Assembly (NCBI GenBank): GCA_030705825.1 | Contig: JAUZPR010000002.1 | Coordinates: forward strand, 6,101 to 70,100 | Source of the DNA: Bacillota bacterium | GTDB taxonomy: Bacteria; Bacillota; Clostridia; Acetivibrionales; JANLFN01 | Direction: 5' to 3' | DNA: 64,000 nt | Shown here: piece by piece, positions 1 to 64,000 of the stretch | Numbering within the stretch: position 1 is the first letter of the stretch | Layout of the letters: each line of letters begins with the position of its first letter | Program-made: the position numbers and the translations under genes | The notes under the pieces: generated by a model | What the model saw: the letters and a program-made list of their open reading frames with translations, nothing else | Told to the model about the DNA's origin: nothing | Databases searched by the model: none

Positions 1-346
1 CATCCCTATAAGTGAGAACAATTGTCAAACCATCAAGTTTCCATGATAGGATTCCTTCCTTGTTTCCGAGCCATTCTTTTAAATCAGTTGTCTCCTTTGT
101 TTTATCCAAAGACAGCATAGGTTTGTCATGGGGCTCTTTAGGCAGATTTGTAAGCAGCTCATAACCTACTTTTATTGAAGGACTGTTGGATAATACTATT
201 CCGGTTTCTTTCTCAAGCTCCAGTAATTCATCATACAGCTTGTCATATTCAAAATTAGTCATAATCTCGGTATTTAACTGATAATAAGCTTTTGCAGCTT
301 CATTCAATTTTCCGATCCTATCTTTCATTTGTTGAATTTTATCCAT
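1..346 (-). CDS. ligA: NAD-dependent DNA ligase, N-terminal part (gene continues past window start)
   Basis: Hand translation from ATG at 344-346 (GGAGGG upstream): MDKIQQMKDRIGKLNEAAKAYYQLNTEIMTNFEYDKLYDELLELEKETG...ILSWKLDGLTIVLTYRD. It shows the LigA Ia-domain pattern and the KxDG adenylation motif. It is absent from the ORF track because it runs off the edge. Confidence 0.75.
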   Translation of the reverse strand, partial: MDKIQQMKDRIGKLNEAAKAYYQLNTEIMTNFEYDKLYDELLELEKETGIVLSNSPSIKVGYELLTNLPKEPHDKPMLSLDKTKETTDLKEWLGNKEGILSWKLDGLTIVLTYRD

Positions 347-390
347 ATAACAGTTGCCCTCCGGTTATGTTTTACTTTTTTATAATATAT

Positions 391-1122
391 TTATCTGATA
401 TTTGCTGTTTTTCCCATTCTTCTTTTTCTGCCTGAAGATGTCTTTGATTTTTTAAGGACTGCATATACAGCTGCTATGGAAATTGCCAGCCAAATCGCTC
501 CCCAAACCAAGGAAGGAACATGTGTAATTCTGGCAAGATTTACTGCGTCTGTAACCGGCTGCTTACTCCAGCCGTTTATAATATGTAATTTGGTGTTAAT
601 CTGCAACAGTATTGTATCTACAAACGTATCATAAATTGCATAAGCTGCACTAGCCACACCGATGATATCAATTACCCAGTCAGTAACCTTTTCATTCTGC
701 AGCATGTAAATTAAAAGTACAAATGCAGTAAATATTATTGAATATATCAATGTAGAACCATTTGAAGAGTATTTTATTGAAACTCCCAGAAATAATATTG
801 CCAGTGTTCCAAGAATATATTTCTTAAATGATGTCCGCTTTAAATACAGAATCAGTACAGCAAACAGTACACTTCCGAGATACCCGCCATTTGCCGCCAT
901 AAACTCGGAAAACCACCCTTTAGTGTGAACAATGGTATATCCACTTTCATTCATGTTCACATTAAAGGAACTTATTCCTCCTCCGAACATGAAAGCCATA
1001 AGAGCATGTCCAAGCTCGTGAAGATAAACGGTAAAAATTTTCAGAGGTTTTATAATAATTGTATTCCAAAGTATAATTATTGCAATCAAAATCAATAAAT
1101 ATCTGGGAATTTTTATCTTCAT
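391..1122 (-). CDS. Membrane metallopeptidase, M50B-like (HExxH)
   Basis: Multi-TM protein with an HELGHALMA zinc motif. Start moved to the internal ATG (MKIKIPRYL) preceded by AAGGGGGAA. Confidence 0.55.
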   Translation of the reverse strand: MKIKIPRYLLILIAIIILWNTIIIKPLKIFTVYLHELGHALMAFMFGGGISSFNVNMNESGYTIVHTKGWFSEFMAANGGYLGSVLFAVLILYLKRTSFKKYILGTLAILFLGVSIKYSSNGSTLIYSIIFTAFVLLIYMLQNEKVTDWVIDIIGVASAAYAIYDTFVDTILLQINTKLHIINGWSKQPVTDAVNLARITHVPSLVWGAIWLAISIAAVYAVLKKSKTSSGRKRRMGKTANIR

Positions 1123-1149
1123 AATTTCCCCCTTAAAGAAGAACAAAAA

Positions 1150-1190
1150 TGGCTTAAATAATTCCGCCGGGTTCTGTGGACCCGGCGGAA
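1150..1190 (-). terminator. Hairpin TTCCGCCGGG-N9-CCCGGCGGAA with interrupted U-tract
   Basis: Perfect 10-bp GC-rich inverted repeat at 1162-1171/1181-1190. On the minus strand it is followed by TTATTTAAGCCATTTTT. It lies about 190 nt downstream of the glycerate kinase stop. Confidence 0.4.
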
Positions 1191-1382
1191 AAATCCCATA
1201 TAAAATTATACATTGGAGACATTAAAAAAGAAAGGTTTTCCTGCAAGAGCTGCTTCAGAAGATTATTGAAGTCCTTTTTATAACTTGTGTTTATTTCCCG
1301 ATTGCTTAATATATCAGGGTACCAAATCTGTTGAATATTCGTAGTATATATTTTTTTAGTCCAATTAAAGTACATTTATTAT

Positions 1383-2543
1383 TTAATAACTGTTACCTGC
1401 TTTTTTACGGTTTAAGTCTATCATTAGTACCCTGATAATTCTCTCTGCTGCAGCTTCCAAAAGCTGTTTCGAATTTTCAAATGCCTGTTCAAGAGACATT
1501 GGTTTATCAACTATAGAGAATATTGCATCAAAACCGTTATTGTAAAGTTCCTCAAATCCTGTACCTAAACTCCCGGCAATTGCAATAACCGGAAGATTAT
1601 ATTTTTTTGCAATTTGAGCAACACCGTATGGAGTCTTGCCGAATTTTGTCTGGAAATCCATTCCGCCTTCTCCGGTTAATACAAGATCAGCGTCTTTTAT
1701 TATATTTTCAAGTCCGGTCAATTCAATAACCAGGTCAATACCTTTTTTCATTTCCGCATTAAAAAAAGCTATCAATGCAGCACCCAATCCTCCGGCAGCT
1801 CCTGAGCCTGCACAGTCAATAACCGATTTCCCGGCAGCTTTCTCTATAAGCTTTCCGAAATGGTAAAGGTTTTTGTCCAGGATTTCAACCATATTTTTGT
1901 CTGCACCTTTTTGAATCCCATAAATATAGGATGCTCCGTTACTTCCGCACAAGGGATTATCCACATCGCAGGCCACGGTTATTTTAGATTCGCTTATTCT
2001 GCCGTCAAAACCCGACAAATCAATTGTTGAGACTTTTGACAGACTTTCACCGCCATAACCGATTTCATACCCGTTAATATCAAGAAGCTTTGCCCCGAGT
2101 GCTTGAAGCATTCCCGCTCCGCCATCGTTTGTAGCACTTCCTCCGATGCCCAGTATAAAATTTCTGCAGTCCATATCGAGCGCACCTTTTATTAGTTCAC
2201 CGAAGCCATATGTGGTAGTTTTCATCGGATTGCGTTCAGAAGCAGAAAGCAGCATTAATCCTGACGATGCAGCCATTTCGATTATAGCCGTATTTCTATC
2301 TTCCAATATTCCCATGAAAGATTCTGTAGGTCTGCCTAATGGATCTACTACCTTTTTCTTTACAATTTTGCCTTTTAATCCTTCTACCAGAGATTGTACA
2401 GTACCTTCTCCGCCGTCTGCCATAGGAACCTTGATTACTTCAATGTCGCAGGAAGCTTTTTTTATTCCTATTTCTATATGGTTGGCAACTTCATTGGATA
2501 AAAGGCTTCCCTTAAACTTGTCAGATGCCACTACCACCTTCAT
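1383..2543 (-). CDS. glxK: Glycerate kinase
   Basis: MKVVVASDKFKGSL N-terminus and full-length glycerate kinase family similarity. ATG at 2543 has an AAGGTG RBS 6 nt upstream. The track start at 2552 is a GTG inside the RBS. Confidence 0.9.
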   Translation of the reverse strand: MKVVVASDKFKGSLLSNEVANHIEIGIKKASCDIEVIKVPMADGGEGTVQSLVEGLKGKIVKKKVVDPLGRPTESFMGILEDRNTAIIEMAASSGLMLLSASERNPMKTTTYGFGELIKGALDMDCRNFILGIGGSATNDGGAGMLQALGAKLLDINGYEIGYGGESLSKVSTIDLSGFDGRISESKITVACDVDNPLCGSNGASYIYGIQKGADKNMVEILDKNLYHFGKLIEKAAGKSVIDCAGSGAAGGLGAALIAFFNAEMKKGIDLVIELTGLENIIKDADLVLTGEGGMDFQTKFGKTPYGVAQIAKKYNLPVIAIAGSLGTGFEELYNNGFDAIFSIVDKPMSLEQAFENSKQLLEAAAERIIRVLMIDLNRKKAGNSY

Positions 2544-2636
2544 ATTTATCACCTTTTCCGCTGCTTTGAATATTAAATGAACTTTTCTCTAAGTGAAAGA
2601 TTTCGAGTCAATTCATTTTAAAAACACTTTCAAAGT

Positions 2637-3830
2637 TTATAATGAAACATTTTCAAACAGCATGGAAATACCCTGTCCACCGCCTATACACATTGTAACA
2701 AGCCCTAATTTTGAATTTCTTCTCTGCATTTCATACATAAGCTTGACCGGAAGAATTACACCTGTTGCTCCAACAGGGTGACCAAGAGCAATGGCTCCTC
2801 CGTTTACATTAACTTTATCGGTATTCAATCCAAGATCATTAATAACTGCAACCGATTGTGAAGCAAAAGCTTCATTTAATTCTATCAGATCAATATCATT
2901 AACATTCATTTTAAGTCTTTCCATGAGTTTCCTTGTTGAAAGAGCAGGTGCAAAACCCATCAGTTCAGCTTCATTTCCTGCTACTGCAAAACCTTTTATT
3001 GACATAATAGGTTTAATTCCAAGTTCATCTGCTTTTTCCCTGGACATAACAACTACAGCCGCTGCACCGTCATTAATTCCGGAAGCATTTGCTGCTGTTA
3101 CACTGCCGCCTGCTTTGAATGCCGGTTTCATTTTGGACAATTTTTCTAATGTAAGTCCTCTGCGCGGGTGTTCATCGGTACTGAACCACTCTGTTTTACC
3201 TTTTCCGACAGGAACTTCAACCGGAACTATTTCATCCACAAATTTACCGTCATCAAGAGCTTTTACAGCCTTTTCCTGGCTCAGAAAAGCAAATTCGTCC
3301 TGTTGTTCACGTGTAACACTATATTTGTCTGCAACGTTTTCTGCAGTCATTCCATTGTGAAATGGTCCCAAAGGCCATGTGAGTATATCAATCAAACCAT
3401 CCTCAAGGTTTCCATGCCCCATTCTGTAACCGAATCTGGCTCCCTTTACGTAATATGGCAGCTGACTCATGTTTTCGGTTCCGCATGCTACAACAATATC
3501 AGCATTTTCTGTCTGTATTTTCATCACTGCATCTGCAATTGCTTCAAGACCTGAACCGCACTGTCTGTTAACCGAGTAGGCAGTAGTTTCCAATGGAAGT
3601 CCGGCTTTTAACGAGCACATTCTTCCTATAAATCCGTTTTCTGCAATTTGTCCTACATTTCCAACTATAACTTCATCAACCAGTTTACCATCAATATTTG
3701 ATCTTTTTATAGCTTCTTTTATTACTATAGCTGCAAGGTCAGTGCAGTGCACATCCTTAAGACTTCCACCAAAACCTCCTATTGCAGTTCTTGCCCCGCT
3801 TGTAATTACAATTTCCTTAAAACTGCCCAT
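2637..3830 (-). CDS. Acetyl-CoA C-acetyltransferase (thiolase II family)
   Basis: Thiolase motifs NRQCGSGLEA (active Cys), GHPVGATG and CIGGGQG. Start at MGSFKEIVI with a GGGGAGG RBS. Confidence 0.9.
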   Translation of the reverse strand: MGSFKEIVITSGARTAIGGFGGSLKDVHCTDLAAIVIKEAIKRSNIDGKLVDEVIVGNVGQIAENGFIGRMCSLKAGLPLETTAYSVNRQCGSGLEAIADAVMKIQTENADIVVACGTENMSQLPYYVKGARFGYRMGHGNLEDGLIDILTWPLGPFHNGMTAENVADKYSVTREQQDEFAFLSQEKAVKALDDGKFVDEIVPVEVPVGKGKTEWFSTDEHPRRGLTLEKLSKMKPAFKAGGSVTAANASGINDGAAAVVVMSREKADELGIKPIMSIKGFAVAGNEAELMGFAPALSTRKLMERLKMNVNDIDLIELNEAFASQSVAVINDLGLNTDKVNVNGGAIALGHPVGATGVILPVKLMYEMQRRNSKLGLVTMCIGGGQGISMLFENVSL

Positions 3831-3867
3831 ACTTATGACCTCCCCGTATTTTAACAATGTTTTTATT

Positions 3868-4839
3868 TTATTGCCTTAGCTTAGGCGCTTTAATGTACAG
3901 AATAACCAATATAACAAGTAAGATAATTCCCTGAATAAGTGACCTTACCCCTGCAGGCATTCCTATTGCAACCAGAATGCTTGTAAGAAGGACAAGTACT
4001 ATAGCTCCCAATGCTCCGCCAACAAGGGTTCCTTTACCGCCTGTCAGCTTGGTACCCCCAATTACTACAGCGGCTATTGAAAGCAGCGTATAATCATTGG
4101 CCATCTGAAGCTGACCGCTACCGGCATACCCTACCAGGAACATCCCGGCTAGAGCTGCAATTATTCCGCCTAAAACATATGACGCAATTGCTACAATATT
4201 TACATTTGTTCCAGCAAGCTTTGCAGCATTTCTGTTGCTTCCTACAAGATAAACCAGTTTACCGAATTTTGTTTTTCTTAAGACTAATTCCATTAAAACA
4301 ATTGCCAGAATTGCAATAATCAATAATACCCTGACAGGTCCAAACACTCTCTTGCCGACTCCCAGAAGAGCAGGAGGAATAGTTACTGAAGGTTGGCCGT
4401 TTGTATAACCTAAAGTCAATCCGTTTACTACCGATGCCATAATAAGTGTCATAACCAGCGGCGGTATTTTGATTATTTGTGATCCGAAGCCGTTTATAAA
4501 TCCAATAATTCCACCTATCAGAACCAGAGCAGCTATCATCAGAATAATCCGTCCTGATTGTCCCTTTGATATCATTGGTCCTATCAAGGCACCCATGGAC
4601 ATTATCGCTCCAAGTGACATATCTATACCTTCGCCGCCCGAAGTTATAATCAATGCCTGGCCGATTGTGGCTATTGCAAGAATACTTGCAACCGTCAGTA
4701 AATTACCTATGTTGCTTATGTCCGCAAAACCCGGACTTAAAATCTGTCCTATAATCAATAACGCTACACTGGCTATTATTGAAGGAAAAAATGTTTTCAA
4801 ATTAGTAAGACCTTTCAGGCTAAGTCCATTTCTACTCAT
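3868..4839 (-). CDS. Sugar ABC transporter permease (ribose/CUT2 type)
   Basis: Polytopic membrane protein with typical RbsC-like composition, inside an ABC operon. Confidence 0.85.
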   Translation of the reverse strand: MSRNGLSLKGLTNLKTFFPSIIASVALLIIGQILSPGFADISNIGNLLTVASILAIATIGQALIITSGGEGIDMSLGAIMSMGALIGPMISKGQSGRIILMIAALVLIGGIIGFINGFGSQIIKIPPLVMTLIMASVVNGLTLGYTNGQPSVTIPPALLGVGKRVFGPVRVLLIIAILAIVLMELVLRKTKFGKLVYLVGSNRNAAKLAGTNVNIVAIASYVLGGIIAALAGMFLVGYAGSGQLQMANDYTLLSIAAVVIGGTKLTGGKGTLVGGALGAIVLVLLTSILVAIGMPAGVRSLIQGIILLVILVILYIKAPKLRQ

Positions 4840-4866
4840 CTTTTCACCCCGTTCCTTAAGAATATA

Positions 4867-5844
4867 TCAAGCTTTATTCATAAATTTCCTGCTAAGTAAT
4901 GTAGCTCCTATAACTCCTACAAGGATTATTACTCCTGAAAAGAAATCCTGGTAAAAAGGATTAATTTTAGCAGAAAGGACTGTAGTTATTACAAGTCCCA
5001 GGAAAAGTGCACCGAACACTGACCCCAGAATACTTCCCTTACCGCCTGAAAGCGATATTCCTCCGATTACGCAGGCAGCAATTGCACTTAATGCCAGAGG
5101 AAGTCCTGCCAGGGGATCTCCCGATCCGATACTTCCTGTAAGGCACAATGCGCCTATACCTGCAAGTAATCCCGAAAAGCTGTACATGAAAAGTTGTGTC
5201 CATTTTACCGGCACAGCAGACATGTATGCCTTTTTCTCATCTCTTCCCATTGAATACAACCAGATCCTTATAGGGCTGTATTTAATGGCTACCCAAATCA
5301 GAAGAGCTGCTACTATTATGAATATTGGAGCCGGAAGGCCAAGGAAAAGGCTGTTATACCAGTTTATCAATCCCATTGGTGCCGATCCTCCGGGTGTAGG
5401 CATTATCCATAAGGCAATACCGCCAAAAACAGAGGTGGTGGCAAAAGTGGCAAGCAGGGGCGGAACTCTGAAAAATCCTACTATTATACCGTTTATCACT
5501 CCGCAGACCAACGCAATGACTAAACCCACAATTGCTGCTGAGCCGAATGACCAGCCATTGCCAACCAGGGATATGAATACAACATTGACCAAACACGTGA
5601 TAGCACCCAGCGAAATATCTATGCCTCCGCCTATCAGAACCACCGATACTCCAATTGCAATCAGTACAAGAGGTGCATTAGCCGTAAAAAAACCTATCAT
5701 AAATCCCGAGGTCAAGAATCTTCTTGTAATGAATATGTTTAAGATAACAAATAGTATAAATAGGGTTACTGCAGGCAAAAATGTCATTTTGGAAATGCTT
5801 TTTAGTACTGAAGACTGTTTTTTGTCTGTACCATGGGTTATCAT
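4867..5844 (-). CDS. Sugar ABC transporter permease (ribose/CUT2 type)
   Basis: Second RbsC-like permease. Its start overlaps the ATPase stop (ATGA coupling at 5841-5844). Confidence 0.85.
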   Translation of the reverse strand: MITHGTDKKQSSVLKSISKMTFLPAVTLFILFVILNIFITRRFLTSGFMIGFFTANAPLVLIAIGVSVVLIGGGIDISLGAITCLVNVVFISLVGNGWSFGSAAIVGLVIALVCGVINGIIVGFFRVPPLLATFATTSVFGGIALWIMPTPGGSAPMGLINWYNSLFLGLPAPIFIIVAALLIWVAIKYSPIRIWLYSMGRDEKKAYMSAVPVKWTQLFMYSFSGLLAGIGALCLTGSIGSGDPLAGLPLALSAIAACVIGGISLSGGKGSILGSVFGALFLGLVITTVLSAKINPFYQDFFSGVIILVGVIGATLLSRKFMNKA

Positions 5845-7334
5845 TTATTTCCTCCCCCTTTCGGCATTGAGTAGGCAATAATGTTCTCCTTGGTAATATC
5901 TTTTCCCATTAGTGTTTTTACAATATTGCCCTCATACATGACAATTATTCTGGACAAATGCGTATGCTTGGTCAACTCAACCAGCTCTTCATCGTCACTT
6001 GAAACCATCATAACTGCTGAACCGGCATCGGCTAAATCCCTGAATATCTTATGGATGTCTCTTCTTGCCTGAACATCAATACCTTTTGTAGGGTCATCTG
6101 CAAGAAGAACCAGCGGCATAGATGAAGTCCATCTTCCGATTACAACCTTTTGCTGATTTCCTCCGCTCAAGGTTGTAATCTGCTGTCTCGTGCTTCCAAA
6201 TACAACTCCGTAATCCTTCAAAAGTTTCATTTCATTAACCCTTGTTTTTTTAAGTACAAGATTATTAACAGCTGTAAGATTTTCCGAAACAGATCTTTCA
6301 CCGAATACTCCTTCTTTTTCCCTGTCACCCGATACAAATGCCAGACCTGACTTAACGGCTTTAATTGGTGAAGTTATATGTTTCTCGGTTCCGTCTATTT
6401 CCAGCCGAATTCCTCCCTGTAAACCGAAAACAGTCTTCAGGAACTCTGATTGTCCATGGCCCTGTAAACCGGCAATACCTATTATTTCGCCTTTTTTAAC
6501 TTCGATATTGATTTTGCTGTCAAATCTAGGAAGCACCAAATCTTTTATATTCAAAATCGTCTTTGTATTTTCGTAGACAAGACTGTTATTTTCGCTTTCA
6601 AGATCTGAATCCTTTATATCTCTTCCGGTCATTAAGGATAGCAGTTCATTTTCATTCTTTTCATTTATTTTATAAGTTCCTACAATTTCTCCGTTTTTCA
6701 TAACAGTTACAGTGTCACAGATCGAATATATTTCAGACATTCTGTGTGAGATAAAGATAACAGTACAGCCCTTTGCTTTTAAAGCATGGATAATTTCTCT
6801 AACTACTTCAACATCCTCTCTGTATAAAGCAGAAGTAATTTCATCAATAATCAAAATATCCGGCTGCTGGACCAAGGCTTTTGCAAATTCCACCATATAC
6901 TGCTGATTAGGTGCAAGTTCGGAAATTTCTTTATCTAATAAATGTTCAAGCTTTAAACTCTTTAATATCTCAAAAGCTCTCTTTTTTATTTCCTTTTTAT
7001 TTACAAACAATCCTCTGGTGACAGGTAACTGGCATATACAAAGATTCTCTTCAACTGAAAGATTTGTAAAAAGCCCTAATTCCTGAGATGTTATGACTAT
7101 TCCGTGCTTCTTTGTATTTGATGGCGATTTGGTTTTTATTACTTTATCACGTATTTTTACCGCTCCGGTATCAGGACTTACTGCGCCGCCGATAATCTTT
7201 GCGATGGTACTTTTTCCTGAACCGTTGCCTCCTAGTAACGCCCTGATTTCTCCTTCCGCCACTGAAAGGCTGGCATTCTTCAAAGCAGTTATGTTCCCGA
7301 AGGTTTTTGAAATATTTTCGCAGGTTAATTTCAT
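5841..7334 (-). CDS. Sugar ABC transporter ATP-binding protein (duplicated ATPase)
   Basis: Walker A GGNGSGKST, signature LSGGNQQK, two nucleotide-binding domains as in RbsA/LsrA-type proteins. Start at MKLTCENISKTF with a GAGGGG RBS. Confidence 0.9.
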   Translation of the reverse strand: MKLTCENISKTFGNITALKNASLSVAEGEIRALLGGNGSGKSTIAKIIGGAVSPDTGAVKIRDKVIKTKSPSNTKKHGIVITSQELGLFTNLSVEENLCICQLPVTRGLFVNKKEIKKRAFEILKSLKLEHLLDKEISELAPNQQYMVEFAKALVQQPDILIIDEITSALYREDVEVVREIIHALKAKGCTVIFISHRMSEIYSICDTVTVMKNGEIVGTYKINEKNENELLSLMTGRDIKDSDLESENNSLVYENTKTILNIKDLVLPRFDSKINIEVKKGEIIGIAGLQGHGQSEFLKTVFGLQGGIRLEIDGTEKHITSPIKAVKSGLAFVSGDREKEGVFGERSVSENLTAVNNLVLKKTRVNEMKLLKDYGVVFGSTRQQITTLSGGNQQKVVIGRWTSSMPLVLLADDPTKGIDVQARRDIHKIFRDLADAGSAVMMVSSDDEELVELTKHTHLSRIIVMYEGNIVKTLMGKDITKENIIAYSMPKGGGNK

Positions 7335-7440
7335 AATAGCCCCTCTTTCCCGAAGAGTTAACTTGTAGCTGAATATCAAGTTATCAGGCGGCTTTATAAC
7401 GTTTTAGGTCTATAAAACCGCCTGACCTTATTTTTGTTTA

Positions 7441-8628
7441 TTATTTAAAGAAGCTGTTCAACTGATCATCCGTTAATGTGGCATCCAGTGCTGCTGTAGA
7501 AGGCTGGCCCTGTCCAAGCTTAGCTGCGTCGTCAAGCTTTATAGCTTTTGTCAGGCTGTAGCCTTTCATCCATACTGCATTCGGATCGCCATCCTTAGTA
7601 ACAACATATGGCGGGTCAAGCATGATAGCATTCTTAAGGCTTGGATTCAGAGGATTAGCCTGCATTACACCATCTTTAAGCTGTTTTCCCTGAAGAAGTC
7701 TGATTGTTATTCCAAGTACGTCTGCCGACATACCAGGCGCATACGGTACACCGATTGTGTTAAGATCAGGTGTCTGTGCCCATTTGTTGAGGAATCCAAA
7801 GGTATAGTCACCTGTCATAACCGGAGGCTTTTTACCTGCTGTTTCATAAGCTCTGAGTACACCTTCTGCCATAACGTCCTGTTCAAGTATTCCGTCAAAA
7901 TTCTTATATGTGTTGATAAATGTTGACATTACTGACTGTGCTTCTGTTTCAGACCATTTGCCTGGTGCTGAAGCAAGTACTTTTATTCCGGGGTATTTGC
8001 TGAGAACATCCTTAGCTGCATTTACACGCAATGTATCTGCTGTATTTCCAGGCAATCCGGTAATTTCAACTATGTTGCCTTTTCCTTTTAACTGTTCTGC
8101 CATCCAAGTTGTCTGAATTCTCCAAAAAGCATCATTGTTACCTATAACTGCATAGGTTCCGTCATATGCTGCAGGGTCGTTTGTAATTATTACAAGAATC
8201 CCCTGTGCTTTTGCCTTTGCTATAACAGGTCCAAGTGAAGTTGCTGATACCGGGTCAATCATCAAAGCATCTACGCCGCTGCTTATCAATGTGTTTATCT
8301 GGTTGAGCTGTTGAGTTACGTCTGCATTACAGCTTACAACCTGAAAATCTTTAATTATTCCTGCATCCTTATACTTCTGGGCAGCTTTCTGGAAATCATC
8401 AACAAACTGGCTGCGCCATGTGTTTCCTATATAACCGTTGGCAAATCCTATTGTAAAACCGCTTTGCTTTGCTGTAGTACTAGCTGCTGGAGTTGAAGAA
8501 CTGCTACTGGCTGCTGAAACCGAGTTTGAAGAACTTGTACCGGTTGAGGAACTGCCGCATGCTGCAAGGCTTAATACCAAAACCATTGCTGTTATTACTG
8601 CTAATACTTTAAAAACTGTTCTTCTCAT
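7441..8628 (-). CDS. ABC transporter substrate-binding lipoprotein (periplasmic-binding-protein type I)
   Basis: Signal peptide plus lipobox LSLAAC, a Ser/Thr-rich linker, then a sugar-binding fold. AAGGAGG RBS. Confidence 0.85.
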   Translation of the reverse strand: MRRTVFKVLAVITAMVLVLSLAACGSSSTGTSSSNSVSAASSSSSTPAASTTAKQSGFTIGFANGYIGNTWRSQFVDDFQKAAQKYKDAGIIKDFQVVSCNADVTQQLNQINTLISSGVDALMIDPVSATSLGPVIAKAKAQGILVIITNDPAAYDGTYAVIGNNDAFWRIQTTWMAEQLKGKGNIVEITGLPGNTADTLRVNAAKDVLSKYPGIKVLASAPGKWSETEAQSVMSTFINTYKNFDGILEQDVMAEGVLRAYETAGKKPPVMTGDYTFGFLNKWAQTPDLNTIGVPYAPGMSADVLGITIRLLQGKQLKDGVMQANPLNPSLKNAIMLDPPYVVTKDGDPNAVWMKGYSLTKAIKLDDAAKLGQGQPSTAALDATLTDDQLNSFFK

Positions 8629-8860
8629 AACTTTCCTCCTTAAGTTTCCTTAAATTTTTGGAATAAATACACCCGCAACTCTTTATATAATGCACTGGTT
8701 TCAATGAAAGCCGTGCAATTATATTAATGGTTATTGGTTTGCCTGCATGGTTGTATCATTATCCATTCTTGCTCAAATACCCCATGTAAGGCAAACAGAT
8801 AATAGGACTCTTAAAACAAAGCTCATTTGCCTGAGTTAAAACCATTACAGATTACATAAT

Positions 8861-9613
8861 TCAGATTTTTATTTCAGGGAAATCCGAGGTCTGAAATTTG
8901 CCGATCCCGGGTTCATGTCCGGGTAAAATGTATCTGGCACGTCTTCTGATCTGTTTATAGCTATCAAATATTTGATCGGCTGAAATCAGAATATTTGGAG
9001 GAAGATTTCCATTGATATTCTCAACCAGATTACATACATCTCCAGATACGCAAAGCACGCCTTTCTCGGTGTTTACCAATACCGACTGATGTCCTCTGGA
9101 ATGACCGGGTGTTGAGAAAACCTTAATCCCCGGCAGTATTTCTTCTTCGCCGTTTGTGAAACGCCAGCTGAAGTAATTGACAGCTCTTGAGTCATATAAT
9201 TCCTCAATGTAAAACTGCTGCTGATTGATTATGGAATTGAATGCACATTCCCATTCTGCTTGCTGAACATAAAATGTTGTATTTTTAAACAGATAGTTAT
9301 TTCCGCAGTGGTCATAATGGAGATGTGTATTAATAACTATATCCACATCTTCCGGTTTCCAGCCCAAACCTTTTTCCATGGCTGCTTTCATTTCTTCATC
9401 CGCTTCCTGGTAGCAGGTCCCCAAGGTCTTGTTAACCCATTCCTTGCTTTGGATACCTGTGTCTATAATTATTTTATGCCGGTCATTATAAACAGCTGTA
9501 GACCACATAGGTATTTCAACCAACTGTCCATATCCTGCTCCTGATGTAAGAGATGACTTATCAACTACAAGCGTTCCCATTTTCAGTGATTTTACCTTCC
9601 ATATCGGTGTCAT
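8861..9613 (-). CDS. MBL-fold metallo-hydrolase (lactonase-like)
   Basis: HLHYDHCGN (HxHxDH) motif and later His residues. Size and motif resemble AiiA-type lactonases. Confidence 0.7.
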   Translation of the reverse strand: MTPIWKVKSLKMGTLVVDKSSLTSGAGYGQLVEIPMWSTAVYNDRHKIIIDTGIQSKEWVNKTLGTCYQEADEEMKAAMEKGLGWKPEDVDIVINTHLHYDHCGNNYLFKNTTFYVQQAEWECAFNSIINQQQFYIEELYDSRAVNYFSWRFTNGEEEILPGIKVFSTPGHSRGHQSVLVNTEKGVLCVSGDVCNLVENINGNLPPNILISADQIFDSYKQIRRRARYILPGHEPGIGKFQTSDFPEIKI

Positions 9614-9649
9614 TCCTTTTCCCTCCTTTCCCAGTATTAAGGATATTTT

Positions 9650-10387
9650 CTAGAGGATCATTCCTCCGCCCACATTAATAACCTCACTTGTGATATATGA
9701 TGCTTCATCCGATGCCAAAAACGCTACGAGATTTGCTACATCTTCAGGTTTTCCCGCTTTTCCTGCGGGAATTTTCCCTATCATAATATCCCATACCTTT
9801 TCAGGTACTCCTCTTGTCATATCTGTTTCTATAAATCCGGGACAAATTGCATTTACAGTAACACCTTTAGCTGCCAGTTCCCTTGCAGCAGTCTTTGAAA
9901 GACCGACTACTCCTGCCTTTGATGCTGCGTAATTTGCCTGTCCGATATTGCCAAGCCAGCTTGCCGAAGCAATATTGATTATTCTTCCGTACTGTTTTTC
10001 TCTCATCAGCTTTGCAGCCGTCTGCACACAATAAAATGTACCTGTAAGATTGACAGCTATAACCTGATCCCACTGTTCCTGAGTCATCTTGTGCAGCATT
10101 CCGTCTCTGTTTATACCTGCGTTACATACCAATATGTCAACCGTTCCAAAGGCTGTCAATGCTTCTGTAAACATTCTTTCAACATCATCGCGTACTGCAA
10201 TGTTGCCCTGAATTCCAAGTGCTTTGCCTCCGAGGGCTTCAATCTCTGCAGCAGCTTCTTTTGCATTATTTATATCAATATCGCTTATTACTACTGCTGC
10301 TCCTTCCTGTGCAAGCTTAAGGGCAATTCCCTTTCCAATTCCTCTTCCTGCTCCTGTTACTATTGCAACCTTGTTGTTCAGTCTCAA
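9650..10387 (-). CDS. Short-chain dehydrogenase/reductase (FabG-like)
   Basis: TGAGRGIGKGIA cofactor motif and YAASK catalytic motif. Preferred start is TTG at 10387, 6 nt after GGAGGTG. The track start at 10405 is an alternative. Confidence 0.85.
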   Translation of the reverse strand: MRLNNKVAIVTGAGRGIGKGIALKLAQEGAAVVISDIDINNAKEAAAEIEALGGKALGIQGNIAVRDDVERMFTEALTAFGTVDILVCNAGINRDGMLHKMTQEQWDQVIAVNLTGTFYCVQTAAKLMREKQYGRIINIASASWLGNIGQANYAASKAGVVGLSKTAARELAAKGVTVNAICPGFIETDMTRGVPEKVWDIMIGKIPAGKAGKPEDVANLVAFLASDEASYITSEVINVGGGMIL

Positions 10388-10442
10388 ACCAAACACCTCC
10401 ATCAATTTTTTCTATGCAATACTGTGTTAATTTCACAATCAA

Positions 10443-12035
10443 CTATTTCAGCAATGTCTTTAAACCAAATTTACCTTCTGTAAACAACCTGGTATCCATG
10501 GTTTTAAGCTTCTTGTCAACAATAGGCTTGAATTCCATCCTATCAAGTATATCTTTCTTTAAATCAACTCCAGGTGCTATTTCTACCAGCACAGGGCCTT
10601 CCTTCCTAAGTTCGAATACTGCTCTTTCAGTTACAAAATGCATTCTCTGGCCTTTTTCCCTTGCTATTCTTCCGTTGTAGGATATCTGTCTTACATTCTT
10701 GACAAGCTTCTTTACAGAACCTTCGTTCATTATATTTAATTTCTGATCCTTGAAATCAACCTTCAAACCGTCTGTTGTGAATGTGGAGCAGAATATTACA
10801 TGCTTTGCATTCTGGGTTATATCAACAAATCCTCCCGCTCCGGTACATCTTCCGGAAAGCTTTGTTGAATTGACATTTCCTTCAATATCCATCTCACCGG
10901 CGCCCATGAAGGTATAGTCAACACCGGCACCGTTGTAGTAATCGAATTGATAATGATGCTCTATCATGGCATACAGGTTTTTGCCTATGCCGAAATCTAT
11001 TCCGCCTGCCTGGATTCCACCGTAAATACCCGATTCAACAGTTATCATTATATCGTCCAGTATTCCTTCCTCAGCTGCTATTGAACCTATAACATCATTT
11101 GGAATACCTGTACCCAGGTTTATGATTGCATTTTTGTAAAGCTCCATCATTGCTCTTCTGCCGATAAATTTTCTGATCGACATGTCCAGCGGTTTTAAAT
11201 TATTCAGCGGAACTCTAATATCTCCGGAATATGCCGGATCAAAATACCAGGATGAGGTCTGTCTGTGGTCTGTTTGCGGGTTATCGCACACTACGATTGC
11301 ATCTATGAAAACACCCGGAACAACCACACTTTTGGGATGAATCGTTCCTGTCTGGGCAACTCTTTTTACCTGGGCAATTACCTTGCCTCCGAATCTTTTT
11401 GCTGCAAGTACTGCCGGAAGCACTTCAAGCTTCATCGCTTCTTCATCGGTAGTAAGATTGCCCATTTCATCTGCCGTAGTTCCCCTTATTATTACATGGT
11501 TAAGAGGAATTGCATTGTAAAAAAGATACTCTTCGCCTTTTATATTGATTACGTCAATCAGATCGGGCTGTGATTTTGTCCTCTCATTCATTTTTCCGCC
11601 TTCAATTCTTGGATCAATGAAAGTCCCTATACCTACTTTGGACATCTTTCCAGGTAAGCCGCAGGCCATTGACCTGTACAGCTGTGCAATCTGTCCCTGG
11701 GGCATGCAATATGCTTCAACCTTGTTATTTTCAATCATTTCCATCCATCTTGGCTGAAGACCCCAATGAGAACCTATTATTCTTGAAACAAGGCCTTCGT
11801 GGGCAAAATGCTGGATACCGTCTTTTCTGTCGCTTTGACCTGCTGAATGGACCAAGGTCAGATTTCCTGGGCTGCCGGTTTCAAGAAAGCTCTTTTCTAT
11901 AGCCTTCAAAATACTTTCTGAAGCGCTGGCCAGGGTCATTCCTATAGTTGCAATGGTATCTCCGTCATTTATAAACTTTACAGCCTCTTCGGCAGTAACA
12001 AAATTCGCTTTCACTAATCTCCCCCCCTTATACAT
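10443..12035 (-). CDS. Acyl CoA:acetate/3-ketoacid CoA-transferase (fused family I)
   Basis: 530 aa fused alpha/beta CoA-transferase with a VESGIYGG (ExG catalytic Glu) motif. Start uncertain: ATG at 12035 or GTG at 12014 after GGGGGGAGA. Confidence 0.8.
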   Translation of the reverse strand: MYKGGRLVKANFVTAEEAVKFINDGDTIATIGMTLASASESILKAIEKSFLETGSPGNLTLVHSAGQSDRKDGIQHFAHEGLVSRIIGSHWGLQPRWMEMIENNKVEAYCMPQGQIAQLYRSMACGLPGKMSKVGIGTFIDPRIEGGKMNERTKSQPDLIDVINIKGEEYLFYNAIPLNHVIIRGTTADEMGNLTTDEEAMKLEVLPAVLAAKRFGGKVIAQVKRVAQTGTIHPKSVVVPGVFIDAIVVCDNPQTDHRQTSSWYFDPAYSGDIRVPLNNLKPLDMSIRKFIGRRAMMELYKNAIINLGTGIPNDVIGSIAAEEGILDDIMITVESGIYGGIQAGGIDFGIGKNLYAMIEHHYQFDYYNGAGVDYTFMGAGEMDIEGNVNSTKLSGRCTGAGGFVDITQNAKHVIFCSTFTTDGLKVDFKDQKLNIMNEGSVKKLVKNVRQISYNGRIAREKGQRMHFVTERAVFELRKEGPVLVEIAPGVDLKKDILDRMEFKPIVDKKLKTMDTRLFTEGKFGLKTLLK

Positions 12036-13652
12036 TTAATTTAAGTACATATCTCTAAGCATTGTCTTACTTATCTTCCCGTTATTTGTATGAGGCATTT
12101 CTTCTGTAAACTGAATATATTGAGGTACCTTGAATTTTGCCAATCTTTCGGAAACCCATTTTTTAATTTCTTCTTCACTTGCACTGCAGCCCTGCTTCAG
12201 CGATATAATGGCTTTTGCAACCTCACCATACACCGGATCGGGCACTCCTATTAATGCCACTTCGTTTACTGCGGGATGATTATATATGACATTTTCTACT
12301 TCTATCGAGTAAATTTTTTCTCCCCCGCGGTTTATCATGTCTTTTTTTCTATCAACTATATAAAGAAATCCATCCTCATCTATCCTTGCATAGTCTCCTG
12401 TCCTGAACCACCCGTCAATAAAGGCATCCCGGTTCTGCTGCTTATTCCAGTAGCTGCAAAGTACATTGGAGCCTTTTACAAGCAGTTCTCCCACTTCATT
12501 ACTTGCAAGTTCCATACCTTCCTCATCTATTATCTTGATATCGAAGCCAGGAATAGGCTTGCCTGAGGAGCCGATCTTGCCGGTTTTATAGACATCATCA
12601 GGCATTATTGTGGCAGGTGAACTGGTTTCAGTAAGCCCGTATACAGTATGAAAGTCCATACCGGGTATCCAGCTTTTCAGCTTATCCAACACCGCAGGTG
12701 GCATGTTTGCACTCCCACAGGCAGCTTTACGAAGGCTGGGTACGGTTTTTAAGCTGTCCGACTCTTCCAGGAGAAGGATAAAAACTGTCGGTGAAGCATG
12801 AAAAAAAGTAATTTTATGTTCATTTATAATTTTCAATGTGCTCCCGGCGTTAAAATATGGTTCAAATACAATGGTCCCTCCTATATGCACAAACAAGGCC
12901 ATTAATGCAGCAAGTCCGGTTATATGGAATATTGGAACGGAAATCACAGTGCTGTCATCTGAAGTAAGTCCTAAAATCTTCTGGTAGCACATTATACCGT
13001 GAAGCAGGTTAAAATTCGATAACAAAGCGCCTTTCGGAGCCCCTGTAGTACCCGAAGTATATATAAGTACAGCAGGATCATCAAGGCCCGGAACCTCCAG
13101 TTTAATAAAACCTTTACTCCTTTTAACCAGGCTTTCGATTGTTTCTCCGATTTCCGGAATAGTCCCGGATCCGGATAGGATACACTTTTCAATTTTTGTA
13201 TTGGATAAAATGTTTTTTACGTTATCCCACCATTTTGCATCCAAAATGAGGATTTTTGCTTCTGAATCTATTAAAAGACGTTCAATTTCAATTTGTTTTG
13301 ATTTTGTACTGATAGGAAGAACAACAGCTCCAATTCTGGACAGCGAATAAAAAGCTGTGCAGAAATCTATGCTGTTTACCATCAGCAGCGCTACCCTGTC
13401 GCCCTTATTTACCCCATATGATGAGATCAAGCTTTCAGAGAGCCTGTCTGCTTCATTTTTAAGCTGTTCATAGGTTAATTTTCTTCCATTTTCTATAAAT
13501 GCAGTTTTATCTGGAAAAACTTCACTGGATAGTTTTAGAGTATTATATAAATTTTTTGGTATGTTCTTAAAAGTATAATATTTGCCGGATTTTAAATTCA
13601 ATTCAGTCATTTCAAATTTGGATTTACCGGATACTGCATGGCTGTCTATCAC
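12036..13652 (-). CDS. AMP-dependent acyl-CoA synthetase/ligase
   Basis: AMP-binding motifs YTSGTTGAPKGA, GWFRTGD and C-terminal GKISK. Confidence 0.9.
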   Translation of the reverse strand: MIDSHAVSGKSKFEMTELNLKSGKYYTFKNIPKNLYNTLKLSSEVFPDKTAFIENGRKLTYEQLKNEADRLSESLISSYGVNKGDRVALLMVNSIDFCTAFYSLSRIGAVVLPISTKSKQIEIERLLIDSEAKILILDAKWWDNVKNILSNTKIEKCILSGSGTIPEIGETIESLVKRSKGFIKLEVPGLDDPAVLIYTSGTTGAPKGALLSNFNLLHGIMCYQKILGLTSDDSTVISVPIFHITGLAALMALFVHIGGTIVFEPYFNAGSTLKIINEHKITFFHASPTVFILLLEESDSLKTVPSLRKAACGSANMPPAVLDKLKSWIPGMDFHTVYGLTETSSPATIMPDDVYKTGKIGSSGKPIPGFDIKIIDEEGMELASNEVGELLVKGSNVLCSYWNKQQNRDAFIDGWFRTGDYARIDEDGFLYIVDRKKDMINRGGEKIYSIEVENVIYNHPAVNEVALIGVPDPVYGEVAKAIISLKQGCSASEEEIKKWVSERLAKFKVPQYIQFTEEMPHTNNGKISKTMLRDMYLN

Positions 13653-13909
13653 CGCAATACCTTCTTCCCTGTATTTTAAAGTTATTATTGTTATTTGTTA
13701 TCCAAACCCGAATATACATATAAGCTTATTTAATTACATTAATTATTTTATTTGTCTACATAATCATTGTAATGACTGTTTATGTCCACTTGCTATACTA
13801 TTATTATAGATGCATTCCAACAAGATTAACATGTCCTCAACAAACAAAAAAGAAACCGGTTTGATTTATATTTTTGTGTTTTAAATACAAATACTTCATT
13901 TGGCTGCCT

Positions 13910-15085
13910 TTACCTTAGTTCAAGCAGATTAATGGCTATATAGAGCATTGCACATTTATACGGGTTGTTTAAGTCAAAGCCGAATGATTCCTTAAACTTG
14001 TTTATTCTGTAATTGACGGTATTTCTATGAAGAAATAGCTTGTTTGCCGTTGTCTGAAGATTCATTCCACATTCAAAATAAACCTTTATGGTATTCATAA
14101 GCTCAACCGTATTATTGTCCATGCTGTTCGCAAGTTTAAGCAGCCCCATATTGGACAGGTATTCCTGCTTTTGGTCATTTGTCAGATTACTCATGAGCAT
14201 CTGAAGCTTATAATCATCTACAAAAAACAGGTTCTTGTCGGGGTTAAGCTTCTTCCCAATGTCCAAAGCTTTGCTTGCAAGGATGTAGGATTTGTTATAG
14301 TCTTCAAATTTGTTGCATACACTTCCAATACCCATATTAAATTTCAATATATATTTTTTGCTCAATTCTTTCTGTAATAGCTTGCAGTATTCTTCTGTAT
14401 CATCACTGCAGTTTTTCAGTATTACAAACCTGTCCATATAAAGGTTTATTGCCAGATCTATCCTAGGCTTTGAAAGTCCGTTAATAATATCTACTATATT
14501 TTGCTTGATCATTTCTCTTGTGACTTCAGAGTCTTCCCCATACTGCTCAATATATGAAGAAAAGAAATTTGCATCGGCAACAATTACTACTCTCGGTACG
14601 TCCAATTTAAAATCAACAAGCTGGCTCCTGTATGAAAACAGTTCCCTGTCTTCTTCCCTATGCTCCTTTATCAATTCCTTCGCAAAGTTCCTTACAGAAC
14701 GTGATTGATATAATTCAATCTTCTTGCTTTCTTCGTTCTGTATCATCAATTCGACCAGTTCTTTTACAATAATTCCATAGCCTTCAACTTTGGAGGGCTC
14801 TCCTGAAATCCCCACGACACCGACAATCTGGCTGTTATAATAGATGGGAATGTTTATACCCTTTTGAGCTCCGCTATATATTTCCTTTTTATATTTATCC
14901 TCGTCAACAGTAATTACCTTGCGTTCATTAATTGCTGCCTTTGCTGCCTCATGAAAGGTCTGGATTCTGTCTTTGTCTCCCGAAGCAATAATAATTCCCT
15001 TTTCGTTCATAATATTTATGTTGTTTTCCAATAAATTCATCAGCCTGTTAACGATCTTCTGGCAATCAATGGTTTCAATTAACAT
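13910..15085 (-). CDS. CdaR/PucR-family transcriptional regulator (sugar-diacid regulator type)
   Basis: N-terminal diacid-recognition-like region and C-terminal PucR HTH (LFLHRNTVNYRINKFKE). Start at MLIETIDCQ with an AGGGGAG RBS. Confidence 0.8.
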   Translation of the reverse strand: MLIETIDCQKIVNRLMNLLENNINIMNEKGIIIASGDKDRIQTFHEAAKAAINERKVITVDEDKYKKEIYSGAQKGINIPIYYNSQIVGVVGISGEPSKVEGYGIIVKELVELMIQNEESKKIELYQSRSVRNFAKELIKEHREEDRELFSYRSQLVDFKLDVPRVVIVADANFFSSYIEQYGEDSEVTREMIKQNIVDIINGLSKPRIDLAINLYMDRFVILKNCSDDTEEYCKLLQKELSKKYILKFNMGIGSVCNKFEDYNKSYILASKALDIGKKLNPDKNLFFVDDYKLQMLMSNLTNDQKQEYLSNMGLLKLANSMDNNTVELMNTIKVYFECGMNLQTTANKLFLHRNTVNYRINKFKESFGFDLNNPYKCAMLYIAINLLELR

Positions 15086-15365
15086 TTTAGTGCACTCCCC
15101 TAAAAAAGCGAATGTCAAAACAGCTGCAAGGAATTGGCCTGGCAGCCTGTTGTTTTGTATTTTTTTATTATTAATATGGAATTAATGCAAATTATTTTGG
15201 TCTATTTAGATTGGAGTTAATTTAATTTGCATATGTACACGATTTGAAAACTACCATACAAAATCTGTATGGATAAATATATAAAGGTTTGACTTTCCAG
15301 TTACTAATTATAAACTGCCGGCTTTATTTTTTCAAGCTCTATACCATGGGAATATAAGACTTAGT

Positions 15366-16253
15366 TTACATATTTGGCTTCTGAACTGTATAATCATAAA
15401 ACCCTCTTCCGCTCTTTCTTCCTGTATGCCCAGCCTTAACAAGGGTACGTATCAACGGGCAGGGCCTGTACTTGGAATCCTTAAACCCTTCATACAAGCC
15501 TTCCATTGTAGCCATCATAACATCTAGCCCTACAAAATCTGCAAGTTCAAGGGGACCCATAGGCAGGTTTGCGCCAAGCTTCATTGCCTTGTCTACATCT
15601 TCCGGCTTTGAACCTTCCATAACACAAAATGCCCCTTCATTCATCATAGGAACAAGTATCCTGTTTACAAGGAAGCCAGGCAGTTCAGGTGCGTCGACAG
15701 GAACCTTTCCTATTGTCTCACAGAAATCCCTGGCTGTGTCATACGTAGCTTGTGAGGTTTGTATGCCTTTTATAATCTCTGTCAGCTTCATTATGGGAGC
15801 CGGATAGAAAAAGTGGATTGCAATTACTCTATCAGGCCGTTCCGTTACAGATGCAATTTCAGATATACTCAAACCGGAAGTATTTGATACCAAAACCGCA
15901 TTTTTACCAGCTAATTTATCGATCTGTGAAAACACCTGCTTTTTCAGTTCCATTTTTTCAGGTACTGCTTCAACTATAATGTCTGCTTCCGATATTTCTT
16001 CATAATGCGTACTGAAACGTAAGAAGGATAAAATTTCATTCATTCTTTCAGCATTAATCTTATCTTTTGACAAAAGCTTCTTAAGATTGGCTTTAACATT
16101 CTCTTCAGCTGTTTTTATCTGTTCTGGCAATATATCTATATTTACGCAGTCTATTCCAGCCTGTGCGATTGTTTGCGCAATTCCTCTTCCCATAAGTCCG
16201 GAGCCTATGACCGCTGCTTTTTTGATCTTCAAATTAAAACGACCTCTTTTCAT
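15366..16253 (-). CDS. hbd: 3-hydroxyacyl-CoA (3-hydroxybutyryl-CoA) dehydrogenase
   Basis: IGSGLMGRGIA Rossmann motif and full-length Hbd/HADH similarity. A possible TTG start at 16232 follows AAGAGG. Confidence 0.88.
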   Translation of the reverse strand: MKRGRFNLKIKKAAVIGSGLMGRGIAQTIAQAGIDCVNIDILPEQIKTAEENVKANLKKLLSKDKINAERMNEILSFLRFSTHYEEISEADIIVEAVPEKMELKKQVFSQIDKLAGKNAVLVSNTSGLSISEIASVTERPDRVIAIHFFYPAPIMKLTEIIKGIQTSQATYDTARDFCETIGKVPVDAPELPGFLVNRILVPMMNEGAFCVMEGSKPEDVDKAMKLGANLPMGPLELADFVGLDVMMATMEGLYEGFKDSKYRPCPLIRTLVKAGHTGRKSGRGFYDYTVQKPNM

Positions 16254-16357
16254 TATTTCTAGCTTACTTTTAAATTATAGTACCGGCAGAGTTTTATATA
16301 AATGTGTGCTGTATACAAAAAAGATCAATTAATTTGAAGAAATTTTGTATTAAAATT

Positions 16358-16402
16358 AAAAAACCGTTCGTACATCGGCTTCCGCCTTGCGTACAAACGG
16401 TT
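16358..16402 (-). terminator. Intrinsic terminator after the amidase gene
   Basis: Minus strand reads AACCGTTTGTAC-N17-GTACGAACGGTT followed by TTTTTT. Confidence 0.7.
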
Positions 16403-16420
16403 AATATATAATGTTATAAA

Positions 16421-17206
16421 TTACTTTTTAATGTCAGTCTCTGAGGAAATCATCCATTTATTGTCGGAATTGACCTTTGCACCCATCATTTGAAGGGCTT
16501 TTTCTGTAGCTGTTGCAAGGGAATGCGCTGCATTCTCCCTGAAATCAGGATCGCTCAGGTTGCTTCTGTCCGCACTGTTGGATATATATCCGATTTCCGC
16601 TATAATAGCCGGCATATCGGTCCTGTGAAGTACTGCCAGTTCAGGCCTGGATTTAATACCGTTATCTTCTGTTTTCAAACTGTCTACTATCTGTGAACAT
16701 ACGATGTCGGCAAAACGCTTGCTGTTCATGCCGTTCAGGTAAGGCTGTTTAGGTGCAAACAAAACCTCGGTTCCCTTAACCTCGGGATACTCGGGTAATT
16801 TATTTATATGAACGCTTATAAACAAATCAGCATGTTCTTTGTTTGCTTTATTGGCTCTGTCCTGCAGCCCCACATAATTATCCTTGTCCCGGGTAAAATC
16901 TGTTTTAATTCCGTCTTTCTTAAGAAGCTCCCCCAATTTTAGGGAAATATCCAAACATATATCCTTTTCCTTAAGATTAAAATCTGTTGCACCATCATCT
17001 ATTCCGCCGTGTCCGGGATCTATAACAACTATTGCTTCTCTGGGTGCTTCAGCTCTTATCAGGGATAAACCTTCCTCAGTCAATCCGTTCGCATAGCTTT
17101 TTATATCTGTAGCCGGTAAAAGGTTGTGCTCAGACTTGACAAACGAGGAACAGATTATAACTATCAAAACAACTAATATAATAAAACCTGAAGCCCTGCT
17201 CTTCAT
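16421..17206 (-). CDS. N-acetylmuramoyl-L-alanine amidase (Amidase_3, CwlD-like)
   Basis: N-terminal TM segment and VIDPGHGGIDDGA motif. Sits next to gpr. Confidence 0.8.
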   Translation of the reverse strand: MKSRASGFIILVVLIVIICSSFVKSEHNLLPATDIKSYANGLTEEGLSLIRAEAPREAIVVIDPGHGGIDDGATDFNLKEKDICLDISLKLGELLKKDGIKTDFTRDKDNYVGLQDRANKANKEHADLFISVHINKLPEYPEVKGTEVLFAPKQPYLNGMNSKRFADIVCSQIVDSLKTEDNGIKSRPELAVLHRTDMPAIIAEIGYISNSADRSNLSDPDFRENAAHSLATATEKALQMMGAKVNSDNKWMISSETDIKK

Positions 17207-17327
17207 ATTGACCCCTTATCTCTTGAAAGTATAGCAATATGGGCAACTTATGACAAACCGGAATTTTTCTATATACATTTTAACCTACGACAGACATTAA
17301 ATCAAACATAAGTTAAAGGGACTCCTT

Positions 17328-18335
17328 CTAATGTACATATCTGTTAACATCCTGAGTCCCGACTGACTGATGCAAGGCTATATTCAACCCGTTTGAAATT
17401 ACCTTTGAAATTCTTTCAATCAGTTCGTCTATTTCTTTAGGCGTAACAATTAATGTTCCTATATATGGTTTAAGGACTTCCTGTATAAGTTGGTACTTAT
17501 CGTTTCTGTCAATGCTTTTAAGCATATTATAGAAATCGGTTCCCTGTTTGGCCTGCTCAATCATGTTATCCAGAACAAGATCTATTGTATCATTTGCCAT
17601 GGTTGCCGCATCCACAACTGTAGGCACCCCTATGGCTATTACAGGAATACCAAGAGTAGTCCTGCTCAACTCCATTCTTTTATTGCCTACACCTGAACCT
17701 GGTGCAATACCTGTATCTGCAATCTGAATTGTAGTGCTGACCCTTTCCATTTTCCTGGAAGCTAGAGCATCGATAGCAATAACCACATCAGGTTTTATCC
17801 TGTCAACGATTCCCCGGATAATTTCACCCGTTTCCATTCCTGTTGTTCCCAGGACACCAGGGGCAACAGCACATACCGGTCTGACTCCCTTTTCAACCTG
17901 TTCGGGAACATATTCCAGCAAATGACGTGTTACCATAACGCTTGAAACTACCTTGGGACCCAATGCGTCCGGTGTAACATCCCAGTTGCCAAGCCCCACA
18001 ATTAAAATTGTAGATTTTTCCTTAAGCTTAAGTATTCCGGTCAATTCATTTGCCAGTACCTTGCATGTATCTTCGAAAAGTTCCTGGTCATTTTCCTTAA
18101 GCCTCGGGACCTCGATAGTTATATATGTTCCCATTGGTTTGCCTATGGACGCCTCTCCTGTGCGCGAAGTCACCCTGACTCTGGATATCCTTATATCTTC
18201 AGTGCCTGCATCTTCCACTTCAACCCCTGGAGGTTCATTTCCGCCTTGTGACTGCATATTGTCCCGCATAGCCTGCTGCTTGAAAATTTCATTAGCTTCC
18301 AAAACAAGATCTGTGGTTATATTTCTTTGCTGCAT
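17328..18335 (-). CDS. gpr: Germination protease (GPR endopeptidase)
   Basis: Full-length GPR family similarity (TDLVLEANE..., GLGNWDVTPDALGP). Conserved position next to rpsT. Confidence 0.9.
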   Translation of the reverse strand: MQQRNITTDLVLEANEIFKQQAMRDNMQSQGGNEPPGVEVEDAGTEDIRISRVRVTSRTGEASIGKPMGTYITIEVPRLKENDQELFEDTCKVLANELTGILKLKEKSTILIVGLGNWDVTPDALGPKVVSSVMVTRHLLEYVPEQVEKGVRPVCAVAPGVLGTTGMETGEIIRGIVDRIKPDVVIAIDALASRKMERVSTTIQIADTGIAPGSGVGNKRMELSRTTLGIPVIAIGVPTVVDAATMANDTIDLVLDNMIEQAKQGTDFYNMLKSIDRNDKYQLIQEVLKPYIGTLIVTPKEIDELIERISKVISNGLNIALHQSVGTQDVNRYVH

Positions 18336-18407
18336 TAAATTATCATCCTTTCGCCATAATACAATAGTAAATATATTTTTACCCTATATATAGCTTTTAA
18401 ATTCTCC

Positions 18408-18436
18408 TTGCAATTTAATATTTTTCATGGTAGAAT
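18408..18436 (+). promoter_or_regulatory. SigA-type promoter for rpsT
   Basis: TTGCAA (18408-18413), 17-nt spacer, TAGAAT (18431-18436). Confidence 0.6.
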
Positions 18437-18538
18437 ATTCGATGTTGATTAAGCATTTAGAGGTAAAAACTGATATTACATAGAAATATAACCTTTAAAT
18501 AAAATTCGATATGCAATTTACCGCAGGAGGTGAAAAAG

Positions 18539-18802
18539 TTGCCGAATATTAAATCTGCTATTAAAAGGGTAGAAGTTACAAAGGTTAAGACAATAAACAA
18601 CACTGCCAAAAAATCAGCCTTGAAAACTGATATCCGCAAGGCTAAGGAAGCAATTGCCAGTAAGGATTCCTCTGCCGCTGAAAATGTCAAGAAGGCTGCT
18701 GTATCAATAGATAAGGCAGCAGCAAAGAAACTTATCCATAAGAACACCGCTGCGAGAAAAAAATCAAGAATAGCCAAGGCTCTTAATGCAGCAAGTAAAT
18801 AA
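18539..18802 (+). CDS. rpsT: 30S ribosomal protein S20
   Basis: PNIKSAIKRVEVTKVKT... is canonical S20. Start is TTG at 18539, 8 nt after AGGAGG. The track start at 18530 is a GTG inside the RBS. Confidence 0.93.
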   Translation: MPNIKSAIKRVEVTKVKTINNTAKKSALKTDIRKAKEAIASKDSSAAENVKKAAVSIDKAAAKKLIHKNTAARKKSRIAKALNAASK

Positions 18803-18814
18803 ATCATTATAAAC

Positions 18815-18844
18815 AAAAAACGTACTTACAAGTACGTTTTTTTA
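18815..18844 (+). terminator. Intrinsic terminator of rpsT
   Basis: ACGTACT-taca-AGTACGT followed by TTTTTTT. Confidence 0.8.
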
Positions 18845-18877
18845 TTTTAACGATTATTTACATATCAAGCTCTTAGG

Positions 18878-19042
18878 TTATTGGGGTCTGCTTTTTGCTT
18901 CAATGACCTCATGTACTTCATATTCATGTTTATCAGGGTCGTATGGCTTATCTTTATCAAAAACATATTCCTTATCATTATAAAAAATCATATTGTTGCT
19001 GATTAACCCTTTTTTCAGTAATTCCTGTTCCTGTATCTTCAT
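18878..19042 (-). CDS. Small hypothetical protein (54 aa), below the ORF-track size cutoff
   Basis: Hand translation: MKIQEQELLKKGLISNNMIFYNDKEYVFDKDKPYDPDKHEYEVHEVIEAKSRPQ. RBS AAAGGGGTTGGTG lies before the ATG at 19042. It fills the holA-rpsT gap. Confidence 0.45.
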   Translation of the reverse strand: MKIQEQELLKKGLISNNMIFYNDKEYVFDKDKPYDPDKHEYEVHEVIEAKSRPQ

Positions 19043-19122
19043 AATCACCAACCCCTTTATATATTAATACCACCATATAAAAGGATTTAAATCAATTTTT
19101 ACATAGGAACCCTTTTTACAGT

Positions 19123-20145
19123 TCAAGCAGAAAACTTTGCTATTAAAAGTTCTACTGCCATACGGTCATCCATTCTTCCGTTTTTAATTGCGATGTCCAT
19201 CTTTAAGCTTTCCTTAAGTGCATCCTTAAGCTTTTCTATTGTGAAATTACCTGCCTGCTTGACAAGTTTCCCCGCTGCATAGGGCGTAACTCCCAGCTTA
19301 GAAGCAGCTTCCCCGCTGCTTACACCTCCCGAAAGCATTAGTTTCATTTCCAACACCTGCCGGAACTGTCTTGTTATCATGTAAAATATCTTTGGTACCG
19401 GTTCTTTTAAAACAAGCATATCATCAAGCAGCTTCATAGCCAGAATGCCCTTCTTTCCCGCAATGGCATCAGTTAGATCGAAGATTCTGCTTTTTACTGA
19501 TTTTATACATATTTTTTCAACATCTTCCTCAGTTACTTTGGGCCTATCACCGGCGTATAAATTAATTTTCTCTATCTCATTTAAAATATCGTTCATAGCC
19601 TGTTCACAGCTGTCAACAAGCTTGGATGCGGCAGAATTCCCTATTTCCTTTCCATAACTTTTAAAAGCCTTCATAACCCATTTTACAAGCTCAGCCGGCT
19701 TCTGGAATGGGAATTCAACTATAAGGCCATTTTTTTTAATTATATCTACCAGTTTGAGCCTTTTATTGATTTCACTTTCATAAAAAACCAGACAAACATG
19801 CTCAGGCAGCTCTTTCATATAATTTACCAATTCATTGTTTTGAGTTGAATCCTGGCTGTCAGTATCATCAGATTTCTTTTTTGATTTAAAGAACGAAGAA
19901 TCTTTAACAATAACAAGCTTCTTTTCAGAAAACACAGGCATGGTCTCACATGCTTCTATAACCTTACGCTCTTCAATTTTGCCTTCCAGGGTAATATAGT
20001 TGAGTGCCTTGAAATCTTCTTTTACAAGCAGCTTTTCCATAGTCTCGGTATAATATTTTTTTAAGTATTCCTCAGGCCCATAAAACAGATAAAGATTCTT
20101 TAATTTTTTATTCTTCAAATCTTCTTTTAAAATGTCCAAACTCAT
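19123..20145 (-). CDS. holA: DNA polymerase III delta subunit
   Basis: HolA family similarity (LYLFYGPEEYLK) and conserved comEC-holA-rpsT synteny. Confidence 0.88.
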   Translation of the reverse strand: MSLDILKEDLKNKKLKNLYLFYGPEEYLKKYYTETMEKLLVKEDFKALNYITLEGKIEERKVIEACETMPVFSEKKLVIVKDSSFFKSKKKSDDTDSQDSTQNNELVNYMKELPEHVCLVFYESEINKRLKLVDIIKKNGLIVEFPFQKPAELVKWVMKAFKSYGKEIGNSAASKLVDSCEQAMNDILNEIEKINLYAGDRPKVTEEDVEKICIKSVKSRIFDLTDAIAGKKGILAMKLLDDMLVLKEPVPKIFYMITRQFRQVLEMKLMLSGGVSSGEAASKLGVTPYAAGKLVKQAGNFTIEKLKDALKESLKMDIAIKNGRMDDRMAVELLIAKFSA

Positions 20146-20187
20146 GCAATTGTACCATCCCGTTTATGTATGTATATCGTTTTCACT

Positions 20188-22539
20188 TCATTTTACAATT
20201 CTTTTAACCGATATGGTATTACCGTCCGACTTTAAAATGACAGCTCCAGACTGGTCAGTTCTGAAAATCCTGATATTATTATCTTCCAGCCTCGCCTGAA
20301 CTTCCTGAGAAGGATGCCCGAAATTATTTTTACCAACACTGATTACCGCCATAACAGGCCTCACTTTGTTAATAAAATCCTTTCCGGTAGAGGTTGAAGA
20401 TCCGTGGTGAGCTACTTTTAATACATCAGCTTTGAGATCAGTACCCGAGTCCAGAATAATTTCTTCAGCTTCGGTCTGTATATCACCGGTAAATAAAATG
20501 CTGACATCTTTATAGTGTAATTTTAACACTATGGACGAGTTATTTAAAGAAGATTCATCAAAACAAGAACCTCTAGCCGGATAAAGAACTTCAAAATAGG
20601 TATATTTGTCCAATTGAATTATATTGCCCCGGGAGCAAAGCATAACCTTAACCTTTTCATTTTGGGCTTCTTTCTCTAATAGGCTGAAACCCTTGGTATC
20701 ATTATTGTCAGGTAATATAAGATTCTTGACATGAAAATTTTCAATTACGGGAAATAAACCCTGAATATGGTCGGAATGGCTGTGTGACGCGATAACAAGA
20801 TCAATTCCTGTTATTCCCTGATCATAGAGGAATGGAACAACTACTGTGTCTCCTATATTGGGGCTTTTATTCATGTTGCTTGCATCACCCCCTCCGTCAA
20901 TTAAAATTGTTTTTCCTGAGGATGTTCTTATAAAGGTAGAATCACCTTCCCCAACGTCCAGAAATACGACCTTCATCTGATGCCCTGATATGAGAGGTAC
21001 AAATATTATAGCCGCTGTTATAAAAACAGCAATCATTGCCGCAGGCTTTGCAGAAGTACTATATTTAGGCCTGAACCAAAAAATATATAAAATAAAAACA
21101 TAGTAGCCGGTAATCAGTAAAGCAGACGGTGTCGCAACTTTAATAACGGCAAAAGGCAGCTTTGCGGATAGTCTGGAAATATACAAAACAAAGGACAGTA
21201 AAGTACAATTTATCAAACCCACAGCCCTTGCCACCGGGATAAAAAGCTGTCCGCTTATTGCCATACCGAAACCCAATACTGTGATAATACCTAGCAGAGG
21301 AACTGCCAATAAATTGGATATGACCGAAACAAGGGATACTTTGTTAAAATACAGAGCTATAAGTGGTAATATTCCTATTTGAGCAGAGATTGTGGCAGCA
21401 GCAGTATCCTTTATAATTTCAGGTAAGTATTTAAAATTCAAAGCATTAACTATAAACCTATAGAACAGAACTAAAGAAAGTGTTGCGGAAAATGACAGCT
21501 GAAAGCCTATGTCGAAAAGGGTATATGGATTAAACAAAAGAAGCAGAATAGCAGCAAAGGAAATAGATGCATAAATATCCGGTTCACGTCGGATTATCTG
21601 GGCTATCAGAATTACTGCCGCCATTATGGAAGCCCTCATGACTGAAGGTGTAAATCCGGTTACCGATACAAAAACAGCAAGTATGATCAATATTAATACA
21701 TTTGCTTTTCTTTGTCTGATTCTTAATTTTTTAAATAGAAAAACTAGTGGTGCTACTATAAAAGTAATATTCATTCCTGAAACGGCCATAATATGGGACA
21801 GACCGGCATCGCTGAAAGCTTTTTTAACATCATCCGACAGCCCATCAGTATAACCTATCAGCATACCGTTTAAAAGGCCTGCCTGTTCAGGAGGCAAGCA
21901 TTTATTTATAACCGTTACGATATTGTTTCTTATAACCAGTCCAAATTTAATAAAAGGATTTGTACTGTTATAGCCTAAAACATTAATACATCCGTTTCCG
22001 GCAAACATTGTTGCCGAAATACCGGATTTTGCAAGGTACTGCCTGTAGTCGAAACCTCCCGGATTTCTGACACCCCTGGGTAGATTAAGCTGCCCTGCAG
22101 CGGTTATTTCACGGCCGTATCCCAATAACCCTATATCATTATTTAGTGGAACTGTCAAAAGAATTTTACCACTGATTTTTTGGTTTTTATCTGCAGAATT
22201 AAGTTCAATTGTTTTTAAAACGTAAGACACAGAGGTTTCCTTTATATCAGGAACTGATTCTATGACGCCTTTTACCGTGACAATTTTTTGTGAAAAATCT
22301 TCAAATCTCTTTGAGTTGGAGTTATCTAAGGACAAATACTCAAATGATCCTATCAGGAAAAATAATACCAGTCCAATGGATAGGATAAAATTCGGAACTA
22401 TTTTCCCGAATAACAGCAGCAATACTGCCAGCCCGGCGGCTGCCATAACCACCGAAATCAGATATGAATGGCTCAAATTTGCCGTAATTATGCCTGAAAT
22501 TAAAAATACACAGAAGAATACTATCGGTCTTTTTATCAT
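20188..22539 (-). CDS. comEC: DNA internalization competence protein ComEC/Rec2
   Basis: Polytopic competence domain plus a C-terminal MBL domain (ASHSHSDH). Start chosen at MIKRPIVFF. The track start at 22575 lies inside an AT-rich palindrome. Confidence 0.85.
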   Translation of the reverse strand: MIKRPIVFFCVFLISGIITANLSHSYLISVVMAAAGLAVLLLLFGKIVPNFILSIGLVLFFLIGSFEYLSLDNSNSKRFEDFSQKIVTVKGVIESVPDIKETSVSYVLKTIELNSADKNQKISGKILLTVPLNNDIGLLGYGREITAAGQLNLPRGVRNPGGFDYRQYLAKSGISATMFAGNGCINVLGYNSTNPFIKFGLVIRNNIVTVINKCLPPEQAGLLNGMLIGYTDGLSDDVKKAFSDAGLSHIMAVSGMNITFIVAPLVFLFKKLRIRQRKANVLILIILAVFVSVTGFTPSVMRASIMAAVILIAQIIRREPDIYASISFAAILLLLFNPYTLFDIGFQLSFSATLSLVLFYRFIVNALNFKYLPEIIKDTAAATISAQIGILPLIALYFNKVSLVSVISNLLAVPLLGIITVLGFGMAISGQLFIPVARAVGLINCTLLSFVLYISRLSAKLPFAVIKVATPSALLITGYYVFILYIFWFRPKYSTSAKPAAMIAVFITAAIIFVPLISGHQMKVVFLDVGEGDSTFIRTSSGKTILIDGGGDASNMNKSPNIGDTVVVPFLYDQGITGIDLVIASHSHSDHIQGLFPVIENFHVKNLILPDNNDTKGFSLLEKEAQNEKVKVMLCSRGNIIQLDKYTYFEVLYPARGSCFDESSLNNSSIVLKLHYKDVSILFTGDIQTEAEEIILDSGTDLKADVLKVAHHGSSTSTGKDFINKVRPVMAVISVGKNNFGHPSQEVQARLEDNNIRIFRTDQSGAVILKSDGNTISVKRIVK

Positions 22540-22614
22540 TTTTTCCCTATCTGTTAAATATGTAATATAATGCATTATATTACATTATATTACATATTTT
22601 TGTGCAAGGGAATA

Positions 22615-22645
22615 ACAAAAAAGCTCTTTCATCTGAAAGAGCTTT
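22615..22645 (-). terminator. Intrinsic terminator after the NlpC/P60 gene
   Basis: Minus strand reads GAAAGAGC-agat-GCTCTTTC context followed by TTTTTTG. Confidence 0.75.
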
Positions 22646-22659
22646 CATTCATCTGTATA

Positions 22660-23580
22660 TTATAAAATTCTCCTTGCTGTGGAATAATGCGTGCTGTAAT
22701 AGCCGGAAAAGCTTTCAATTACAACTCTTCCTACCGAGCTGGATGCTGCATGAATAAATTTGCCGTCTCCAATATAAATACCAACATGATCGATATAACT
22801 GTGATGACATTTAAAGAATATCAAATCTCCGGGCTTCAGTTGATCCTTGCTGACCTTCTCACCCTCAAGTGCTTGTGCTGAAGCGGTTCGGCTTAATTTA
22901 ATTCCAAAATGTGAATAAACATAACCTGAAAAACCGGAACAGTCAAAACCCTTTGGTGAGGTGCCGCCATAAACATAAGGCGAACCTACATACTTTTTAG
23001 CGTATTCTATCAAATCAGCAGCCTTTGAACCATCTGTTTTATCAGTACCCGACCCGTTGGACTCTGCTGAAGATATTACATCTGCTGCACTTCTCGAAGC
23101 ATTTGCATCCCTTAAGGAAACATAATCTGAACTTACCCAGCCTACAACACCTTCGGATGTTTTTACCTTGTACCAGCCGTCGGCTCTTGCATAGATACTG
23201 ACCGTATTACCTTTTTCCACCTTGGCTAATATGGCAGATGAAGCATCTGCACTTTGTCTGACGTTCACAACACTTCCGGTAACAGTTCCGGTGCCTATGG
23301 TTGTATCCTTAATGGAAACGTAGTCGCTGCTCACCCAACCGGTAACATTATCATAAGTGACTTTATACCAGTCTTTTGAAGTATCTTTTATTGAAACCTG
23401 ATTTCCCTGCTGAAGCTTAAGAAGAATCTTTGAAGATGTATCCGGTGTTTCACGCATATTAAGCGTATCACATGTTACCGTACCCACCTTGTTTTCATCT
23501 GCAAACGCAAATCCCGAACAGAAAACTATAATAATTAGCGTTACTGCAGACCCGATTAGAAGTTTGTAAAACCTTGACAT
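22660..23580 (-). CDS. Cell-wall hydrolase, 2x SH3 + NlpC/P60 domain
   Basis: Signal peptide, two SH3_3-like repeats (GWVSSDYVS twice), and a C-terminal NlpC/P60 domain (FDCSGF...H). ATG at 23580 follows AGGAGTG. Confidence 0.88.
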   Translation of the reverse strand: MSRFYKLLIGSAVTLIIIVFCSGFAFADENKVGTVTCDTLNMRETPDTSSKILLKLQQGNQVSIKDTSKDWYKVTYDNVTGWVSSDYVSIKDTTIGTGTVTGSVVNVRQSADASSAILAKVEKGNTVSIYARADGWYKVKTSEGVVGWVSSDYVSLRDANASRSAADVISSAESNGSGTDKTDGSKAADLIEYAKKYVGSPYVYGGTSPKGFDCSGFSGYVYSHFGIKLSRTASAQALEGEKVSKDQLKPGDLIFFKCHHSYIDHVGIYIGDGKFIHAASSSVGRVVIESFSGYYSTHYSTARRIL

Positions 23581-23597
23581 CAAATCCACTCCTATTT

Positions 23598-23713
23598 CTA
23601 GCTTCCGAAGTTAGCTGACGGGTTCGGGTAATAGGATCACCCCTACCATCCTTAAGGATGGATTAGCCCCACTATTTGGTTCCTCCGTACCTCTTTTTTC
23701 AAGAGGATTCAGC
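23598..23713 (-). promoter_or_regulatory. c-di-AMP riboswitch (ydaO/yuaA motif)
   Basis: Minus strand reads GAAUCC...ACGGAGGAACC...GGGGCUAAUCC...GGGGUGAUCC...ACCCGAACCCGUCAGCUAACUUCGGAAGC. This matches the two pseudo-symmetric ydaO halves. The motif lies upstream of a cell-wall hydrolase, which is typical. Confidence 0.85.
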
Positions 23714-23738
23714 TTAATGAAATTTTACATCCACGAAT

Positions 23739-23767
23739 ATTATACATGTCCAAAATTGGTTTGTCAA
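23739..23767 (-). promoter_or_regulatory. Consensus SigA promoter driving the riboswitch-hydrolase unit
   Basis: Minus strand reads TTGACA (23762-23767), exactly 17 nt, then TATAAT (23739-23744). Confidence 0.8.
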
Positions 23768-23911
23768 ACCTCAATTGAGAAATTTTTCATGTATATGGAC
23801 GTTTAACCAGTATAATTACCGTATTTATACATGCAGCATTCAATATTCATTATATGTTATATCGGCAATAATGGATTCTTTTAATAGAATTTCCCGGGGC
23901 ACTTAATATAA

Positions 23912-23983
23912 GCGGTTATAAAATAAGAAATTCTATGGTTTTGTTCCATTCTCACTCGTGAGAACACACAAAAAAGAATTTCT
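23912..23983 (-). repeat. 72-nt hairpin module, copy 1 (terminator-like)
   Basis: 69/72 identical to 24001-24072. Nested inverted repeats AGAAATTCT/AGAATTTCT, TTTTG/CAAAA and TTCTCAC/GTGAGAA. On the minus strand it is followed by TATTTTAT. Confidence 0.7.
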
Positions 23984-24000
23984 CTTTCCACTTGATAAAC

Positions 24001-24072
24001 GCAGCTATAAAATAAGAAATTCTATGATTTTGTTCCATTCTCACTCGTGAGAACACACAAAAAAGAATTTCT
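24001..24072 (-). repeat. 72-nt hairpin module, copy 2 (terminator-like, abuts the GNAT stop)
   Basis: Same module. Here the outer stem extends to about 23 bp (GCAGCTATAAAATAAGAAATTCT / AGAATTTCTAATTTTATAGCTGC) and reaches into the GNAT stop region. Confidence 0.7.
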
Positions 24073-24076
24073 AATT

Positions 24077-24601
24077 TTATAGCTGCTTATACATTATAAT
24101 CACATTTTGGGGTTTGTCATTTAGTTTCAGATGGTTTTCCATTACTCTCATTTCCTTGAAGTCCAGCTTGTTCCAGAATGCTCGACCCTGTACATTCTCT
24201 TCTACTACCGAAATATATATGCTTTTATATTTATGGTTAATATTCAGATGATTGATTAACAGGTTTACTGCACGGCTTCCGTATCCTATGTTCTGGAAAT
24301 TGGTGTCTATCACTATGGAACTTATCCATATGGCATCGCTGCTCTTATATCCGACACTTCCCTTTAGTATTCCAACCATACAATCATTAGCTGCTGTATA
24401 AATTCCAACAAAGAACTCATGACTGTTGATAGCAACTTCAGCATATTTTCGTGTCATTTCCTGAAGGCTGATTTCAGAATCAATTCCTGTAGCATATTTG
24501 TATTCCTCTATTTTATTGTACCACTTAAGGATAAGGGGCAGGTCGTCACGCTTTATATCCCTAAAGCGAAGCACCTCATTTTGTATATTAAGTGGAAACA
24601 T
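24077..24601 (-). CDS. GNAT-family N-acetyltransferase
   Basis: Acetyltransferase fold motifs (QNIGYGSRAV..., GRAFWNKLDF). ATG at 24601 follows AGGAGG. Confidence 0.75.
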   Translation of the reverse strand: MFPLNIQNEVLRFRDIKRDDLPLILKWYNKIEEYKYATGIDSEISLQEMTRKYAEVAINSHEFFVGIYTAANDCMVGILKGSVGYKSSDAIWISSIVIDTNFQNIGYGSRAVNLLINHLNINHKYKSIYISVVEENVQGRAFWNKLDFKEMRVMENHLKLNDKPQNVIIMYKQL

Positions 24602-24831
24602 AAATCCTCCTGAAATGTTGGAATTTGATAATACTATATTCGTTACCAAGTTGTAAAATCCTTCATTATATTTGGAAATTACATAAAATCATCCAAAAAG
24701 TTCCTGCAATAATTTTTGATTTTCGTCTCAAAATAGTTATTGTAAGCTTAAAAAAGTTATTTTAACTTAAAGCTTACTTCGAGTCACTTCAGGACATCGA
24801 ATGCAAGACTATATTAGCGGAGGTGAAAGTA

Positions 24832-25038
24832 ATGTCAAACAATAATTCAAACGAAAAGGTAGTTGCTGGAGCAAAAGATGCTCTTAACAGAATGAAATTC
24901 GAAATAGCATCCCAGGTAGGAGTAAATTTAACTGATGGTTACAATGGAAACATCGCAGCCAAGGATGCAGGCAGGGTAGGCGGAAATATAACAAAGAAGC
25001 TTATTCAAATGGCAGAATCACAGTTGGCTGGAAAGTAA
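24832..25038 (+). CDS. Small acid-soluble spore protein, alpha/beta type
   Basis: KFEIASQVGV and GGNITKKLI conserved SASP blocks. ATG at 24832 follows GGAGGTG. Confidence 0.9.
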   Translation: MSNNNSNEKVVAGAKDALNRMKFEIASQVGVNLTDGYNGNIAAKDAGRVGGNITKKLIQMAESQLAGK

Positions 25039-25059
25039 GATATAAGTAATTTAAATAAA

Positions 25060-25088
25060 AGGTCATGCTTTATGGCATGACCTTTTTA
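25060..25088 (+). terminator. Intrinsic terminator of the SASP gene
   Basis: AGGTCATGC-N6-GCATGACCT followed by TTTTT. Confidence 0.8.
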
Positions 25089-25138
25089 TATTTTTTGAAA
25101 AGTTGCTGAAACTATTTATTTGTTAATGTTATTATATC

Positions 25139-25912
25139 TTATTCTGCTTTTTTTAGTAACTCCAGCATCATCTTTGTATTAGCGATTGCTTTTCCCTGGG
25201 GATGGTTGTTAAAGGATATTATTGTCAAAGCAGCTGAATTATCCATCTTTTCTATCTTTGGAATCCATTCTTCAAGTTCCTGACTGCTGTATAAATAATC
25301 ATAGCGCTCAGGACCGTTTCCGCCATACCATTTTTCAGCATTCCTTCCATGCAGCCTTAAATAAGCTACTTCGGATGTTAAGGCCGTTACATTTCTTATC
25401 AATCCTCTGACTTGAGGTTCATCCACACAAACAAAACCGAGCCCTTCAACCTTAAGAAATTTTATTACCTGTTCCTTAATCCATCCCTGATTGCGGAACT
25501 CTACATTTATATTTATTCCAGAAAACCATTCTCGTAATCTTTTAAGATATTCCATATTGATTTCAGAAAAATGAAAGGAATATGGAAACTGGGCCAAAAG
25601 GCATACCAGCTTTTGAGTTTCAATAAGCGGTGCTAATGAGGATTTAAAACCCTCAGCAGACTCTTTTTCCAAATCTCTCGTATGAGTGAAGCCCTGAAAA
25701 AGCTTTACAGCCACCTTGAAATTTTCTCCAGTTTTTCTTGATATGCTATCAAACAACTGGAGTCTTGGCATATGATAAAAAGATGAATTCACTTCCACGA
25801 AATCAAAATCACTTGAATAGAACTCAAGCATTTGTGAATCTTTTGTACCACTAGGATAATACGGGCCTATCCAATCCTTGTACGAATAGCCGCAAGTACC
25901 TGCATATACCAT
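25139..25912 (-). CDS. DUF72 (YecE-like) family protein
   Basis: CGYSYKDW...FYP...VEVNSSFY pattern typical of DUF72. Confidence 0.75.
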   Translation of the reverse strand: MVYAGTCGYSYKDWIGPYYPSGTKDSQMLEFYSSDFDFVEVNSSFYHMPRLQLFDSISRKTGENFKVAVKLFQGFTHTRDLEKESAEGFKSSLAPLIETQKLVCLLAQFPYSFHFSEINMEYLKRLREWFSGININVEFRNQGWIKEQVIKFLKVEGLGFVCVDEPQVRGLIRNVTALTSEVAYLRLHGRNAEKWYGGNGPERYDYLYSSQELEEWIPKIEKMDNSAALTIISFNNHPQGKAIANTKMMLELLKKAE

Positions 25913-26120
25913 ATCTGCCTCCCAATTGATATATGATAAAAAAGCCTGGTAATTAATTCAATATGTAAAAAATAAGTTTAAAAATTATTTATGGTGGTAT
26001 AACTATATTAGTCAAATAAAATAAGCAGCTTAAAACCCGGTAATTGACAGAACAGGAAACGAAGTTTAAATCTATCAGTATCTGTAGAACAATAATTAAA
26101 ATGCATTCAGAAATATTCGC

Positions 26121-26170
26121 AAAAACCAGTCAGACGGTTTGTACTTGATTGTACTGCCGTCTGATTTTTT
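26121..26170. terminator. Bidirectional hairpin terminator (serves the histidine kinase operon)
   Basis: TCAGACGG (26130-26137) and CCGTCTGA (26157-26164), flanked by an A-run and a T-run. Confidence 0.65.
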
Positions 26171-26202
26171 AACCCAATCTGGAAGCTTTGTGACTTTGAA
26201 TT

Positions 26203-27606
26203 TTATTTATTAATATCCTGCAAATAAGGTATCGACATAACAAATTCCGCTCCGCCTTTTTCGGAATTAGAGGCGGAGATACTCCCACCGTGCTTTTCTA
26301 TAATTACCTTTGTTATTGCCATACCGAGTCCTGTACTACCTTTTTTACCTTTATAAAATCTAACAAAAATATTTTCGAGATCCTTTTCTTCAAAGCCGCT
26401 TCCATCGTCATGAATCCTTATATCAACCTGATTCCCCTGATTTATAGTTGATATATTAATCTCACTTCTGGCATACCTTATGCAATTTCCCAATATATTT
26501 ATTAAAGCCTGTGTTATCTTATCCCTGTCAGCTTTAAGAACCATGTCCCTGTCAAGAACCTTTTTAATATTTATATTATCCTTTAAAGTAAGACTATTTA
26601 CCTTCTCTATACTTTTTTCAATGATTTCGTTTATACTAACACTGCTGAATTTATAGAAATCCTCCATAGTTTCCAATTTTGAAAGGAAAATCAAATCTTC
26701 CACAATACTTTTAAGCCTTGTACTTTCTTCAACAATGATTTCCAATGCCTGTTCGTTATCTTCAAATACACCGTCCTTTATACCTTCTGCATACCCCTGT
26801 ATGGACATTAACGGTGTTTTAAGCTCGTGTGACGCATTTTGCATGAATTTTTTCTGAGCTATATCATATTCTTTTAAAACTGCAGCCATTTTGTTAATGG
26901 TATTTGCAAGTTCTTCCAATTCGTCTCCGGTTCGAACCTCAACCCTGCTGTCGAAATCTCTTTTTGAAAGCAGTTCCGCACGGTCCTTCAGCTTAATAAT
27001 AGGTTTGGCAATAGAACGGGCTACAAAGACACCAAAGATAATTGTTGGAAAGCTTGTGAATATCATTGCAGTCAACAGGACTACAAGCATTCCTCTTCCG
27101 ACTTGCTTAATAGGGTCAATTGGGGCAAATGTCAATATCCAGTCGCCGATGTTTCCTGAATCGGTCTTGACTGGATGAATAAAAATATAGTATTCGGAGC
27201 TTTTAACTTTCACGATAATGCTTGAATCACCATGTTTTTGAATTGCTGCTTTAACAATGGGTGATGCCATAATGGAAGCTCTGCTGAATATTGGTGATTC
27301 GCCCGGGAATATTATTCTATTGAGATCTTTAGAATAAATGATACAATCACTTGATATAGTTCCTATACCCTTTCTTACCTGATCTCTAAGCTGCCGAAGT
27401 CTGTATTGTATTGACTCACTCGTGTTGGCAGAACTCTTTTTTAATATTTGTTCTATATCATATGCATCACTTTTTAAATACTTGGATGTCTGTCTTTCGA
27501 AATAAGAGCTTCCGTAGTATTTAAAAATGAAACCCACAAATGCCATTGAAATTAGTACTACCAACAAATACGAAAATATAATCTTATATGTTATGCTTCT
27601 CTTCAT
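26203..27606 (-). CDS. Sensor histidine kinase (TM-sensor-HAMP-HisKA-HATPase)
   Basis: H-box SHELKTPL and G-boxes (GSGF, GTGLGMAI). Two TM segments flank an extracytoplasmic domain. Confidence 0.9.
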   Translation of the reverse strand: MKRSITYKIIFSYLLVVLISMAFVGFIFKYYGSSYFERQTSKYLKSDAYDIEQILKKSSANTSESIQYRLRQLRDQVRKGIGTISSDCIIYSKDLNRIIFPGESPIFSRASIMASPIVKAAIQKHGDSSIIVKVKSSEYYIFIHPVKTDSGNIGDWILTFAPIDPIKQVGRGMLVVLLTAMIFTSFPTIIFGVFVARSIAKPIIKLKDRAELLSKRDFDSRVEVRTGDELEELANTINKMAAVLKEYDIAQKKFMQNASHELKTPLMSIQGYAEGIKDGVFEDNEQALEIIVEESTRLKSIVEDLIFLSKLETMEDFYKFSSVSINEIIEKSIEKVNSLTLKDNINIKKVLDRDMVLKADRDKITQALINILGNCIRYARSEINISTINQGNQVDIRIHDDGSGFEEKDLENIFVRFYKGKKGSTGLGMAITKVIIEKHGGSISASNSEKGGAEFVMSIPYLQDINK

Positions 27607-27639
27607 ATACTTTCTCCGATTATGGGTAAACCCGGTATA

Positions 27640-28332
27640 TTACTCGATTATTTTATATCCGTAACCCCAGACTGTAACAATTTCCAATACAGATCCTGCC
27701 TCAGAAAGTTTTTTTCTGACTCTTTTGACCAGATCGTCAATTGCCCTGGTATCGCCAACATAATCATATCCCCAGATATTGGTTATCAGCTGTTCCCGTG
27801 TAAAAACCCTGTTTTTGTTTTCTATCAAGAATAGGATAAAATCGTATTCCTTTGCCGTTAATTCAATGTCCGACTCATCCTTGAGTACTCTTCGTTCATC
27901 CAGCAGTACAAGGATATCATGACATTTTATTTCATTCCTCTGTATATCTGCTTTTGGGGGTTCATCCTTGATTCTTCTGAAAATGGTTTTCACCCTTGCT
28001 GTTAGCTCCCGCGGACTGAAAGGTTTTGAAATATAATCGTCACTTCCAAGCTCCAATCCCAATACCTTGTCAATTTCCTCGTCTTTTGCAGATACCATTA
28101 TAATAGGAACATCACTTGATTTTCTTATCTCCCTGCACAGGGTATAACCATCCATTCCCGGCATCATAACGTCTATAATCAGCATATCCGGTTTTAATCC
28201 CGACAAAGCCCCATATGCTTCGCTGCCGTCACCAAAAACCTCAACGTCATATCCTTCTTTCTGCAGATAAGATCTTATAAGATCCCTGATATTCTGTTCG
28301 TCATCTACAACATAAATCAACTTGTTTTTCAA
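27640..28332 (-). CDS. OmpR/PhoB-family response regulator
   Basis: Receiver domain (DDEQNI...DVMMPGMDG) plus a winged-helix C-terminus (VWGYGYK). Confidence 0.92.
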   Translation of the reverse strand: MKNKLIYVVDDEQNIRDLIRSYLQKEGYDVEVFGDGSEAYGALSGLKPDMLIIDVMMPGMDGYTLCREIRKSSDVPIIMVSAKDEEIDKVLGLELGSDDYISKPFSPRELTARVKTIFRRIKDEPPKADIQRNEIKCHDILVLLDERRVLKDESDIELTAKEYDFILFLIENKNRVFTREQLITNIWGYDYVGDTRAIDDLVKRVRKKLSEAGSVLEIVTVWGYGYKIIE

Positions 28333-28467
28333 ATTATACCTCCGTCCTGCACGAATATATCATATAACCCAGGTACAGCCGGATTTTTATATATACCGTC
28401 AATGCCGATTTCATGGGCTATTATTCCTGAGATTTAAACCTGATAATTATATTTTACCATTTTAAAT

Positions 28468-29130
28468 TTATGTTTGTAAAAATTCCTTAACGTCAAGAAG
28501 CGTTTTGAATTCTCTGTGTACATGGCTTAGAACTTCGTGGTTGGGTTTAATCAAATCAGGAACAAAAAACGGATACATATTAGCCCTGGCAGCAGCAATT
28601 ATTCCATATTCTGAATCCTCTAGAACTATGCAATCCTCCGGAATGCATCCCAGCTTTTGAGCCGCGGTAAGGAAAATTTCAGGTTCCGGCTTTCCCTTTG
28701 TAATTTCATCCCCGCACACAACCAGGTCAAATTTATCAATAACATTTGCAAGCTTAAGGTATTTAACCGCCTTTTCTCTTTCTGTTGATGTAGCTACAGC
28801 CCGTAAAACGGACTTTTGCTTCAGAAATTCCAATAATTCAAACAAGCCGGTCTTTAAAGGCACACCATTCTGATCCATATATTGTGAAACAAAATCCATA
28901 CTTTTAATTCTTAATTCGGAGAATGGAAAATCCTCACCGAAATAATCCCGTGATATTGATTCTGCAGTTACAGAATTGACTCCGATAATTTTATATATAA
29001 AGTCTAAAGGGATTTCATATCCGGAATTTTTACCAGCCTCCTGCCAGGCAATCAGAGACAGTTTTTCAGTATCGAACATCAAACCATCCATATCAAAAAT
29101 TACAAGAGATATTTTTTTTGCTTTATCCAT
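28468..29130 (-). CDS. HAD-family hydrolase (beta-phosphoglucomutase-like subfamily IA)
   Basis: DMDGLMFDTE motif I, S/T motif II and KGKPxPE/D motif. ATG at 29130. Confidence 0.8.
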   Translation of the reverse strand: MDKAKKISLVIFDMDGLMFDTEKLSLIAWQEAGKNSGYEIPLDFIYKIIGVNSVTAESISRDYFGEDFPFSELRIKSMDFVSQYMDQNGVPLKTGLFELLEFLKQKSVLRAVATSTEREKAVKYLKLANVIDKFDLVVCGDEITKGKPEPEIFLTAAQKLGCIPEDCIVLEDSEYGIIAAARANMYPFFVPDLIKPNHEVLSHVHREFKTLLDVKEFLQT

Positions 29131-29370
29131 ATGCCGCCTCACAACTAAAAATATTTATTTGGTTTTTTCGTAATTTACTTTTCTTATTATAACAAATTCT
29201 CAAAAGAATTCTTTAATTGTATATATTTCAACTTATAAATATTGAATTTCTACATAATTTAATAGCGTAAAATATTCAAAAAATATATATTTTTATAACA
29301 ATAGGACATACTAAAAATACTTGAATCAGCTGTAGCATAAAATTTATACAGGGTGGTTCAGGAGGTAAAT

Positions 29371-29691
29371 ATGAATTCACATATGCATAAATACAGATTT
29401 GAATCTGAAATTTCAAATAGCCATAAGCACAGAATAGTCGGTTATACTGACAGAGTAATAGGCATTGCCACTTTTCATTTTCATTCCTTTTACGGTATAT
29501 CTTCCTATGATAACCATACCCATTATTTTTCTGGTATAACAGGACTGCCCATAAAAACAGAGAACGGACATATTCACAGGATTGAAGGTATACTTGAGGT
29601 AAATGTGCAGCACGAACATTCCTATGCAGGTAATACTATGGAAGATGTTGCTTATAAGGCTGGAAAGCTGACACAGGAAGCTTTCGTTTGA
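29371..29691 (+). CDS. YmaF-family protein (repeated HxH motifs)
   Basis: Four spaced His motifs (SHKHRIVG, NHTHYFSG, GHIHRIEG, HEHSYAG). ATG at 29371 follows AGGAGG. Confidence 0.65.
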   Translation: MNSHMHKYRFESEISNSHKHRIVGYTDRVIGIATFHFHSFYGISSYDNHTHYFSGITGLPIKTENGHIHRIEGILEVNVQHEHSYAGNTMEDVAYKAGKLTQEAFV

Positions 29692-29698
29692 TTCTGTT

Positions 29699-30880
29699 TT
29701 ACCATTGCCCTTGAATCTCAGCATACTTGTGGTCTACATTGAAATCATTCTTATCAAAGTAATTGGCACTTACACCAAACGTAGAATCAACATTGATCCA
29801 TCTTTTGTCCGCCGGATAATAAACCTGGTTCCAGGCATGATCTCCCCATGCAACACCACTATAAGCAAGACCTGTTATCAGTCTAACCTTTAAGCCAACA
29901 GCTCTGCACATGGAAACATACAGGCAGGAGTAGTCAAAGCAAATACCCTTCCTTGTGTCAAAGGCAACTATGGATCCTGATGCTGTACCTTCAGCAGCTG
30001 TACTTACCTGAACCGCTTTTTCTTCATCATATGAAATGTGTCTGGAAATCCATTTATATATAAGCAAGGCCTTTTCCCTGTCGTCCGTGGCATTCTGCGT
30101 AATTTTCAGCGCTGTTGCATCAATTTCATCATTTGATTTAATAGCCTCATCAAGAGTAACCCCGTTAAAATATTTTATAACCCAGGCGTTCCCGCTATTT
30201 GACGGCTTCAGCCCGTCACTGCCGTCTGTTGTATTTTGTGCTGTTCTTTTAAAGGAATCGTTGAATAAGACAGGTATCTTTTTTGCAATATTGGAATTAA
30301 GAACCGGATATATTGCATTTCTATAGATAGTCTGGTACGCTGTCGATTCGTTCATCCATTTGGACAATAAAGGTGAAGAAAAATAATAGCTGAAAAAATT
30401 AAGTAAAATGGCAAACAAAAATACAATAAAAATAGATTTCGGAATTTGTGACAGTACTCCAAGTATGTTTCTTCCGGTTTTACCTAAAGAGCTGATTTTT
30501 CTGCTGGCCCAGTTTGAAAACGGATAAACTGCATATCTATAAAGAGGAATTGTTATAAATCTCATAATTCCAAGATATAAAAGCAATATTACAGGAACAT
30601 TTACAAAGTAAACAAGAATATCTTTTCCGAAAAATGCGTCTTTAATTTTTTGAGGTATTGCTCCATAAAGACTACTGAATATTCCATAACTATGGTCAAA
30701 ATAAATCATTTTTACAAGATAAACCGATAATATGATTCCTGCAAGAAGCAGAGTATTTTCTACCATGGAAGTAAGCGATCCGAATATCCTTTCTCTTGTA
30801 AAAGGCTTATATATACCCCAAACCAATGGGAGCAGGAATATTATAATTATTAAGATAGTAATTGCATTAAATTTGAGCAA
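29699..30880 (-). CDS. Membrane-anchored transglutaminase-like protein
   Basis: N-terminal TM helices and a C-terminal transglutaminase core (GICFDYSC...GDHAWNQVY...VDSTF, Cys-His-Asp). Confidence 0.75.
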   Translation of the reverse strand: MLKFNAITILIIIIFLLPLVWGIYKPFTRERIFGSLTSMVENTLLLAGIILSVYLVKMIYFDHSYGIFSSLYGAIPQKIKDAFFGKDILVYFVNVPVILLLYLGIMRFITIPLYRYAVYPFSNWASRKISSLGKTGRNILGVLSQIPKSIFIVFLFAILLNFFSYYFSSPLLSKWMNESTAYQTIYRNAIYPVLNSNIAKKIPVLFNDSFKRTAQNTTDGSDGLKPSNSGNAWVIKYFNGVTLDEAIKSNDEIDATALKITQNATDDREKALLIYKWISRHISYDEEKAVQVSTAAEGTASGSIVAFDTRKGICFDYSCLYVSMCRAVGLKVRLITGLAYSGVAWGDHAWNQVYYPADKRWINVDSTFGVSANYFDKNDFNVDHKYAEIQGQW

Positions 30881-31068
30881 GCCTTCCGTCCCCTCACAAA
30901 TTTTAAAGTATTGAAATAATACTTCCCATATTTCTTTGTTTTAAATTAAAAACCGTTAAATTCTTTCATTAGATAAATAAACTTCAAATATAAGTATACT
31001 ATTTTAAATATATATTTGTCACTTTGCAAAATCTCCTATAATAAAAATGAATTATTTAAAATTACGAC

Positions 31069-31097
31069 TTGCATTTATAACAAAAAAACTTTAATAT
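31069..31097 (+). promoter_or_regulatory. Candidate SigA promoter of glnN
   Basis: TTGCAT (31069-31074), 17 nt, TAATAT (31092-31097). Confidence 0.5.
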
Positions 31098-31133
31098 ATA
31101 TACTAGATAAGATTTTTGAATATTTTACTAATT

Positions 31134-31189
31134 TTTTAAACAATGGCGTTTAAAATGGTGGCAATTTGAACGAACGAAGGCGTTTCAAA
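31134..31189 (+). promoter_or_regulatory. Dual-hairpin antiterminator element (ANTAR-target-like)
   Basis: Hairpin 1: TTTTAAAC-AATGGC-GTTTAAAA (8 bp, hexaloop with A1 and G4). Hairpin 2: TTTGAACG-AACGAAGG-CGTTTCAAA. Its 3' arm is also the 5' arm of the downstream terminator. Confidence 0.5.
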
Positions 31190-31211
31190 GCTATTTTGAT
31201 GCGCTTTTTTT
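31180..31211 (+). terminator. Leader terminator upstream of glnN
   Basis: GCGTTTCAAA-gctat-TTTGATGCGC (10 bp with 1 mismatch and 1 G-U) followed by TTTTTTT. It lies 114 nt before the glnN ATG. Confidence 0.65.
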
Positions 31212-31324
31212 ATTTGTTTATTTTAGTCAGTTATTTTAATACGTTATAGATAATAGTAAAAACAAAATTACTAATACTAATAATAATTTCCTTACGGGAA
31301 ATCAATTTGAAAGGGGATAATATT

Positions 31325-33424
31325 ATGGAAAATTTAAATTTGAGCAGTATATATGGCTCAAACGTCTTCAATGACGCATTAATGAGAGAACGTCTTCCCA
31401 AAGTAGTTTATAAAGCTTTAAAAAAGACTATAGATGAAGGGCTGCCTCTCGATGCCGGAGTTGCTGAAGTTGTTGCTAGCGCAATGAAGGATTGGGCAAT
31501 TGAAAAAGGGGCAACACACTTTACTCACTGGTTCCAGCCTTTGACTGGAATTACAGCTGAAAAGCATGACTCTTTCATTTCTCCCACATCAGATGGAAAA
31601 GTTATTCTTGAATTTTCTGGAAAAGAATTAATAAAAGGTGAACCTGATGCATCATCATTCCCTTCCGGCGGACTTCGCGCTACTTTTGAAGCAAGAGGCT
31701 ATACGGCATGGGATTGTACTTCACCTGCATTTGTTAAAGACAGTACTCTCTATATACCAACAGCTTTCTGTTCATACACCGGAGAAGCTCTTGACAAAAA
31801 GACTCCTCTTTTAAGATCTATGGAAGCTCTTGATAAGCAAGCCATACGCATACTTAAACTTTTAGGAAACACTACTGCAACCAGAGTTACAACTACAGTT
31901 GGACCTGAACAGGAATACTTCCTCATTGACAAGGAATTATACGATCTGCGTAAAGACCTTATATATACCGGACGTACTTTATTCGGCGGAAAGCCTCCAA
32001 AGGGCCAGGAACTCGAAGACCATTATTTCGGTACTCTTAAAGAGAGAATTTCTTCATTCATGAAAGAATTGGACGAAGAATGCTGGAAGCTTGGAATAGC
32101 TGCAAAAACCAAACATAACGAAGTTGCTCCTGCACAGCACGAGCTTGCTCCAATATTCTCCACAACCAATATAGCAACAGATCACAATCAGCTTACTATG
32201 GATATTATGAAGAAGGTTGCATTAAGGCACGGTCTGGTTTGCCTGCTTCATGAAAAACCATTTGCAGGTGTAAACGGTTCAGGAAAGCACAACAACTGGT
32301 CAATGTCTACCAACGACGGTCAGAACCTCCTCGAACCCGGCCGCACACCACACGAAAACGCACAGTTCCTTCTGTTCCTTACAGCTGTTGTAAAAGCTGT
32401 TGACGAATATGCAGATTTACTCAGAGCATCTGCTGCAACTCCTGGAAATGACCACCGTCTGGGAGCTAATGAAGCACCGCCTGCTATAATTTCAATATTC
32501 CTTGGAGAACAACTTTCTGACATACTTACACAGATTGAAAACGGCGGCGCTACAAGCTCAAAGAAAGGCGGAGAGCTTAAGATAGGTGTTAATACTCTCC
32601 CTGTACTTCCTAAGGATTCTACAGATAGAAACAGAACATCACCATTTGCTTTCACCGGAAATAAATTTGAATTCAGAATGGTTGGTTCATCTGCTTCCAT
32701 CGGAGCTCCAAACTTCGTACTCAACACAATAGTTGCCGATGTATTGTGCAATATCGCAGAAAGACTTGAAAAGGCAAAAGATGTTGATGCCGAAGTTCAG
32801 AAGATTGTATACGAAATAGTTAAGAATAATAAAAGAGTAATTTTCAACGGCAATAACTATTCAGACGAATGGATTGTTGAGGCTGAAAAAAGAGGACTCC
32901 CCAATATCCGTAATACTGTTGATGCAGTTGGTGCTTACATTGCTGAAAAGAATCAAAAGATTATGATCAAGCACGGAGTTCTCAGCAAGGTTGAACTTGA
33001 CTCCCGTTACGAAATAAATCTTGAAAACTATGTTAAGACTATTAACATCGAAGCATTGACTATGTTAGAGATGGCAAAACGCCAGATCCTTCCCGCATCA
33101 ATCAATTTCGCAGGTGATCTTGCAAACTCCATTAACGCAATAAAGGCAGCCGGTGTAGGCGCAGATATTTCTGCAGAAGCCGATTTGCTCAAAGAGGTTT
33201 CACAGGTTATAGCTTCATTCAAGAAGAATATTGCAATACTCGAAGATAAGCTTGCAAAAGCAGCTGCTATAAGCGATGACAATTACAAGCAGGCTTGCGC
33301 ATACAGGGATGAAATATTTACTCATATGAGTGTTTTAAGAGCAGACGGAGATAAGCTTGAAAGTCTGGTAGGCGAAGATCAGTGGCCGCTTCCGACTTAT
33401 GGCGATATGCTGTTCAACGTATAA
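31325..33424 (+). CDS. glnN: Glutamine synthetase type III
   Basis: About 700 aa GSIII with a typical N-terminus ([12 protein letters not shown]) and catalytic region ([10 protein letters not shown]). ATG at 31325 follows AAAGGGG. Confidence 0.92.
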
Positions 33425-33443
33425 TAAGATATCCAAGTCAACA

Positions 33444-33477
33444 GGGGTATGGTTGAAAAACCATACCCCCCTTTTTT
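33444..33477 (+). terminator. Intrinsic terminator of glnN
   Basis: GGGGTATGGTT-gaaa-AACCATACCCC followed by a T-run. Confidence 0.85.
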
Positions 33478-33541
33478 GGTCTTGACCATTAATAATACAG
33501 AATATTTTAAAATCAAATATAATATATTAGCAATAAGACAC

Positions 33542-33570
33542 TTGCATAAATGAATACATTATGATAAAAT
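33542..33570 (+). promoter_or_regulatory. Candidate SigA promoter of the FMN riboswitch-ribU unit
   Basis: TTGCAT, 17 nt, TAAAAT. Confidence 0.5.
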
Positions 33571-33585
33571 ATTAACAATAAAATT

Positions 33586-33710
33586 CAATCTTCAGGGATG
33601 GGTGAAATTCCCTATCGGCGGTAATATGGCCTGACCATTAGCCCGCGAGCGAAAGCAGACCCGGTTTGATTCCGGGGCCGACGGTAAAGTCCGGATGAAA
33701 GAAGAAGTTC
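33586..33710 (+). promoter_or_regulatory. FMN riboswitch (RFN element)
   Basis: CAGGGATGGGTGAAATTCCCTATCGGCGGTA...AGCCCGCGAGC...CCGGTTTGATTCCGGGGCCGACGGTAAAGTCCGGATGAAAGAAGAAG matches conserved RFN blocks. Confidence 0.9.
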
Positions 33711-33729
33711 TTGATTAAGTCTATTTGAG

Positions 33730-33759
33730 TCCCTGGGATTGTTACCCGGGGATTTTTTA
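33730..33759 (+). terminator. Riboswitch expression-platform terminator
   Basis: TCCCTGGG-attgtta-CCCGGGGA followed by TTTTTTA. Confidence 0.75.
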
Positions 33760-33808
33760 TTTGCGCAAATAAATAAATTCTTAATTAACTTTTAGGAGGT
33801 CTTTAAAA

Positions 33809-34426
33809 TTGAGAGAATTAACAGGTAACAGAATTAAAACGTCACAGATTACTAAAATTGCTATATTATCGGCTCTTGCAGGAATTATTATGTATTTTGA
33901 AACCACACTGCCTTTTATGCCACCTTTTTTAAAAATTGATCTTAGTGAAATCCCGGCACTAATAGGTTCTTTTGCTTTAGGACCTATAAGCGGAATATTT
34001 ATTGAACTTATAAAAAATCTTATTCATCTGCCTGCAACTCAAACATTTTGTGTGGGAGAATTGGCAAACTTCATAATGGGCTCGTTTTTTGTAGCAACAG
34101 CAGGATATATATATAAATACAAAAAGACCCGTTCGGGCGCAGTAATTGCTATGATTTTCGGTACTCTCTCCATGACTGTTGCGGCTTCACTTGCAAATTA
34201 TTTTTTCCTGATAGACTTTTATGCAAAGCTTTACCACATTTCCATGAAGGACCTGGTGGATATGTCCACCAAGGTAAATGGACTGGTTAAAGATCTTAAA
34301 TCCCTGATAGTATTTGCATTTATACCATTCAATATATTTAAAGGTTTGGTAGTTTCATTGATTACCGCATTGATTTATAAACATGTATCTCCTATTCTTC
34401 ACAGCAGGCATTTTTCCGGCAAGTAA
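33809..34426 (+). CDS. ribU: Riboflavin transporter, ECF S-component RibU
   Basis: Six-TM S-component-like protein directly behind the FMN riboswitch. TTG start 9 nt after AGGAGG. Confidence 0.78.
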   Translation: MRELTGNRIKTSQITKIAILSALAGIIMYFETTLPFMPPFLKIDLSEIPALIGSFALGPISGIFIELIKNLIHLPATQTFCVGELANFIMGSFFVATAGYIYKYKKTRSGAVIAMIFGTLSMTVAASLANYFFLIDFYAKLYHISMKDLVDMSTKVNGLVKDLKSLIVFAFIPFNIFKGLVVSLITALIYKHVSPILHSRHFSGK

Positions 34427-34510
34427 AAAAGATCATAAAAGAGGCTGCTCATTATTGATTTGGCACATGGGTCAACACAATAATGCAGCAGCCTCTGTCA
34501 TATCAGACTA

Positions 34511-35458
34511 TTATTCCTTGACTGTTGAATAATCAATAGTTGTTGTAATTTTCATAGGCATTTCCATTGTTCCTGCTGTTCCTGCATCTACGGTCATTTT
34601 CCCAGATAATTCCTGTTTCATATCCCCACTTGAAATAAACCCGTTTTTAATATTAATCTTTATGTTGCCTGTCATACTGCCTGACAAGTCGGGTTTCATT
34701 TTCATTCCCATTAAGTCCATGGATTTGGATGGATTGGTTTTATAATCGGATTTTAAAGAAACATAGGCAGTATCTCCGTCAACCTTATCCAGCGTATATT
34801 TTGTAGTTATATCTATTGCTATTATGGAATTAAGACTGTATGTTGTCTCCCAGGAGTCCCCCACTTTTACGTCACCCTTTGGAAAAACCTTGGAAGACTG
34901 CTGAATGGAAGAAATAATTGCCTTATCCCCGAAACTTGATTTTAAGCTTTCTTTCAATTGATCTATCGTTGCTTTTGCTTCAGAATTTCCCTTTGTATCT
35001 ACGGAATTCATAATGGAATCAAGTAATGAATCAATTCCTGTAACTTCGCTTACTTCACCCAATTTGTTCATTTTTGCTGAAAAGCCCTTGCCTATCAAGT
35101 TTTTATATACAGATGACATGGCATTGGACTCATCGGGATTCTTGGAGTCAAAGGATTGATTTTCTCCATTGGCTTCCATATCGGTCTTAAATGCGTCAAA
35201 CTTATAGTTTAAGGTCATTAATCCATCTGAACTGACATCTTGTACACTAACAGTGTAATCGGTAGATGATTTCTGTACACTTTTTGTAGACTGGCCGTTT
35301 AAATCAACTTCGCTGGTAGTGTTACTGTTGACATGATATTTGTAATTATCACCTTTCTGCACATTTATATAAAGTGCCAGATTACCTCCTGTGCAAGCAG
35401 ATAGTGAAAAAACAAATACTGCAATAAGTACACTTGTCAATAAAATCTTAATTTTCAT
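34511..35458 (-). CDS. Putative lipoprotein, unknown function
   Basis: Signal peptide with lipobox FSLSAC. The mature part is hydrophilic and beta-rich. Confidence 0.6.
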   Translation of the reverse strand: MKIKILLTSVLIAVFVFSLSACTGGNLALYINVQKGDNYKYHVNSNTTSEVDLNGQSTKSVQKSSTDYTVSVQDVSSDGLMTLNYKFDAFKTDMEANGENQSFDSKNPDESNAMSSVYKNLIGKGFSAKMNKLGEVSEVTGIDSLLDSIMNSVDTKGNSEAKATIDQLKESLKSSFGDKAIISSIQQSSKVFPKGDVKVGDSWETTYSLNSIIAIDITTKYTLDKVDGDTAYVSLKSDYKTNPSKSMDLMGMKMKPDLSGSMTGNIKINIKNGFISSGDMKQELSGKMTVDAGTAGTMEMPMKITTTIDYSTVKE

Positions 35459-35736
35459 TTAACTTTGCTCCCCCTAGCAATTAAATACCTAGTTTAATAT
35501 TCAGAACCGTATAATAGCAATCCCTTCTTCATAAATTACAGTATATTCCATGTTTTGTCAAGTATCGAACAGCCTTACTGTTATAGTATTACATTCCGGA
35601 ATTTTAAAAAGCAACATCGGTTCATTTTAAAAAATCACATATGCTAAAGTATTGTATATTGCAGATATATATAAAATAATTCATTTGTTATTGTTTATTT
35701 TTTTATAAGATTATAAAATAATAGGAGGTTATTATA

Positions 35737-36975
35737 ATGAGTAATCGAGTTGTTATAACCGGGATGGGTGCAGTAACATCGCTGGGAATTGGTGCGGATT
35801 TGCTCTGGCAGTCTGTAAAGGAAGGAAAATCAGGTATCAGCAGAATTGAACGTGTTGATGTATCTGATTTACCCACACAGGTAGCAGCTGAAATTAAAGA
35901 TTTTGATCCTGGAGAATACATAGATAGAAAAGAATTGAAAAGAATGGATAGATATTCCCAGCATGCAATGGTTGCAGCACAGCTCGCAGTAAATAATTCC
36001 GGACTGGACCTGGAGAAGATTGACCATGAGCGGCTTGGAGTAATCGTTGCTTCTGGAATAGGCGGTATAGAGTCACTTGAGAATCAACACAAGGTTATGC
36101 TGGAAAAAGGTCCGGGCAGGATCAGTCCATTTTTAATAACCATGATGATACCTAATATGGCATCGGGTCTTATTGCTATAAGATTTGGCGCCAAGGGATT
36201 CACCGAGTGTGTTTCTACTGCATGTGCTTCTTCCAGCAATTCCGTAGGCGACGCATTTAAGGTAATCCAACGAGGTGCGGCTGATATCATGATTGCAGGA
36301 GGTACCGAAGCACCTGTTACCAGACTTGCTCTTGCAGGCTTCTGTGCCAATAAGACAATGACCGTCAATCTTGATCCCCAAACGGCGTGCAGACCTTTTG
36401 ATGCTGAAAGGGACGGTTTTATTATGGGTGAAGGCGCAGGTATCCTCATTTTGGAAGAATATGAGCATGCGGTAAAAAGGGGTGCCGGAATCATTGCAGA
36501 AATAGTCGGATACGGGGCTACAAATGATGCATTCCATATAACAGCACCGGCTGAAGGCGGAGAAGGCGGGGCCAGGTGTATGAAACTTGCAATTGAAGAT
36601 GCCGGCTTAAAACCCGAAAATATAGGATATATAAACGCTCATGGTACTTCTACCAATTTGAATGATAAAAATGAAACCGCTGCAATAAAAAGTTTATTCG
36701 GAGAATATGCTTATAAACTCCCTGTAAGTTCCACAAAATCAATGACAGGACATTTACTTGGTGCAGCGGGAGCTATAGAAGCAATTATAACAATATCTGC
36801 TTTAAGGGACGGTTTTCTTCCTCCTACAATCAACTACAGGAATCCCGATCCCGAATGCGATTTGTATTATATACCCAATGAAGGTAAAACTGCTGATATT
36901 ACCTATGCATTATCAAACTCCTTTGGTTTTGGAGGACATAATGCAACTTTGGTTTTCAAGGCGGTTAAACCATAA
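35737..36975 (+). CDS. fabF: Beta-ketoacyl-ACP synthase II
   Basis: Catalytic triad contexts TACASSSN (Cys), NAHGTST (His) and GHLLGAAG (His). AGGAGG RBS. Confidence 0.92.
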
Positions 36976-37002
36976 GATTGAACTGATTTCGAGGGATTTT
37001 GT

Positions 37003-37884
37003 ATGGACATTAAAGAAATAATTGAATCATGCTCGGAATATATTGAAAAAAACATACATGAACGAATTACTCTTGATGATTTGTCGCATCATGCAGGTGT
37101 TTCAAAATTCTACCTGCATAGAATGTTTAAATCCCTTACCGGTGATTCGCTTATTGATTATATACAATCCAGGAAACTTACCTCCAGCATTAATGAATTG
37201 ACCAATACCGGCATGCGGGTAATTGATATAGCCATGGATTATGGGTTTGAATACGAGCAGTCGTATATTCGTGCGTTTAAGAAGAAATTCGGCTATACTC
37301 CGTTAAAAGTAAGAAATGACCAAATTTCTCTTTTAATAAAGGAAAAAATCAATATTAATGATTTTGTAACTGTTAATAATTCAGTAACCTATAAGCCCTT
37401 TTTCGTGTTTAAGCAGAAATTCAACCTTATAGGCAACAAACACCTGATTTTAAGTAAATCAGGTGATAAAACAGCAAATACCTACGGCAGAGATTTTTAT
37501 TACAATTACAGAAATAAAATATCCAACCCGGTAAATCCGAATATATACTTCGGGTTTACCGATTGGAGCAATAATGATAATGGATATATATACTATGTCC
37601 CCTCACTTGAAGTTTCAGAACTGGCGGGAGTTCCAGAAGGTATGACTGCCATCTCAATTCCGCCTCATAAATATGTCGTATTCCGCTTTGTAGGGTTTTT
37701 CCGTCCTGATGATTTAAATGGAAGACAGGTAGGACGTCTCTTAGTACATATGTATTCAAAATGGATTTTCAGTTCCGGGTTTAAATTTGCCGATACCTTC
37801 AGGTTTGAATACATTGATACTACCATATCAAAGGATAATTACTGCGAATTGGACATATACCAGCCAATTATACCCGCATCGTAA
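37003..37884 (+). CDS. AraC-family transcriptional regulator with a C-terminal effector-binding (GyrI-like) domain
   Basis: N-terminal AraC double HTH (LSHHAGVSKFYLHRMFK...YEQSYIRAFKKKFGYTP). The roughly 170-aa C-terminal domain has GyrI-like size and pattern; that domain call is tentative. Confidence 0.75.
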   Translation: MDIKEIIESCSEYIEKNIHERITLDDLSHHAGVSKFYLHRMFKSLTGDSLIDYIQSRKLTSSINELTNTGMRVIDIAMDYGFEYEQSYIRAFKKKFGYTPLKVRNDQISLLIKEKININDFVTVNNSVTYKPFFVFKQKFNLIGNKHLILSKSGDKTANTYGRDFYYNYRNKISNPVNPNIYFGFTDWSNNDNGYIYYVPSLEVSELAGVPEGMTAISIPPHKYVVFRFVGFFRPDDLNGRQVGRLLVHMYSKWIFSSGFKFADTFRFEYIDTTISKDNYCELDIYQPIIPAS

Positions 37885-38070
37885 TTTCATACCTATTTTC
37901 ACAATACACTTCTCTCCAATTTAGTAATTCAAATATAATTTTAAATTGGAGATATGCATATTTTCATTGTAGATTTTCCATATACCAATATTTTAATAAG
38001 TATTAAACTTTAATTAGATGTTTTAATTTGTATGCTTTTAAATACTTTTATGTGAAAATCGGAGGTAATT

Positions 38071-38931
38071 ATGAAAAAAAGTCTACATTTTGGTCCAGTA
38101 ATATTATGCATTTTAGTGCTCCCGGTTCTATTATTTACCGGATGCGGCAGTTCCGCAAAAAAAACTGCAGCTGCAGCAAGTAAAGAAGTATCAAAATCTG
38201 CTTCAACCAAAGTTGAGTCAACTGCTGCCAAAGACAGTACAAATAAAACAAAAGTTGATATAAATAAAAATGATACAGGTAAAACTGTGATTAGGACAAT
38301 ATCAACAGACCCCACATACCGTAATAATAGCTATGCAATAATATCAAAAAGCGGTACGGAAATTATAGTTGATCCTACATCAGCCGTAGACGGACTAAAG
38401 CCCGATGTGATAACAAGCACTCACAACCATCCGGATCACAATGATCCTGTTTTAGATTCAAAAACGAACTGCAAGAAATCTTATTATACAGTAGAATCTT
38501 TTGATGTCAAGGATGCACACATATTTAGTATAGCCTCTTCACATATGGGAAATGACATAGACAAACAAAACCCTACAAATGTTATTTATGTATTTGAGGT
38601 AGATGGACTAAGAATAGCGCATATGGGAGATATAGGACAAGATAGTCTTACACCGGAGCAGCTAAAAGCTATAGGTAAAATTGACATAGCTTTCATGCAA
38701 TTTGCAAATTCCTACTCAGACTATAGTTTTGCAAATGGAAAAGGATTTAAAGTTATTGAACAGTTGAAACCCCAAATAATTATACCTACTCACTCGGATC
38801 CTGACTGCACAAAGAAGATCGGAGATATTCTGGGTTCGTATCAAAGCGTAGATGATGTATTAGCAATAAGCAAAGATGATTTAAAAGACGGAAAACGTAA
38901 AGTTGTAGAAATTTATGATAATTTGTATTAA
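38071..38931 (+). CDS. MBL-fold hydrolase lipoprotein
   Basis: Lipobox LFTGC, then HNHPDHND (HxHxDH). Confidence 0.7.
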   Translation: MKKSLHFGPVILCILVLPVLLFTGCGSSAKKTAAAASKEVSKSASTKVESTAAKDSTNKTKVDINKNDTGKTVIRTISTDPTYRNNSYAIISKSGTEIIVDPTSAVDGLKPDVITSTHNHPDHNDPVLDSKTNCKKSYYTVESFDVKDAHIFSIASSHMGNDIDKQNPTNVIYVFEVDGLRIAHMGDIGQDSLTPEQLKAIGKIDIAFMQFANSYSDYSFANGKGFKVIEQLKPQIIIPTHSDPDCTKKIGDILGSYQSVDDVLAISKDDLKDGKRKVVEIYDNLY

Positions 38932-38979
38932 GGTTCTTAAAATTCGGTTATTAATCTAATTACTCTTTCCTTCTTAAAC

Positions 38980-39009
38980 AATGTCAGACTAGTTCTGGCA
39001 TTGTTTTTT
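38980..39009 (+). terminator. Intrinsic terminator of the MBL lipoprotein gene
   Basis: AATGTCAGA-ctagt-TCTGGCATT followed by GTTTTTT. Confidence 0.7.
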
Positions 39010-39022
39010 ATACTCTGATTAA

Positions 39023-39062
39023 TAAAAAAATTAAGAGCAGGATGATTTCTCATCCTGCTCTT
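39023..39062 (-). terminator. Intrinsic terminator of ppdK
   Basis: Minus strand reads AAGAGCAGGATGA-gaaa-TCATCCTGCTCTT followed by AATTTTTTT. Confidence 0.85.
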
Positions 39063-39087
39063 GTCAATACCAACATCCTGTACGATT

Positions 39088-41730
39088 TTATTTCTGTCCG
39101 AGATCTCCCGGTTTCATTATTTTAGCCTGAGCTGCTGCAAGTCTTGCTATCGGAACGCGGAACGGTGAACATGATACGTAGTTCAGTCCGACATTGTGGC
39201 AGAACTGTATGGAAGAAGGATCTCCACCGTGTTCTCCGCATATACCAAGCTTGATATCAGGTCTGGTCTTTTTACCGAGCTCTGCAGCCATCTTGATAAG
39301 CTTTCCTACACCAATCTGATCCAACCTTGCAAATGGATCGGATTCATATATCTTCTTATTGTAGTACTCATCAAGGAACTTGCCAGCGTCGTCACGGCTG
39401 AAGCCAAAGGTCATCTGAGTCAGGTCGTTTGTTCCGAAGGAGAAGAATTCAGCTTCTTTTGCGATATCGTCAGCTGTAAGAGCAGCTCTTGGTATTTCTA
39501 TCATTGTGCCTACTTTGTAAGTAAGCTTAACACCGGCATTTTTAATAACTTCATCTGCAGTTTTTACAACCATATCTTTAACATATTTCAATTCCTTGAT
39601 TTCACCAACCAGCGGAATCATTATTTCAGGTATAACATGCATACCCTTTTTGTTAACGTTGATAGCTGCTTCTATAACGGCCCTTGTCTGCATTTCAGCT
39701 ATTTCAGGGTAGGTAACTGCAAGACGGCAGCCTCTGTGCCCCATCATAGGATTGAATTCATGCAGGTCGGCAACAATTCCTTTGAGTTCGTCAAAGGTCA
39801 TTCCCATTTCCTTTGCAAGTGCAGCTATGTCTTCATCTTCCTGAGGAAGGAACTCATGGAGAGGAGGATCCAGGAACCTGATGGTTACAGGATATCCTTT
39901 CATTTCGGTAAAGAGTCCTTCAAAGTCGCTTCTCTGCATAGGAAGCAATTTGTCAAGGGCTTTCCTTCTCTGTTCTTCTGTTCTTGCAACTATCATTTCT
40001 CTCATTGCAGGAATTCTATCAGGTTCAAAGAACATGTGCTCTGTACGGCAAAGGCCTATACCTTCTGCACCGAATTTCATTGCCTGTGCGGCATCCTTTG
40101 GAGTATCTGCATTTGTTCTCACCTTCAAGGTTCTTACTTCATCAGCCCATCCCATCAATGTTCCAAAATCACCTGTAAGTTCAGGTGCAACAGTTGGGAG
40201 TCTTTCGCCATATACGTTACCGGTTGAACCGTCCAGTGAAATCCAGTCGCCTTCAACATACTTCTTGCCGTTCTTATCTATGAAATATTTCTCTTCTTCA
40301 TTTATCTTAATTTCACTGCAGCCTGCAACACAGCAGGTACCCATACCACGTGCTACAACTGCTGCGTGAGAGGTCATACCGCCGCGGCCTGTCAGGATAC
40401 CTTTTGATACATGCATACCTTCGATATCTTCAGGAGAGGTTTCCAATCTTACCAGTACTACATTCTTTTCTCCGCCCTTTGAAGCCTCTACAGCGTCTGC
40501 AGCAAAGAAGTATACTTTACCAGTTGCAGCTCCTGGAGATGCAGGAAGTCCCCTTGCTATTGCGCTTGCAGCTTTTAAACCCTTAGGGTCGAAATTCGGA
40601 TGTAAAAGTGCATCGAGTTGTTTCGGATCAACCTTCATTAATGCTTCTTCCTTGGTAGCCATACCTTCGCTTACCAGGTCAACAGCAATTTTCAGAGCTG
40701 CTGCTGCTGTTCTTTTACCATTTCTGGTCTGAAGCATGAAGAGCTTTCCTTTTTCTATGGTAAATTCCATGTCCTGCATGTCGCTATAATGATTTTCAAG
40801 TGTCTGTGCGATTCCTGCAAACTGTTCATAAACAGGAGGCATAACTTCCTTCAGCTGTTCTATGGACTGAGGAGTCCTGATTCCTGCAACAACGTCTTCT
40901 CCCTGAGCATTCATCAGGAATTCACCATAAAGCTTCTTTTCACCGGTAGATGGATTTCTGGTAAATGCTACGCCTGTACCTGAATCATTACCCATGTTAC
41001 CATAAACCATTTCCTGTACGTTAACAGCTGTACCCCAATCACCGGGTATGTCATTCAGTCTCCTGTAAATATTGGCTCTTGGATTGTCCCAGGAACGAAA
41101 AACAGCTTTAACAGCTTCCATCAATTGAATCTTAGGGTCTTGAGGGAATTCTGCACCTTTTTCCTTCTTGTACATTTCTTTATACCTTTTAACAACTTCT
41201 TTGAGGTTTTCTGCAGTAAGATCAGTATCAAACTTTGCACCGTTTTCTTCTTTAACAGCATCAAGTATTTTTTCAAACTTTGGCTTCTCTACCTCCATAA
41301 CAACATCACTGAACATTTGAATAAACCTTCTGTAGCTGTCATAAGCAAATCTTAAGTTGTTAGTGAGTTTGGCAAGACCTTCGACAACAGTGTCATTGAG
41401 TCCGAGGTTAAGAATTGTATCCATCATACCAGGCATTGAAGCTCTGGCACCGGAACGTACAGAAACGAGGAATGGGTTGTTGGAATCACCGAATTTTTTA
41501 CCGACAATCTCTTCTGTTTTTGCGAGTGCATCATAGATTTGGTCTTCGATTTCTTTAGCAATGGTTTTACCATCTGTATAATACCTGGTACAAGCTTCTG
41601 TAGAAACTGTGAATCCTCTCGGTACAGGCAGACCAAGACCGGTCATTTCTGCAAGATTTGCGCCTTTTCCGCCAAGCAGGTTTCTCATAGAAGCATTACC
41701 TTCCTTGAACAGATAAACATACTTTGACAT
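39088..41730 (-). CDS. ppdK: Pyruvate, phosphate dikinase
   Basis: 880 aa. Phosphohistidine motif GGMTSHAAVVARG and a PEP-utilizing C-terminal TIM barrel. AGGAGG RBS. Confidence 0.96.
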   Translation of the reverse strand: MSKYVYLFKEGNASMRNLLGGKGANLAEMTGLGLPVPRGFTVSTEACTRYYTDGKTIAKEIEDQIYDALAKTEEIVGKKFGDSNNPFLVSVRSGARASMPGMMDTILNLGLNDTVVEGLAKLTNNLRFAYDSYRRFIQMFSDVVMEVEKPKFEKILDAVKEENGAKFDTDLTAENLKEVVKRYKEMYKKEKGAEFPQDPKIQLMEAVKAVFRSWDNPRANIYRRLNDIPGDWGTAVNVQEMVYGNMGNDSGTGVAFTRNPSTGEKKLYGEFLMNAQGEDVVAGIRTPQSIEQLKEVMPPVYEQFAGIAQTLENHYSDMQDMEFTIEKGKLFMLQTRNGKRTAAAALKIAVDLVSEGMATKEEALMKVDPKQLDALLHPNFDPKGLKAASAIARGLPASPGAATGKVYFFAADAVEASKGGEKNVVLVRLETSPEDIEGMHVSKGILTGRGGMTSHAAVVARGMGTCCVAGCSEIKINEEEKYFIDKNGKKYVEGDWISLDGSTGNVYGERLPTVAPELTGDFGTLMGWADEVRTLKVRTNADTPKDAAQAMKFGAEGIGLCRTEHMFFEPDRIPAMREMIVARTEEQRRKALDKLLPMQRSDFEGLFTEMKGYPVTIRFLDPPLHEFLPQEDEDIAALAKEMGMTFDELKGIVADLHEFNPMMGHRGCRLAVTYPEIAEMQTRAVIEAAINVNKKGMHVIPEIMIPLVGEIKELKYVKDMVVKTADEVIKNAGVKLTYKVGTMIEIPRAALTADDIAKEAEFFSFGTNDLTQMTFGFSRDDAGKFLDEYYNKKIYESDPFARLDQIGVGKLIKMAAELGKKTRPDIKLGICGEHGGDPSSIQFCHNVGLNYVSCSPFRVPIARLAAAQAKIMKPGDLGQK

Positions 41731-41845
41731 TTAGAAAACCTCCTATGTATTTTATTTTTATTTTTAAAAGGAAAGAACATTAATAAACAATGGAACTTTC
41801 CATAAAAGCCCATTAAAACTAGCAAACTCTTACATAATCCATATA

Positions 41846-41851
41846 ATTATA
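41846..41851 (-). promoter_or_regulatory. Candidate extended -10 (TGgTATAAT) for ppdK
   Basis: Minus strand reads ATATGGTATAATTAT about 115 nt upstream of the ATG. The -35 is weak (AATGAA). Confidence 0.4.
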
Positions 41852-42036
41852 CCATATTATTAAAATTTTTCATTACTTTTTTTGTTAATACTTACGTGCA
41901 ATTTCTAGTCTACACCTAATAGAAATGCCCATTATACAGACTTTTATTCAGACATACGCAGACATACGAACCGAATCCGTCGCAGTATGTTTTGCTGTTA
42001 TTTAATAATGTTTTATTGTTATTCAATACATTTTTA

Positions 42037-42065
42037 TTGACTTTTAATAATTTATCTTGTATCAT
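42037..42065 (+). promoter_or_regulatory. Candidate SigA promoter of the CPBP-DUF2975-HTH operon
   Basis: TTGACT, 17 nt, TATCAT. Confidence 0.55.
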
Positions 42066-42152
42066 CACAGTAGATAGTAATTTAGGTACTTAATTTAGTA
42101 ATTTTATAGTAATTACTAGTTAATTTTTTAATAGAAATTTTGAGGTTAATTT

Positions 42153-43214
42153 ATGAAAAGAAACGATGATAAAATTAGCGAAATAGATAAATCAGCTATC
42201 AAAAGTCAGATTATAAATTTTATGATCATTTGCTTTGGGCTGACATTTATTTTAGATTTTTCCTCTTTTGTCCTACTTGGTCCAATTTATCCCAATGGCT
42301 CTGAAAAATGGGGAATCATAACCGGTATCCAAATGCTGATACCTGCAGTAACTTCAATAATATGCATGATGATATCCAGGGATAAAAGTTTAAGAGGTGC
42401 TAATAAGCTATTTCTTGGTGTCTTTATTCTCGATTCGGTAATATCTATAGGGCAACTCCTTCCAATAGGCAGTTCAAGACTTTATCAATATATATTGCTT
42501 GCATTTTACTCCGGAAGCTTGATTCTGTTGTTTATAATCAATTCAAGAAAAAAATCCAGGGCACAGCTTAATCAAGCAAGGCTTTCTTTCGGAAGCCATA
42601 AGTATATGCTTTTGTTAATGCCCCTCTTTTATATTCTTATATATATTGGAAACACAATGCTGAATTATGTATTTAACCTTGCAGATTCCAGTCTTAAAAT
42701 TGATCTCGGAACTTTTGCAATTACTTATATGGGATTTGTGGGTATTGATATACTGTTTTCATGGATAAATTATTTTGGTGAAGAGTATGGTTGGAGAGTA
42801 TATCTTCAGGATAGATTAACTCAGATTTTCGGGTTACGAAAAGGCATACTTTTGATTGGTGTCATCTGGGGCTTATGGCATGCTCCCATTGTAGCCATCG
42901 GACATGGTTATCCCGGTCATCCGGTATTGGGAGTAATAGCGATGATTCTTTCCTGCATTACTTTTGGAATCATTTTAGGTTATAGCATCTGGAAGACAGG
43001 CAGTGTATGGATAAGTGTAATTCTTCATCTGGTAAATAACTGTTTGGTAGGACCTACGGTTACTTACTTATGTATTTATAAAAGCAATATATTTTCTTTT
43101 GGGGGTGGTATATACGGTATTTTTGTAATGGGAAGTATATCTTTTGTCTTTCTGATTTTCTTAAAAGAAAAGAAATTATCTTTTAACAAAAATACAAACA
43201 AACAAAGTCTTTAA
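42153..43214 (+). CDS. CPBP-family intramembrane glutamic endopeptidase (CAAX/Abi)
   Basis: EEYGWRVYLQ (EExxxR), GLWHAP and HLVNN motifs in a polytopic protein. Confidence 0.8.
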   Translation: MKRNDDKISEIDKSAIKSQIINFMIICFGLTFILDFSSFVLLGPIYPNGSEKWGIITGIQMLIPAVTSIICMMISRDKSLRGANKLFLGVFILDSVISIGQLLPIGSSRLYQYILLAFYSGSLILLFIINSRKKSRAQLNQARLSFGSHKYMLLLMPLFYILIYIGNTMLNYVFNLADSSLKIDLGTFAITYMGFVGIDILFSWINYFGEEYGWRVYLQDRLTQIFGLRKGILLIGVIWGLWHAPIVAIGHGYPGHPVLGVIAMILSCITFGIILGYSIWKTGSVWISVILHLVNNCLVGPTVTYLCIYKSNIFSFGGGIYGIFVMGSISFVFLIFLKEKKLSFNKNTNKQSL

Positions 43215-43257
43215 CATTAATAATTTTTACTATAAATTCATATCAGGAGGCATCTAA

Positions 43258-43842
43258 ATGAAATATATCGGTAAAAAGTCCCTTTCCTCTGTATTGCAGA
43301 TATTGCTAAATATAATGTGGTATGTTCTTCTGGCAATAGTAGTTATAATTCCGGTTTTTATGGTAATTACTTTATTGGTTGATCCCAACCTTCTGTCAAA
43401 AGTCGGCCAAATGAAACTGAAAATATACTCAAGCGGATTTGATGTTTATTTGAAAACTGCTATTTCAACAAATGATATGAAAACTTTTGTTGCCATAACC
43501 TTGTCTCTGGCAGAAATGATTACAGGAATAGCGTTAATTATAGTTTATCAATTAAGGATGATTTTTAAAACCCTTGTTAAAGAAACTCCATTCACTCAAG
43601 AGAATGCAAAAAGAATCCGTTTAATAGGTATTGTACTGATTTTTGGCACAGTTTTTGCTGCAATACTTGATCTGATTATGGGTAATTTTTATATGCAGCA
43701 TGTAAAAATACCTGATGCAGATATTACAACAAAGTTCAGTATTGACTTTGGATCTGTACTTATAGCTTGCGTAATCATCATCCTCTCGGAAGTGTTCCGC
43801 CGTGGAGCGAAGCTCCAGGAAGAACACGACCTTACGGTATAG
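43258..43842 (+). CDS. DUF2975-like membrane protein
   Basis: Four-TM protein immediately upstream of a YozG-type HTH, the usual DUF2975 context. AGGAGG RBS. Confidence 0.6.
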   Translation: MKYIGKKSLSSVLQILLNIMWYVLLAIVVIIPVFMVITLLVDPNLLSKVGQMKLKIYSSGFDVYLKTAISTNDMKTFVAITLSLAEMITGIALIIVYQLRMIFKTLVKETPFTQENAKRIRLIGIVLIFGTVFAAILDLIMGNFYMQHVKIPDADITTKFSIDFGSVLIACVIIILSEVFRRGAKLQEEHDLTV

Positions 43843-43853
43843 GAGGACTTACA

Positions 43854-44084
43854 ATGGCTATAATAGTTCATCTTGACAGGATGATGGTTGAAAGAAAAAT
43901 TTCATTGACAGAGCTTGCTGAATCAGTTGGTATTACTATTGCCAATCTTTCAATATTAAAAACCGGAAAAGCCAAGGCTATCCGTTTTTCAACCCTTGCA
44001 GCTCTATGTCGGAAACTTAACTGTCAGCCCGGGGATATTCTTGAGTTTGATTCCGACTTATTGCTAGAGGATGAAAATGAATAA
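43854..44084 (+). CDS. Small XRE/Cro-type HTH regulator (YozG-like)
   Basis: MAIIVHLDRMMVERKISLTELAESVGITIANLSILKTGKAKAIRFSTL. ATG at 43854 follows AGGAGG. The track start at 43767 overlaps the DUF2975 gene. Confidence 0.85.
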   Translation: MAIIVHLDRMMVERKISLTELAESVGITIANLSILKTGKAKAIRFSTLAALCRKLNCQPGDILEFDSDLLLEDENE

Positions 44085-44097
44085 GAAACAGAATTAT

Positions 44098-44131
44098 AAA
44101 AAAACTGCTGGCAAATTATGTTTGTCAGCAG
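44098..44131 (-). terminator. Intrinsic terminator of glyQS
   Basis: Minus strand reads CTGCTGACA-N9-TGCCAGCAG followed by TTTTTTT. Confidence 0.7.
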
Positions 44132-44135
44132 TCTG

Positions 44136-44162
44136 AGCGATTCAAAGAGAATCGCTTTTATT
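44136..44162 (+). terminator. Intrinsic terminator of the CPBP operon
   Basis: AGCGATTC-aaaga-GAATCGCT followed by TTTTATTTT. Confidence 0.7.
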
Positions 44163-45551
44163 TTAGAATTCAAATTTTCCTTCAAAATATTTATCAAGTT
44201 CATCAATTTTAATTCTTATCTGCTGCATTGAATCTCTTTCCCTGATAGTAACACTCTGGTCATTCAGGGAATCGAAATCAAAGGTTATGCAGTACGGAGT
44301 TCCTATTTCATCCTGCCTTCTGTATCTTTTTCCGATACTTCCGGTTTCATCATATTCGCAAACGTACTTCTTAATAAGATTACTGTATACTTTGTTGGCA
44401 TCGTCACTAAGTTTCTTGGACAACGGAAGAACTGCAATCTTAACAGGTGCTATTGCCGGATGGAACTTAAGGACAGTTCTTACATCCCCTTCGGCTACCT
44501 CTTCTTCGGTATACGCATCACAAAGGAATGCAAGTGCAACCCTGTCCGCTCCAAGTGAAGGTTCAATACAATATGGAACATACTTTTCATTGGTGGCAGG
44601 ATCAAAATATGAGAGATCATCCTTTGAATATTCCATATGCTGCTTAAGGTCGAAGTCAGTTCTGTCTGCAATTCCCCATAATTCGCCCCAACCGAACGGG
44701 AACATGAATTCTATATCAGTAGTTGCATTGCTGTAGTGTGAAAGCTCTTCCTTGTTGTGATCACGGAGTTTAAGGCTATCAGGCTTTATTCCGAGAGTCA
44801 GAAGCCAATTATGGCAGTATTCCTTCCAATACTTGAACCATTCCAGATCCTTACCGGGCTCGCAGAAGAATTCAAGCTCCATCTGTTCAAACTCACGTGT
44901 CCTGAAAGTAAAGTTTCCAGGTGTTATCTCATTCCTGAAGGATTTACCTATTTGTCCTATACCGAAAGGAATCTTCCTTCGTGTAGTCCTCTGAACATTT
45001 TTAAAATTAACAAATATACCCTGGGCAGTTTCCGGTCGTAAAAAGATTTCAGCCTTTGAATCTTCGGTAACTCCCTGGAAGGTCTTGAACATAAGATTGA
45101 ACTTCCTTATTTCAGTGAAGTTTGCAGATCCGCAGTCAGGACATTTTATGCCCTTATCCTTTATGTACTGCATCAACTGGTCATTTTTCCAGCCATCTAC
45201 CTGGACATCTATATTATTTTGCTTGTTCCATTCTTCTATAAGCTTATCTGCCCTGTGTCTTGTCTTGCAATCCTTACAGTCTATAAGAGGATCACTGAAG
45301 CCTCCTACATGGCCTGATGCAACCCACACCTGGGGATTCATCAGAATTGCGCAGTCAACACCTACATTATATGGGCTTTCCTGAACAAATTTTTTCCACC
45401 ATGCCTTCTTTACATTGTTTTTGAGTTCCACACCCAATGGGCCGTAATCCCATGCATTTGCCAATCCGCCGTATATATCCGAGCCCGGATATACAAAACC
45501 TCTGTTTTTAGCCATAGAAACAATTTTATCCATTGTAATTTCAGTTGCCAT
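44163..45551 (-). CDS. glyQS: Glycine--tRNA ligase (dimeric GlyQS type)
   Basis: Full-length class II GlyRS similarity ([36 protein letters not shown]). AAGGAGGA RBS. Confidence 0.95.
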
Positions 45552-46755
45552 GTTTATCCTCCTTAATTATCAGTCCGGTTACTTCATCCAGTACTCTGCC
45601 GGCAACTTCCAGTTTGCTCATAAGCGGAAGCTCTATAACTGAACTGTCTTTTTTAATTATCTTTACTATATTCGTATCCGTTCCAAAACCGGCACCTTCC
45701 ATGGTTACATCATTTGCCATAATCATATCAAAATTCTTGGATACAAGCTTTGATTTGGCATTTTCGATAAGGTCCCGTGTTTCTGCACATGTACCTACAA
45801 CTATTCTACTGCCTTTAACCCTACCCAGTTCCCTGGCGATGTCAGGGTTTTTAACCAGTTCGATTAACATTTCGTCACCGGTCTTTTTTATCTTATTCTC
45901 AGCCACCTGCTTGCATTTATAATCTGCAACTGCAGCAACGAGAATTATAATATCAAAATCCCTGTAACATTTCATTACTTCCGCATACATCTCATCTGCA
46001 GTTATTACCCTGGTAACCTCTGTATTCTGAGGTACAGGCTGATCAACAGGTCCAGATATTATCTTTACCTGAGCACCTCTGTTTGCCGCTTCTTGCGCAA
46101 AAGCGTAACCCATTTTACCCGATGAGTGGTTTGAGATATACCTCACCGGGTCGATTGCTTCTCTTGTTGGTCCGGCTGTAATAAGAACCTTCATCCCGTA
46201 CATATCATTTTTATCATTAAAAATATTGTTTAACCTGTTGACTATATTGACAGGTTCCGGAAGCCTCCCTTTGCCCGAACTGCCTTCTGCCATCGTTCCG
46301 GTTTCAGGCTCCATAAAAAGATATCCAAGCTTTTCAAGAGTTTTTATATTATTCTGTACAATCGGGTTGGCATACATATTAAAATTCATTGCAGGAACAA
46401 ATAGAAGCTTTGCTTTTGAAGCCATAACTGTTGTTGTCAGCATATCATCCGCAATTCCGTTGGCTATTTTTCCTATCACATTTGCTGTAGCAGGTGCTAT
46501 GACTATAATATCCGCTTTTTCAGCCATTGAAATATGTTGAATATTCCATTGCTTGGGCTCGTCAAACATATCGGTCACAACAGGATTATGGGAAATTGAC
46601 TGGAATGTCAAAGGAGAAACAAACTTAGCAGCGTTATCTGTCATAACAACATGTACATCTGCTCCCTGTTTCTTTAATCTGCTTACAACATCAACTACCT
46701 TATATGCAGCAATGCCGCCGCAAACTCCGACAACTACATTTTTGCCCTTCAACAT
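45541..46755 (-). CDS. coaBC: Bifunctional phosphopantothenoylcysteine decarboxylase/synthetase
   Basis: Flavoprotein N-domain (VCGGIAAYK) plus the DFP/CoaB C-domain. ATG at 46755 is 8 nt after GGGAGG. The track start at 46764 is a GTG within the RBS. Confidence 0.92.
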
Positions 46756-46777
46756 CCTATTCACCTCCCGAAAAAAC

Positions 46778-46805
46778 AGTTCAGGGTTCGGAGTTGGGAT
46801 TTCAG
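46778..46805 (+). repeat. Phased heptamer array (AGTTCAG GGTTCGG AGTTGGG ATTTCAG)
   Basis: Four contiguous 7-nt units read directly from the plus strand. They are partly complementary to the array at 46913-46947. Confidence 0.8.
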
Positions 46806-46912
46806 GGGAAAACCTTTATAATAATGCATTCTCATAACAAAGGACAATTGGTATAATCCAGTTTTGGTAATTACCTTTTGTCCAATATGAAGAAACTAAA
46901 TTAAGATTTAGG

Positions 46913-46947
46913 TTTAACTCCTAACTCTGAACTCTTAACTCCGAACT
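46913..46947 (-). repeat. Phased heptamer array (AGTTCGG AGTTAAG AGTTCAG AGTTAGG AGTTAAA)
   Basis: Five perfectly phased AGTTNNN units on the minus strand. They start at the base after the rpoZ stop codon (46948-46950). Confidence 0.85.
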
Positions 46948-47160
46948 TTATTTTATGCCGCTCTTTGTTCTTACGTAAGCTATCTTGTTTTCGCTTATTT
47001 CATTTACAGCTACGGTAACAGCTTTATCGGAACTGCACTTTGTAAGTTTATGTGCTCCATCAGCAAGCTGACGTGCTCTTTTTGCAGCAGCTACTACCAG
47101 AGTATACCTGCTGTCCATTTTTTTCATCAATTCGCCTATAGCCGGTTCAATCATTGACAT
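46948..47160 (-). CDS. rpoZ: DNA-directed RNA polymerase omega subunit
   Basis: SRYTLVVAAAKRARQL omega signature and gmk-rpoZ synteny. Confidence 0.9.
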   Translation of the reverse strand: MSMIEPAIGELMKKMDSRYTLVVAAAKRARQLADGAHKLTKCSSDKAVTVAVNEISENKIAYVRTKSGIK

Positions 47161-47782
47161 TGTTCTCCCTCCCGATATCGATACCCAAATCTTTTAATAT
47201 ATTTGTATTATGTTTGATTTTAAGCTTTTCAGACCTTAAAATACAATTCATATCATTTGCGGCTCTCTCAATATCGTCATTTATAACAACATATTTATAA
47301 TTTTTTATATAATTCATTTCTTTTTTGGCTCTTTCAAGCCTTTTTTCAATAACATCCTGTTTTTCGGTCCCTCTTCCTTCTATCCGCTTTCTTAATTCTT
47401 CAAATGAAGGTGGTAGAACAAAAATCGGAACGCAATCCGGATACTGTTTTATTATATTCGCAGCACCTTCTACTTCTATCTCCAAAATAACGTCAATACC
47501 TGCTTCAAGTGTATCCTCAACATATTTTCTCGGTGTACCGTAGTAATTTCCGCAGTATTCGACCCACTCAACAAGCATATTGTTTTCTATCATGGACTTG
47601 AATTGGTCAACGGATATAAAAAAATAGTTTTTTCCGTTTACTTCACCCTCTCTTGGACTTCTGGTTGTTGCAGAGACGGAAAATCCTATATTTTTATTAA
47701 TGGTAGTTACAGATTTTAGTAATGTACCTTTACCTGCCCCTGACGGTCCTGAGAAAACTATCAGCAATCCCTTACGGAACAT
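47147..47782 (-). CDS. gmk: Guanylate kinase
   Basis: GPSGAGKGT P-loop and full-length Gmk similarity. Confidence 0.94.
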   Translation of the reverse strand: MFRKGLLIVFSGPSGAGKGTLLKSVTTINKNIGFSVSATTRSPREGEVNGKNYFFISVDQFKSMIENNMLVEWVEYCGNYYGTPRKYVEDTLEAGIDVILEIEVEGAANIIKQYPDCVPIFVLPPSFEELRKRIEGRGTEKQDVIEKRLERAKKEMNYIKNYKYVVINDDIERAANDMNCILRSEKLKIKHNTNILKDLGIDIGRENNVND

Positions 47783-47804
47783 CTGAAGTACCTCCTAAGT
47801 TCCA

Positions 47805-48083
47805 TTAATCATCACTTTCTTCTACATCTTCAACCACATCTTCTTCATCTTTCACATTCAATCTGTGGGCTACGGTTTCAGGCTGGACTGCCGAAAGTAT
47901 TATGTGATCACTATCGGTAATTATAACAGCGCGGGTTCTTCTGCCGTATGTTGCATCTATAAGCATGCCCCTGTCTCTTGCTTCCTGAATTATTCTTTTT
48001 ATCGGTGCCGATTCTGGGCTTACAATGGCTACCAGTCTGTTGGCTGAAACAATATTGCCAAAGCCTATGTTTATTAATTTCAT
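47805..48083 (-). CDS. remA: RemA/DUF370 regulator of extracellular matrix genes
   Basis: [53 protein letters not shown] is near-canonical RemA. It carries an acidic C-terminal tail. Confidence 0.9.
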
Positions 48084-48114
48084 AAAATCCCTCCTGAATT
48101 ATTTCAGATGATAA

Positions 48115-48993
48115 TTATTCAATATTTTGCACCTGTTCTCGAATTTTTTCAATTTCACTTTTAATTTCTACAACATTTCTTGTGATATCAAGATCATTTG
48201 ACTTAGAGCCTATTGTATTGATTTCCCTGTTCATTTCCTGGACAAGAAAATCCAGCTTTCTTCCTACAGGCTGTTCCTGATTTAATGTTTGTATCAATTG
48301 TTTAATATGGCTGTCAAGCCTTACCAATTCCTCATTTATGCTGCACCTGTCCGCAAAAATTGCAATCTCTGTTGCCAGCCTGTTTTCATCAACCACCTGC
48401 TGATCCATAAGCTCCTTGATCCTGTTTTCAAGCCTGAGCTTGTATTCCTTGACTACTTCGGGAGCCCGTTCATCAATTTTATTAACTATTTTCCTGATAT
48501 ATTCCGCTCTTTCTATCATATCTTTTTTAAGGCCTTCGCCTTCTATTTCACGCATTTTAACTAGAGAATCCAGTGCATTGTCAAGTGCCTTCTTCAAGTA
48601 TTGCCAAGTAACGTCCTCATCAGCCTCTACTTTTTCAACTTTTAAAATGTCAGGAAACCTTGCTACCAAAGATAAAGATATGTCATCCTTTAAATGAAAC
48701 TTGTCTCTCAGGGTTTCAAGTGATTTTACATATGCTTTAGCCAACGGTTCATCAAGTAACACACTCTTTGAATCTTCCCCGAATTCTTCAAATGATACAT
48801 ATACGTCTATCTTACCTCTTGAAAGGCTTTTATTAACCGTGTCCCTTACTTTATCCTCTAAAAAGGATATCTGCCGGGGTAGTTTCAAAAATATATCAGA
48901 GTATCTGTGATTAACTGTCTTAATTTCAACAAGAAACTCCTTGCCGTTCTCCTTGTATTCTCCTCTGCCAAATCCAGTCATGCTTCTTATCAT
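48115..48993 (-). CDS. YicC/YloC-family protein
   Basis: MTGFGRGE N-terminus, a C-terminal DUF1732 region (REINTIGSKSND), and conserved yloC-remA-gmk-rpoZ order. Confidence 0.88.
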   Translation of the reverse strand: MIRSMTGFGRGEYKENGKEFLVEIKTVNHRYSDIFLKLPRQISFLEDKVRDTVNKSLSRGKIDVYVSFEEFGEDSKSVLLDEPLAKAYVKSLETLRDKFHLKDDISLSLVARFPDILKVEKVEADEDVTWQYLKKALDNALDSLVKMREIEGEGLKKDMIERAEYIRKIVNKIDERAPEVVKEYKLRLENRIKELMDQQVVDENRLATEIAIFADRCSINEELVRLDSHIKQLIQTLNQEQPVGRKLDFLVQEMNREINTIGSKSNDLDITRNVVEIKSEIEKIREQVQNIE

Positions 48994-49231
48994 ATATGAT
49001 TATCATCCTTATTTTTAATTATTAATTTTAGAAATATGTAAATTATATCCTTATTTCTCAATTATCACTTATGTATTATAACACAATTCATTATAAAATA
49101 AAGCCGTTTTTTTTAATTTTATATATTTTAATCGCTTTTTCTCGCTCTTACTCGTTTTTTTGAATAAATCTGATTTTTATAATTATATTTTAAAATATCC
49201 AAGTTCTTTTCCACTATTCCAGATATAAAAT

Positions 49232-49255
49232 AAAAAAGTGCGTAAGCACTTTTTT
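49232..49255 (-). terminator. Short bidirectional hairpin after the cheY-like gene
   Basis: AAAAAAGTGC-gtaa-GCACTTTTTT. Confidence 0.55.
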
Positions 49256-49322
49256 GATAAGTGTCATTATACCCAAAGGAAAATGACGTAAAACTTTTAT
49301 TAGCTAATAACGCCTGATTTTA

Positions 49323-49688
49323 TCAGGACATTACATTTTTAACAGCCTCCAGTACCCTGGATTTCTCAAAGGGTTTAACTACAAAATCCCTTGCACCCAG
49401 CTTTATTGCCTCAATAACCATAGACTGCTGTCCCATGGCTGAAACCATTATTATTCTTGTCTTCGGGCTTACTTTAAGAACTTCTTTTACAGCTTTAATG
49501 CCATCCATATCAGGCATTGTTATATCCAAGGTCATAATATCCGGCTGGCATTTTTTTGCTTCATCAATTGCCTCATATCCGTTTGAAGCTTGCCCTAATA
49601 CCGAAAATCCCGCTTCCTCAAGCATTTTTTTTAGAAGGGTACGCATAAAAACTGCATCATCCACAACAACAAAAGAAAATTTGTCCAT
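49323..49688 (-). CDS. Single-domain CheY-like response regulator
   Basis: Receiver motifs (DD..., LDITMPDMDG, KP). Its start overlaps the rsmE stop (TAATG). Confidence 0.88.
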   Translation of the reverse strand: MDKFSFVVVDDAVFMRTLLKKMLEEAGFSVLGQASNGYEAIDEAKKCQPDIMTLDITMPDMDGIKAVKEVLKVSPKTRIIMVSAMGQQSMVIEAIKLGARDFVVKPFEKSRVLEAVKNVMS

Positions 49689-50425
49689 TAGCCTAAATCT
49701 CCCAACTCATACATAAGAATAGATAAAACAACTATACCGGCAGTTTCTGTTCTAAGTATCCTGGGCCCAAGGGTTACCGGTATCACATTCTTATTGACTG
49801 CATCTTCTATCTCTTTATCAGAAAATCCCCCTTCAGGTCCTATAAAAAAGGAAATTTTCCTGCAGTCTGGAATCAGGCTTTTTCTTAAGGGTGTTATATT
49901 TTCTTTCTCGAACGGAATTATATTCAAATCATTTTCCTGAGCTTTCAGTAAAGCTTCTTTAAATATAACAGGTTCATCTATATGGGGTATTATTCCCCTA
50001 TTACATTGTTTGGCAGCTTCAAGTGAAATCTTCTGCCATCTTGAAACTTTCTTATCTATGTCTGGTTTATTTCCAAGCTTGACTACCGTTCTCTCGGTAA
50101 TTACCGGTACTACCCTGTTTACTCCAAGTTCAACGGACTTCTGAATTATAAAATCCATTTTGTCGGACTTTGGAAGACCCTGGAACAGGGTTATACCTAC
50201 AGGCGGCTCGGTTTGGGTTTTCCAAGACTCTATAGGGCAGAGAACTACTGAATTGGCATCGAAATATTCCAAACGTGTTCTGAAATCTTTTCCGGCGCCG
50301 TCACAGATTACCAATTCCTCACCTTTTCTAAGGCGCAGGACATTTTTTATGTGATTAAAGTCCTCACCGGTTATTATGATTTTATCAGTATATATATTTC
50401 CCGGATTTACAAAGAACCTTGGCAT
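49688..50425 (-). CDS. rsmE: 16S rRNA (uracil1498-N3)-methyltransferase
   Basis: MPRFFV N-terminus, a SPOUT C-terminus (GPEGGFS) and prmA-rsmE synteny. Confidence 0.9.
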   Translation of the reverse strand: MPRFFVNPGNIYTDKIIITGEDFNHIKNVLRLRKGEELVICDGAGKDFRTRLEYFDANSVVLCPIESWKTQTEPPVGITLFQGLPKSDKMDFIIQKSVELGVNRVVPVITERTVVKLGNKPDIDKKVSRWQKISLEAAKQCNRGIIPHIDEPVIFKEALLKAQENDLNIIPFEKENITPLRKSLIPDCRKISFFIGPEGGFSDKEIEDAVNKNVIPVTLGPRILRTETAGIVVLSILMYELGDLG

Positions 50426-51351
50426 CTAAATACAATCGCCACCCATTCTCCCATTTCTAGTATTTCCTCGCACTTGAACCCAAGGCTTTGATATTTATCC
50501 AGAACCTCCTGCTTACGTTCTTTGATTATGCCGGAGGTTAAGAATAAACCGTCGGTTTTCAGAAGATTTTTTACCTTTTTGGATATAGTTATTATAACAT
50601 CGGCTATTATATTTGCAACGATTACGTCGGCATTTCCACTTTTCACATCGTCAAGCACACCTGTAAAAGCCTCGATTTTACCACCAGTACCATTAAGTAT
50701 GCTGTTTTCTTTTGTAATTCTTACCGCAACCTCGTCTATATCGAAAGCCAATACATGTTCGGCTCCCAGCTTGATTGCGGCTATGGAAAGTATCCCTGTC
50801 CCGCAGCCTGCATCAATAACTTTCGAACCCCTTTTAAGGTATTTTTCGAGAAGCTGAATGCATAGTCTTGTAGTTTCATGAGTACCAGTTCCAAAAGCCA
50901 TACCGGGATTGATTTCTAAAATTATTTCATTGTCTTTGGCTGAATATTCTTCCCATGAAGGCTTAATAACAACCCTGTCGGTTATATGAACAGGTTTATA
51001 GTATTTTTTCCAGTTATTAGCCCAGTCTTCCTCGTCTACCTGTTCGGCCAAAACCTTTAGGTTTCCGGTATCCAGGTACCTGGATATGACTGATGCCTTT
51101 TCATTAACTAAAGACAATAACTCCCGCGAATTTTCTATTTCTGAAAAATACGCCTTTATAACAACATCATTGCCTAGCGAATTCATAAAATTCTCATCGG
51201 CATAATCAAGTGAATTGGGCTTTGATATCTCTTTGCGTATATCATCGGGGTCTTCAATAGCAACTCCGTTTGCACCTATGGACATAAGCATGTCCGAAAT
51301 AGCATCGCTTGCTTCACCGGTAGTAATAACCTTAATTTCAGTCCACTTCAT
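50407..51351 (-). CDS. prmA: Ribosomal protein L11 methyltransferase
   Basis: MKWTEIKV start, SAM motif DAGCGTGILS. ATG at 51351 follows AAGGGGTG. Confidence 0.92.
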   Translation of the reverse strand: MKWTEIKVITTGEASDAISDMLMSIGANGVAIEDPDDIRKEISKPNSLDYADENFMNSLGNDVVIKAYFSEIENSRELLSLVNEKASVISRYLDTGNLKVLAEQVDEEDWANNWKKYYKPVHITDRVVIKPSWEEYSAKDNEIILEINPGMAFGTGTHETTRLCIQLLEKYLKRGSKVIDAGCGTGILSIAAIKLGAEHVLAFDIDEVAVRITKENSILNGTGGKIEAFTGVLDDVKSGNADVIVANIIADVIITISKKVKNLLKTDGLFLTSGIIKERKQEVLDKYQSLGFKCEEILEMGEWVAIVFRCQGSL

Positions 51352-51373
51352 GATCCTAAGCACCCCTTTTTAT

Positions 51374-51408
51374 AGTGTACAGTTGACAATGGACAGTTGA
51401 CAGTTAAA
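51374..51408 (+). repeat. Phased heptamer array (AGTGTAC AGTTGAC AATGGAC AGTTGAC AGTTAAA)
   Basis: Five contiguous 7-nt units on the plus strand next to the prmA RBS. It is an inverted partner of 51456-51510. Confidence 0.85.
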
Positions 51409-51455
51409 ATAAATATTTTCAAAATATAATTTAATATTTTAAAAAGAGCAACTTA

Positions 51456-51510
51456 AAAAACTGTACATTGTACACTGTAAACTGTACACTCCACTTGTAC
51501 ACTGTACACT
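51456..51510 (-). repeat. Phased heptamer array (AGTGTAC AGTGTAC AAGTGG AGTGTAC AGTTTAC AGTGTAC AATGTAC AGTTTTT)
   Basis: Eight units on the minus strand (one is 6 nt). The array starts 3 nt after the dnaJ stop codon (51514-51516). Confidence 0.85.
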
Positions 51511-51513
51511 TAT

Positions 51514-52665
51514 TTACATTCCCAGTGCATCTTTCATCTTTTCAAAAAAGCTTTTTCGCTGTTCGTACTTGTCATCACCAATTAAATCGGCAAATTCACG
51601 CAGGATGTTTTTTTGTTTTTCATTAAGCTTCTTAGGTACTTCAACATTAACCCTGATGTATTCGTCTCCACGGCCGCTGCCCCTTATAAAAGGAATTCCC
51701 TTCCCTTTCAGTCTGAATACCGATCCTGTTTGAGTGCCTTCCGGTACGGTATATTTTACCCTTCCGTCCAGAGTTGGAACTTCTATTTCAGCACCAAGGG
51801 CTGCTTGAACAAAGGTAATTGGCATTTCACATACTACATCATTGCCCTGACGCTGGAAGAGAGCATGTGGCTTGACCCTTACCGATATATACAGGTCACC
51901 CGCAGGGCCACCCTTCAATCCTGGTTCTCCTTCACCGCGAAGGGAGATTGTTTGCCCGTCATCTATTCCGGCAGGTATATTGACCTTTATTTTTACACTC
52001 TTTCTAACCCTGCCTTTGCCGCCGCAGGTAGCGCAGGGATCGCTTATAACTTTACCCTCTCCTCTGCAGACATCACACGTTTTAACATTTACAAACTGCC
52101 CGAAAGGTGTGCTTTGTTTTACCTGAACCTGCCCGGTTCCATTACAGTGCCTGCATACCGTAGGTTCAGTACCATTCTTTGACCCCGAACCTTTGCAGGT
52201 CGGACAATTTTCCAATCTGCTTATATTGATGTCTCTTTGTATTCCAAAAGCGGCTTCATCAAAAGCTATCTCAACTGCATATTTTAAATCGGCGCCTTTT
52301 TGAGGACCTCGTTTATTTTTTGACGATCGTCCAAATCCTGTTCCTCCGAAGAAAGACTCGAAAATATCACCGATACCGCCAAAGTCAAATCCTTCGAAAC
52401 CGCCGCCAAATCCGCCTCCGCCGAAACCACTGTTTGGGTCTGTTCCGGCATGCCCGAATTGGTCATATCTTGATTTCTTCTGAGGATCGCTGAGTATCTC
52501 ATATGCTTCGTTTATTTCTTTAAACTTAGCTTCCGCAGACTTATCTCCGGGATTGACATCAGGGTGATATTGTTTAGCCAGTTTTCTATATGCTTTTTTT
52601 ATATCTGTATCTGTTGCATTTCTATCAATACCTAAAACCTCATAATAATCTCTCTTATCCGCCAC
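51514..52665 (-). CDS. dnaJ: Molecular chaperone DnaJ
   Basis: J-domain (YHPD), G/F region and four CxxCxGxG zinc motifs. Confidence 0.97.
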
Positions 52666-52898
52666 TGTATCAACCTCATTTCTAAAAAGATGAAGAAATC
52701 ATTGATTTCCGGGTCTGGTGATTAATGCATATGAATTTCTCTCATCTTAAAGCTTAAAAGCAATTCTATTAATATAACCGTAATTTAACATATGAAATGT
52801 ATATTAAAAGTTATACACTAAATAAATCTATAATAGTCAAAGCCATACCCGGCTTTGACTATCATACGATAAATACTTTTATTGTTCAACCCTTTTTT

Positions 52899-54767
52899 CT
52901 ATTTCTTGTCATCATCCACAACTTTATAGTCAGCATCATATACATTATCTCCACCTGGCTGACTTCCATCCGACGGACCACCCTGGTTGAATCCTGCACC
53001 CTGATTTGGATTCGGACCTGCCCCCTGTGCACCGGGATTCTGTTGATAAATCTTTGAAGAAATATCATAGAATGCTTGTGTCAAACCTTCTGTGGCTTTC
53101 TTGATAGCTTCGATATCAGTCCCCTTGAGTGCTTCCTTAACCTTGTTTATTTCAGCTTCCACCTTGGATTTATCGTCGGATGAGAGTTTATCCCCCAAAT
53201 CCTTCAAGGTCTTTTCCGATTGATATACCATGGAATCAGCATTATTTCTAACTTCAACTTCCTCTTTGCGCTTTTTGTCCTCAGCAGCAAATTTTTCAGC
53301 TTCTTTAACAGCTTTATCTATATCGGAATCGGAAAGGTTACTTGAAGCTGTAATTGTTACCTTCTGCTCGTTTCCTGTACCAAGATCCTTGGCAGATACA
53401 TGTGCAATACCGTTAGCATCAATATCAAATGTAACTTCAATCTGCGGAACTCCCCTTGGTGCCGGCGGTATTCCCGAAAGCTGGAATCTTCCAAGTGTTT
53501 TGTTGTATGCAGCCATTTCCCTTTCGCCCTGGAGTACATGAACTTCAACGCTTGTTTGCCCGTCTGCGGCAGTTGAGAATATCTGGCTCTTTTTAGTAGG
53601 TATTGTAGTATTTCTATCAATCAATTTTGTAAATATTCCGCCGTATGTTTCAATACCGAGTGACAAAGGAGTTACATCCAGAAGGAGCAAATCCTTGACC
53701 TCACCGGTAAGAACGCCTGCCTGTATTGCAGCACCAATAGCTACACATTCGTCAGGGTTTATTCCTTTAAAAGGCTCTTTATTAAGATACTTTCTGACTG
53801 CTTCCTGAACTGCAGGAATTCTTGTTGATCCACCAACCAGCAGGATTTTGTCTATTTTGTCAGGACTTAGTCCGGCATCCTGCATTGCCTGTCTTGTCGG
53901 ACCCATTGTTTTTTCTACCATGTCTGAAGTCAATTCATCAAACTTAGCTCTGGTAAGAGTCATATCCAGATGTTTTGGTCCCGATGCATCGGCAGTTATA
54001 AAAGGAAGATTGACATTTGTAGAAGCGACTGTTGAAAGCTCTATTTTTGCTTTTTCAGCAGCTTCTTTAAGTCTTTGCAATGCCATCTTGTCATTTCTCA
54101 AATCTATTCCATTTTCTCTCTTGAAGGTTTCTGCCAGATAATCCATTACCCTCTGGTCGAAATCATCTCCGCCCAGTCTGTTGTTTCCGTGTGTTGCAAG
54201 AACTTCAAAAACACCGTCTCCTATTTCAAGGATAGATACATCGAAGGTGCCTCCGCCAAGGTCGAATACCATGATTTTCTGGTCATGTTCCTTGTCAAGG
54301 CCATATGCAAGTGCTGCAGCTGTTGGTTCGTTTATTATTCTCATAACCTCAAGACCTGCTATCTTACCTGCATCTTTGGTTGCCTGCCTCTGAGCGTCGC
54401 TGAAATAAGCAGGAACAGTTATAACTGCCTGGGAAATGCTTTCTCCAAGGAAGGCTTCGGCATCAGCTTTTAACTTCTGAAGAACCATTGCTGAAATCTC
54501 CTGAGGAGTATATTTTTTATCATCAATGGCAACCTTCCTGTCACTGCCCATATCTCTCTTTATTGATATAATTGTTCTTTCAGGATTGGTTATTGCCTGT
54601 CTTTTTGCAACCTGACCAACAAGCCTCTCACCAGTTTTTGAGAAAGCTACTACTGAAGGAGTTGTCCTGTTTCCTTCCTGATTTGCTATTACTACAGGCT
54701 CGCCGCCTTCCATAACAGCTACACATGAATTTGTTGTACCCAAATCTATACCTATTACTTTTGCCAT
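52899..54767 (-). CDS. dnaK: Molecular chaperone DnaK (Hsp70)
   Basis: [17 protein letters not shown] and full-length Hsp70 similarity. Confidence 0.98.
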
Positions 54768-54858
54768 CGTAATCCCTCTTTCATTAAATAATTGATTATT
54801 TATATAAAACTACTAATTCTTATTCTTCATGTACACAATTATGTAATTTCCGAATACA

Positions 54859-55470
54859 TTAATTTGCTACCTTGACCATACTATGCCTGATTACCTTTTC
54901 CTCCAGCATGTAGCCTTTTTGAAATTCCTCAACAACCTCATTACTGCCATGTGCTTCATCTTCCATATGCATTACGGCATTGTGTACTTGAGGATCAAAC
55001 TGCTCTCCTACACTTTTTATTGCTTCCACGCCCAGCTTTTTCAATACATCGCCAAGCTGTCTGAAAACAAGCTCAAACCCCTCATTTATTGACTTTTCAT
55101 CATCTCCCTTTTCATTACATGCCTTAACCGCTCTTTCCATGTTATCTACTACCGGCAGAAAGGCTAGTACAGTATCACTTACTGCTTCAGAATACAAAGA
55201 CTCCTTTTCCTTTGATGTGCGTTTTTTATAATTATCAAATTCAGCTGCACTGCGCTGAAGCATATTCAAATATTCATCACATTTTTTGGATTTTTCATCC
55301 AACTGGAGAGTCAACTCTTTTAGTTGATTTTCAAGTTCATTATTACCGTTTTCGCTTTCTTCGGTAACCGGTTGTGAATCTTCGCAGTCATTTGAAACAG
55401 TATTTTCATCACTGTTGTCCATATTGTCCAATTCATCTGAACTGTTTGATTTGCTCCTGTTTTTTAACAT
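54859..55470 (-). CDS. grpE: Nucleotide exchange factor GrpE
   Basis: Acidic N-terminus, coiled coil, and a GrpE C-terminal domain (FDPQVHNAV). Operon position supports the call. Confidence 0.92.
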   Translation of the reverse strand: MLKNRSKSNSSDELDNMDNSDENTVSNDCEDSQPVTEESENGNNELENQLKELTLQLDEKSKKCDEYLNMLQRSAAEFDNYKKRTSKEKESLYSEAVSDTVLAFLPVVDNMERAVKACNEKGDDEKSINEGFELVFRQLGDVLKKLGVEAIKSVGEQFDPQVHNAVMHMEDEAHGSNEVVEEFQKGYMLEEKVIRHSMVKVAN

Positions 55471-55513
55471 TATCTTCCCATTTACCTCCTGTTAAATAAT
55501 AAGTATCGGAATT

Positions 55514-56569
55514 TTAACTTCCGTCTATATTCTTACCCATCAGTTTGTTAATCTCATAATTGATTTTCTTTCTTATGTGATTCATTGAGGAAACAACCTT
55601 GGGATACTCCATTCTTGTGGGGCCGATTACGCCAAACGATCCTATAATCCTGTTATTAACGCTGTAACTTGCCGTAACCAGACTGCAATCCCTGATCTCT
55701 TCAAATGGATTTTCGGTACCAATTTTTATGTCCACCTCAATATTTTCATTCTTATTACTTAGGAGATCACGGAGTACCTCCTTTTCGTCCAACACATTAA
55801 GGAATCCCTTTGCCTTCATTACATCCCTGAACTCCGGATAATTAAATATGTTGGTCGTGCCGTCAAGATAAATTTCAGGATTGTCGATTTGGTTAATACA
55901 TTCCGCCACACCTTCCAGAATAGGTTTAAGGAATTCACCCGACAAACCTATTTCAACTTCCAATTCCTTTAACTGAGAGTAATTAATCTGTTCCAGTGTA
56001 AACCCGCTCAGTTTTTCATTTAATATATTTGAAACTTTTATCAGAAAATCAGGCAGCAGTTTATCCGATATATTGACCAGACAGTTCCTTACCACACCGG
56101 TATTGGTTACAACTATTACAAGTGCCTTGCCCGGTTCAATGGGTACAACCTGAGTGGCTTTTATAATACTTTTCCTCATTTGAGGTGTGATAGCCATTGA
56201 AGTATACTTTGTAATTCTGGACATTATAACCGAAGCCTGTCTTATAAGCTGGCTCAATTCATTTATTTTTATTTCCATTGCTTCCCGGATAGTTTCTATC
56301 TCATCATCCGAAAGGTTTATGGGCATCATCAACTGGTCTACATACAACCTGTAACCCTTATCTGAGGGTATACGTCCTGCAGATGTATGCGGCTGAGCCA
56401 GAAATCCCATTTCTTCAAGATCAGCCATTTCGTTTCTTATTGTAGCTGAACTTAAGCCAAGTTCATGCTTTCTGGCAATTGTTCTTGAGCCTATAGGCTC
56501 AGCAGTTTCGATGTAATCGTCGATAATTGCCCGGAGTATACTCCTTTTCCTATCATCCAAGAACATCAT
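55514..56569 (-). CDS. hrcA: Heat-inducible transcription repressor HrcA
   Basis: LDDRKRSILRAIIDDYIETAEPIGSRTI N-terminus. ATG at 56569 follows AAAGGGG. The track start at 56590 falls inside the CIRCE element. Confidence 0.93.
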   Translation of the reverse strand: MMFLDDRKRSILRAIIDDYIETAEPIGSRTIARKHELGLSSATIRNEMADLEEMGFLAQPHTSAGRIPSDKGYRLYVDQLMMPINLSDDEIETIREAMEIKINELSQLIRQASVIMSRITKYTSMAITPQMRKSIIKATQVVPIEPGKALVIVVTNTGVVRNCLVNISDKLLPDFLIKVSNILNEKLSGFTLEQINYSQLKELEVEIGLSGEFLKPILEGVAECINQIDNPEIYLDGTTNIFNYPEFRDVMKAKGFLNVLDEKEVLRDLLSNKNENIEVDIKIGTENPFEEIRDCSLVTASYSVNNRIIGSFGVIGPTRMEYPKVVSSMNHIRKKINYEINKLMGKNIDGS

Positions 56570-56583
56570 CTGCACCCCTTTTG

Positions 56584-56610
56584 TTAGCACTCAAGCTCGT
56601 CGAGTGCTAA
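56584..56610. promoter_or_regulatory. CIRCE operator (HrcA binding site)
   Basis: Perfect TTAGCACTC-N9-GAGTGCTAA. Confidence 0.95.
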
Positions 56611-56620
56611 ATATATTTTA

Positions 56621-56649
56621 AAAATACCACTGGTAAATTTTTTTGTCAA
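56621..56649 (-). promoter_or_regulatory. SigA-type promoter of the hrcA-grpE-dnaK-dnaJ operon
   Basis: Minus strand reads TTGACA (56644-56649), 17 nt, TATTTT (56621-56626). It sits immediately upstream of CIRCE. Confidence 0.65.
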
Positions 56650-56809
56650 GAGTTTTAGATAAGATGAAAAAAAATATTTAGTACATATTTAATATCCCAA
56701 ACACCGGGTATAATATGAAGTTAACTATAATTCCCCATCCCATAATTCATATTGTAAAAACGCTTAATATATAGATATTATTTGTAAGGAGAAAATAATT
56801 ATTCCGGGT

Positions 56810-57946
56810 TCATATAAACTCGATAAATACCTGGTTTGCAAGATCCAACCCCAACTTTGTCAGTTTTACCATGCCATTTTCCTGTTCAATAAAACCTTTT
56901 CCCTTAAGTTTATAAATTTCTTTACCGTAGACTTCATTCAGCTCCTTTTTAAAGCGGCTTTTAAAGTCCAGCTCATTTATTCCGTCCACAAGTCTCAAAC
57001 CAAGTATCATATATTCAGACATTGCTTCATCAAAACCAATGTCATCTTTTTCGACTATTGGTATGACATTTTCATTCAAACGTGTTATATATTGTTTTAT
57101 ACCGTATTCGTTATTATATCTTGATCCATTAAAATACGAATGGGCACCGGCACCAATTCCAATATATTCTTCAGCGTTCCAGTAAACTAAATTGTGTATA
57201 CACTCATAACCTGTTCTGGCGAAATTTGAGATTTCATAATGCTTATAGCCATTATTACTTAGAAAATCTATTGCCGTCCAGTACATTTCCCGGTCAAGCT
57301 CATCCTCCACCGGCACTAATGTACCTGCTTCCAGTTCTTTACCAAAAGGTGTGCCCTCTTCAATCTTAAGACTGTAGCAAGATAAATGGGAAGGATTATA
57401 TTCTATTACCGAAGCCAGCGTCTCCTTCCAGTCCTCAAGGGTTTGACCCGGAATTCCGAAAATCAGATCCACATTAATATTTTCAAATCCGGATTTCCTG
57501 GCCAGTAAAAAGTTTTTGGAAAAATCTTCGGAGGAATGAATCCTTCCAAGATATTTAAGGAGATCATTCTGCCATGCCTGTAATCCTATACTAAGCCTGT
57601 TCATACCTGCGGACCTGTATGCTTCAAGTTTGTCATACGTTAGGGTGCCAGGATTGGTTTCTATTGTGATTTCAATATCCGGCTTAATTCTGAAGTACTG
57701 CCTGCTTTTATCCAATAAAGACCGGACATATTTTGAATCGACATAAGAAGGTGTTCCGCCGCCGATGAAAACCGATTTTATGGAATAATCCTTAATACAG
57801 TCTGAATACAGCTGTATTTCTTTTTCTACAGCTTTAAAGTATTCAGGTATAAGCTTATCAGCCGCTGCAAACGAGTTAAAATCGCAGTAGTTGCACTTTT
57901 TCATACAAAACGGAACATGAATATATAAACCCAGTTCTTTAGTCAT
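56810..57946 (-). CDS. hemW: Radical SAM heme chaperone HemW (HemN-like)
   Basis: CMKKCNYCDF (CxxxCxxC) motif and lepA-hemN-hrcA synteny. Confidence 0.9.
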   Translation of the reverse strand: MTKELGLYIHVPFCMKKCNYCDFNSFAAADKLIPEYFKAVEKEIQLYSDCIKDYSIKSVFIGGGTPSYVDSKYVRSLLDKSRQYFRIKPDIEITIETNPGTLTYDKLEAYRSAGMNRLSIGLQAWQNDLLKYLGRIHSSEDFSKNFLLARKSGFENINVDLIFGIPGQTLEDWKETLASVIEYNPSHLSCYSLKIEEGTPFGKELEAGTLVPVEDELDREMYWTAIDFLSNNGYKHYEISNFARTGYECIHNLVYWNAEEYIGIGAGAHSYFNGSRYNNEYGIKQYITRLNENVIPIVEKDDIGFDEAMSEYMILGLRLVDGINELDFKSRFKKELNEVYGKEIYKLKGKGFIEQENGMVKLTKLGLDLANQVFIEFI

Positions 57947-57959
57947 AGCACCTCAACCT

Positions 57960-57973
57960 AATTGACAATTGAA
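57960..57973 (+). repeat. Short heptamer array (AATTGAC AATTGAA)
   Basis: Two units next to the hemW RBS. TTGACAATTGA (57962-57972) is perfectly complementary to TCAATTGTCAA (57998-58008). Confidence 0.7.
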
Positions 57974-57982
57974 TCTTGTCCT

Positions 57983-58017
57983 TTTAACTGTCCTATGTCA
58001 ATTGTCAACTTTCAACT
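57983..58017 (-). repeat. Phased heptamer array (AGTTGAA AGTTGAC AATTGAC ATAGGAC AGTTAAA)
   Basis: Five contiguous units on the minus strand, starting 3 nt after the lepA stop codon (58021-58023). Very similar to the plus-strand array at 51374-51408. Confidence 0.85.
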
Positions 58018-58020
58018 GAT

Positions 58021-59832
58021 TTAACTGTCCAGCTTCAATACGCTCATAAATGCTTCCTGCGGGACCTCTACACTTCCAACCTGACGCATACGCTTCTTTC
58101 CTTCCTTCTGCTTTTCAAGAAGCTTCTTTTTACGTGTGATATCACCGCCGTAACACTTTGCCAACACGTCTTTTCTATAAGCCTTTACAGTTTCACGGGC
58201 TATTATTTTTCCCCCTATGATAGCCTGAATGGGTATTTCAAACTGCTGCCTCGGTATGGAATCCTTAAGCTTTTCCGCAATTCTTCTTCCGCGGCTGTAT
58301 GCCTTTTCCTTATGAACTATGAAGGAAAGCGCATCCACAATCTCTGTATTCAGAAAAATGTCCAGCTTGACCAGGTCGGATTCCTTATATCCCATTAATT
58401 CATAATCCAGAGAGGCATATCCCTTTGTCCTGGATTTTAAAGTATCAAAGAAATCATATATTATCTCATTAAGAGGAATTTCATAGGTCAACATAACTCT
58501 TTCTTCGTCTATATAGGACATATCCTTGTATGTTCCGCGTCTCTCCTGTGAAAGGTCCATTATATTTCCTACAAATTCAGAAGGAGTCATTATTGTTGCT
58601 TTAACAATGGGTTCTTCCATTTTTTCAATTTCAGTCGGCGGAGGGAAATTTGTCGGGTTGTCAATTAAAGAAACTTCTCCGTTTGTCTTTGTTACTCTGT
58701 ATATAACGCTTGGAGCTGTAGTTACCAAATCCAGATTATATTCCCTCTCTAGCCTTTCTTGAATTATATCCATATGAAGAAGACCCAAAAAACCGCATCT
58801 GAAACCAAAACCCAGAGCTACCGAAGATTCGGGTTCAAACATTAGTGAAGCATCGTTTAACTGCAGTTTTTCAAGTGCATCCCGCAAATCACCGTATTTA
58901 GCACCATCTGCAGGATATATTCCGCAAAAGACCATGGAGGTAACCTTTTTATAACCAGGCAGCGGATCCTTAGCCGGATAATCCGCAAGAGTTACAGTAT
59001 CTCCAACTCTTGTATCCCCTACATTTTTAATACTGGCAGCAATATAACCTACTTCTCCGGATAAAAGCTTTCCTGTAGGAATAAATCCGCCAGGCTTAAA
59101 GTAGCCGGCTTCGGTAACAAGAAACTCTTTACCGGTATTCATCATCCTTATGGTATCCCCAACAGCCACCTTGCCTTCCTTGACTCTTACATGAACAATA
59201 ACTCCTTTATAGCTGTCATAATAGGAGTCAAAAATCAGTGCTTTAAGAGGCAGGTTCTCATCACCTGCTGGTGGCGGTATGAAATCAACTATCTTTTCAA
59301 GCACTTCTTCTATATTTATACCGTTTTTGGCAGAAATCAAAGGTGCATTACTTGCTTCAAGCCCGATTACATCTTCTATTTCTTTTTTTACATGTTCAGG
59401 CTGTGCACTTGGCAGATCAATCTTGTTGATAACCGGAAGTATTTCAAGATCATGTTCCAGGGCAAGATATACGTTTGCAAGGGTTTGGGCTTCTATACCC
59501 TGTGCTGCATCAACTACCAGTATTGCACCTTCACAGGCAGCCAGACTTCTGGAGACTTCATAATTGAAATCCACATGACCTGGAGTATCAATAATATTGT
59601 ATATATATTCCTGTCCATCCGATGCCTTGTAAACCATCCTTACAGATTGGGCTTTTATAGTAATTCCCCGTTCGCGCTCAATATCCATATTATCCAGGAC
59701 CTGTTCCTGCATCTCCCTTTCGGTAAGAACACCCGTCTTCTCAATCAGCCTGTCAGCCAGAGTAGACTTTCCATGATCTATATGTGCAATTATACAGAAA
59801 TTTCTGATATACTTTTGCCTTTCATCAGACAT
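58021..59832 (-). CDS. lepA: Elongation factor 4 (LepA)
   Basis: [21 protein letters not shown]1 motif and the LepA-specific C-terminus. ATG at 59832 is 7 nt after GGAGGA. Confidence 0.97.
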
Positions 59833-59908
59833 CCGCGCATCCTCCAAAATCAACCTTTAATCGTCTAAAATTATAAATTTTTTTAGTAAAATATTTACTT
59901 AGCATATT

Positions 59909-59937
59909 ATTATAACATACCCCGCTTAAGCTGCAAA
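59909..59937 (-). promoter_or_regulatory. Candidate promoter of lepA (extended -10)
   Basis: Minus strand reads TTTGCA/TTGCAG, 16-17 nt, TGtTATAAT. Confidence 0.5.
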
Positions 59938-60054
59938 GGGTTATAATTATTAGGGGACATTCCTTAACTTTTGATTATTTTTTATCAAGTTATTCTGGTT
60001 AATATTAATCGTAAATGGTTAATTTATTTATTTTAATTTTGATTAATATATATG

Positions 60055-60084
60055 CAACAAAATAAGCCTTATCAAATAAGACTT
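60055..60084 (-). terminator. Intrinsic terminator after the spoIIP-small ORF unit
   Basis: Minus strand reads AAGTCTTAT-ttg-ATAAGGCTT (one G-U) followed by ATTTTGTTG. Confidence 0.5.
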
Positions 60085-60101
60085 AAGTGAAGAAATGTCC
60101 C

Positions 60102-60383
60102 TTAGAATATGTTTTTGATAAATTTGATCAGATTTTTATAATCTCGCTGAAGATAATATGTGTTAAGCGTTAGTTTACGGTCAAATATGATAATATCGGT
60201 GTGTGTGCCATCTCTGCTTTGAACATTGAAAACCCCGGTCTTTTTTTCTCCTGATATCATATAATTAACCGAATAATCCGCAACAAAAATCCCTGTTATG
60301 AATAAAGTCAAAACAAAAATCAATGAAATAATATATCTTCTTTTCCTTTTTCTTTTTTCTTTGTACTTTTCCAAACGGCTCAT
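60102..60383 (-). CDS. Small membrane protein downstream of spoIIP (position analogous to B. subtilis yqxA)
   Basis: Lys/Arg-rich N-terminus followed by a single TM (IISLIFVLTLFITGIFV). Start uncertain: 60383, 60401 or 60419. Confidence 0.5.
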   Translation of the reverse strand: MSRLEKYKEKRKRKRRYIISLIFVLTLFITGIFVADYSVNYMISGEKKTGVFNVQSRDGTHTDIIIFDRKLTLNTYYLQRDYKNLIKFIKNIF

Positions 60384-60425
60384 TGGTAAAACCTTACCCA
60401 TTTCAAAATGTAATTCCACTATATA

Positions 60426-61670
60426 TTATTTACCATTTACCACAGTATTAATAGCCTGAGCAACATATTTTGTACTCTCCAGACATTCACTCAGAAGATT
60501 TCCATCCCCCCCTATTTCAATGAGCAGGGAACCATTTGTAACGTGGGTATTATAACGATTGGCCGATAGATCTATTGGTTTAGCCAGTCCGGGGCATATT
60601 TCATTAAGTTTTGCCTGAAGCTTGACTGCGAATTTAAGGTGTTCCTTCCAGTTGGGATTTGGAAGGCCGTTTTGGTCAGTACCAACAACAAACATTATCT
60701 GAGCGGCATTTTTACTTCCTACCTTGGTAACAGCCCTTAGCTTCTCTTTACCTCCGGATGCATCCCTGTGAATATCAAAGGTCATTCCGATAGTAGGATA
60801 GCTTTTCATATAGTTGTTTATTGTAACCAGCGATTTGCTGTAAGCACTGTTAAAGTTGGGTACATCGTGAATTGTTCCGTTGTGAAGAACATTAAAACCA
60901 TATTTTTTTCTTAATATCTGGGCGAGCTCCTCACCCACCCTGACAACACTGTAACGTGGGTCCTGAGTTCTGTTGTCGGTACTGCTCTTTAAATCATTTA
61001 AGCTTTTAACAAAACTTTCGGTTGTATGCGTATGATAAATCAGGATTTGAGGACCCTTTTTGCTGACATTTATATTCAGCGGTTCATTAAGCAGTTTTTC
61101 TATATCTATCTTATATTTTGTCTCATTCAGTATTGTTATCTTGTTGTGTGATATCAAATTGCTCTGTGATTGATCCTTTTTATCTTCATCCTCATTTTCA
61201 TCATAGGTTATGCTGCTTGCGTCTGTTTTTAACTGAGTTGCATCATTTTGAGGCTGATCTGTTTGTGTTTTACCGAGATCGGGTTCCTTTTCATTTTGTG
61301 CCAGATATTGCTTGTAATCATTATTGTAATAACTGTACATGAGCAGCGATTGTGCATTTAATACAGTTTCAGGTTTATTCAGATCGAAGTTGAAAATACC
61401 CCCTATAAGGTTTTCAATTTCACCAAGAATTGAAGTACTTGCATTTCCGTTGTTATAGACAGTATCAATTAAAGGAATGGTATCGTTGAAGGTACTCTTA
61501 AGCACCCCGACGTCAATATTTTGGACCGTAGAAAAATCCATGCTGAATAAAAAGTTTCCACCTGTCACTCCGGTCATTATGGCTAAACAGGCTAATAAAC
61601 AAAAGATTAATATTTTAGTTGATTTAACTGCAATTTCTTTATAAATCCTTTTCCTGTTTCCGCTGTGCAT
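60426..61670 (-). CDS. spoIIP: Stage II sporulation protein P
   Basis: N-terminal TM and a SpoIIP amidase-like domain (ILIYHTHTTESF, FDIHRD). Confidence 0.9.
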   Translation of the reverse strand: MHSGNRKRIYKEIAVKSTKILIFCLLACLAIMTGVTGGNFLFSMDFSTVQNIDVGVLKSTFNDTIPLIDTVYNNGNASTSILGEIENLIGGIFNFDLNKPETVLNAQSLLMYSYYNNDYKQYLAQNEKEPDLGKTQTDQPQNDATQLKTDASSITYDENEDEDKKDQSQSNLISHNKITILNETKYKIDIEKLLNEPLNINVSKKGPQILIYHTHTTESFVKSLNDLKSSTDNRTQDPRYSVVRVGEELAQILRKKYGFNVLHNGTIHDVPNFNSAYSKSLVTINNYMKSYPTIGMTFDIHRDASGGKEKLRAVTKVGSKNAAQIMFVVGTDQNGLPNPNWKEHLKFAVKLQAKLNEICPGLAKPIDLSANRYNTHVTNGSLLIEIGGDGNLLSECLESTKYVAQAINTVVNGK

Positions 61671-61968
61671 TTTATCACCCTTTATCCCTTTAAGTAGCGC
61701 AATATAATAAACAACATACGATTCATAATATTCCTGCGGAAACTACATTATGACAATCTTTAATACAACGGATCCTGTTACCTTGGATAAAAACAGCATC
61801 CGGGTTAACTTACATAAGAATATAATGATTTATATTTCCGGTATTTAATTTCCCGAATGTTGGTCAGCTGATTATAAAATAAGAATATTTCCGACTATCC
61901 TACAATATACTGTTAATGCTGTTTTTAAATTTTGATAGGATCAGTATTTGAAGGGGGGCAAGAAAGGT

Positions 61969-62175
61969 ATGCAAAATATTAAATCTTTGAAATGCTGCAG
62001 CTGTAAATCAGTTATCCTGAACCTACCGGAGACGGAAATTAGCAAATTAAACGGTCTCACATTTTTATGTGAATGCTGTGGGCATCGTAATATTCTTACC
62101 AAGTTCAAGTTCAGAAAAGGCAAGGAATCCGATCCACTGTTGAATATTTTCAGTGTCGAAAGCTTCGTGGACTAA
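61969..62175 (+). CDS. Small zinc-ribbon-like protein (CxxC...CxxC)
   Basis: MQNIKSLKCCSCKSV...FLCECCGHRN has two Cys pairs. Start ambiguous: ATG at 61969 or TTG at 61948. Confidence 0.45.
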   Translation: MQNIKSLKCCSCKSVILNLPETEISKLNGLTFLCECCGHRNILTKFKFRKGKESDPLLNIFSVESFVD

Positions 62176-62370
62176 TTATAATGTTAAAATGCCTTATTAC
62201 GTTAATCCAATTTATTATTGTTGATTTATTCTCTTCCTGCATCTATAATGTTTATGACAAGCAAGCCACCTGATATAAGTTTGAATATATCCGGAATGGC
62301 CTGCCGGTAAATTAAAAATATATTCCCGGATATATTAATAGTAAGTAAATAAATTGCATGGGAGAATGAC

Positions 62371-62535
62371 ATGGGAGCAAATCTTTTCATCGTTATAGGT
62401 GCTATTGCCATATTTGTACTTTTAGGTGTCGGTATGAGTATGTCAATAAAGAAACACGATAAAATGGCAAAGCAAGCCAAAAAGAAAAAGGGTAGAAACA
62501 AGTATATGCCGGTTTCCAGAAGGCCGGGCAGATAA
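62371..62535 (+). CDS. Small membrane protein (54 aa), below the ORF-track cutoff
   Basis: Hand translation: MGANLFIVIGAIAIFVLLGVGMSMSIKKHDKMAKQAKKKKGRNKYMPVSRRPGR. GGGAGA RBS 5 nt upstream, followed directly by a strong terminator. Preferred over the antisense 91-aa track ORF. Confidence 0.5.
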   Translation: MGANLFIVIGAIAIFVLLGVGMSMSIKKHDKMAKQAKKKKGRNKYMPVSRRPGR

Positions 62536-62540
62536 CAAGC

Positions 62541-62571
62541 AAAAAAAGGGTCATATAAATGACCCTTTTTT
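62541..62571. terminator. Bidirectional intrinsic terminator
   Basis: AAAAAAA-GGGTCAT-ataa-ATGACCC-TTTTTT, between convergent genes. Confidence 0.85.
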
Positions 62572-62584
62572 AGTTTAGTAATTA

Positions 62585-64000
62585 TTATTTAAGCTCGGAA
62601 TATACCGCTTCTTCAGGATTGTCCAGGTTCTCATCCAAATAACCTTTATTGAGGTTTTTAAATGCTACCGAAAGCATAAGTTTTATTCTGTTAAGCTGAT
62701 TAACTTCACTGGCCCCCGGGTCATAATCCACCGGTACAATATTTGCCTGGGTATAATTTCGCCTCAATTCCTTTATCATTCCCTTTCCGGTTATATGGTT
62801 CGGGAGGCATGCAAAGGGCTGCATGCAAATTATATTGGGCACACCGCTTTTTATAAGTTCAACCATTTCAGCTGTAAGGAACCAACCCTCTCCCGTCTGA
62901 TTACCGAGAGAAAGTATTTTCGATGCGCCCTCGGCAAGTTCATAAATACTGCTGGGTGGCGAAAATCTTTTGCTCCTTTTCAGTGCCTTCTTCATGCCCC
63001 TCCTGTAAAATTCAACAGCCATAATACCTGCTTTACCCGCAATATACCTTGAAATACCCCATGAAAGATATTTGTATTTATATGTAGCATTGAAGCAGCA
63101 GTAAAGAAGGAAGTCGGTCAAATCTGGCATTACCGCTTCTGCCCCTTCTCTTTCTATGGTTTCCACAACATTATTGTTTGCAGTCGGATGAAACTTAACC
63201 AAAATTTCTCCAACCAGACCAACTTTGGGTTTTTCCTTATCAATTATTTCTATATTGTCAAAGTCCTGAACCATATTACTTATGTTTTTGTTAAATTCCC
63301 GCAAACCTGCCTTTTTCAGGGATTTCTTGCAGCTTTCGGCCCATTTGTCATGCAGAAGGTTTGCAGACCCTTCTATTTTTTCATAAGGTCTGACCTTATA
63401 AAGCACCCTCATTAATACATCACCATATATCAAAGCCATCAAAGCTCTATTGGCAAGGCCCAGACTCATTTTAAACCCAGGATTGTTTTCCAGTCCCATT
63501 GCATTAAGAGAAATGACCGGTATATTTGCAAATCCGGCATCTTTCAATGCCTTTCTTATAAAGCCAATATAATTGGTAGCCCTGCATCCGCCTCCGGTTT
63601 GTGATATTATCACCGAAGTATTGTTAATATCATATCTTCCGGATTTTAAAGCTTCAACCAACTGTCCTGTAACCAGAATCGAAGGGTAACAGGCATCGTT
63701 ATTTACATGCTTCAGCCCTTCTTCTACAGCTCCCTTATCGGTGGACGGAAGTACTTCCAGGTTATAACCTGAAAGTCTGAAAGCTTCCTGCAGAAATTGA
63801 AAATGTATCGGGGACATTTGGGGTGCAAGGATGGTGTGGCTCTTCCTCATTTCTTTTGTAAAAGCAACCTTCCTGCATGTTGAATCTCCCTTCGATAGAC
63901 TGAAGCCAAGCTTTTCCCTTTCTTTCAATGCAGCTTTCAATGAACGTATACGTATTCTTGCAGCTCCAAGATTATTTCCTTCATCTATTTTCAAAGTAGT
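62585..64000 (-). CDS. CoA-enzyme activase / 2-hydroxyacyl-CoA dehydratase-related protein, C-terminal part (gene continues past window end)
   Basis: Open to the window edge. The C-terminal region resembles the dehydratase-like/DUF2229 part of large BadF/BcrA-type activase fusion proteins. Assigned from recalled family features only. Confidence 0.55.

Follow-up and report, generated by a model that had tools for sequence, protein, structure and literature searches.

What compound is consumed by the 15-kb gene cluster in this window? (The window is the whole stretch of 64,000 nucleotides that we analyzed, from an uncultured, anaerobic, spore-forming Bacillota bacterium.) The cluster combines a ribose-type importer, a lactonase, and glycerate kinase with several enzymes of CoA-thioester metabolism. 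We think that it probably encodes a CoA-thioester route for a 2-deoxy-pentonate, with 2-deoxy-D-ribonate and/or its lactone as the most likely substrate, and that this route is homologous to a pathway from Klebsiella. The 2-deoxy five-carbon sugar acid or lactone would most likely be converted to acetyl-CoA and glycerate.

Layout and boundaries of the cluster

The cluster (1383-16253, minus strand) has 12 co-directional genes in our ORF calls. An earlier note on this sequence had counted thirteen, at the same coordinates. Pfam and NCBIfam profiles confirmed the gene family of every member, and they agree with the families that the note had named. The note also described short gaps throughout, but four gaps reach 84-257 bp (hbd-cdaR, 247; cdaR-acs, 257; mbl-sbp, 232; thl-glxK, 84), so the cluster is probably not a single operon. 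Because the gaps are not all short, we expect transcription in about four units: hbd; cdaR; acs-coaT-sdr-mbl; and sbp-atp-perm-perm-thl-glxK. A search of the cluster found no operator motif common to these four units.

Strong hairpins mark both ends of the cluster. An intrinsic-terminator-like hairpin closes it after glxK (1162-1190, minus strand; 11-bp stem with 8 GC pairs and a T-rich tail; -23.8 kcal/mol, z = -4.1). At the 5' boundary, a terminator-like hairpin with a U-run (UUUUUU) follows the upstream amidase gene (16362-16402, minus strand; -22.9 kcal/mol, z = -4.9). The flanking genes have housekeeping and sporulation functions (M50B peptidase, amidase, Gpr, HolA, and ComEC). Profile searches found no crotonase, acyl-CoA dehydrogenase, Etf, or BKACE among the 12 cluster ORFs; the lack of the first three had been pointed out before.

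The module recurs in six phyla

We surveyed 80 loci from GTDB species representatives, in six phyla, whose coaT is 64-79% identical to the window's. The module around coaT includes acs in 64 loci and thiolase in 70, and glxK is within 10 kb in 33. All 80 loci have a dehydrogenase: SDR alone in 24, Hbd alone in 30, and both in 26. The recurrence of this gene set in many genomes means that the grouping is not due to chance. Also conserved is the module's link to glycerate kinase (which extends across phyla), to lactonases, and to organic-acid transporters.

Petroclostridium sp. X23, a cultured relative, has the full set: mbl-sbp-atp-perm-perm, lacI, and acs-coaT-sdr-hbd-thl-TRAP-glxK. In the nearest named relative, P. 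xylanilyticum, the module is accompanied by an ABC system of the branched-chain type, and neither MBL nor glxK is nearby. In other versions of the module, the transporters are of organic-anion types (galactonate-type MFS, PanF/MctP-like SSF, or TRAP). Given the P. xylanilyticum variant, and since about half of the loci lack glxK within 10 kb, the module may serve more than one 3-hydroxy acid.

The CoA enzymes resemble those of a Klebsiella cluster

In Klebsiella michiganensis M5al, the genes BWI76_RS23695-RS23730 are specifically important for growth on 2-deoxy-D-ribonate, and in none of 92 further conditions (Price et al. 2019, mSystems, PMC6365646). An acyl-CoA scheme for deoxyribonate was proposed from these mutant fitness data (PMC6365646). 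For comparison, we used a K. pneumoniae cluster with the order acs, coaT, fabG (FabG2), thiolase, MFS, SMP-30 lactonase, MFS, glycerate kinase, CdaR-type regulator. The locus tags in K. michiganensis run in the same order, and proteins of that species group at 90% with FabG2 and the synthetase of K. pneumoniae. (We equate the two clusters by their gene order and these 90% groups rather than by the M5al sequences.)

The AMP-forming acyl-CoA synthetase (12036-13652, minus strand; Pfam AMP-binding and AMP-binding_C) is a predicted deoxyribonate-CoA ligase. It shares 39% identity with the synthetase of the K. pneumoniae cluster and 50-60% with the Moorella and Petroclostridium synthetases. The acs stop codon adjoins the start codon of coaT, and the acs-coaT pair is kept in 64 of the 80 loci.

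The next gene encodes a fused family-I CoA-transferase (10443-12035, minus strand; Pfam CoA_trans) that is similar to YdiF and Pct. Against E. coli YdiF (PDB:2AHU) it scores 422 bits, and its Glu334 aligns with YdiF residue 333. It shares 62.5% identity with the enzyme of the K. pneumoniae cluster (the next tier of matches is at about 46%), and its relatives across six phyla are 64-79% identical. We predict that it converts glyceryl-CoA and deoxyribonate (or acetate) to glycerate and the acyl-CoA.

The degradative thiolase (2637-3857, minus strand; Pfam Thiolase_N/C, and over the TIGR01930 cutoff) has all three signatures (Cys100, His360, and Cys390) and shares 64.5% identity with its counterpart in the K. 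pneumoniae cluster. Its predicted reaction is 3-keto-4,5-dihydroxypentanoyl-CoA + CoA → acetyl-CoA + glyceryl-CoA. With its core homologous gene for gene to the Klebsiella cluster, the locus fits the route that the earlier note had proposed: a beta-oxidation-like degradation of a deoxy acid, via CoA thioesters, to glycerate.

Two dehydrogenases

The FabG-like SDR (9650-10405, minus strand; Pfam adh_short) appears to be the ortholog of K. pneumoniae FabG2, which is the sole dehydrogenase in the Klebsiella cluster. The two are 66.9% identical. The K. pneumoniae protein corresponds to PDB:7TZP and 6T6N (with one mismatch in the 244-residue alignment printed for 7TZP), and 6T6N is cited as "FabG2 (NADH-dependent)". 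The SDR is of the NAD type, with TGxxxGIG at residue 17, YxxxK at residue 159, and Asp42 after beta-2. Its best matches are FabG, PhaB, and (3R)-hydroxyacyl-CoA dehydrogenase (2ET6, its third-best match in PDB). Price et al. termed the matching K. michiganensis gene a beta-hydroxyacyl-CoA dehydrogenase (PMC6365646).

Clusters with the SDR and the MBL lactonase but without Hbd are common (Moorella, Fictibacillus, C. magnum, and our locus L088). Similarity to the window's SDR is equally high whether a cluster lacks Hbd (Moorella, 75% identical; Fictibacillus, 69%; Klebsiella, 67%) or has both enzymes (63-82%), which gives no hint that the function has split. Given the orthology with FabG2, the naming by Price et al., and these SDR-only clusters with the lactonase, we predict that the SDR is a 3-hydroxyacyl-CoA (deoxyribonyl-CoA) dehydrogenase and not a sugar 1-dehydrogenase. 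The earlier note's assignment of the SDR to forming the lactone from the sugar does not fit these results.

The other dehydrogenase, Hbd (15366-16253, minus strand; Pfam 3HCDH_N and 3HCDH), is a 3-hydroxyacyl-CoA dehydrogenase of the 3HCDH family, which is normally L-(S)-specific. In 56 of 80 loci, an Hbd is found within the module. In the window, hbd has its own promoter-like site at 16302-16274 and a weak hairpin downstream at 15272-15254. The protein scores 366 bits against the NCBIfam model for 3-hydroxybutyryl-CoA dehydrogenase, under the cutoff of 408, and it is 70% identical to the in-module Hbd of P. xylanilyticum versus 49.8% to the canonical Hbd of C. acetobutylicum (PDB:6AA8). As a second dehydrogenase whose usual stereospecificity is opposite to the SDR's, Hbd might admit the C3 epimer.

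Lactonase and importer

The metallo-beta-lactamase-fold (MBL) protein (8861-9613, minus strand; Pfam Lactamase_B) is a predicted 2-deoxy-aldonolactonase. Its highest-scoring families are AiiA lactonase (139 bits) and 4-pyridoxolactonase (102 bits), with each score under the cutoff. It has HLHYDH at residue 97, and its His and Asp ligands align with those of AiiA; Tyr194 of AiiA is replaced by Asn.

The gene lies directly upstream of a CUT2 (ribose-type) ABC importer. The lipoprotein SBP (7441-8628, minus strand; Pfam Peripla_BP_4) has the lipobox LSLAAC near its N terminus and matches named sugar SBPs weakly (at most 64 bits). It is followed by the rest of the importer (3868-7379, minus strand; Pfam ABC_tran x2 and BPD_transp_2): a tandem ATPase (5841-7379), whose stop codon overlaps the start of the first permease (4867-5844), and a second permease (3868-4839). 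The adjacency of MBL and SBP is kept in five loci (L006, L008, L086, L087, and L088), and all three contexts that we examined for SBP homologs (51-66% identity) adjoin an MBL gene and the CoA module. Because the lactonase travels with the importer, the imported compound is probably the acid or its lactone rather than free deoxyribose, whose uptake and oxidation had been suggested previously; we found no support for that.

Regulator and glycerate kinase

The CdaR/SdaR-type regulator (13910-15118, minus strand) has sugar-diacid recognition, GGDEF-like, and PucR HTH domains (Pfam Diacid_rec, GGDEF_2, and HTH_30), and is 24% identical to the CdaR-type protein whose gene ends the K. pneumoniae cluster. 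cdaR is beside the module in 16 of 80 loci.

The last gene encodes a class-I glycerate kinase of the GlxK/GarK family (1383-2552, minus strand; Pfam Gly_kinase, 505 bits; TIGR00045, 485 bits, over the cutoff). Its counterpart in the K. pneumoniae cluster is 40% identical. Where glxK is within 10 kb of the module, it is nearly always co-directional (31 of 33 loci). Of the 50 loci whose flanks reach 8 kb or more on each side, 24 have glxK; we estimate that a single-copy gene would lie within about 20 neighbors by chance well under 1% of the time.

Alternative explanations

Could the same chemistry act on another lactone-forming 3-hydroxy acid, with glycerate kinase and CdaR being a separate glycerate unit that is adjacent by accident? 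Examples would be 3,4-dihydroxybutyrate/3-hydroxy-gamma-butyrolactone, a 2-deoxy-hexonate, or 3-hydroxybutyrate/acetoacetate, and the enzymes do singly resemble those for acetoacetate and 3-hydroxybutyrate. Also, 47 of the 80 loci lack glxK within 10 kb, as in P. xylanilyticum with its different transporter, and cdaR and glxK tend to pair (15 of the 16 loci with cdaR have glxK). However, glxK in the window starts 84 bp after the thiolase gene with no predicted terminator between them, and Coriobacteriia, Bacteroidota, Brachyspira, and C. magnum have glxK linked to the module in the absence of cdaR, with glxK abutting acs in many loci. By chemical reasoning, only 3,4,5-trihydroxypentanoyl-CoA would give a C3 glyceryl unit on thiolysis. 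LacI/CdaR-type regulators and sugar-acid-type transporters speak against substrates such as plain fatty acids or ketone bodies, and the Klebsiella genes have phenotypes on deoxyribonate alone (PMC6365646). We consider this reading unlikely.

We doubt even more that a free 2-deoxy-pentose is imported, oxidized to the lactone by the SDR, and opened by the MBL protein, with Hbd alone acting on the CoA ester. CUT2 importers are usually associated with neutral sugars rather than with acids, with two dehydrogenases present one might in principle be spared for a step at the sugar level, and "glucose 1-dehydrogenase" is among the SDR's many NCBIfam matches. But the SDR's best matches and its uniform similarity with or without Hbd point to the CoA ester, and in L088 and L008, which have MBL, ABC, and SDR genes without Hbd, the SDR must perform the CoA step. 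Finally, the pathway could be as we propose except that the MBL protein is a glyoxalase-II-like thioesterase acting on glyceryl-CoA. The MBL fold does include hydroxyacyl-thioester hydrolases, AiiA's Tyr194 is not kept, and in GapMind, deoxyribonate oxidation includes a glyceryl-CoA hydrolase that is listed as unknown. Yet the best families are lactonases (AiiA, 4-pyridoxolactonase, AttM) and not GloB, and mbl is linked to transporter genes, not to thiolase. The unrelated SMP-30 lactonase among Klebsiella's transporter genes suggests an analogous replacement of one lactonase by another, and the cluster already has a predicted CoA-transferase that would release glycerate. A thioesterase role seems very improbable.

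Proposed pathway

Gene families, intact catalytic motifs, orthology-level similarity to Klebsiella, and the conservation of the module and its links are what we observe; we infer every substrate and reaction. In the deoxyribonate route that we favor, the CUT2 importer would take up the acid or lactone, and the MBL lactonase would open any lactone to 3,4,5-trihydroxypentanoate. The synthetase would prime the pathway by making the CoA ester, and the CoA-transferase would sustain it by moving CoA from glyceryl-CoA (or acetyl-CoA) to fresh substrate, which frees glycerate. The SDR would oxidize the 3-hydroxyl with NAD; Hbd may do the same on a substrate of opposite C3 configuration. Thiolase would cleave the 3-ketoacyl-CoA into acetyl-CoA plus glyceryl-CoA, and glycerate kinase would send glycerate into lower glycolysis as phosphoglycerate. 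CdaR presumably controls expression.

Comparison with known systems

The clostridial butyrate/crotonate pathway (Thl-Hbd-Crt-Bcd-EtfAB) also has a thiolase and an Hbd-type dehydrogenase, but the window's cluster lacks crotonase, acyl-CoA dehydrogenase, and Etf. Unlike in that pathway, its thiolase and Hbd sit among genes for a sugar-acid-type regulator, a transporter, a lactonase, and glycerate kinase. The CoA-transferase shares its fold and the position of the catalytic glutamate with E. coli YdiF, Clostridium propionicum Pct, and staphylococcal FadX. However, it scores 413 bits against the FadX model (cutoff 750), and the tight clade of which it is a member (at least 62% identity) goes with the synthetase, SDR/Hbd, and thiolase, not with ydiQRST or fadE-type beta-oxidation genes.

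The BKACE route for oxidizing deoxyribose and deoxyribonate is found in Pseudomonas simiae WCS417, Paraburkholderia, and Burkholderia (PMC6365646), and is the only deoxyribonate route in GapMind. The logic is shared: oxidation at C3, cleavage between C2 and C3 to an acetyl unit and glyceryl-CoA, and then glycerate kinase, with a lactonase and sugar-acid transporters in the cluster. But that route needs AtoAD/AtoB for acetoacetate, whereas in the cluster a synthetase, CoA-transferase, and thiolase take the place of BKACE.

The closest system is the Klebsiella acyl-CoA route, with the same core order (synthetase, fused CoA-transferase, FabG-like SDR) and with a thiolase, glycerate kinase, lactonase, and CdaR-type regulator. 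The lactonases (MBL versus SMP-30) and the uptake systems (CUT2 ABC with a lipoprotein SBP versus two MFS permeases) are not homologous, the Klebsiella cluster lacks Hbd, and the synthetase, kinase, and regulator are just 24-40% identical. The host is an anaerobic spore-former rather than Klebsiella. The earlier note was not aware of a described Clostridial counterpart, and the literature that we searched describes none in Bacillota for the CoA-dependent deoxyribonate pathway. The cluster would thus be a Bacillota member of a pathway that has so far been proposed from mutant fitness in Klebsiella.

Gene content and borders of the cluster

The cluster at 1383-16253 has 12 ORFs, all on the minus strand and co-directional. 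They encode a Hbd-type 3-hydroxyacyl-CoA dehydrogenase (hbd, 15366-16253), a CdaR-type regulator (cdaR, 13910-15118), an AMP-forming acyl-CoA synthetase (acs, 12036-13652), a fused family-I CoA-transferase (coaT, 10443-12035), a FabG-like SDR (sdr, 9650-10405), an AiiA-like metallo-beta-lactamase-fold hydrolase (MBL; 8861-9613), a CUT2 ABC importer, a thiolase (thl, 2637-3857), and a class-I glycerate kinase (glxK, 1383-2552). (The importer comprises a lipoprotein SBP at 7441-8628, a tandem ATPase at 5841-7379, and two permeases at 4867-5844 and 3868-4839.) Pfam and NCBIfam profile searches confirmed each of the gene families that an earlier note on this DNA had named, but it had counted 13 genes. 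The note had also described a single co-directional run with short gaps. Four of the gaps are 84-257 bp, so we predict about four transcription units, not one operon. hbd, with a promoter-like site of its own, stands apart from the other enzyme genes.

At each end, the cluster is bordered by a strong terminator-like hairpin: one follows the upstream amidase gene (16402-16362, minus strand; -22.9 kcal/mol, z = -4.9) and one follows glxK (1190-1162, minus strand; -23.8 kcal/mol, z = -4.1). A 73-amino-acid ORF between glxK and the M50B peptidase gene (1154-1375, minus strand) matches nothing in Pfam, and the terminator hairpin falls in its 3' end, so it is unlikely to be a gene. The surroundings (16421-64000 and the flanks) hold a conserved set of housekeeping and sporulation genes, including those for an M50B peptidase, an amidase, Gpr, HolA, ComEC, NlpC/P60, and a histidine kinase, and the rest of the window also encodes a type-III glutamine synthetase (GS-III), FabF, PPDK, a class-II aaRS, DnaK, and LepA. 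GC content is 0.39-0.43 inside the catabolic cluster, slightly above the flanks (0.35-0.38). We searched the five intergenic regions upstream of hbd, cdaR, acs, sbp, and glxK for a common operator motif (k-mers of 12-16 with 1-3 mismatches, on both strands) and found only AT-rich noise. In an Rfam scan, positions 1-20000 gave no match to a riboswitch or any other RNA family. The window is from a Bacillota MAG, and its CoA-transferase is identical to MDP4091827.1; the closest cultured relatives are Petroclostridium species.

A similar cluster in Klebsiella

When we compared the CoA-transferase to PLSDB with tblastn, we found three Klebsiella pneumoniae records at 62.5% identity, with the next tier at about 46%. 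The K. pneumoniae locus encodes, in order, an adenylate-forming enzyme, a CoA-transferase, FabG, a thiolase, an MFS transporter, an SMP-30 lactonase, another MFS transporter, a glycerate kinase, and a CdaR-type regulator. This is the gene order implied by the locus tags of a cluster in K. michiganensis M5al: BWI76_RS23695 (synthetase), RS23700 (CoA-transferase), RS23705 (beta-hydroxyacyl-CoA dehydrogenase), RS23710 (thiolase), RS23715 (MFS transporter), RS23720 (lactonase), RS23725 (MFS transporter), and RS23730 (glycerate kinase) (PMC6365646). The 90% clusters that contain the K. pneumoniae FabG and synthetase also contain K. michiganensis proteins.

The M5al cluster matters for growth on 2-deoxy-D-ribonate but in none of 92 other conditions (Price 2019, PMC6365646). 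From fitness data for that one Klebsiella strain, an acyl-CoA route was put forward in 2019, in which deoxyribonate is converted to deoxyribonyl-CoA and then to 3-keto-deoxyribonyl-CoA, which yields acetyl-CoA and glyceryl-CoA; glyceryl-CoA is then converted to glycerate and 2-phosphoglycerate (PMC6365646). We searched the literature for subsequent studies of deoxyribonyl-CoA or glyceryl-CoA and for a Firmicute example; the results were limited to Price 2019 and citations of it, with no biochemical follow-up of the acyl-CoA deoxyribonate route. The GapMind rules for deoxyribonate include the BKACE route only and not the acyl-CoA route. (We also considered the BKACE route, of the P. simiae type, for the window's cluster, and rejected it: there is no DUF849 and no BKACE Pfam match among the 12 ORFs.)

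Between the window and K. pneumoniae, the CoA-transferases are 62.5% identical, the SDRs 66.9%, and the thiolases 64.5%. The synthetases (39%), glycerate kinases (40%), and CdaR proteins (24%) are less similar.

Near the K. pneumoniae cluster, we noticed deoC, about 5 kb from the deoxyribonate-type genes (locus L005, NZ_CP091979.1, K. pneumoniae pJNQH373-1, 10463-23160; locus L004, 4790-9000), along with a ribokinase-family kinase, a FucP-like permease, and DeoR regulators. deoC lies this close to the module in Klebsiella only, and in none of the other loci that we compared. In one K. pneumoniae isolate, the whole segment is on a 280-kb IncFIB/IncHI1B plasmid, and in the plasmid copy ISKpn1 is inserted between the thiolase gene and the first MFS gene, which indicates that the module is mobile. 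An acs-coaT-fabG-thiolase module is also present in 1 of 5,426 complete E. coli genomes (GF4-3, NZ_CP053258.1, 1872707-1877799), with 89% nucleotide identity to K. pneumoniae.

Functional residues of the core enzymes

The CoA-transferase has fused alpha and beta domains and aligns with YdiF (2AHU) across residues 12-524. Its E334, which is invariant in nine homologues, lies opposite YdiF residue 333. From the structural work on YdiF, we take Glu333 to be the catalytic residue, which forms an enzyme-CoA thioester. As judged from this alignment, the protein fits a YdiF/Pct-type family-I CoA-transferase. The thiolase has all three signatures (C100, H360, and C390).

The SDR has the TGxxxGIG and YxxxK motifs, and Asp42 after beta-2 indicates a preference for NAD. 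There is one mismatch between the Klebsiella FabG and PDB 7TZP/6T6N in the printed 244-residue alignment to 7TZP, so a solved structure of the pathway's dehydrogenase is already available. In a later paper, 6T6N is cited as "FabG2 (NADH-dependent)". Physiologically, K. pneumoniae FabG2 probably acts on a 3-hydroxy sugar-acid CoA ester and not on an acyl-ACP.

The regulator matches Diacid_rec at its N terminus (136 bits) and HTH_30, which is PucR-type, at its C terminus (69 bits), but it scores 177 bits against the E. coli CdaR equivalog, whose cut-off is 612. These scores class it as a member of the CdaR/SdaR family and not as an equivalog.

The module is widespread and is linked to glycerate kinase

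We scanned one genome per GTDB species for the module (the core of synthetase, CoA-transferase, SDR or Hbd, and thiolase). There are at least 195 relatives in total; the scan gave 80 loci whose CoA-transferases are 64-79% identical to the window's, and we took a census of their genes by tblastn with the window and Klebsiella proteins. The loci are from Bacillota (Clostridia, Bacilli, and Erysipelotrichia), Spirochaetota (Brachyspira and Treponema), Pseudomonadota (Pragia, Budvicia, Leminorella, Serratia, Brenneria, Propionivibrio, and Succinivibrionaceae), Acidobacteriota, Actinomycetota (Coriobacteriia), and Bacteroidota.

The synthetase is present in 64 of the 80 loci and the thiolase in 70. 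Every locus has an SDR or an Hbd: 24 have the SDR only, 30 have the Hbd only, 26 have both, and none has neither. The most common gene orders are acs-coaT-hbd-thl (29 loci) and acs-coaT-sdr-thl (14 loci), so Hbd replaces the SDR at the same position. In Petroclostridium sp. X23, the full set of genes from the window is rearranged, as mbl-sbp-atp-perm-perm, a divergent lacI, and acs-coaT-sdr-hbd-thl-TRAP(DctPQM)-glxK.

A glycerate kinase gene lies within 10 kb in 33 of the 80 loci and is co-directional in 31 of these; of the 50 loci that extend for at least 8 kb on either side, 24 carry it. CdaR is found in 16 loci, 15 of them with glxK, and LacI in 17. The link between glycerate kinase and the module holds whether or not CdaR is present, and it extends over at least five phyla. 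For a usually single-copy gene, chance would give far less linkage than this.

Some loci depart from the common arrangement. Some Bacilli (Heyndrickxia ginsengihumi, L013, and Metabacillus sp., L015) have two paralogous CoA-transferases (52-54% and 70-71% identical to the window's enzyme) and no synthetase. Alicyclobacillus (L086, 14726-16775) has a second CoA_trans gene and a truncated 3HCDH ORF. Minimal versions, either coaT-sdr or thl-coaT-sdr, occur in Acidobacteriota and Propionivibrio (L045, L055, L059, L064, L066, L069, L071, and L073), with no synthetase, Hbd, or glxK within 10 kb. These suggest either that the CoA-transferase is enough for substrate activation or that these lineages use the module differently.

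The lactonase and the importer

The MBL has HLHYDH at residue 97, and its GH and D ligands align with those of AiiA, but AiiA's Tyr194 aligns with an asparagine. At 139 bits, it falls well short of the AiiA cut-off (375). The metal ligands are kept. The protein is thus predicted to have an AiiA-like fold and metal site while not being an AHL lactonase equivalog.

Named sugar SBPs are only remote relatives of the window's SBP (at most 64 bits in NCBIfam and at most 107 bits in PDB). We tried to assign its ligand by homology, but with the nearest solved SBPs at 107 bits or less, none could be assigned. We examined the genomic contexts of three homologues (51-66% identity), from Alicyclobacillus, Moorella sp. 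Hama-1, and an abundant metagenomic type (328 collection blocks). In all three contexts, the order is MBL-SBP-ATPase-permease-permease and these genes adjoin the CoA module, so the MBL and the ABC importer look like a dedicated sub-module of the pathway. (The Moorella locus, L087, 700-16750, is expanded: LacI-acs-thl-coaT-sdr-hbd is followed by a VOC/glyoxalase-family protein, an MBL, a cyclase-family protein, the SBP-ABC genes, and then a second thiolase and a second MBL. The VOC/glyoxalase family has the fold of methylmalonyl-CoA epimerase.)

Elsewhere, the cluster comes with organic-anion transporters (galactonate-type MFS, PanF/MctP-like SSF, or TRAP). In the census, MBL occurs only with MFS or CUT2 ABC transporters and never in SSF-only clusters (Fisher p = 1e-5), which hints that the lactone may be a transported form. 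We also considered a simple rule, that acid-type transporters lack a lactonase and neutral-type transporters have one. This was upheld only partly: the MFS beside the MBL in Moorella is an anion-type permease of the galactonate/aromatic-acid family.

A proposed pathway

We think that the cluster probably converts a 2-deoxy-pentonate, its lactone, or both to acetyl-CoA and glycerate via CoA thioesters. (We infer every reaction from sequence, and the Klebsiella side comes from fitness data.) The ABC system would take up the acid and/or the lactone, and the MBL would hydrolyse the lactone. The AMP-forming synthetase would prime the pathway, and the YdiF/Pct-like CoA-transferase would then recycle CoA from glyceryl-CoA (or acetyl-CoA) onto the incoming acid; 16 loci have no synthetase, which suggests that the transferase can manage without it. 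NAD-dependent oxidation of C3 by the SDR and/or Hbd would be followed by thiolysis and by phosphorylation of the glycerate, with expression under CdaR regulation. From the lactonase onwards, the scheme in the earlier note (its steps 3-8) agrees with the Klebsiella proposal, with orthology-level similarity and conserved context.

The first two steps of that scheme are not supported. It began with import of a free 2-deoxy-pentose, but the cluster has no sugar-oxidising enzyme, and uptake of free deoxyribose seems improbable to us. The SDR had been given the role of oxidising the sugar. Instead, its orthologue in Klebsiella is the sole dehydrogenase of the cluster there, SDRs from clusters without Hbd resemble it to the same degree, and it is matched best by FabG, PhaB, and a (3R)-hydroxyacyl-CoA dehydrogenase. 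The note's view that this is not a butyrate pathway stands: there is no crotonase (ECH), acyl-CoA dehydrogenase, or Etf among the 12 ORFs or in the immediate flanks. We rejected a butyrate or classical beta-oxidation operon, given that crotonase, Bcd, and Etf are missing and the context is sugar-acid-like.

The same chemistry could act on another 3-hydroxy acid, with glxK and cdaR as a separate unit. By chemical reasoning, among 3-hydroxyacyl-CoAs, only 3,4,5-trihydroxypentanoyl-CoA releases a glyceryl unit on thiolysis, and we consider a different acid unlikely. That the MBL is a glyceryl-CoA thioesterase seems very improbable; the corresponding position in Klebsiella is taken by an unrelated SMP-30 lactonase, and such an analogous replacement supports the predicted lactonase role.

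Alternation of SDR and Hbd

Within the proposed 2-deoxy-pentonate pathway, why would the dehydrogenase vary? The window's Hbd shares 70% identity with its in-module counterpart in P. xylanilyticum and 49.8% with the canonical Hbd of C. acetobutylicum. FabG/PhaB-type SDRs normally act on 3-hydroxyacyl thioesters of the D-(3R) type, and 3HCDH/Hbd enzymes act on the L-(3S) type. The C3 hydroxyl of 2-deoxy-D-ribonate has the D configuration (it is formally 3S only through a swap in CIP priority). Since the C3 stereocentre is lost on oxidation, only the dehydrogenase must match the substrate's C3 configuration, and swapping or adding a dehydrogenase would be the minimal change to admit the C3 epimer. 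Tentatively, then, the alternation may be functional, with SDR only, Hbd only, and both corresponding to the D-erythro, the threo, and both epimers of 2-deoxy-pentonate. This would account for a single position being held by either SDR or Hbd in a module that is otherwise orthologous throughout. The idea builds on the stereospecificities of the two families, and we hold it as a possibility with considerable doubt.

Implications

The four-enzyme core is very highly conserved (62-82% identity), is widespread in anaerobes, including common gut lineages, and is coupled again and again to glycerate kinase, lactonases, and organic-acid importers. If the tentative epimer reading is correct, a "beta-oxidation of 2-deoxy sugar acids" would be widespread, with carriers among anaerobic Bacillota, gut Lachnospiraceae and Coriobacteriia, spirochaetes, Acidobacteriota, and Enterobacterales. 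It would include a dedicated ABC importer for the lactone or acid and a CoA-transferase cycle that removes the ATP cost of activation. Deoxyribonate is a product of the oxidation of deoxyribose and DNA and is excreted in human urine, so the pathway may matter for the turnover of DNA-derived carbon in anoxic habitats. The comparison also gives a functional context to the solved structure of K. pneumoniae FabG2 (7TZP/6T6N) and corrects likely misannotations ("FabG", "propionate CoA-transferase", "caffeate CoA-transferase", and "long-chain fatty-acid CoA ligase"). Cultured carriers in which the pathway could be tested include Petroclostridium sp. X23, Moorella, and Clostridium magnum.

Comparison with the Klebsiella cluster

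As in Klebsiella, acs and coaT are neighbours (they abut in the window and overlap by 4 bp in K. pneumoniae), and a FabG2-type SDR directly follows coaT, 37 bp downstream in the window. Both clusters have a thiolase, with catalytic Cys/His/Cys signatures in the window's protein, and both include a glycerate kinase, which in the window lies 84 bp after the thiolase. Unlike Klebsiella, which has an SMP-30 lactonase and two ACS-family MFS transporters, the window has the MBL lactonase and the CUT2 ABC importer. We found no SMP-30 or MFS homologue in the window's cluster, and no SMP-30 in any of the 80 loci. The MBL and the CUT2 importer are analogues, not homologues, of the Klebsiella proteins in these roles. 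Overall, this type of pathway has already been published, as a genetic proposal only; what is new here is a member from Bacillota whose lactonase and importer are not homologous to those of Klebsiella and which has an additional dehydrogenase.

What the first reader, a model, noticed from the sequence alone, without database searches (positions are those of the whole stretch)
46756..46947. rpoZ|coaBC spacer: five perfectly phased AGTTNNN heptamers abut the rpoZ stop codon and face a complementary four-unit array followed by a U-run and the coaBC RBS
The minus strand reads AGTTCGG AGTTAAG AGTTCAG AGTTAGG AGTTAAA from the base after the rpoZ stop. About 107 nt downstream, the transcript carries the complement of AGTTCAG GGTTCGG AGTTGGG ATTTCAG, followed immediately by UUUUUU and then GGGAGG-N8-AUG of coaBC.

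In one register I find 16/18 complementary positions. This gives a long-range stem plus a U-tract just before a ribosome-binding site. That arrangement could act as an attenuator, a processing site or an insulator between rpoZ and coaBC-glyQS. The core also holds a perfect 10-bp palindrome, GGTAATTACC (46866-46875).
Basis: seen in the sequence. Interest (0 to 1): 0.55.

Follow-up and report, generated by a model that had tools for sequence, protein, structure and literature searches.

The report
Paired inverted heptamer-repeat arrays between genes
The gap between rpoZ and coaBC holds two fast-evolving arrays of 7-base repeats that face each other and can zip the whole gap into one long RNA hairpin; this is a Clostridial version of the poorly understood heptamer repeats known from other bacteria, not a classical terminator.

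Summary
Five phased AGTTNNN units (46947-46913, minus strand) start at the base after the rpoZ stop codon. A four-unit complementary array (46805-46778) lies 107 nt downstream, followed by T6, GGGAGG-N8-ATG of coaBC. The pattern occurs 0 times in 100 shuffles. The distal array is the only non-self partner in the 64 kb.

It is not a one-off. The dnaJ|prmA and lepA|hemW spacers in the same window have the same layout: stop codon, (NNN)AGTT-type array, core, AACT(NNN)-type array, RBS. Sister species (74% CoaBC identity) keep arrays in the same spacers but with other unit types, and both arms change type together. Strains with 99.7-99.9% identical flanks differ in copy number (0-11) or carry a different spacer allele. 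Relatives at 70% identity or less lack arrays.

My reading: these are hypermutable heptanucleotide repeat arrays, akin to TAACTGA repeats. Here they are paired so that the transcript forms a long intercistronic stem around a conserved inner hairpin. The stem most likely acts as an mRNA processing, stability or insulation element.

The attenuator idea (stem plus U-run) is poorly supported, and the 10-bp palindrome is at chance level. Function is unproven and a neutral satellite remains a serious rival. I rate it a new variant of a known kind, of moderate interest.

The parts
46948..47160 (-). rpoZ (RNA polymerase omega, 70 aa); its stop TAA 46950-46948 abuts the proximal array
   Evidence: ORF list. 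Orthologues in syntenic loci carry PF01192 RNA_pol_Rpb6.
46913..46947 (-). Proximal array: AGTTCGG AGTTAAG AGTTCAG AGTTAGG AGTTAAA (5 heptamers); 5' arm of the outer stem
46842..46885 (-). Inner hairpin TTGGACAA...TTGTCC. Its closing stem is the only part of the spacer conserved in sister species. It contains the chance-level palindrome GGTAATTACC (46875-46866) and is followed by the U-rich TTTGTTAT (46841-46834).
   Evidence: Unique in the window. Conserved ATATTGGACAA / TTGTCC in six spacer haplotypes. A 15-bp consensus hairpin in the sister clade includes G-U pairs that exist only in the sense RNA.
46778..46805 (-). Distal array CTGAAAT CCCAACT CCGAACC CTGAACT, the complement of four AGTT-type units; 3' arm of the outer stem
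   Evidence: (I15).
46771..46776 (-). T6 / U-run between the distal array and the RBS. It can pair with AAAATAAAG at the end of rpoZ.
   Evidence: No local hairpin upstream of it. No terminator call on this strand.
46764..46769 (-). Shine-Dalgarno GGGAGG of coaBC, 8 nt before the ATG at 46755
45541..46755 (-). coaBC (404 aa). It overlaps the start of glyQS (44163-45551) by 11 nt.
   Evidence: P0001 is 100% identical over 404 aa, with PF04127 and PF02441.
51459..51510 (-). Second family member, dnaJ|prmA spacer. Proximal array AGTGTAC AGTGTAC AAGTGG AGTGTAC AGTTTAC AGTGTAC AATGTAC AGTT, starting 3 nt after the dnaJ stop.
   Evidence: (I2). Spacer fold -41 kcal/mol, z = -3.5.
51374..51405 (-). 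dnaJ|prmA distal array AACTGTC AACTGTC CATTGTC AACTGTA CACT, 7 nt before the prmA RBS GGGGTG
57983..58017 (-). Third family member, lepA|hemW spacer. AGTTGAA AGTTGAC AATTGAC ATAGGAC AGTTAAA, starting 3 nt after the lepA stop.
   Evidence: The centroid fold pairs it with 57970-57960 (z = -2.3).
57960..57970 (-). lepA|hemW distal partner AATTGTCAATT, directly before the hemW RBS

Best explanation
The spacer is a lineage-specific, hypermutable heptanucleotide simple-sequence-repeat element.

**Shown:**
- Two inverted arrays fill the spacer from the rpoZ stop codon to about 8-16 nt before the coaBC Shine-Dalgarno.
- They enclose a conserved inner hairpin.
- The same layout occurs in the dnaJ|prmA and lepA|hemW spacers of the window, in the orthologous spacers of sister species, and in unrelated Clostridia.
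- Arrays change unit type, copy number and even whole allele between near-identical strains, and the two arms of a pair keep matching.

**Inferred:**
- The arrays arise and turn over by replication slippage and by inverted copying or recombination.
- In the rpoZ-coaBC-glyQS transcript the arms pair into a long, register-shiftable outer stem. This stem packages the roughly 180-nt spacer into one hairpin.
- That hairpin acts at the RNA level as an intercistronic processing, stability or insulation element. It could be a double-strand RNase target and/or a 3'-exonuclease barrier that uncouples rpoZ from coaBC-glyQS. Array length or type would set the strength of the effect.
- The closest experimental precedent is the Haemophilus influenzae hmw 5'-UTR. 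There a transcribed (ATCTTTC)n heptamer array forms a long hairpin that RNase III processes.
- The U-run is most simply the AU-rich pre-SD segment and the complement of the A-rich end of rpoZ, not a dedicated terminator tail.
For: - **Reality and uniqueness of the arrays and their pairing:**
- **Family in the window:**
- **Period 7 dominates:** it is the only enriched period in the window. In 1.5 Mb of Clostridial loci there are 34 intergenic period-7 arrays against 0-5 for periods 5, 6 and 8-11.
- **Orthologous spacers in sister species carry arrays of other unit types,** and in each lineage at least one proximal array is matched in unit type by the distal array. The types are CNG in the window, GAC in L084/L095 and TAC in L081/L091/L096. 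L081's GAC-type proximal array has no partner. Own-versus-cross duplex energies and shuffles give z = -3.8 to -6.6.
- **Hypermutability:** strains 99.7-99.9% identical across prmA..rpoZ have 0, 4, 4, 6, 8, 11 and 11 GAGAATT units in dnaJ|prmA. L091 has a different rpoZ|coaBC allele (263 against 170 nt). L095 has one extra distal unit.
- **Lineage restriction:** arrays are absent from relatives at 70% CoaBC identity or less, which have short spacers or ordinary hairpins.
- **RNA-level hint:** the sense strand folds better than the antisense in 9 of 12 array-bearing spacers, with 85 against 36 G-U pairs. The inner hairpin keeps G-U and U-G pairs and shows one C-G to U-G change.
- **Orientation is stereotyped:** AACT-type arrays lie before starts (8, against 1 apparent AGTT case in a 74-nt spacer). 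AGTT-type arrays lie after stops (5 plus this one, against 0).
- **Precedent for a heptamer SSR hairpin processed by RNase III:** PMC12721329.
Against: - No expression data exist. The organism is an uncultured MAG with no conspecific sequence in any collection searched.
- For this particular spacer the antisense strand folds better than the sense strand (-60.4 against -53.8 kcal/mol), so RNA-level selection is not visible here.
- The outer stem is imperfect: 17/20 or 21/28, as 4-5 bp blocks separated by small internal loops.
- In the sister clade the dnaJ|prmA spacer holds many AGTT-type arrays with no complementary partner at all (AACT count 0). Pairing is therefore not obligatory for the arrays to persist.
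- Arm co-variation could come from DNA-level inverted copying or allele replacement rather than selection on RNA.
- The sense bias in G-U pairs could partly reflect strand-biased C-to-T mutation.
Confidence: 0.45

Rival explanations
1. Neutral or selfish satellite. The arrays are slippage-prone heptanucleotide microsatellites that accumulate wherever non-coding DNA tolerates them, bounded only by the stop codon and the RBS. Inverted partners arise mechanically, by fold-back or template-switch copying next to a pre-existing hairpin. No function is selected.
For: - Copy number and whole alleles differ between strains 99.7-99.9% identical in the flanks.
- There is a 90-nt higher-order amplification in L095.
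- Unpaired arrays exist.
- Arrays are absent from slightly more distant relatives.
- The phylogenetic distribution is sporadic and heptamers predominate, as reported for long SSRs in prokaryotes (Mrazek 2007, as summarised in PMC4679880).
- The window's own hairpin is not sense-biased.
Against: - Orientation relative to stop and start codons is stereotyped, even for unpaired arrays. The same holds for TAACTGA repeats in Beggiatoaceae.
- Within the units of this spacer, AGTT is conserved at 34 of 36 positions while positions 5-6 vary. Uniform decay of slippage copies would not give this (my count).
- There is an excess of sense-strand G-U pairs across spacers.
- Arrays persist in the same housekeeping spacers across species with 88% identical flanks.
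Confidence: 0.3
2. Single-stranded protein or ribosome binding sites. The AACT(N3) array just upstream of the SD, and perhaps the AGTT(N3) array after the stop, is read as a periodic motif by an RNA-binding factor that tunes translation initiation. This was proposed for TAACTGA repeats, with S1, Csp or CsrA-like proteins as candidates. The complementary array acts as a decoy or anti-site.
For: - AACT-type arrays end 11-24 nt before start codons in several unrelated Clostridia without any partner array (L006, L014, L024).
- TAACTGA repeats have the same position and orientation.
- The AGTT/AACT core is conserved within units.
Against: - Unit sequences are very diverse between and within genomes: GAGAATT, GATGAAT, GGAATTA, GGGAGTA, TAACCCG. 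That is hard to reconcile with one specific binder.
- Single AACTG/CAGTT motifs are not enriched upstream of other genes in the window.
- A canonical SD is present, unlike in Beggiatoaceae.
Confidence: 0.12
3. Intrinsic terminator or attenuator. The long-range stem followed by U6 terminates or attenuates transcription before coaBC.
For: - U6 lies 1-9 nt after the 3' arm.
- More distant relatives have ordinary terminator-like hairpins plus T-runs in this spacer (L003, L094, L097), so a transcriptional boundary after rpoZ is plausible.
- The inner hairpin is followed by the U-rich TTTGTTAT.
Against: - There is no local hairpin before the U-run.
- No terminator is called on this strand, although canonical ones are found elsewhere, for example 49255-49232.
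- A stem closing a roughly 110-nt loop is kinetically unlike known intrinsic terminators (established knowledge).
- The U-run position is not conserved relative to the array in sister species.
- The two other family members lack a U-run.
Confidence: 0.08
4. MITE-like mobile insertion. The whole unit, with the arrays as terminal inverted repeats around a core, transposed into an ancestrally short spacer.
For: - Distant relatives have 24-34 nt spacers.
- In L006 two different spacers share about 100 nt (proximal array plus core) at about 90% identity.
Against: - The three elements in the window have unrelated cores, and the core motif is unique.
- No target-site duplication is evident.
- The core is orthologously conserved while the 'termini' change, the opposite of a MITE.
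Confidence: 0.05

Closest known systems
TAACTGA heptamer direct repeats of marine Beggiatoaceae, some Cyanobacteria and Bacteroidetes (MacGregor 2015, PMC4679880)
   Same: - Tandem 7-nt units with an AACT core.
- Intergenic, and mostly in 'forward' orientation ending a few nt upstream of start codons.
- Some overlap or follow stop codons in reverse orientation.
- Two to six copies, often interrupted by related heptamers.
- Function unknown, with translational or post-transcriptional roles proposed.
- Sister-species distal arrays here read AACTGTA AACTGTA ... AACTGA.
   Different: - That paper does not mention Firmicutes or Clostridia and found only one inverted set among 170. Here arrays typically come as inverted pairs able to form a long hairpin.
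- Here the unit is degenerate (AACTNNN) rather than one exact heptamer.
- Here a canonical SD follows the array.
Haemophilus influenzae hmw1A/hmw2A 5'-UTR (ATCTTTC)n repeat hairpin processed by RNase III (PMC12721329)
   Same: - A heptanucleotide SSR in a transcribed non-coding region.
- One arm of a long RNA hairpin is the repeat array.
- Repeat number varies between strains and tunes expression.
   Different: - There the right arm is a G-rich non-repeat region. Here both arms are arrays.
- There it is a 5'-UTR of a phase-variable adhesin in a pathogen. Here it lies in intercistronic spacers of housekeeping operons.
- RNase III cleavage and an expression effect are untested here.
Long simple sequence repeats of prokaryotes (Mrazek et al. 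2007), cyanobacterial STRR heptamers, and Geobacter metallireducens heptanucleotide x4-5 elements (PMC2700814)
   Same: - Heptanucleotide units are the commonest long SSR class.
- Phylogenetic distribution is sporadic and location is intergenic.
- Slippage origin has been proposed.
- Geobacter has families of four or five tandem heptamers, for example MTYCTGA.
- STRR comparison rests on my own recollection of Mazel et al. 1990.
   Different: None of these descriptions, as far as I could read them, reports the stop-codon-abutting / RBS-abutting inverted pair architecture, or arm co-variation.
REP/BIME-type intercistronic hairpins of enterobacteria (established knowledge, not tested here)
   Same: They are intergenic, form stable RNA hairpins inside operons, and stabilise the upstream cistron against 3' exonucleases.
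   Different: REPs are dispersed copies of one conserved 20-40 nt palindrome linked to a RAYT transposase. Here there is no shared sequence between sites beyond the 7-nt periodicity and the AGTT/AACT bias.

Membership tests
Heptanucleotide SSR arrays / TAACTGA-like repeats | Tandem direct repeats with a 7-nt period, beyond chance | tested here: met
   five phased units, 0 of 100 shuffles; period 7 is the only enriched period.
Heptanucleotide SSR arrays / TAACTGA-like repeats | Unit is exactly TAACTGA | tested here: not met
   Units are AACTCCG / AACCCTG / AACTG and similar. Only the AACT core is shared. Sister species have AACTGTA/AACTGTC and a terminal AACTGA.
Heptanucleotide SSR arrays / TAACTGA-like repeats | Intergenic, forward orientation, ending shortly upstream of a start codon | tested here: met
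   The distal array ends 22 nt before the coaBC ATG. Census: 8 AACT-type pre-start arrays against 1 apparent AGTT-type.
Heptanucleotide SSR arrays / TAACTGA-like repeats | Copy-number polymorphism between close strains (slippage) | tested here: inconclusive
   Shown for sister-species arrays (0-11 GAGAATT units; +1 AACTGTC). No conspecific sequence of the window organism exists in the collections searched.
Intrinsic (Rho-independent) terminator | Compact G+C-rich stem-loop ending 0-2 nt before the U-tract | tested here: not met
   No call on the minus strand in the spacer. The 75 nt before and including the U-run have no hairpin adjoining it. Only a stem closing about 110 nt reaches the U-run.
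Intrinsic (Rho-independent) terminator | U-tract of at least 5 U | tested here: met
   T6 at 46776-46771.
Intrinsic (Rho-independent) terminator | Stem plus U-tract arrangement conserved in orthologous spacers | tested here: not met
   In L081, L084, L091, L095 and L096 the T-run lies 5' of the distal array.
SSR hairpin / RNase III cis-element (hmw type) | The repeat array forms one arm of a long, stable RNA hairpin | tested here: met
   In silico only: (z = -3.5 to -6.6).
SSR hairpin / RNase III cis-element (hmw type) | Cleavage by RNase III and an effect on expression of the downstream gene | not testable with these tools
   Needs end-mapping in wild type against an rnc mutant.
MITE / REP-like dispersed element | Several genomic copies sharing a conserved core and termini | tested here: not met
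   The cores of the three window elements are unrelated, and the core motif occurs once. L006 does show a shared core in two spacers.
Any curated RNA family (Rfam 15), including the T-box expected upstream of glyQS | Covariance-model match at or near the gathering score | tested here: not met
   The only matches in the window are FMN and c-di-AMP riboswitches elsewhere. The spacer gives only a chance snoRNA hit, E = 7.

The most novel reading that the evidence does not exclude
AACT-core heptamer arrays would be one cross-phylum class of strand-oriented post-transcriptional cis-elements, found in Beggiatoaceae, Cyanobacteria, Bacteroidetes and now Clostridia. They would be placed at gene boundaries, with the reverse orientation at the stop codon and the forward orientation at the start. 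In Clostridia they would be paired so that the stem can slip in 7-nt registers. This would give an evolvable rheostat that sets the expression ratio of neighbouring cistrons and is reset by slippage or allele swapping between near-identical strains.
Probability: 0.12. Interest if true: 0.75.

Novelty: new variant of a known kind. Interest (0 to 1): 0.5.

Why it matters
Heptanucleotide repeats are the commonest long simple repeats in bacteria. Outside a few phase-variable pathogen genes, their function is unknown.

This locus shows a regular architecture in Clostridia. The array abuts the stop codon, its complement abuts the RBS, and a conserved hairpin sits between them. The architecture lies inside core housekeeping operons (rpoZ-coaBC-glyQS, dnaJ-prmA, lepA-hemW).

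The arms co-vary between lineages, and turnover between strains is extreme. If the hairpin is functional, it would be a simple, rapidly evolvable way to tune intercistronic expression. It would also link the unexplained TAACTGA/STRR-type repeats to a concrete RNA mechanism. If it is neutral, it is a clean example of satellite DNA that fills every non-coding base between two genes.

Practical points: such spacers are strain-typing markers and assembly hazards in MAGs. Cultured carriers, such as the Clostridium tertium isolate behind locus L056, make the question testable.

Tried and rejected
- **Known RNA family or riboswitch, including a glyQS T-box:** none found.
- **Compact terminator before the U-run:** none found.
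- **The GGTAATTACC palindrome as a feature:** it is at chance frequency and not conserved.
- **Leader peptide or uORF:** a 24-codon sense ORF runs 46834-46761. It has no SD and is not conserved in sister spacers (my reading).
- **Shared mobile core (MITE):** not in this window, though L006 shows one.
- **Integron attC-like site (RYYYAAC...GTTRRRY):** the orientation of the GTT/AAC cores is the opposite (GTT...AAC) and no cassette context exists. I rejected this on sequence reading and my own knowledge.
- **Arrays as tandem -35 boxes:** AGTTGAC units contain TTGACA in sister species, but the window's units do not. Promoter-like hits are at background level, 23 against 20.6 expected.
- **AACTG/CAGTT singletons as a general pre-SD motif:** not enriched.
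- **Finding conspecific strains to measure polymorphism of this exact spacer:** this failed.
  - Exact look-ups of RpoZ and CoaBC returned nothing.
  - The metagenome scan gave at most 69% identity.
- **Covariation in the inner hairpin:** 15 pairs are conserved with no double changes in 5 sequences, so it is uninformative apart from one C-G to U-G change.

Full report
**What is there.**

All genes in this part of the window lie on the minus strand: yicC, remA, gmk, rpoZ (46948-47160), coaBC (45541-46755) and glyQS (44163-45551). The neighbouring genes are packed tightly, with gaps of 31, 22, -14 and -11 nt. The rpoZ|coaBC gap is 192 nt.

Reading the minus strand:
- The rpoZ stop TAA is followed at once by AGTTCGG AGTTAAG AGTTCAG AGTTAGG AGTTAAA (46947-46913).
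- After 107 nt comes CTGAAAT CCCAACT CCGAACC CTGAACT (46805-46778), the complement of four AGTT-type units.
- Then follow G, T6 (46776-46771), C, GGGAGG, 8 nt and the coaBC ATG.
- That ATG is the start used in the 100% identical database protein P0001, which comes from an NCBI MAG.

**Is it more than chance?**

- The five-unit phased pattern occurs once in the window and never in 100 dinucleotide shuffles.
- The three-unit version gives 5 hits against 0.5 expected, and four of them are in this spacer, on both strands.
- Period 7 is the only period with an excess of self-similarity in the window.
- The two arrays match in every in-phase register: 19/28, 21/28 and 17/21. Out-of-phase registers give only 4-8 matches. 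No other 28-mer in the window reaches 21/28 against the proximal array.
- The repeat finder reports 17/20.
- The whole spacer folds into a single long hairpin: -55.4 kcal/mol, z = -3.5.
- The 10-bp palindrome is real but unremarkable. There are 96 such palindromes in the window against 82 +/- 6 in shuffles.

**It is one of a family.**

Two more spacers in the window have the same layout:
- **dnaJ|prmA** has seven AGTGTAC-type units starting 3 nt after the stop. Its array AACTGTC AACTGTC CATTGTC AACTGTA CACT ends 7 nt before the RBS. The fold is -41 kcal/mol, z = -3.5.
- **lepA|hemW** has AGTTGAA AGTTGAC AATTGAC ATAGGAC AGTTAAA after the stop, and AATTGTCAATT before the RBS.

The cores between the arrays are unrelated to each other.

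**Relatives.**

The organism is an uncultured Clostridium-class MAG related to Acetivibrio.

*Sister species.* The nearest CoaBC proteins after the self-hit are 74-75% identical. Their contigs are fully syntenic. In these sister species the rpoZ|coaBC spacer again runs from an array that begins inside the rpoZ stop codon (TAGTTGTC AGTTGAC AGAGGAC...; TAGTTTAC AGTTGAC...; TAATTTAC AGTTAGC...) to a complementary array just before the RBS. The unit types differ: GAC-type in L084/L095 and TAC-type in L081/L091/L096, against the CNG-type of the window.

*The conserved part.* The only conserved part of the spacer is an inner hairpin, ATATTGGACAA...TTGTCC. In the sister clade it forms 15 conserved base pairs, including G-U and U-G pairs that exist only in the sense RNA.

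*The two arms match within a lineage, not across lineages.*
- The window's own duplex is -33.1 kcal/mol. Window arms combined with other lineages' arms give -14 to -20.
- L084's own duplex is -46.7, against -20 to -25 for cross combinations.
- Own pairs beat shuffled partners with z = -3.8 to -6.6.

*Relatives at 70% identity or less* have no arrays. These include the Acetivibrio isolate behind P0029. Their spacers are 24-34 nt or carry ordinary hairpins and T-runs.

**Hypervariability.**

- Seven contigs that are 99.7-99.9% identical over the 3.9-kb prmA..rpoZ coding block carry 0, 4, 4, 6, 8, 11 and 11 GAGAATT units in dnaJ|prmA.
- One of them, L091 (99.67% identical in the flanks), has an entirely different rpoZ|coaBC spacer allele, TAC-type and 263 nt instead of GAC-type and 170 nt. 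Both arms were exchanged together.
- L095 has one extra AACTGTC unit in the distal arm, and a roughly 90-nt higher-order module repeated three times in dnaJ|prmA.
- In the sister clade the dnaJ|prmA arrays are all of the AGTT orientation with no complementary partner (AACT count 0). Pairing is therefore frequent but not obligatory.

**Wider distribution and orientation.**

- In 1.5 Mb of Clostridial loci collected around prmA/coaBC, intergenic period-7 arrays number 34. Periods 5, 6 and 8-11 give 0-5.
- Several unrelated Clostridia show AACTGT-type arrays ending 11-24 nt before start codons. These include MAGs L006 and L024, Clostridium sp. SM-530-WT-3G (L014) and the C. tertium isolate (L056). 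Some also have a complementary array abutting the preceding stop codon.
- Orientation is stereotyped. AACT-type arrays lie before starts (8, against 1 apparent exception in a 74-nt spacer). AGTT-type arrays lie after stops (5 plus the present one, against 0). Several of these are orthologous sites, so the counts are not independent.
- Other unit types occur too: GATGAAT, GGAATTA, GGGAGTA and TAACCCG.
- In L006 two spacers share about 100 nt of array plus core at about 90% identity. This hints that such elements can spread between sites.

**How it most likely works.**

*Shown:* the anatomy, the periodicity, the arm matching across lineages, and the hypervariability.

*Inferred:*
- The arrays grow and shrink by replication slippage. 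This is the explanation proposed for the general predominance of heptanucleotide long SSRs in prokaryotes (Mrazek 2007, as summarised in PMC4679880).
- Partners arise by inverted copying or recombination.
- In the polycistronic transcript the arms pair, packaging the spacer into one hairpin whose base joins the stop codon region to the pre-SD region.
- The best functional guess is an intercistronic processing, stability or insulation element.

The closest experimental precedent is the H. influenzae hmw 5'-UTR. There a transcribed (ATCTTTC)n array forms one arm of a long hairpin that RNase III cleaves, and repeat number tunes expression (PMC12721329).

Weak RNA-level support: the sense strand folds better than the antisense in 9 of 12 array-bearing spacers, with 85 against 36 G-U pairs.

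Against: this very spacer is an exception (-53.8 sense against -60.4 antisense). Strand-biased mutation could also mimic the trend.

**The attenuator idea.**

- The U-run has no compact hairpin before it.
- In the best-energy register, 9 unpaired nt intervene between the stem and the U-run.
- The T-run is on the other side of the distal array in sister species, where it pairs with the AGTTAAAAA end of the proximal array.
- The other two family members lack a U-run.
- If there is a transcriptional boundary after rpoZ, the conserved inner hairpin with its U-rich tail (TTTGTTAT here; CTTTAGTTCTT in sister species) is a better candidate than the outer stem.

**Comparison with known systems.**

The nearest described phenomenon is the TAACTGA heptamer repeat of marine Beggiatoaceae, Cyanobacteria and Bacteroidetes (PMC4679880).
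- **Same:** 7-nt period, AACT core, forward orientation just upstream of start codons, occasional overlap with stop codons, and unknown function.
- **Different:** that study does not mention Firmicutes and found one inverted set among 170. Here inverted pairs are the rule in the window, the unit is degenerate, and a canonical SD follows.

Geobacter heptanucleotide elements (PMC2700814) and cyanobacterial STRR (my recollection) are further relatives in kind. No Rfam family matches.

**Verdict.**

This is a real, non-random feature. It is a new variant of a known kind: heptanucleotide SSR arrays, here as stop-abutting and RBS-abutting inverted pairs around a conserved hairpin in Clostridial housekeeping operons. 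The mechanism is unproven, and a neutral satellite remains a serious rival. Interest is moderate (0.5).

Noticed in passing
window 51374-51510 (-) and 57960-58017 (-): The dnaJ|prmA and lepA|hemW spacers carry the same architecture as the finding, with different units (AGTGTAC/AACTGTC and AGTTGAC/AATTGTCAATT). The layout is stop codon, AGTT-type heptamer array, core, AACT-type array, RBS.
   Followed up: yes
window 44163-45551 / 45541-46755 (-): glyQS starts 11 nt before the coaBC stop and has no T-box leader anywhere in the window. This is unusual for a Firmicute glyQS, whose T-box in Bacillus is the textbook example (my own knowledge). Its expression must therefore depend on whatever happens in the rpoZ|coaBC spacer or further upstream.
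   Followed up: partly
L084-L089, L091: dnaJ|prmA spacer (e.g. L088:5529-5880): The GAGAATT array varies between 0, 4, 6, 8 and 11 copies among contigs 99.7-99.9% identical in the flanking coding DNA. L089 has lost the GAC-type and GAGAATT arrays altogether.
   Followed up: yes
L091:9738-10000 versus L084:9831-10000: Two completely different rpoZ|coaBC spacer alleles (TAC-type, 263 nt; GAC-type, 170 nt) occur in genomes 99.67% identical in the adjacent coding block. This implies allele replacement by recombination or very old polymorphism.
   Followed up: partly
L095:1652-1963: A higher-order repeat: a roughly 90-nt module built from GAC-type and GATTAT-type heptamers, ending AGTTAAAGGC, is repeated three times in the dnaJ|prmA spacer. 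All units are in the AGTT orientation.
   Followed up: no
L006:10960-11140 and L006:18825-19015: Two different spacers share about 100 nt at about 90% identity: a GATGAAT array, a terminator-like AAAAAAAGCTTAnAGCTTTTT, and a GACATTGC..GCAATGTC hairpin. Their distal arrays differ. This is a dispersed element flanked by heptamer arrays.
   Followed up: partly
L035:1-169: About 24 tandem TAACCCG-type heptamers sit at a contig end and run straight into the hemW ATG with no Shine-Dalgarno. This resembles the Beggiatoaceae pattern.
   Followed up: no
L079:4656-4873 and 7447-7760: A GC-richer Clostridiales MAG has inverted pairs of other heptamers (GGAATTA x8 / TAATTCC x6; GGGAGTA / CCCTACT). One pair lies between convergent genes around GC-rich hairpins, so the architecture is not confined to operon-internal spacers.
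   Followed up: no
window 23585-23724 (-), 33584-33710 (+), 23907-24091: There is a c-di-AMP riboswitch (93 bits) and an FMN riboswitch (111 bits). A cluster of 28-nt direct and inverted repeats (89% complementary) lies just upstream of the c-di-AMP riboswitch.
   Followed up: no
window 46794-46857 (+): Two promoter-like matches (10/12, one with an extended -10 TG) lie on the antisense strand inside the spacer, and the antisense strand folds better than the sense strand here. Promoter-like hits are at background frequency in this AT-rich DNA, so this is probably chance.
   Followed up: no

Follow-up and report, generated by a model that had tools for sequence, protein, structure and literature searches.

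The spacer between dnaJ and prmA analyzed here adds an example to a class of repeats that is known but functionally unexplained; it is not a new RNA device. It lies in a 64-kb stretch (hereafter the window) of a Bacillota MAG (closest match of its DnaJ: Pseudobacteroides, 74%), and it is packed on both strands with phased heptamers of the form A[GA]TKNAC. These arrays are probably STRR-like, slippage-prone intergenic heptamer repeats, the long duplex that they can form being a by-product.

The Arrays of the dnaJ-prmA Spacer

On the minus strand, which encodes both genes, a first array starts 3 nt (ATA) past the dnaJ stop codon (TAA, 51514-51516) and reads AGTGTAC AGTGTAC AAGTGG AGTGTAC AGTTTAC AGTGTAC AATGTAC AGTTTTT (51510-51456). 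Its first three units correspond to a truncated module (51491-51510, sense), and its last five to a complete module (51456-51490, sense) that constitutes the 5' arm of the spacer. The second array, AGTGTAC AGTTGAC AATGGAC AGTTGAC AGTTAAA (plus strand, 51374-51408), is a five-unit module antisense to the genes and forms the 3' arm. Its AGT end adjoins the ribosome-binding site of prmA, 7 nt away from the Shine-Dalgarno sequence GGGGTG (minus strand, 51366-51361), which precedes an ATG start at 51351-51349; the PrmA protein read from this start is a 100% match to MDP4091864.1. An AT-rich core of 47 nt (51409-51455) separates the two arrays, both of which are detected by TRF (ACTGTAC x7.4 and ACAGTTG x3.9). 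The eight minus-strand units in 7-nt phase and the five units facing them near prmA are those reported in the preliminary description, and the complementarity of about 25/32 obtained there by hand is close to the 26/32 (81%) found by an inverted-repeat search between the 32-nt arms 51374-51405 and 51459-51490. Backup stop codons were considered as a role for the units and rejected, as the AGTGTAC units hold no stop and the next in-frame stop downstream of dnaJ is 24 codons off.

Period-7 Arrays in the Rest of the Window

Further copies, on whose existence the preliminary description made its proposal depend, occur in two other spacers of the window, rpoZ-coaBC and lepA-hemN, as well as in metagenomes. 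Directly after the rpoZ stop codon, a five-unit module (AGTTCGG AGTTAAG AGTTCAG AGTTAGG AGTTAAA, minus strand, 46913-46947) faces CCCAACT CCGAACC CTGAACT, that is, a three-unit inverted partner (AGTTCAG GGTTCGG AGTTGGG, plus strand, 46778-46798) that adjoins both the T6 run at 46776-46771 and the ribosome-binding site of coaBC. From 3 nt past the lepA stop, the module AGTTGAA AGTTGAC AATTGAC ATAGGAC AGTTAAA (minus strand, 57983-58017) is accompanied by a short 12-nt inverted partner, AATTGACAATTG (plus strand, 57960-57971), just upstream of the hemN ribosome-binding site. The recurrence of the same unit and architecture, claimed for both loci, thus stands for the unit type at 58.0 kb, while at 46.8-46.9 kb the architecture recurs but the units differ.

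No such array was found in the other spacers of the 64 kb, and none in coding sequence. Period 7 is statistically prominent in the window. At lag 7, self-similarity yields 30 high-scoring 21-nt windows over the 64 kb, compared with none at lags 4, 5, 8, 9, 11, and 12, two at lag 6, and 16 at lag 10, all of the latter at one unrelated site. The pattern ARTN4 repeated four times is matched 6 times (0.73 expected), and ARTKNACARTKNAC with at most one mismatch 15 times (5.9 expected); neither count was reached in any of 100 shuffles.

A Polar Five-unit Module Shared by Many Genomes

The arrays correspond to copies of one polar module, about 35 nt long and made of four units and a terminal AGTTAAA. 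The corresponding pattern, ACARTKNACARTKNACAGTTAAA, is present in at least 120 metagenome stretches and 5 viral contigs. Among the three roles proposed initially, a family of REP-like elements comes closest to the data, except that it is not species-specific; the flanks of the module range from AT-rich to GC-rich among the metagenome matches listed. From the metagenome and viral matches listed, 123 non-redundant arrays were drawn, of which 13 have three units, 32 have four, 60 have five, 10 have six, and 8 have seven or more. All full modules of the window and most of those of L081, a relative with 70% PrmA identity and the nearest one to be well sampled, likewise contain five units. On the array contigs of the matches listed, TRF returns 218 arrays of period 7 and at most 20 of any other period, and the mode of the copy number falls at 4.5-5 for period 7 only. 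Across very different genomes, conservation of the unit is limited to five contiguous positions (AC|ART), the two others being variable, and variation is restricted to positions 2, 4, and 5, while the closing unit A[GA]TTAA[AG] is conserved across the family.

The polarity of the module is defined relative to genes, as its AGT end abuts the neighboring gene, at either a stop codon or a ribosome-binding site, irrespective of the strand. In co-directional spacers, the array lies at a median of 5 nt from the stop and 84 nt from the next start, the stop-side gap being the smaller one in 22 of 24 cases (p = 3.6e-5; KS p = 1.7e-8). When the neighbor is on the opposite strand, the array stops 0-25 nt short of its ribosome-binding site. 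Orientation relative to transcription is only weakly biased (24 sense, 15 antisense). An inverted partner accompanies 26 of the 123 arrays among the matches listed, and is found at the window loci as well. Modules supply stop codons, are found beside tRNA genes as well as on phage contigs, and in one case reside inside a 23S rRNA intervening sequence (L128). Other Clostridia carry quite different units such as AATTACG, AGTTAGG, or GTCCGAT.

Rfam gave no match over 46.6-58.2 kb at the gathering threshold or at E-values up to 5, nor at the related loci. No gene family recurs beside the arrays among the 831 ORFs of the array contigs, whose largest clusters are histidine kinases and ABC ATPases, with a small cluster of PF05635. 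A Pfam scan of the whole window detected no transposase, RAYT, RHH, HutP, or cold-shock protein.

Variation and Copying among Relatives

To the question raised by the preliminary description, whether such arrays are conserved or mobile in related genomes, the comparison gives a divided answer: L081 has modules in the same three spacers as the window, and array length is hypervariable among strains. The dnaJ-prmA arrays are absent from more distant relatives (L001-3 and L209-211); L001-L003 are the nearest genomes by DnaJ, yet lack arrays. Seven near-identical strains of the L081 relative (8-32 mismatches per 7,945 nt, no indels downstream of prmA) have dnaJ-prmA spacers of 191, 302, 303, 317, 330, 352, and 376 nt. 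This strain variation was measured in the species of L081, the species of the window being represented by one genome. Whole modules are present or missing among these seven spacers, and an AATTGAG array counts 0, 5, 5, 7, 9, 10, or 12 units. Over all relatives, these strains included, the spacer spans 140 to 376 nt. Similarly, L163 and L188 have 6 and 2 units, respectively, between identical flanks. The convergent architecture of the rpoZ-coaBC spacer is unaltered in the seven strains.

Copies of the module are also dispersed within genomes. L081 carries a 61-nt composite at 3484 and again at 13959, the first 33 nt of the two copies being identical, an irregular 8-nt unit included, and a 45-nt module that recurs as four clear copies, 76-87% identical to the reference. 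In addition, alignment reveals a dispersed ~190-nt repeat, in which heptamer arms surround a conserved 78-nt core, in L126, L161, L165, and, twice, in L183; a further copy is found in L127.

Origin and Maintenance of the Modules

The dnaJ-prmA spacer consists of three copies of the module, of which two follow the dnaJ stop in tandem and the third, inverted, lies up against the ribosome-binding site of prmA. These observations lead us to infer that the arrays change through slippage and recombination and have no dedicated function. According to this model, the modules would be maintained at the DNA level, the number of units shifting by slippage, and whole modules would be duplicated, lost, or copied between spacers via recombination. 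They would survive only where they are harmless, which would account for their being crowded into the interval from a stop codon to the ribosome-binding site that follows.

Slippage alone, however, provides no mechanism for the strict polarity of the modules towards gene boundaries. It also leaves unexplained the sharp mode at five units, the conserved closing unit, and the confinement of variation to unit positions 2, 4, and 5 in very different genomes, three features that point to recognition by some protein. Furthermore, arms of the same locus are slightly more alike than arms from different loci (0.81 vs. 0.75, permutation p < 2e-4). Given this excess, the persistence of arrays in the same three spacers, and the stability of rpoZ-coaBC, some arrays look stable and possibly constrained.

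Alternative Explanations

Two of the rival explanations operate on RNA. For the dnaJ-side array, pairing of the TGTACA palindromes is predicted to yield an interrupted hairpin of 17 bp that forms as soon as it is transcribed. The 47-nt hairpin (51508-51462) has a predicted stability of -15 kcal/mol and is directly followed by G+U6, the T6 tract itself lying at 51455-51460 (minus strand), and the 65-nt fold of the array reaches -19 kcal/mol (z = -3.2), a value equaled by 0/200 shuffles. A predicted stable hairpin and U-tract, arranged as in an intrinsic terminator, are thus located 8 nt after the dnaJ stop, which qualifies the initial statement that this is not a simple terminator hairpin. The AGTGTAC units carry the palindrome TGTACA, and the last unit has become AGTTTTTT; through hairpin and U-tract, the dnaJ-side array may act as a terminator or attenuator of dnaJ at the end of the hrcA-dnaJ operon, which would be a local side effect within the reading favored above. 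In its full form, this explanation posits that the hrcA-grpE-dnaK-dnaJ transcript would end at the hairpin and U6, prmA being served by read-through or by a weak core promoter; the only promoter-like pair of the core is TTGCTC-17-TATATT (8/12, found by eye and under the threshold of the promoter scanner). We consider it a tentative possibility, falling somewhat short of an even chance. An A-rich stretch upstream and a closing unit that reads AGTTTTT instead of AGTTAAA speak in its favor, as do a predicted hairpin more stable than the canonical-looking terminator found downstream of the response-regulator gene (-10.4) and a position at which comparable spacers of relatives have terminator-type hairpins (L210 and L211, after rpoZ). 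Conversely, a simple terminator scan made no call, because the stem is AU-rich and interrupted, and the same arrays in L081 and its strains are followed by A-runs rather than U-runs, hence the terminator feature is not conserved. Termination at this site is compatible with an origin as repeat modules, since it claims a local effect only. The other RNA-based explanation, a functional intercistronic duplex, was put forward in the preliminary description: an imperfect stem of about 30 bp would be cut by RNase III or would stabilize the upstream or downstream message. That a long imperfect duplex can span the spacer is supported by prediction, as the whole spacer RNA folds at -43 kcal/mol (z = -3.0) and, from a transcribed length of 140 nt onwards, the long-range stem is the structure of minimum free energy. 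A module also occurs within the 23S rRNA intervening sequence of L128, the intervening sequence of Coxiella carries related heptamers at an RNase III site (PMC4990558), and STRR hairpins between co-transcribed genes have been debated as stability or coupling elements (PMC2670836). Nevertheless, the antisense strand folds equivalently (z = -3.2), the longest uninterrupted helix is predicted to be 11 bp, and the local hairpin with its U6 would form earlier. The window arms are 75% alike over 35 nt, which equals the between-locus background (mean 0.75). All units share the skeleton A-R-T-x-x-A-C, for which reason opposed modules are automatically about 75-80% complementary; this makes the long imperfect duplex a by-product rather than an RNA device under selection. 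Arm mismatches at 20 loci comprise 54 transversions, 10 of G-U type, and 19 of A-C type, with no G-U bias or compensatory signature. Finally, the orthologous spacer of L081 and its strains is hypervariable and contains sense-oriented arrays only; it lacks the inverted arm and is unstructured (z = -0.3), as is another sense-only spacer (z = -0.5). AGTTGAC-type modules are devoid of self-complementarity. A functional double-stranded RNA of the RNase III type is thus improbable at this locus.

The remaining explanations act on DNA or involve a dedicated protein. Reading of the heptads by a DNA- or RNA-binding protein, contacting ACAGT every 7 nt about five times at boundary, operator, or translation-control sites, would suit the five contiguous conserved positions, the discrete size of five units, and the polar orientation relative to genes, the weak strand bias favoring a reader of duplex DNA over a reader of RNA. 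There are known precedents, as HutP binds NAG-N4 repeats and the omega repressor of pSM19035 recognizes direct and inverted arrays of unspaced 7-bp heptads. CspB also binds heptamers (PMC4679880). Yet the window offers no RHH, HutP, or cold-shock protein as a candidate, no gene family recurs near the arrays (831 ORFs), other Clostridia use quite different units, and near-identical strains vary from 0 to 12 units without visible constraint, all of which makes such a reader unlikely. We attach the same low probability to the broader proposal that the module (ACART-NN)x4 + AGTTAA is read on duplex DNA by a protein and marks gene boundaries in many bacterial phyla. Seen in this way, the arrays would not be free-running microsatellites but a discrete, polar five-heptad module, and candidate readers would include a transposase-like enzyme that makes the units, for instance through stuttered 7-bp target duplications, or a nucleoid or boundary factor. 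Slightly less probable still is a MITE- or REPIN-like element, either the arm-core-arm unit or the single module, moved in trans by a dedicated transposase. In its favor are the nearly identical composites at separate loci of L081, the ~190-nt repeat with its conserved core (L126, L161, L165, L183, and L127), the supply of stop codons by modules, and their occurrence in a 23S rRNA intervening sequence, beside tRNA genes, and in phage contigs; moreover, the element of the dnaJ-prmA spacer ends in terminal inverted repeats that match perfectly over 9 nt (AGTGTACAG...CTGTACACT), an 81% inverted repeat is present over 32 nt, and ATA lies on both flanks. However, there is no convincing target-site duplication, nothing comparable to these flanks existing at rpoZ-coaBC, the three window spacers share no common core, the most conserved unit is the inner end and not the tip, and the module is an array of direct repeats rather than a palindrome as REP is. 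Neither a RAYT nor any other transposase is encoded in the window or recurrently near the arrays (831 ORFs), and the differences between strains resemble unequal recombination among units. Least probable of all is a promoter array in which repeated TTGACA -35 boxes of the AGTTGAC units drive transcription into the spacer. The best promoter-like match of an 11-kb scan, TTGACA(51383)-16-TAAAAT(51410) (11/12), is built by the module itself but points antisense, into dnaJ, and the dnaJ-side AGTGTAC units do not contain TTGACA. The -35 hexamer pointed out in the preliminary description is thus real as sequence but no trait of the family, as a -10-like hexamer lies at 16-18 nt in only 11 of 121 modules among the matches listed, a frequency that non-functional spacings match. 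By eye, integron attC sites were rejected as well, their GTT-type and AAC-type ends being in the wrong order, and so were CtsR and Spo0A boxes, whose spacing and consensus differ, the family reaching well beyond Firmicutes.

Significance of the Heptamer Spacers

Slippage-prone heptamer repeats, the explanation that we favor, place a Clostridia-type example of tandem heptamers inside the conserved dnaK heat-shock gene neighborhood, and come with regularities that can be tested: the five-unit mode, the closing unit, the AGT end directed towards the nearest gene, copying between spacers, and length polymorphism among strains. Such spacers are VNTR-type strain markers. They are also traps for predictors of RNA structure and promoters, because a pair of facing modules resembles a conserved duplex, and AGTTGAC resembles a -35 box. 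Should the module instead prove to be read on duplex DNA and to mark gene boundaries, the predominance of period 7 among the intergenic tandem repeats of prokaryotes would be accounted for.

Comparison with Known Systems

Omega operator and centromere arrays (pSM19035) are also rows of unspaced 7-bp units, direct and inverted, in Firmicutes, an arrangement that the window arrays display as well. Omega sites, located in plasmid promoters, have the consensus WATCACW and a known RHH binder, whereas the window units are ARTKNAC and the window contains no RHH gene. Like the RNase III stems of rRNA operons, 23S intervening sequences, and phage T7 early mRNA, the dnaJ-prmA arms could pair over a long range around a segment of a polycistronic transcript; unlike these stems, which show about 20 bp or more and covariation, they form an interrupted stem with a longest predicted helix of 11 bp, many mismatches, and no covariation, and one arm is absent from the ortholog. 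With intrinsic (Rho-independent) terminators, the dnaJ-side array shares a predicted hairpin and U6 just past a stop codon, but its stem is long, AU-rich, interrupted, built of tandem repeats, and not conserved in relatives.

REP/BIME elements and REPINs are likewise short (~35 nt) extragenic repeats found at gene ends or inside operons, their inverted doublets forming hairpins in single-stranded DNA or mRNA. REP singlets occur as well as doublets (PMC3116915). A REP is nonetheless an imperfect palindrome and the heptamer module a direct-repeat array; no RAYT was found in the window or on array contigs, and the arms carry no compensatory signature, the window pair being at background level, although arms within a locus are on the whole slightly more alike (0.81 vs. 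0.75).

The class owes its first name to the short tandemly repeated repetitive (STRR) sequences of filamentous cyanobacteria. The original STRRs belong to heterocystous cyanobacteria and have the units CCCCAGT, TTGGTCA, or CAACAGT. The host here belongs to neither the cyanobacteria nor the proteobacteria but is a Clostridia-type Bacillota MAG, and the units are A[GA]TKNAC; hence the arrays fall outside the strict STRR definition and are filed under the wider class of intergenic heptamers. No intergenic tandem repeats of prokaryotes are more abundant than tandem heptamers, for whose function there is "no clear clue" (10.1101/309039), and STRR hairpins made of 7-bp repeats lie between the co-transcribed genes hupS and hupL, their function being unknown (PMC2670836). 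Five-unit polar modules closed by AGTTAAA, with an AGT end that abuts a gene, are not described in PMC2670836, PMC4679880, PMC4692102, or 10.1101/309039. Other members of the class are TAACTGA (Beggiatoaceae, cyanobacteria, Bacteroidetes), GGGAATC (Xanthomonas), and GGGGAYT (Nostoc) (PMC2670836, PMC4679880, PMC4692102, 10.1101/309039). With this class the module shares head-to-tail 7-nt intergenic units, at least three in a row, at many dispersed loci near start or stop codons, a unit number that varies between strains (here in the ortholog of the relative), and inverted sets able to form hairpins between co-transcribed genes. The likeness extends to the unit itself: the reverse complement of TAACTGA, TCAGTTA, reads AGTTATC in the phase of the module and has the AGTT start in common with it.

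Heptamer Arrays in the Spacers of the Window

The genes surrounding the arrays are all on the minus strand and follow each other in the order lepA, hemN, hrcA, grpE, dnaK, dnaJ, prmA, rsmE, a response regulator gene, yicC, remA, gmk, rpoZ and coaBC, and the encoded PrmA is identical to MDP4091864.1 of a Bacillota bacterium MAG. Between dnaJ (51514-52665) and prmA (50407-51351), an array of the sense strand starts 3 nt past the dnaJ stop and reads AGTGTAC AGTGTAC AAGTGG AGTGTAC AGTTTAC AGTGTAC AATGTAC AGTTTTT. Across an AT-rich core of 47 nt, the opposite strand carries AGTGTAC AGTTGAC AATGGAC AGTTGAC AGTTAAA, with 7 nt between the end of this array and the Shine-Dalgarno sequence of prmA. The phased arrays that the preliminary description had reported on both strands were borne out: TRF detected both, no short period other than 7 is enriched in the window once one unrelated 10-nt repeat is set aside, and in two heptamer pattern tests the real window count exceeded all 100 shuffles. 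Likewise, the recurrence proposed at 46.8-46.9 kb and 58.0 kb was found, with inverted partners at both loci. In the rpoZ-coaBC spacer, units AGTTCGG AGTTAAG AGTTCAG AGTTAGG AGTTAAA begin right after the rpoZ stop codon, and a three-unit inverted partner precedes the coaBC ribosome-binding site; the lepA-hemN spacer holds AGTTGAA AGTTGAC AATTGAC ATAGGAC AGTTAAA and a 12-nt inverted partner. No further such array lies in any other spacer of the 64-kb window, and none of the three loci has an Rfam match at its arrays. The lepA stop codon falls within GGACAGTTAAA (58021-58031, minus strand), the closing sequence of a module, and the module may thus have supplied the last codons of lepA.

Several other features of the window were noted. 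The rpoZ-coaBC core forms a hairpin, ATTGGACAA...AATTGTCC (46842-46886, minus strand), whose sequence is kept in L081, a relative with 70% PrmA identity, and in its seven near-identical strains L212-L218 despite changes in the arrays on either side; this hairpin may act as a leader or attenuator of coaBC. A strong hairpin in the dnaK-dnaJ gap (-25 kcal/mol; 52829-52866, minus strand), conserved in L081 and in two more distant relatives, L209 and L211, probably serves the operon as an internal attenuator. Upstream of yicC, a period-10 repeat (TTTTACTCGC x3.4, 49126-49159) is GAGTAAA-rich on the gene strand; L081, L209, L210 and L211 have stretches like it in this spacer. An FMN riboswitch (33584-33710, plus strand) precedes the gene for an ECF-transporter S component (33809-34426), and a c-di-AMP riboswitch (23585-23724, minus strand) that for an NlpC/P60 SH3 cell-wall hydrolase (22660-23589).

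A Widespread Family of Polar Modules

Two units followed by AGTTAAA, used as a search pattern, matched at least 120 metagenome stretches and 5 viral contigs, so that the REP-like, species-specific family suggested earlier stands as a repeat family but not as a species-specific one. Among the matches listed, flanks range from AT-rich to GC-rich, units are nearly all A[GA]TT[GTAC]AC, and TRF arrays of period 7 number 218, every other period reaching at most 20; a copy-number mode of 4.5-5 is peculiar to period 7. The 123 non-redundant arrays among these matches comprise 13 with three units, 32 with four, 60 with five, 10 with six and 8 with seven or more, five being also the number in all full modules of the window and in most of L081.

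These modules are polar. AGTTAAA closes the arrays, and inverted partners, which were not chosen by the search pattern, close with AGTTA-type units too. Among the matches listed, the opposite, AGT end adjoins whichever gene lies beside it: where both genes run the same way, the array lies at a median of 5 nt from the stop vs. 84 nt from the next start (stop-side proximity in 22 of 24 spacers, p = 3.6e-5; KS p = 1.7e-8), next to an opposite-strand neighbour it ends 0-25 nt ahead of the ribosome-binding site, and in about 10 cases it overlaps or provides the stop codon. Variation is limited in the same matches to unit positions 2, 4, and 5, and the conserved core is therefore the junction pentamer ACAGT.

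Relatives and Array Turnover

In the species-level genome set, the closest DnaJ is that of Pseudobacteroides cellulosolvens (74%). The dnaJ-prmA spacer contains no heptamer arrays in relatives at about this DnaJ distance, nor in three more with 64-67% PrmA identity, and measures just 17 nt in one array-free relative; a three-unit mini-array lies inside a 42-nt spacer of a 74% relative. L081 has arrays built of the same units as in the window, in exactly the three spacers concerned, those of dnaJ-prmA and lepA-hemN being in sense orientation throughout, without an inverted arm. Among loci gathered via DnaJ only, several Clostridia MAGs carry inverted array pairs made of other units.

Whole modules are copied between spacers, since in L081 a 61-nt two-module composite occurs twice, 10 kb apart (first 33 nt identical, irregular 8-nt unit included), and four clear copies of a 45-nt module are present, 76-87% identical to the reference. 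The seven L081 strains diverge by 0.1-0.4% (8-32 substitutions per 7,945 nt, without indels downstream of prmA), and their dnaJ-prmA spacers (~6620-7000 in each) all differ in length (191, 302, 303, 317, 330, 352, and 376 nt). Modules there are all sense and tandem, each closed by A[GA]TTAA[AG]; entire modules are present or absent between strains, and an AATTGAG array counts 0, 5, 5, 7, 9, 10, or 12 units. The lepA-hemN and rpoZ-coaBC arrays are essentially invariant in these strains, save for a 1-nt deletion in one lepA-hemN array. Contigs L163 and L188 have identical flanks around 6 vs. 2 units. Change at dnaJ-prmA and between L163 and L188 is of the VNTR type, probably by slippage and unequal recombination, and the dnaJ-prmA spacer of these strains constitutes a natural VNTR marker within the dnaK gene neighbourhood.

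Possible Functions

The dnaJ-prmA arms span 32 nt with 81% complementarity in an inverted-repeat search, and the spacer RNA folds at -43 kcal/mol (z = -3.0); the antisense strand folds more weakly (-33.6 kcal/mol) with a similar z of -3.2. Each unit shares 5/7 positions, hence any two opposed modules are ~75% complementary: arm likeness averages 0.75 between loci and equals 0.75 over 35 nt in the dnaJ-prmA pair. Family-wide, arms of one locus resemble each other slightly more (0.81, permutation p < 2e-4); copies of one dispersed repeat are part of this sample. Mismatches between arms at 20 loci (54 transversion-type, 19 A-C-type, 10 G-U-type) show the reverse of the pattern expected from a selected sense-strand RNA helix. 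With pairing at background, few G-U mismatches and an unstructured L081 ortholog (z = -0.3), the functional dsRNA device envisaged earlier is not supported, and we take the long duplex to be a side effect of having two modules face each other.

The statement that the spacer is "not a simple terminator hairpin" needs revising, given a predicted dnaJ-side hairpin and G+U6 with terminator anatomy. The dnaJ-side AGTGTAC units carry the palindrome TGTACA, and this array alone is predicted to form a 17-bp interrupted hairpin (-15 kcal/mol; -19 kcal/mol and z = -3.2 over 65 nt), directly followed by G+UUUUUU because the closing unit is AGTTTTT, not AGTTAAA. In prefix folding the hairpin has already formed when the U-tract is made, long-range arm pairing prevailing only at 140 nt transcribed or more. 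A simple terminator scan gave no call. As this feature shows no conservation in L081, an intrinsic terminator ending the hrcA-dnaJ operon would be a locus-specific side effect, a plausible reading against which we lean somewhat. Past rpoZ, long stems occur in 5/5 relatives examined, with clearly negative z-scores in four; two of these are canonical terminators, one built from hexamer arrays (L211, 14050-14120: a 27-bp perfect hairpin of GGTTAA arrays and their complement, then a 14-nt tandem repeat). In the window, U6 follows the 3' arm of rpoZ-coaBC.

Modules could also act as promoters, as the prmA-side module itself forms a promoter-like site (TTGACA-16-TAAAAT, 11/12; 51383-51410, plus strand), but this site points antisense, at the dnaJ 3' end, and among the matches listed a -10-like hexamer is correctly spaced in only 11/121 modules. 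Transposition could account for a dispersed ~190-nt repeat made up of arms of five heptamer units, a conserved core of 78 nt and a small flanking hairpin (alignment A1), found on other metagenome contigs, L126 (8950-9170), L161 (4520-4730), L165 (11110-11289) and L183 (1-215, 6540-6760), with a further copy on L127, and for a five-unit module within a 23S rRNA gene (L128, 1558-1580), apparently in an intervening-sequence stem-loop. Nevertheless, the window has no transposase genes, no gene family recurs near the arrays in a set of 831 ORFs from the contigs that bear them, and no clear target-site duplication was seen. The discrete size, conserved pentamer and polarity of the modules would argue that something, perhaps a protein, reads the heptamer units. 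On contig L184 (1-3246), each of two genes for PF05635, the 23S rRNA intervening-sequence protein, has several different heptamer arrays on its two sides (units TAACGTT, CTTTAAC, AATAGAT, AGTTGAC); this family may be linked to heptamer repeats.

Comparison with Known Repeats

In 7,006 prokaryotic genomes, intergenic tandem repeats are reported to be most often heptamers, for whose function there is "no clear clue" (10.1101/309039). Cyanobacterial short tandemly repeated repetitive (STRR) sequences are 7-bp repeats of unknown function, hairpin-capable between co-transcribed genes such as hupS/hupL (PMC2670836); TAACTGA repeats, which read AGTTATC on the opposite strand, closely precede start codons in Beggiatoaceae, cyanobacteria and Bacteroidetes (PMC4679880); G-rich heptamers occur in Xanthomonas and Nostoc, some as inverted pairs (PMC4692102); and GACAGAT heptamers are reported at the RNase III site of the Coxiella intervening sequence (PMC4990558). 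The initial interpretation is partly supported overall, and by their likeness to these repeats the window arrays belong to a known but unexplained class of intergenic tandem heptamers, here in a Clostridia-type MAG. Within the published descriptions compared, three features have no counterpart: polar modules of five units, their placement rule at gene boundaries, and hypervariability between strains at the dnaJ-prmA spacer.
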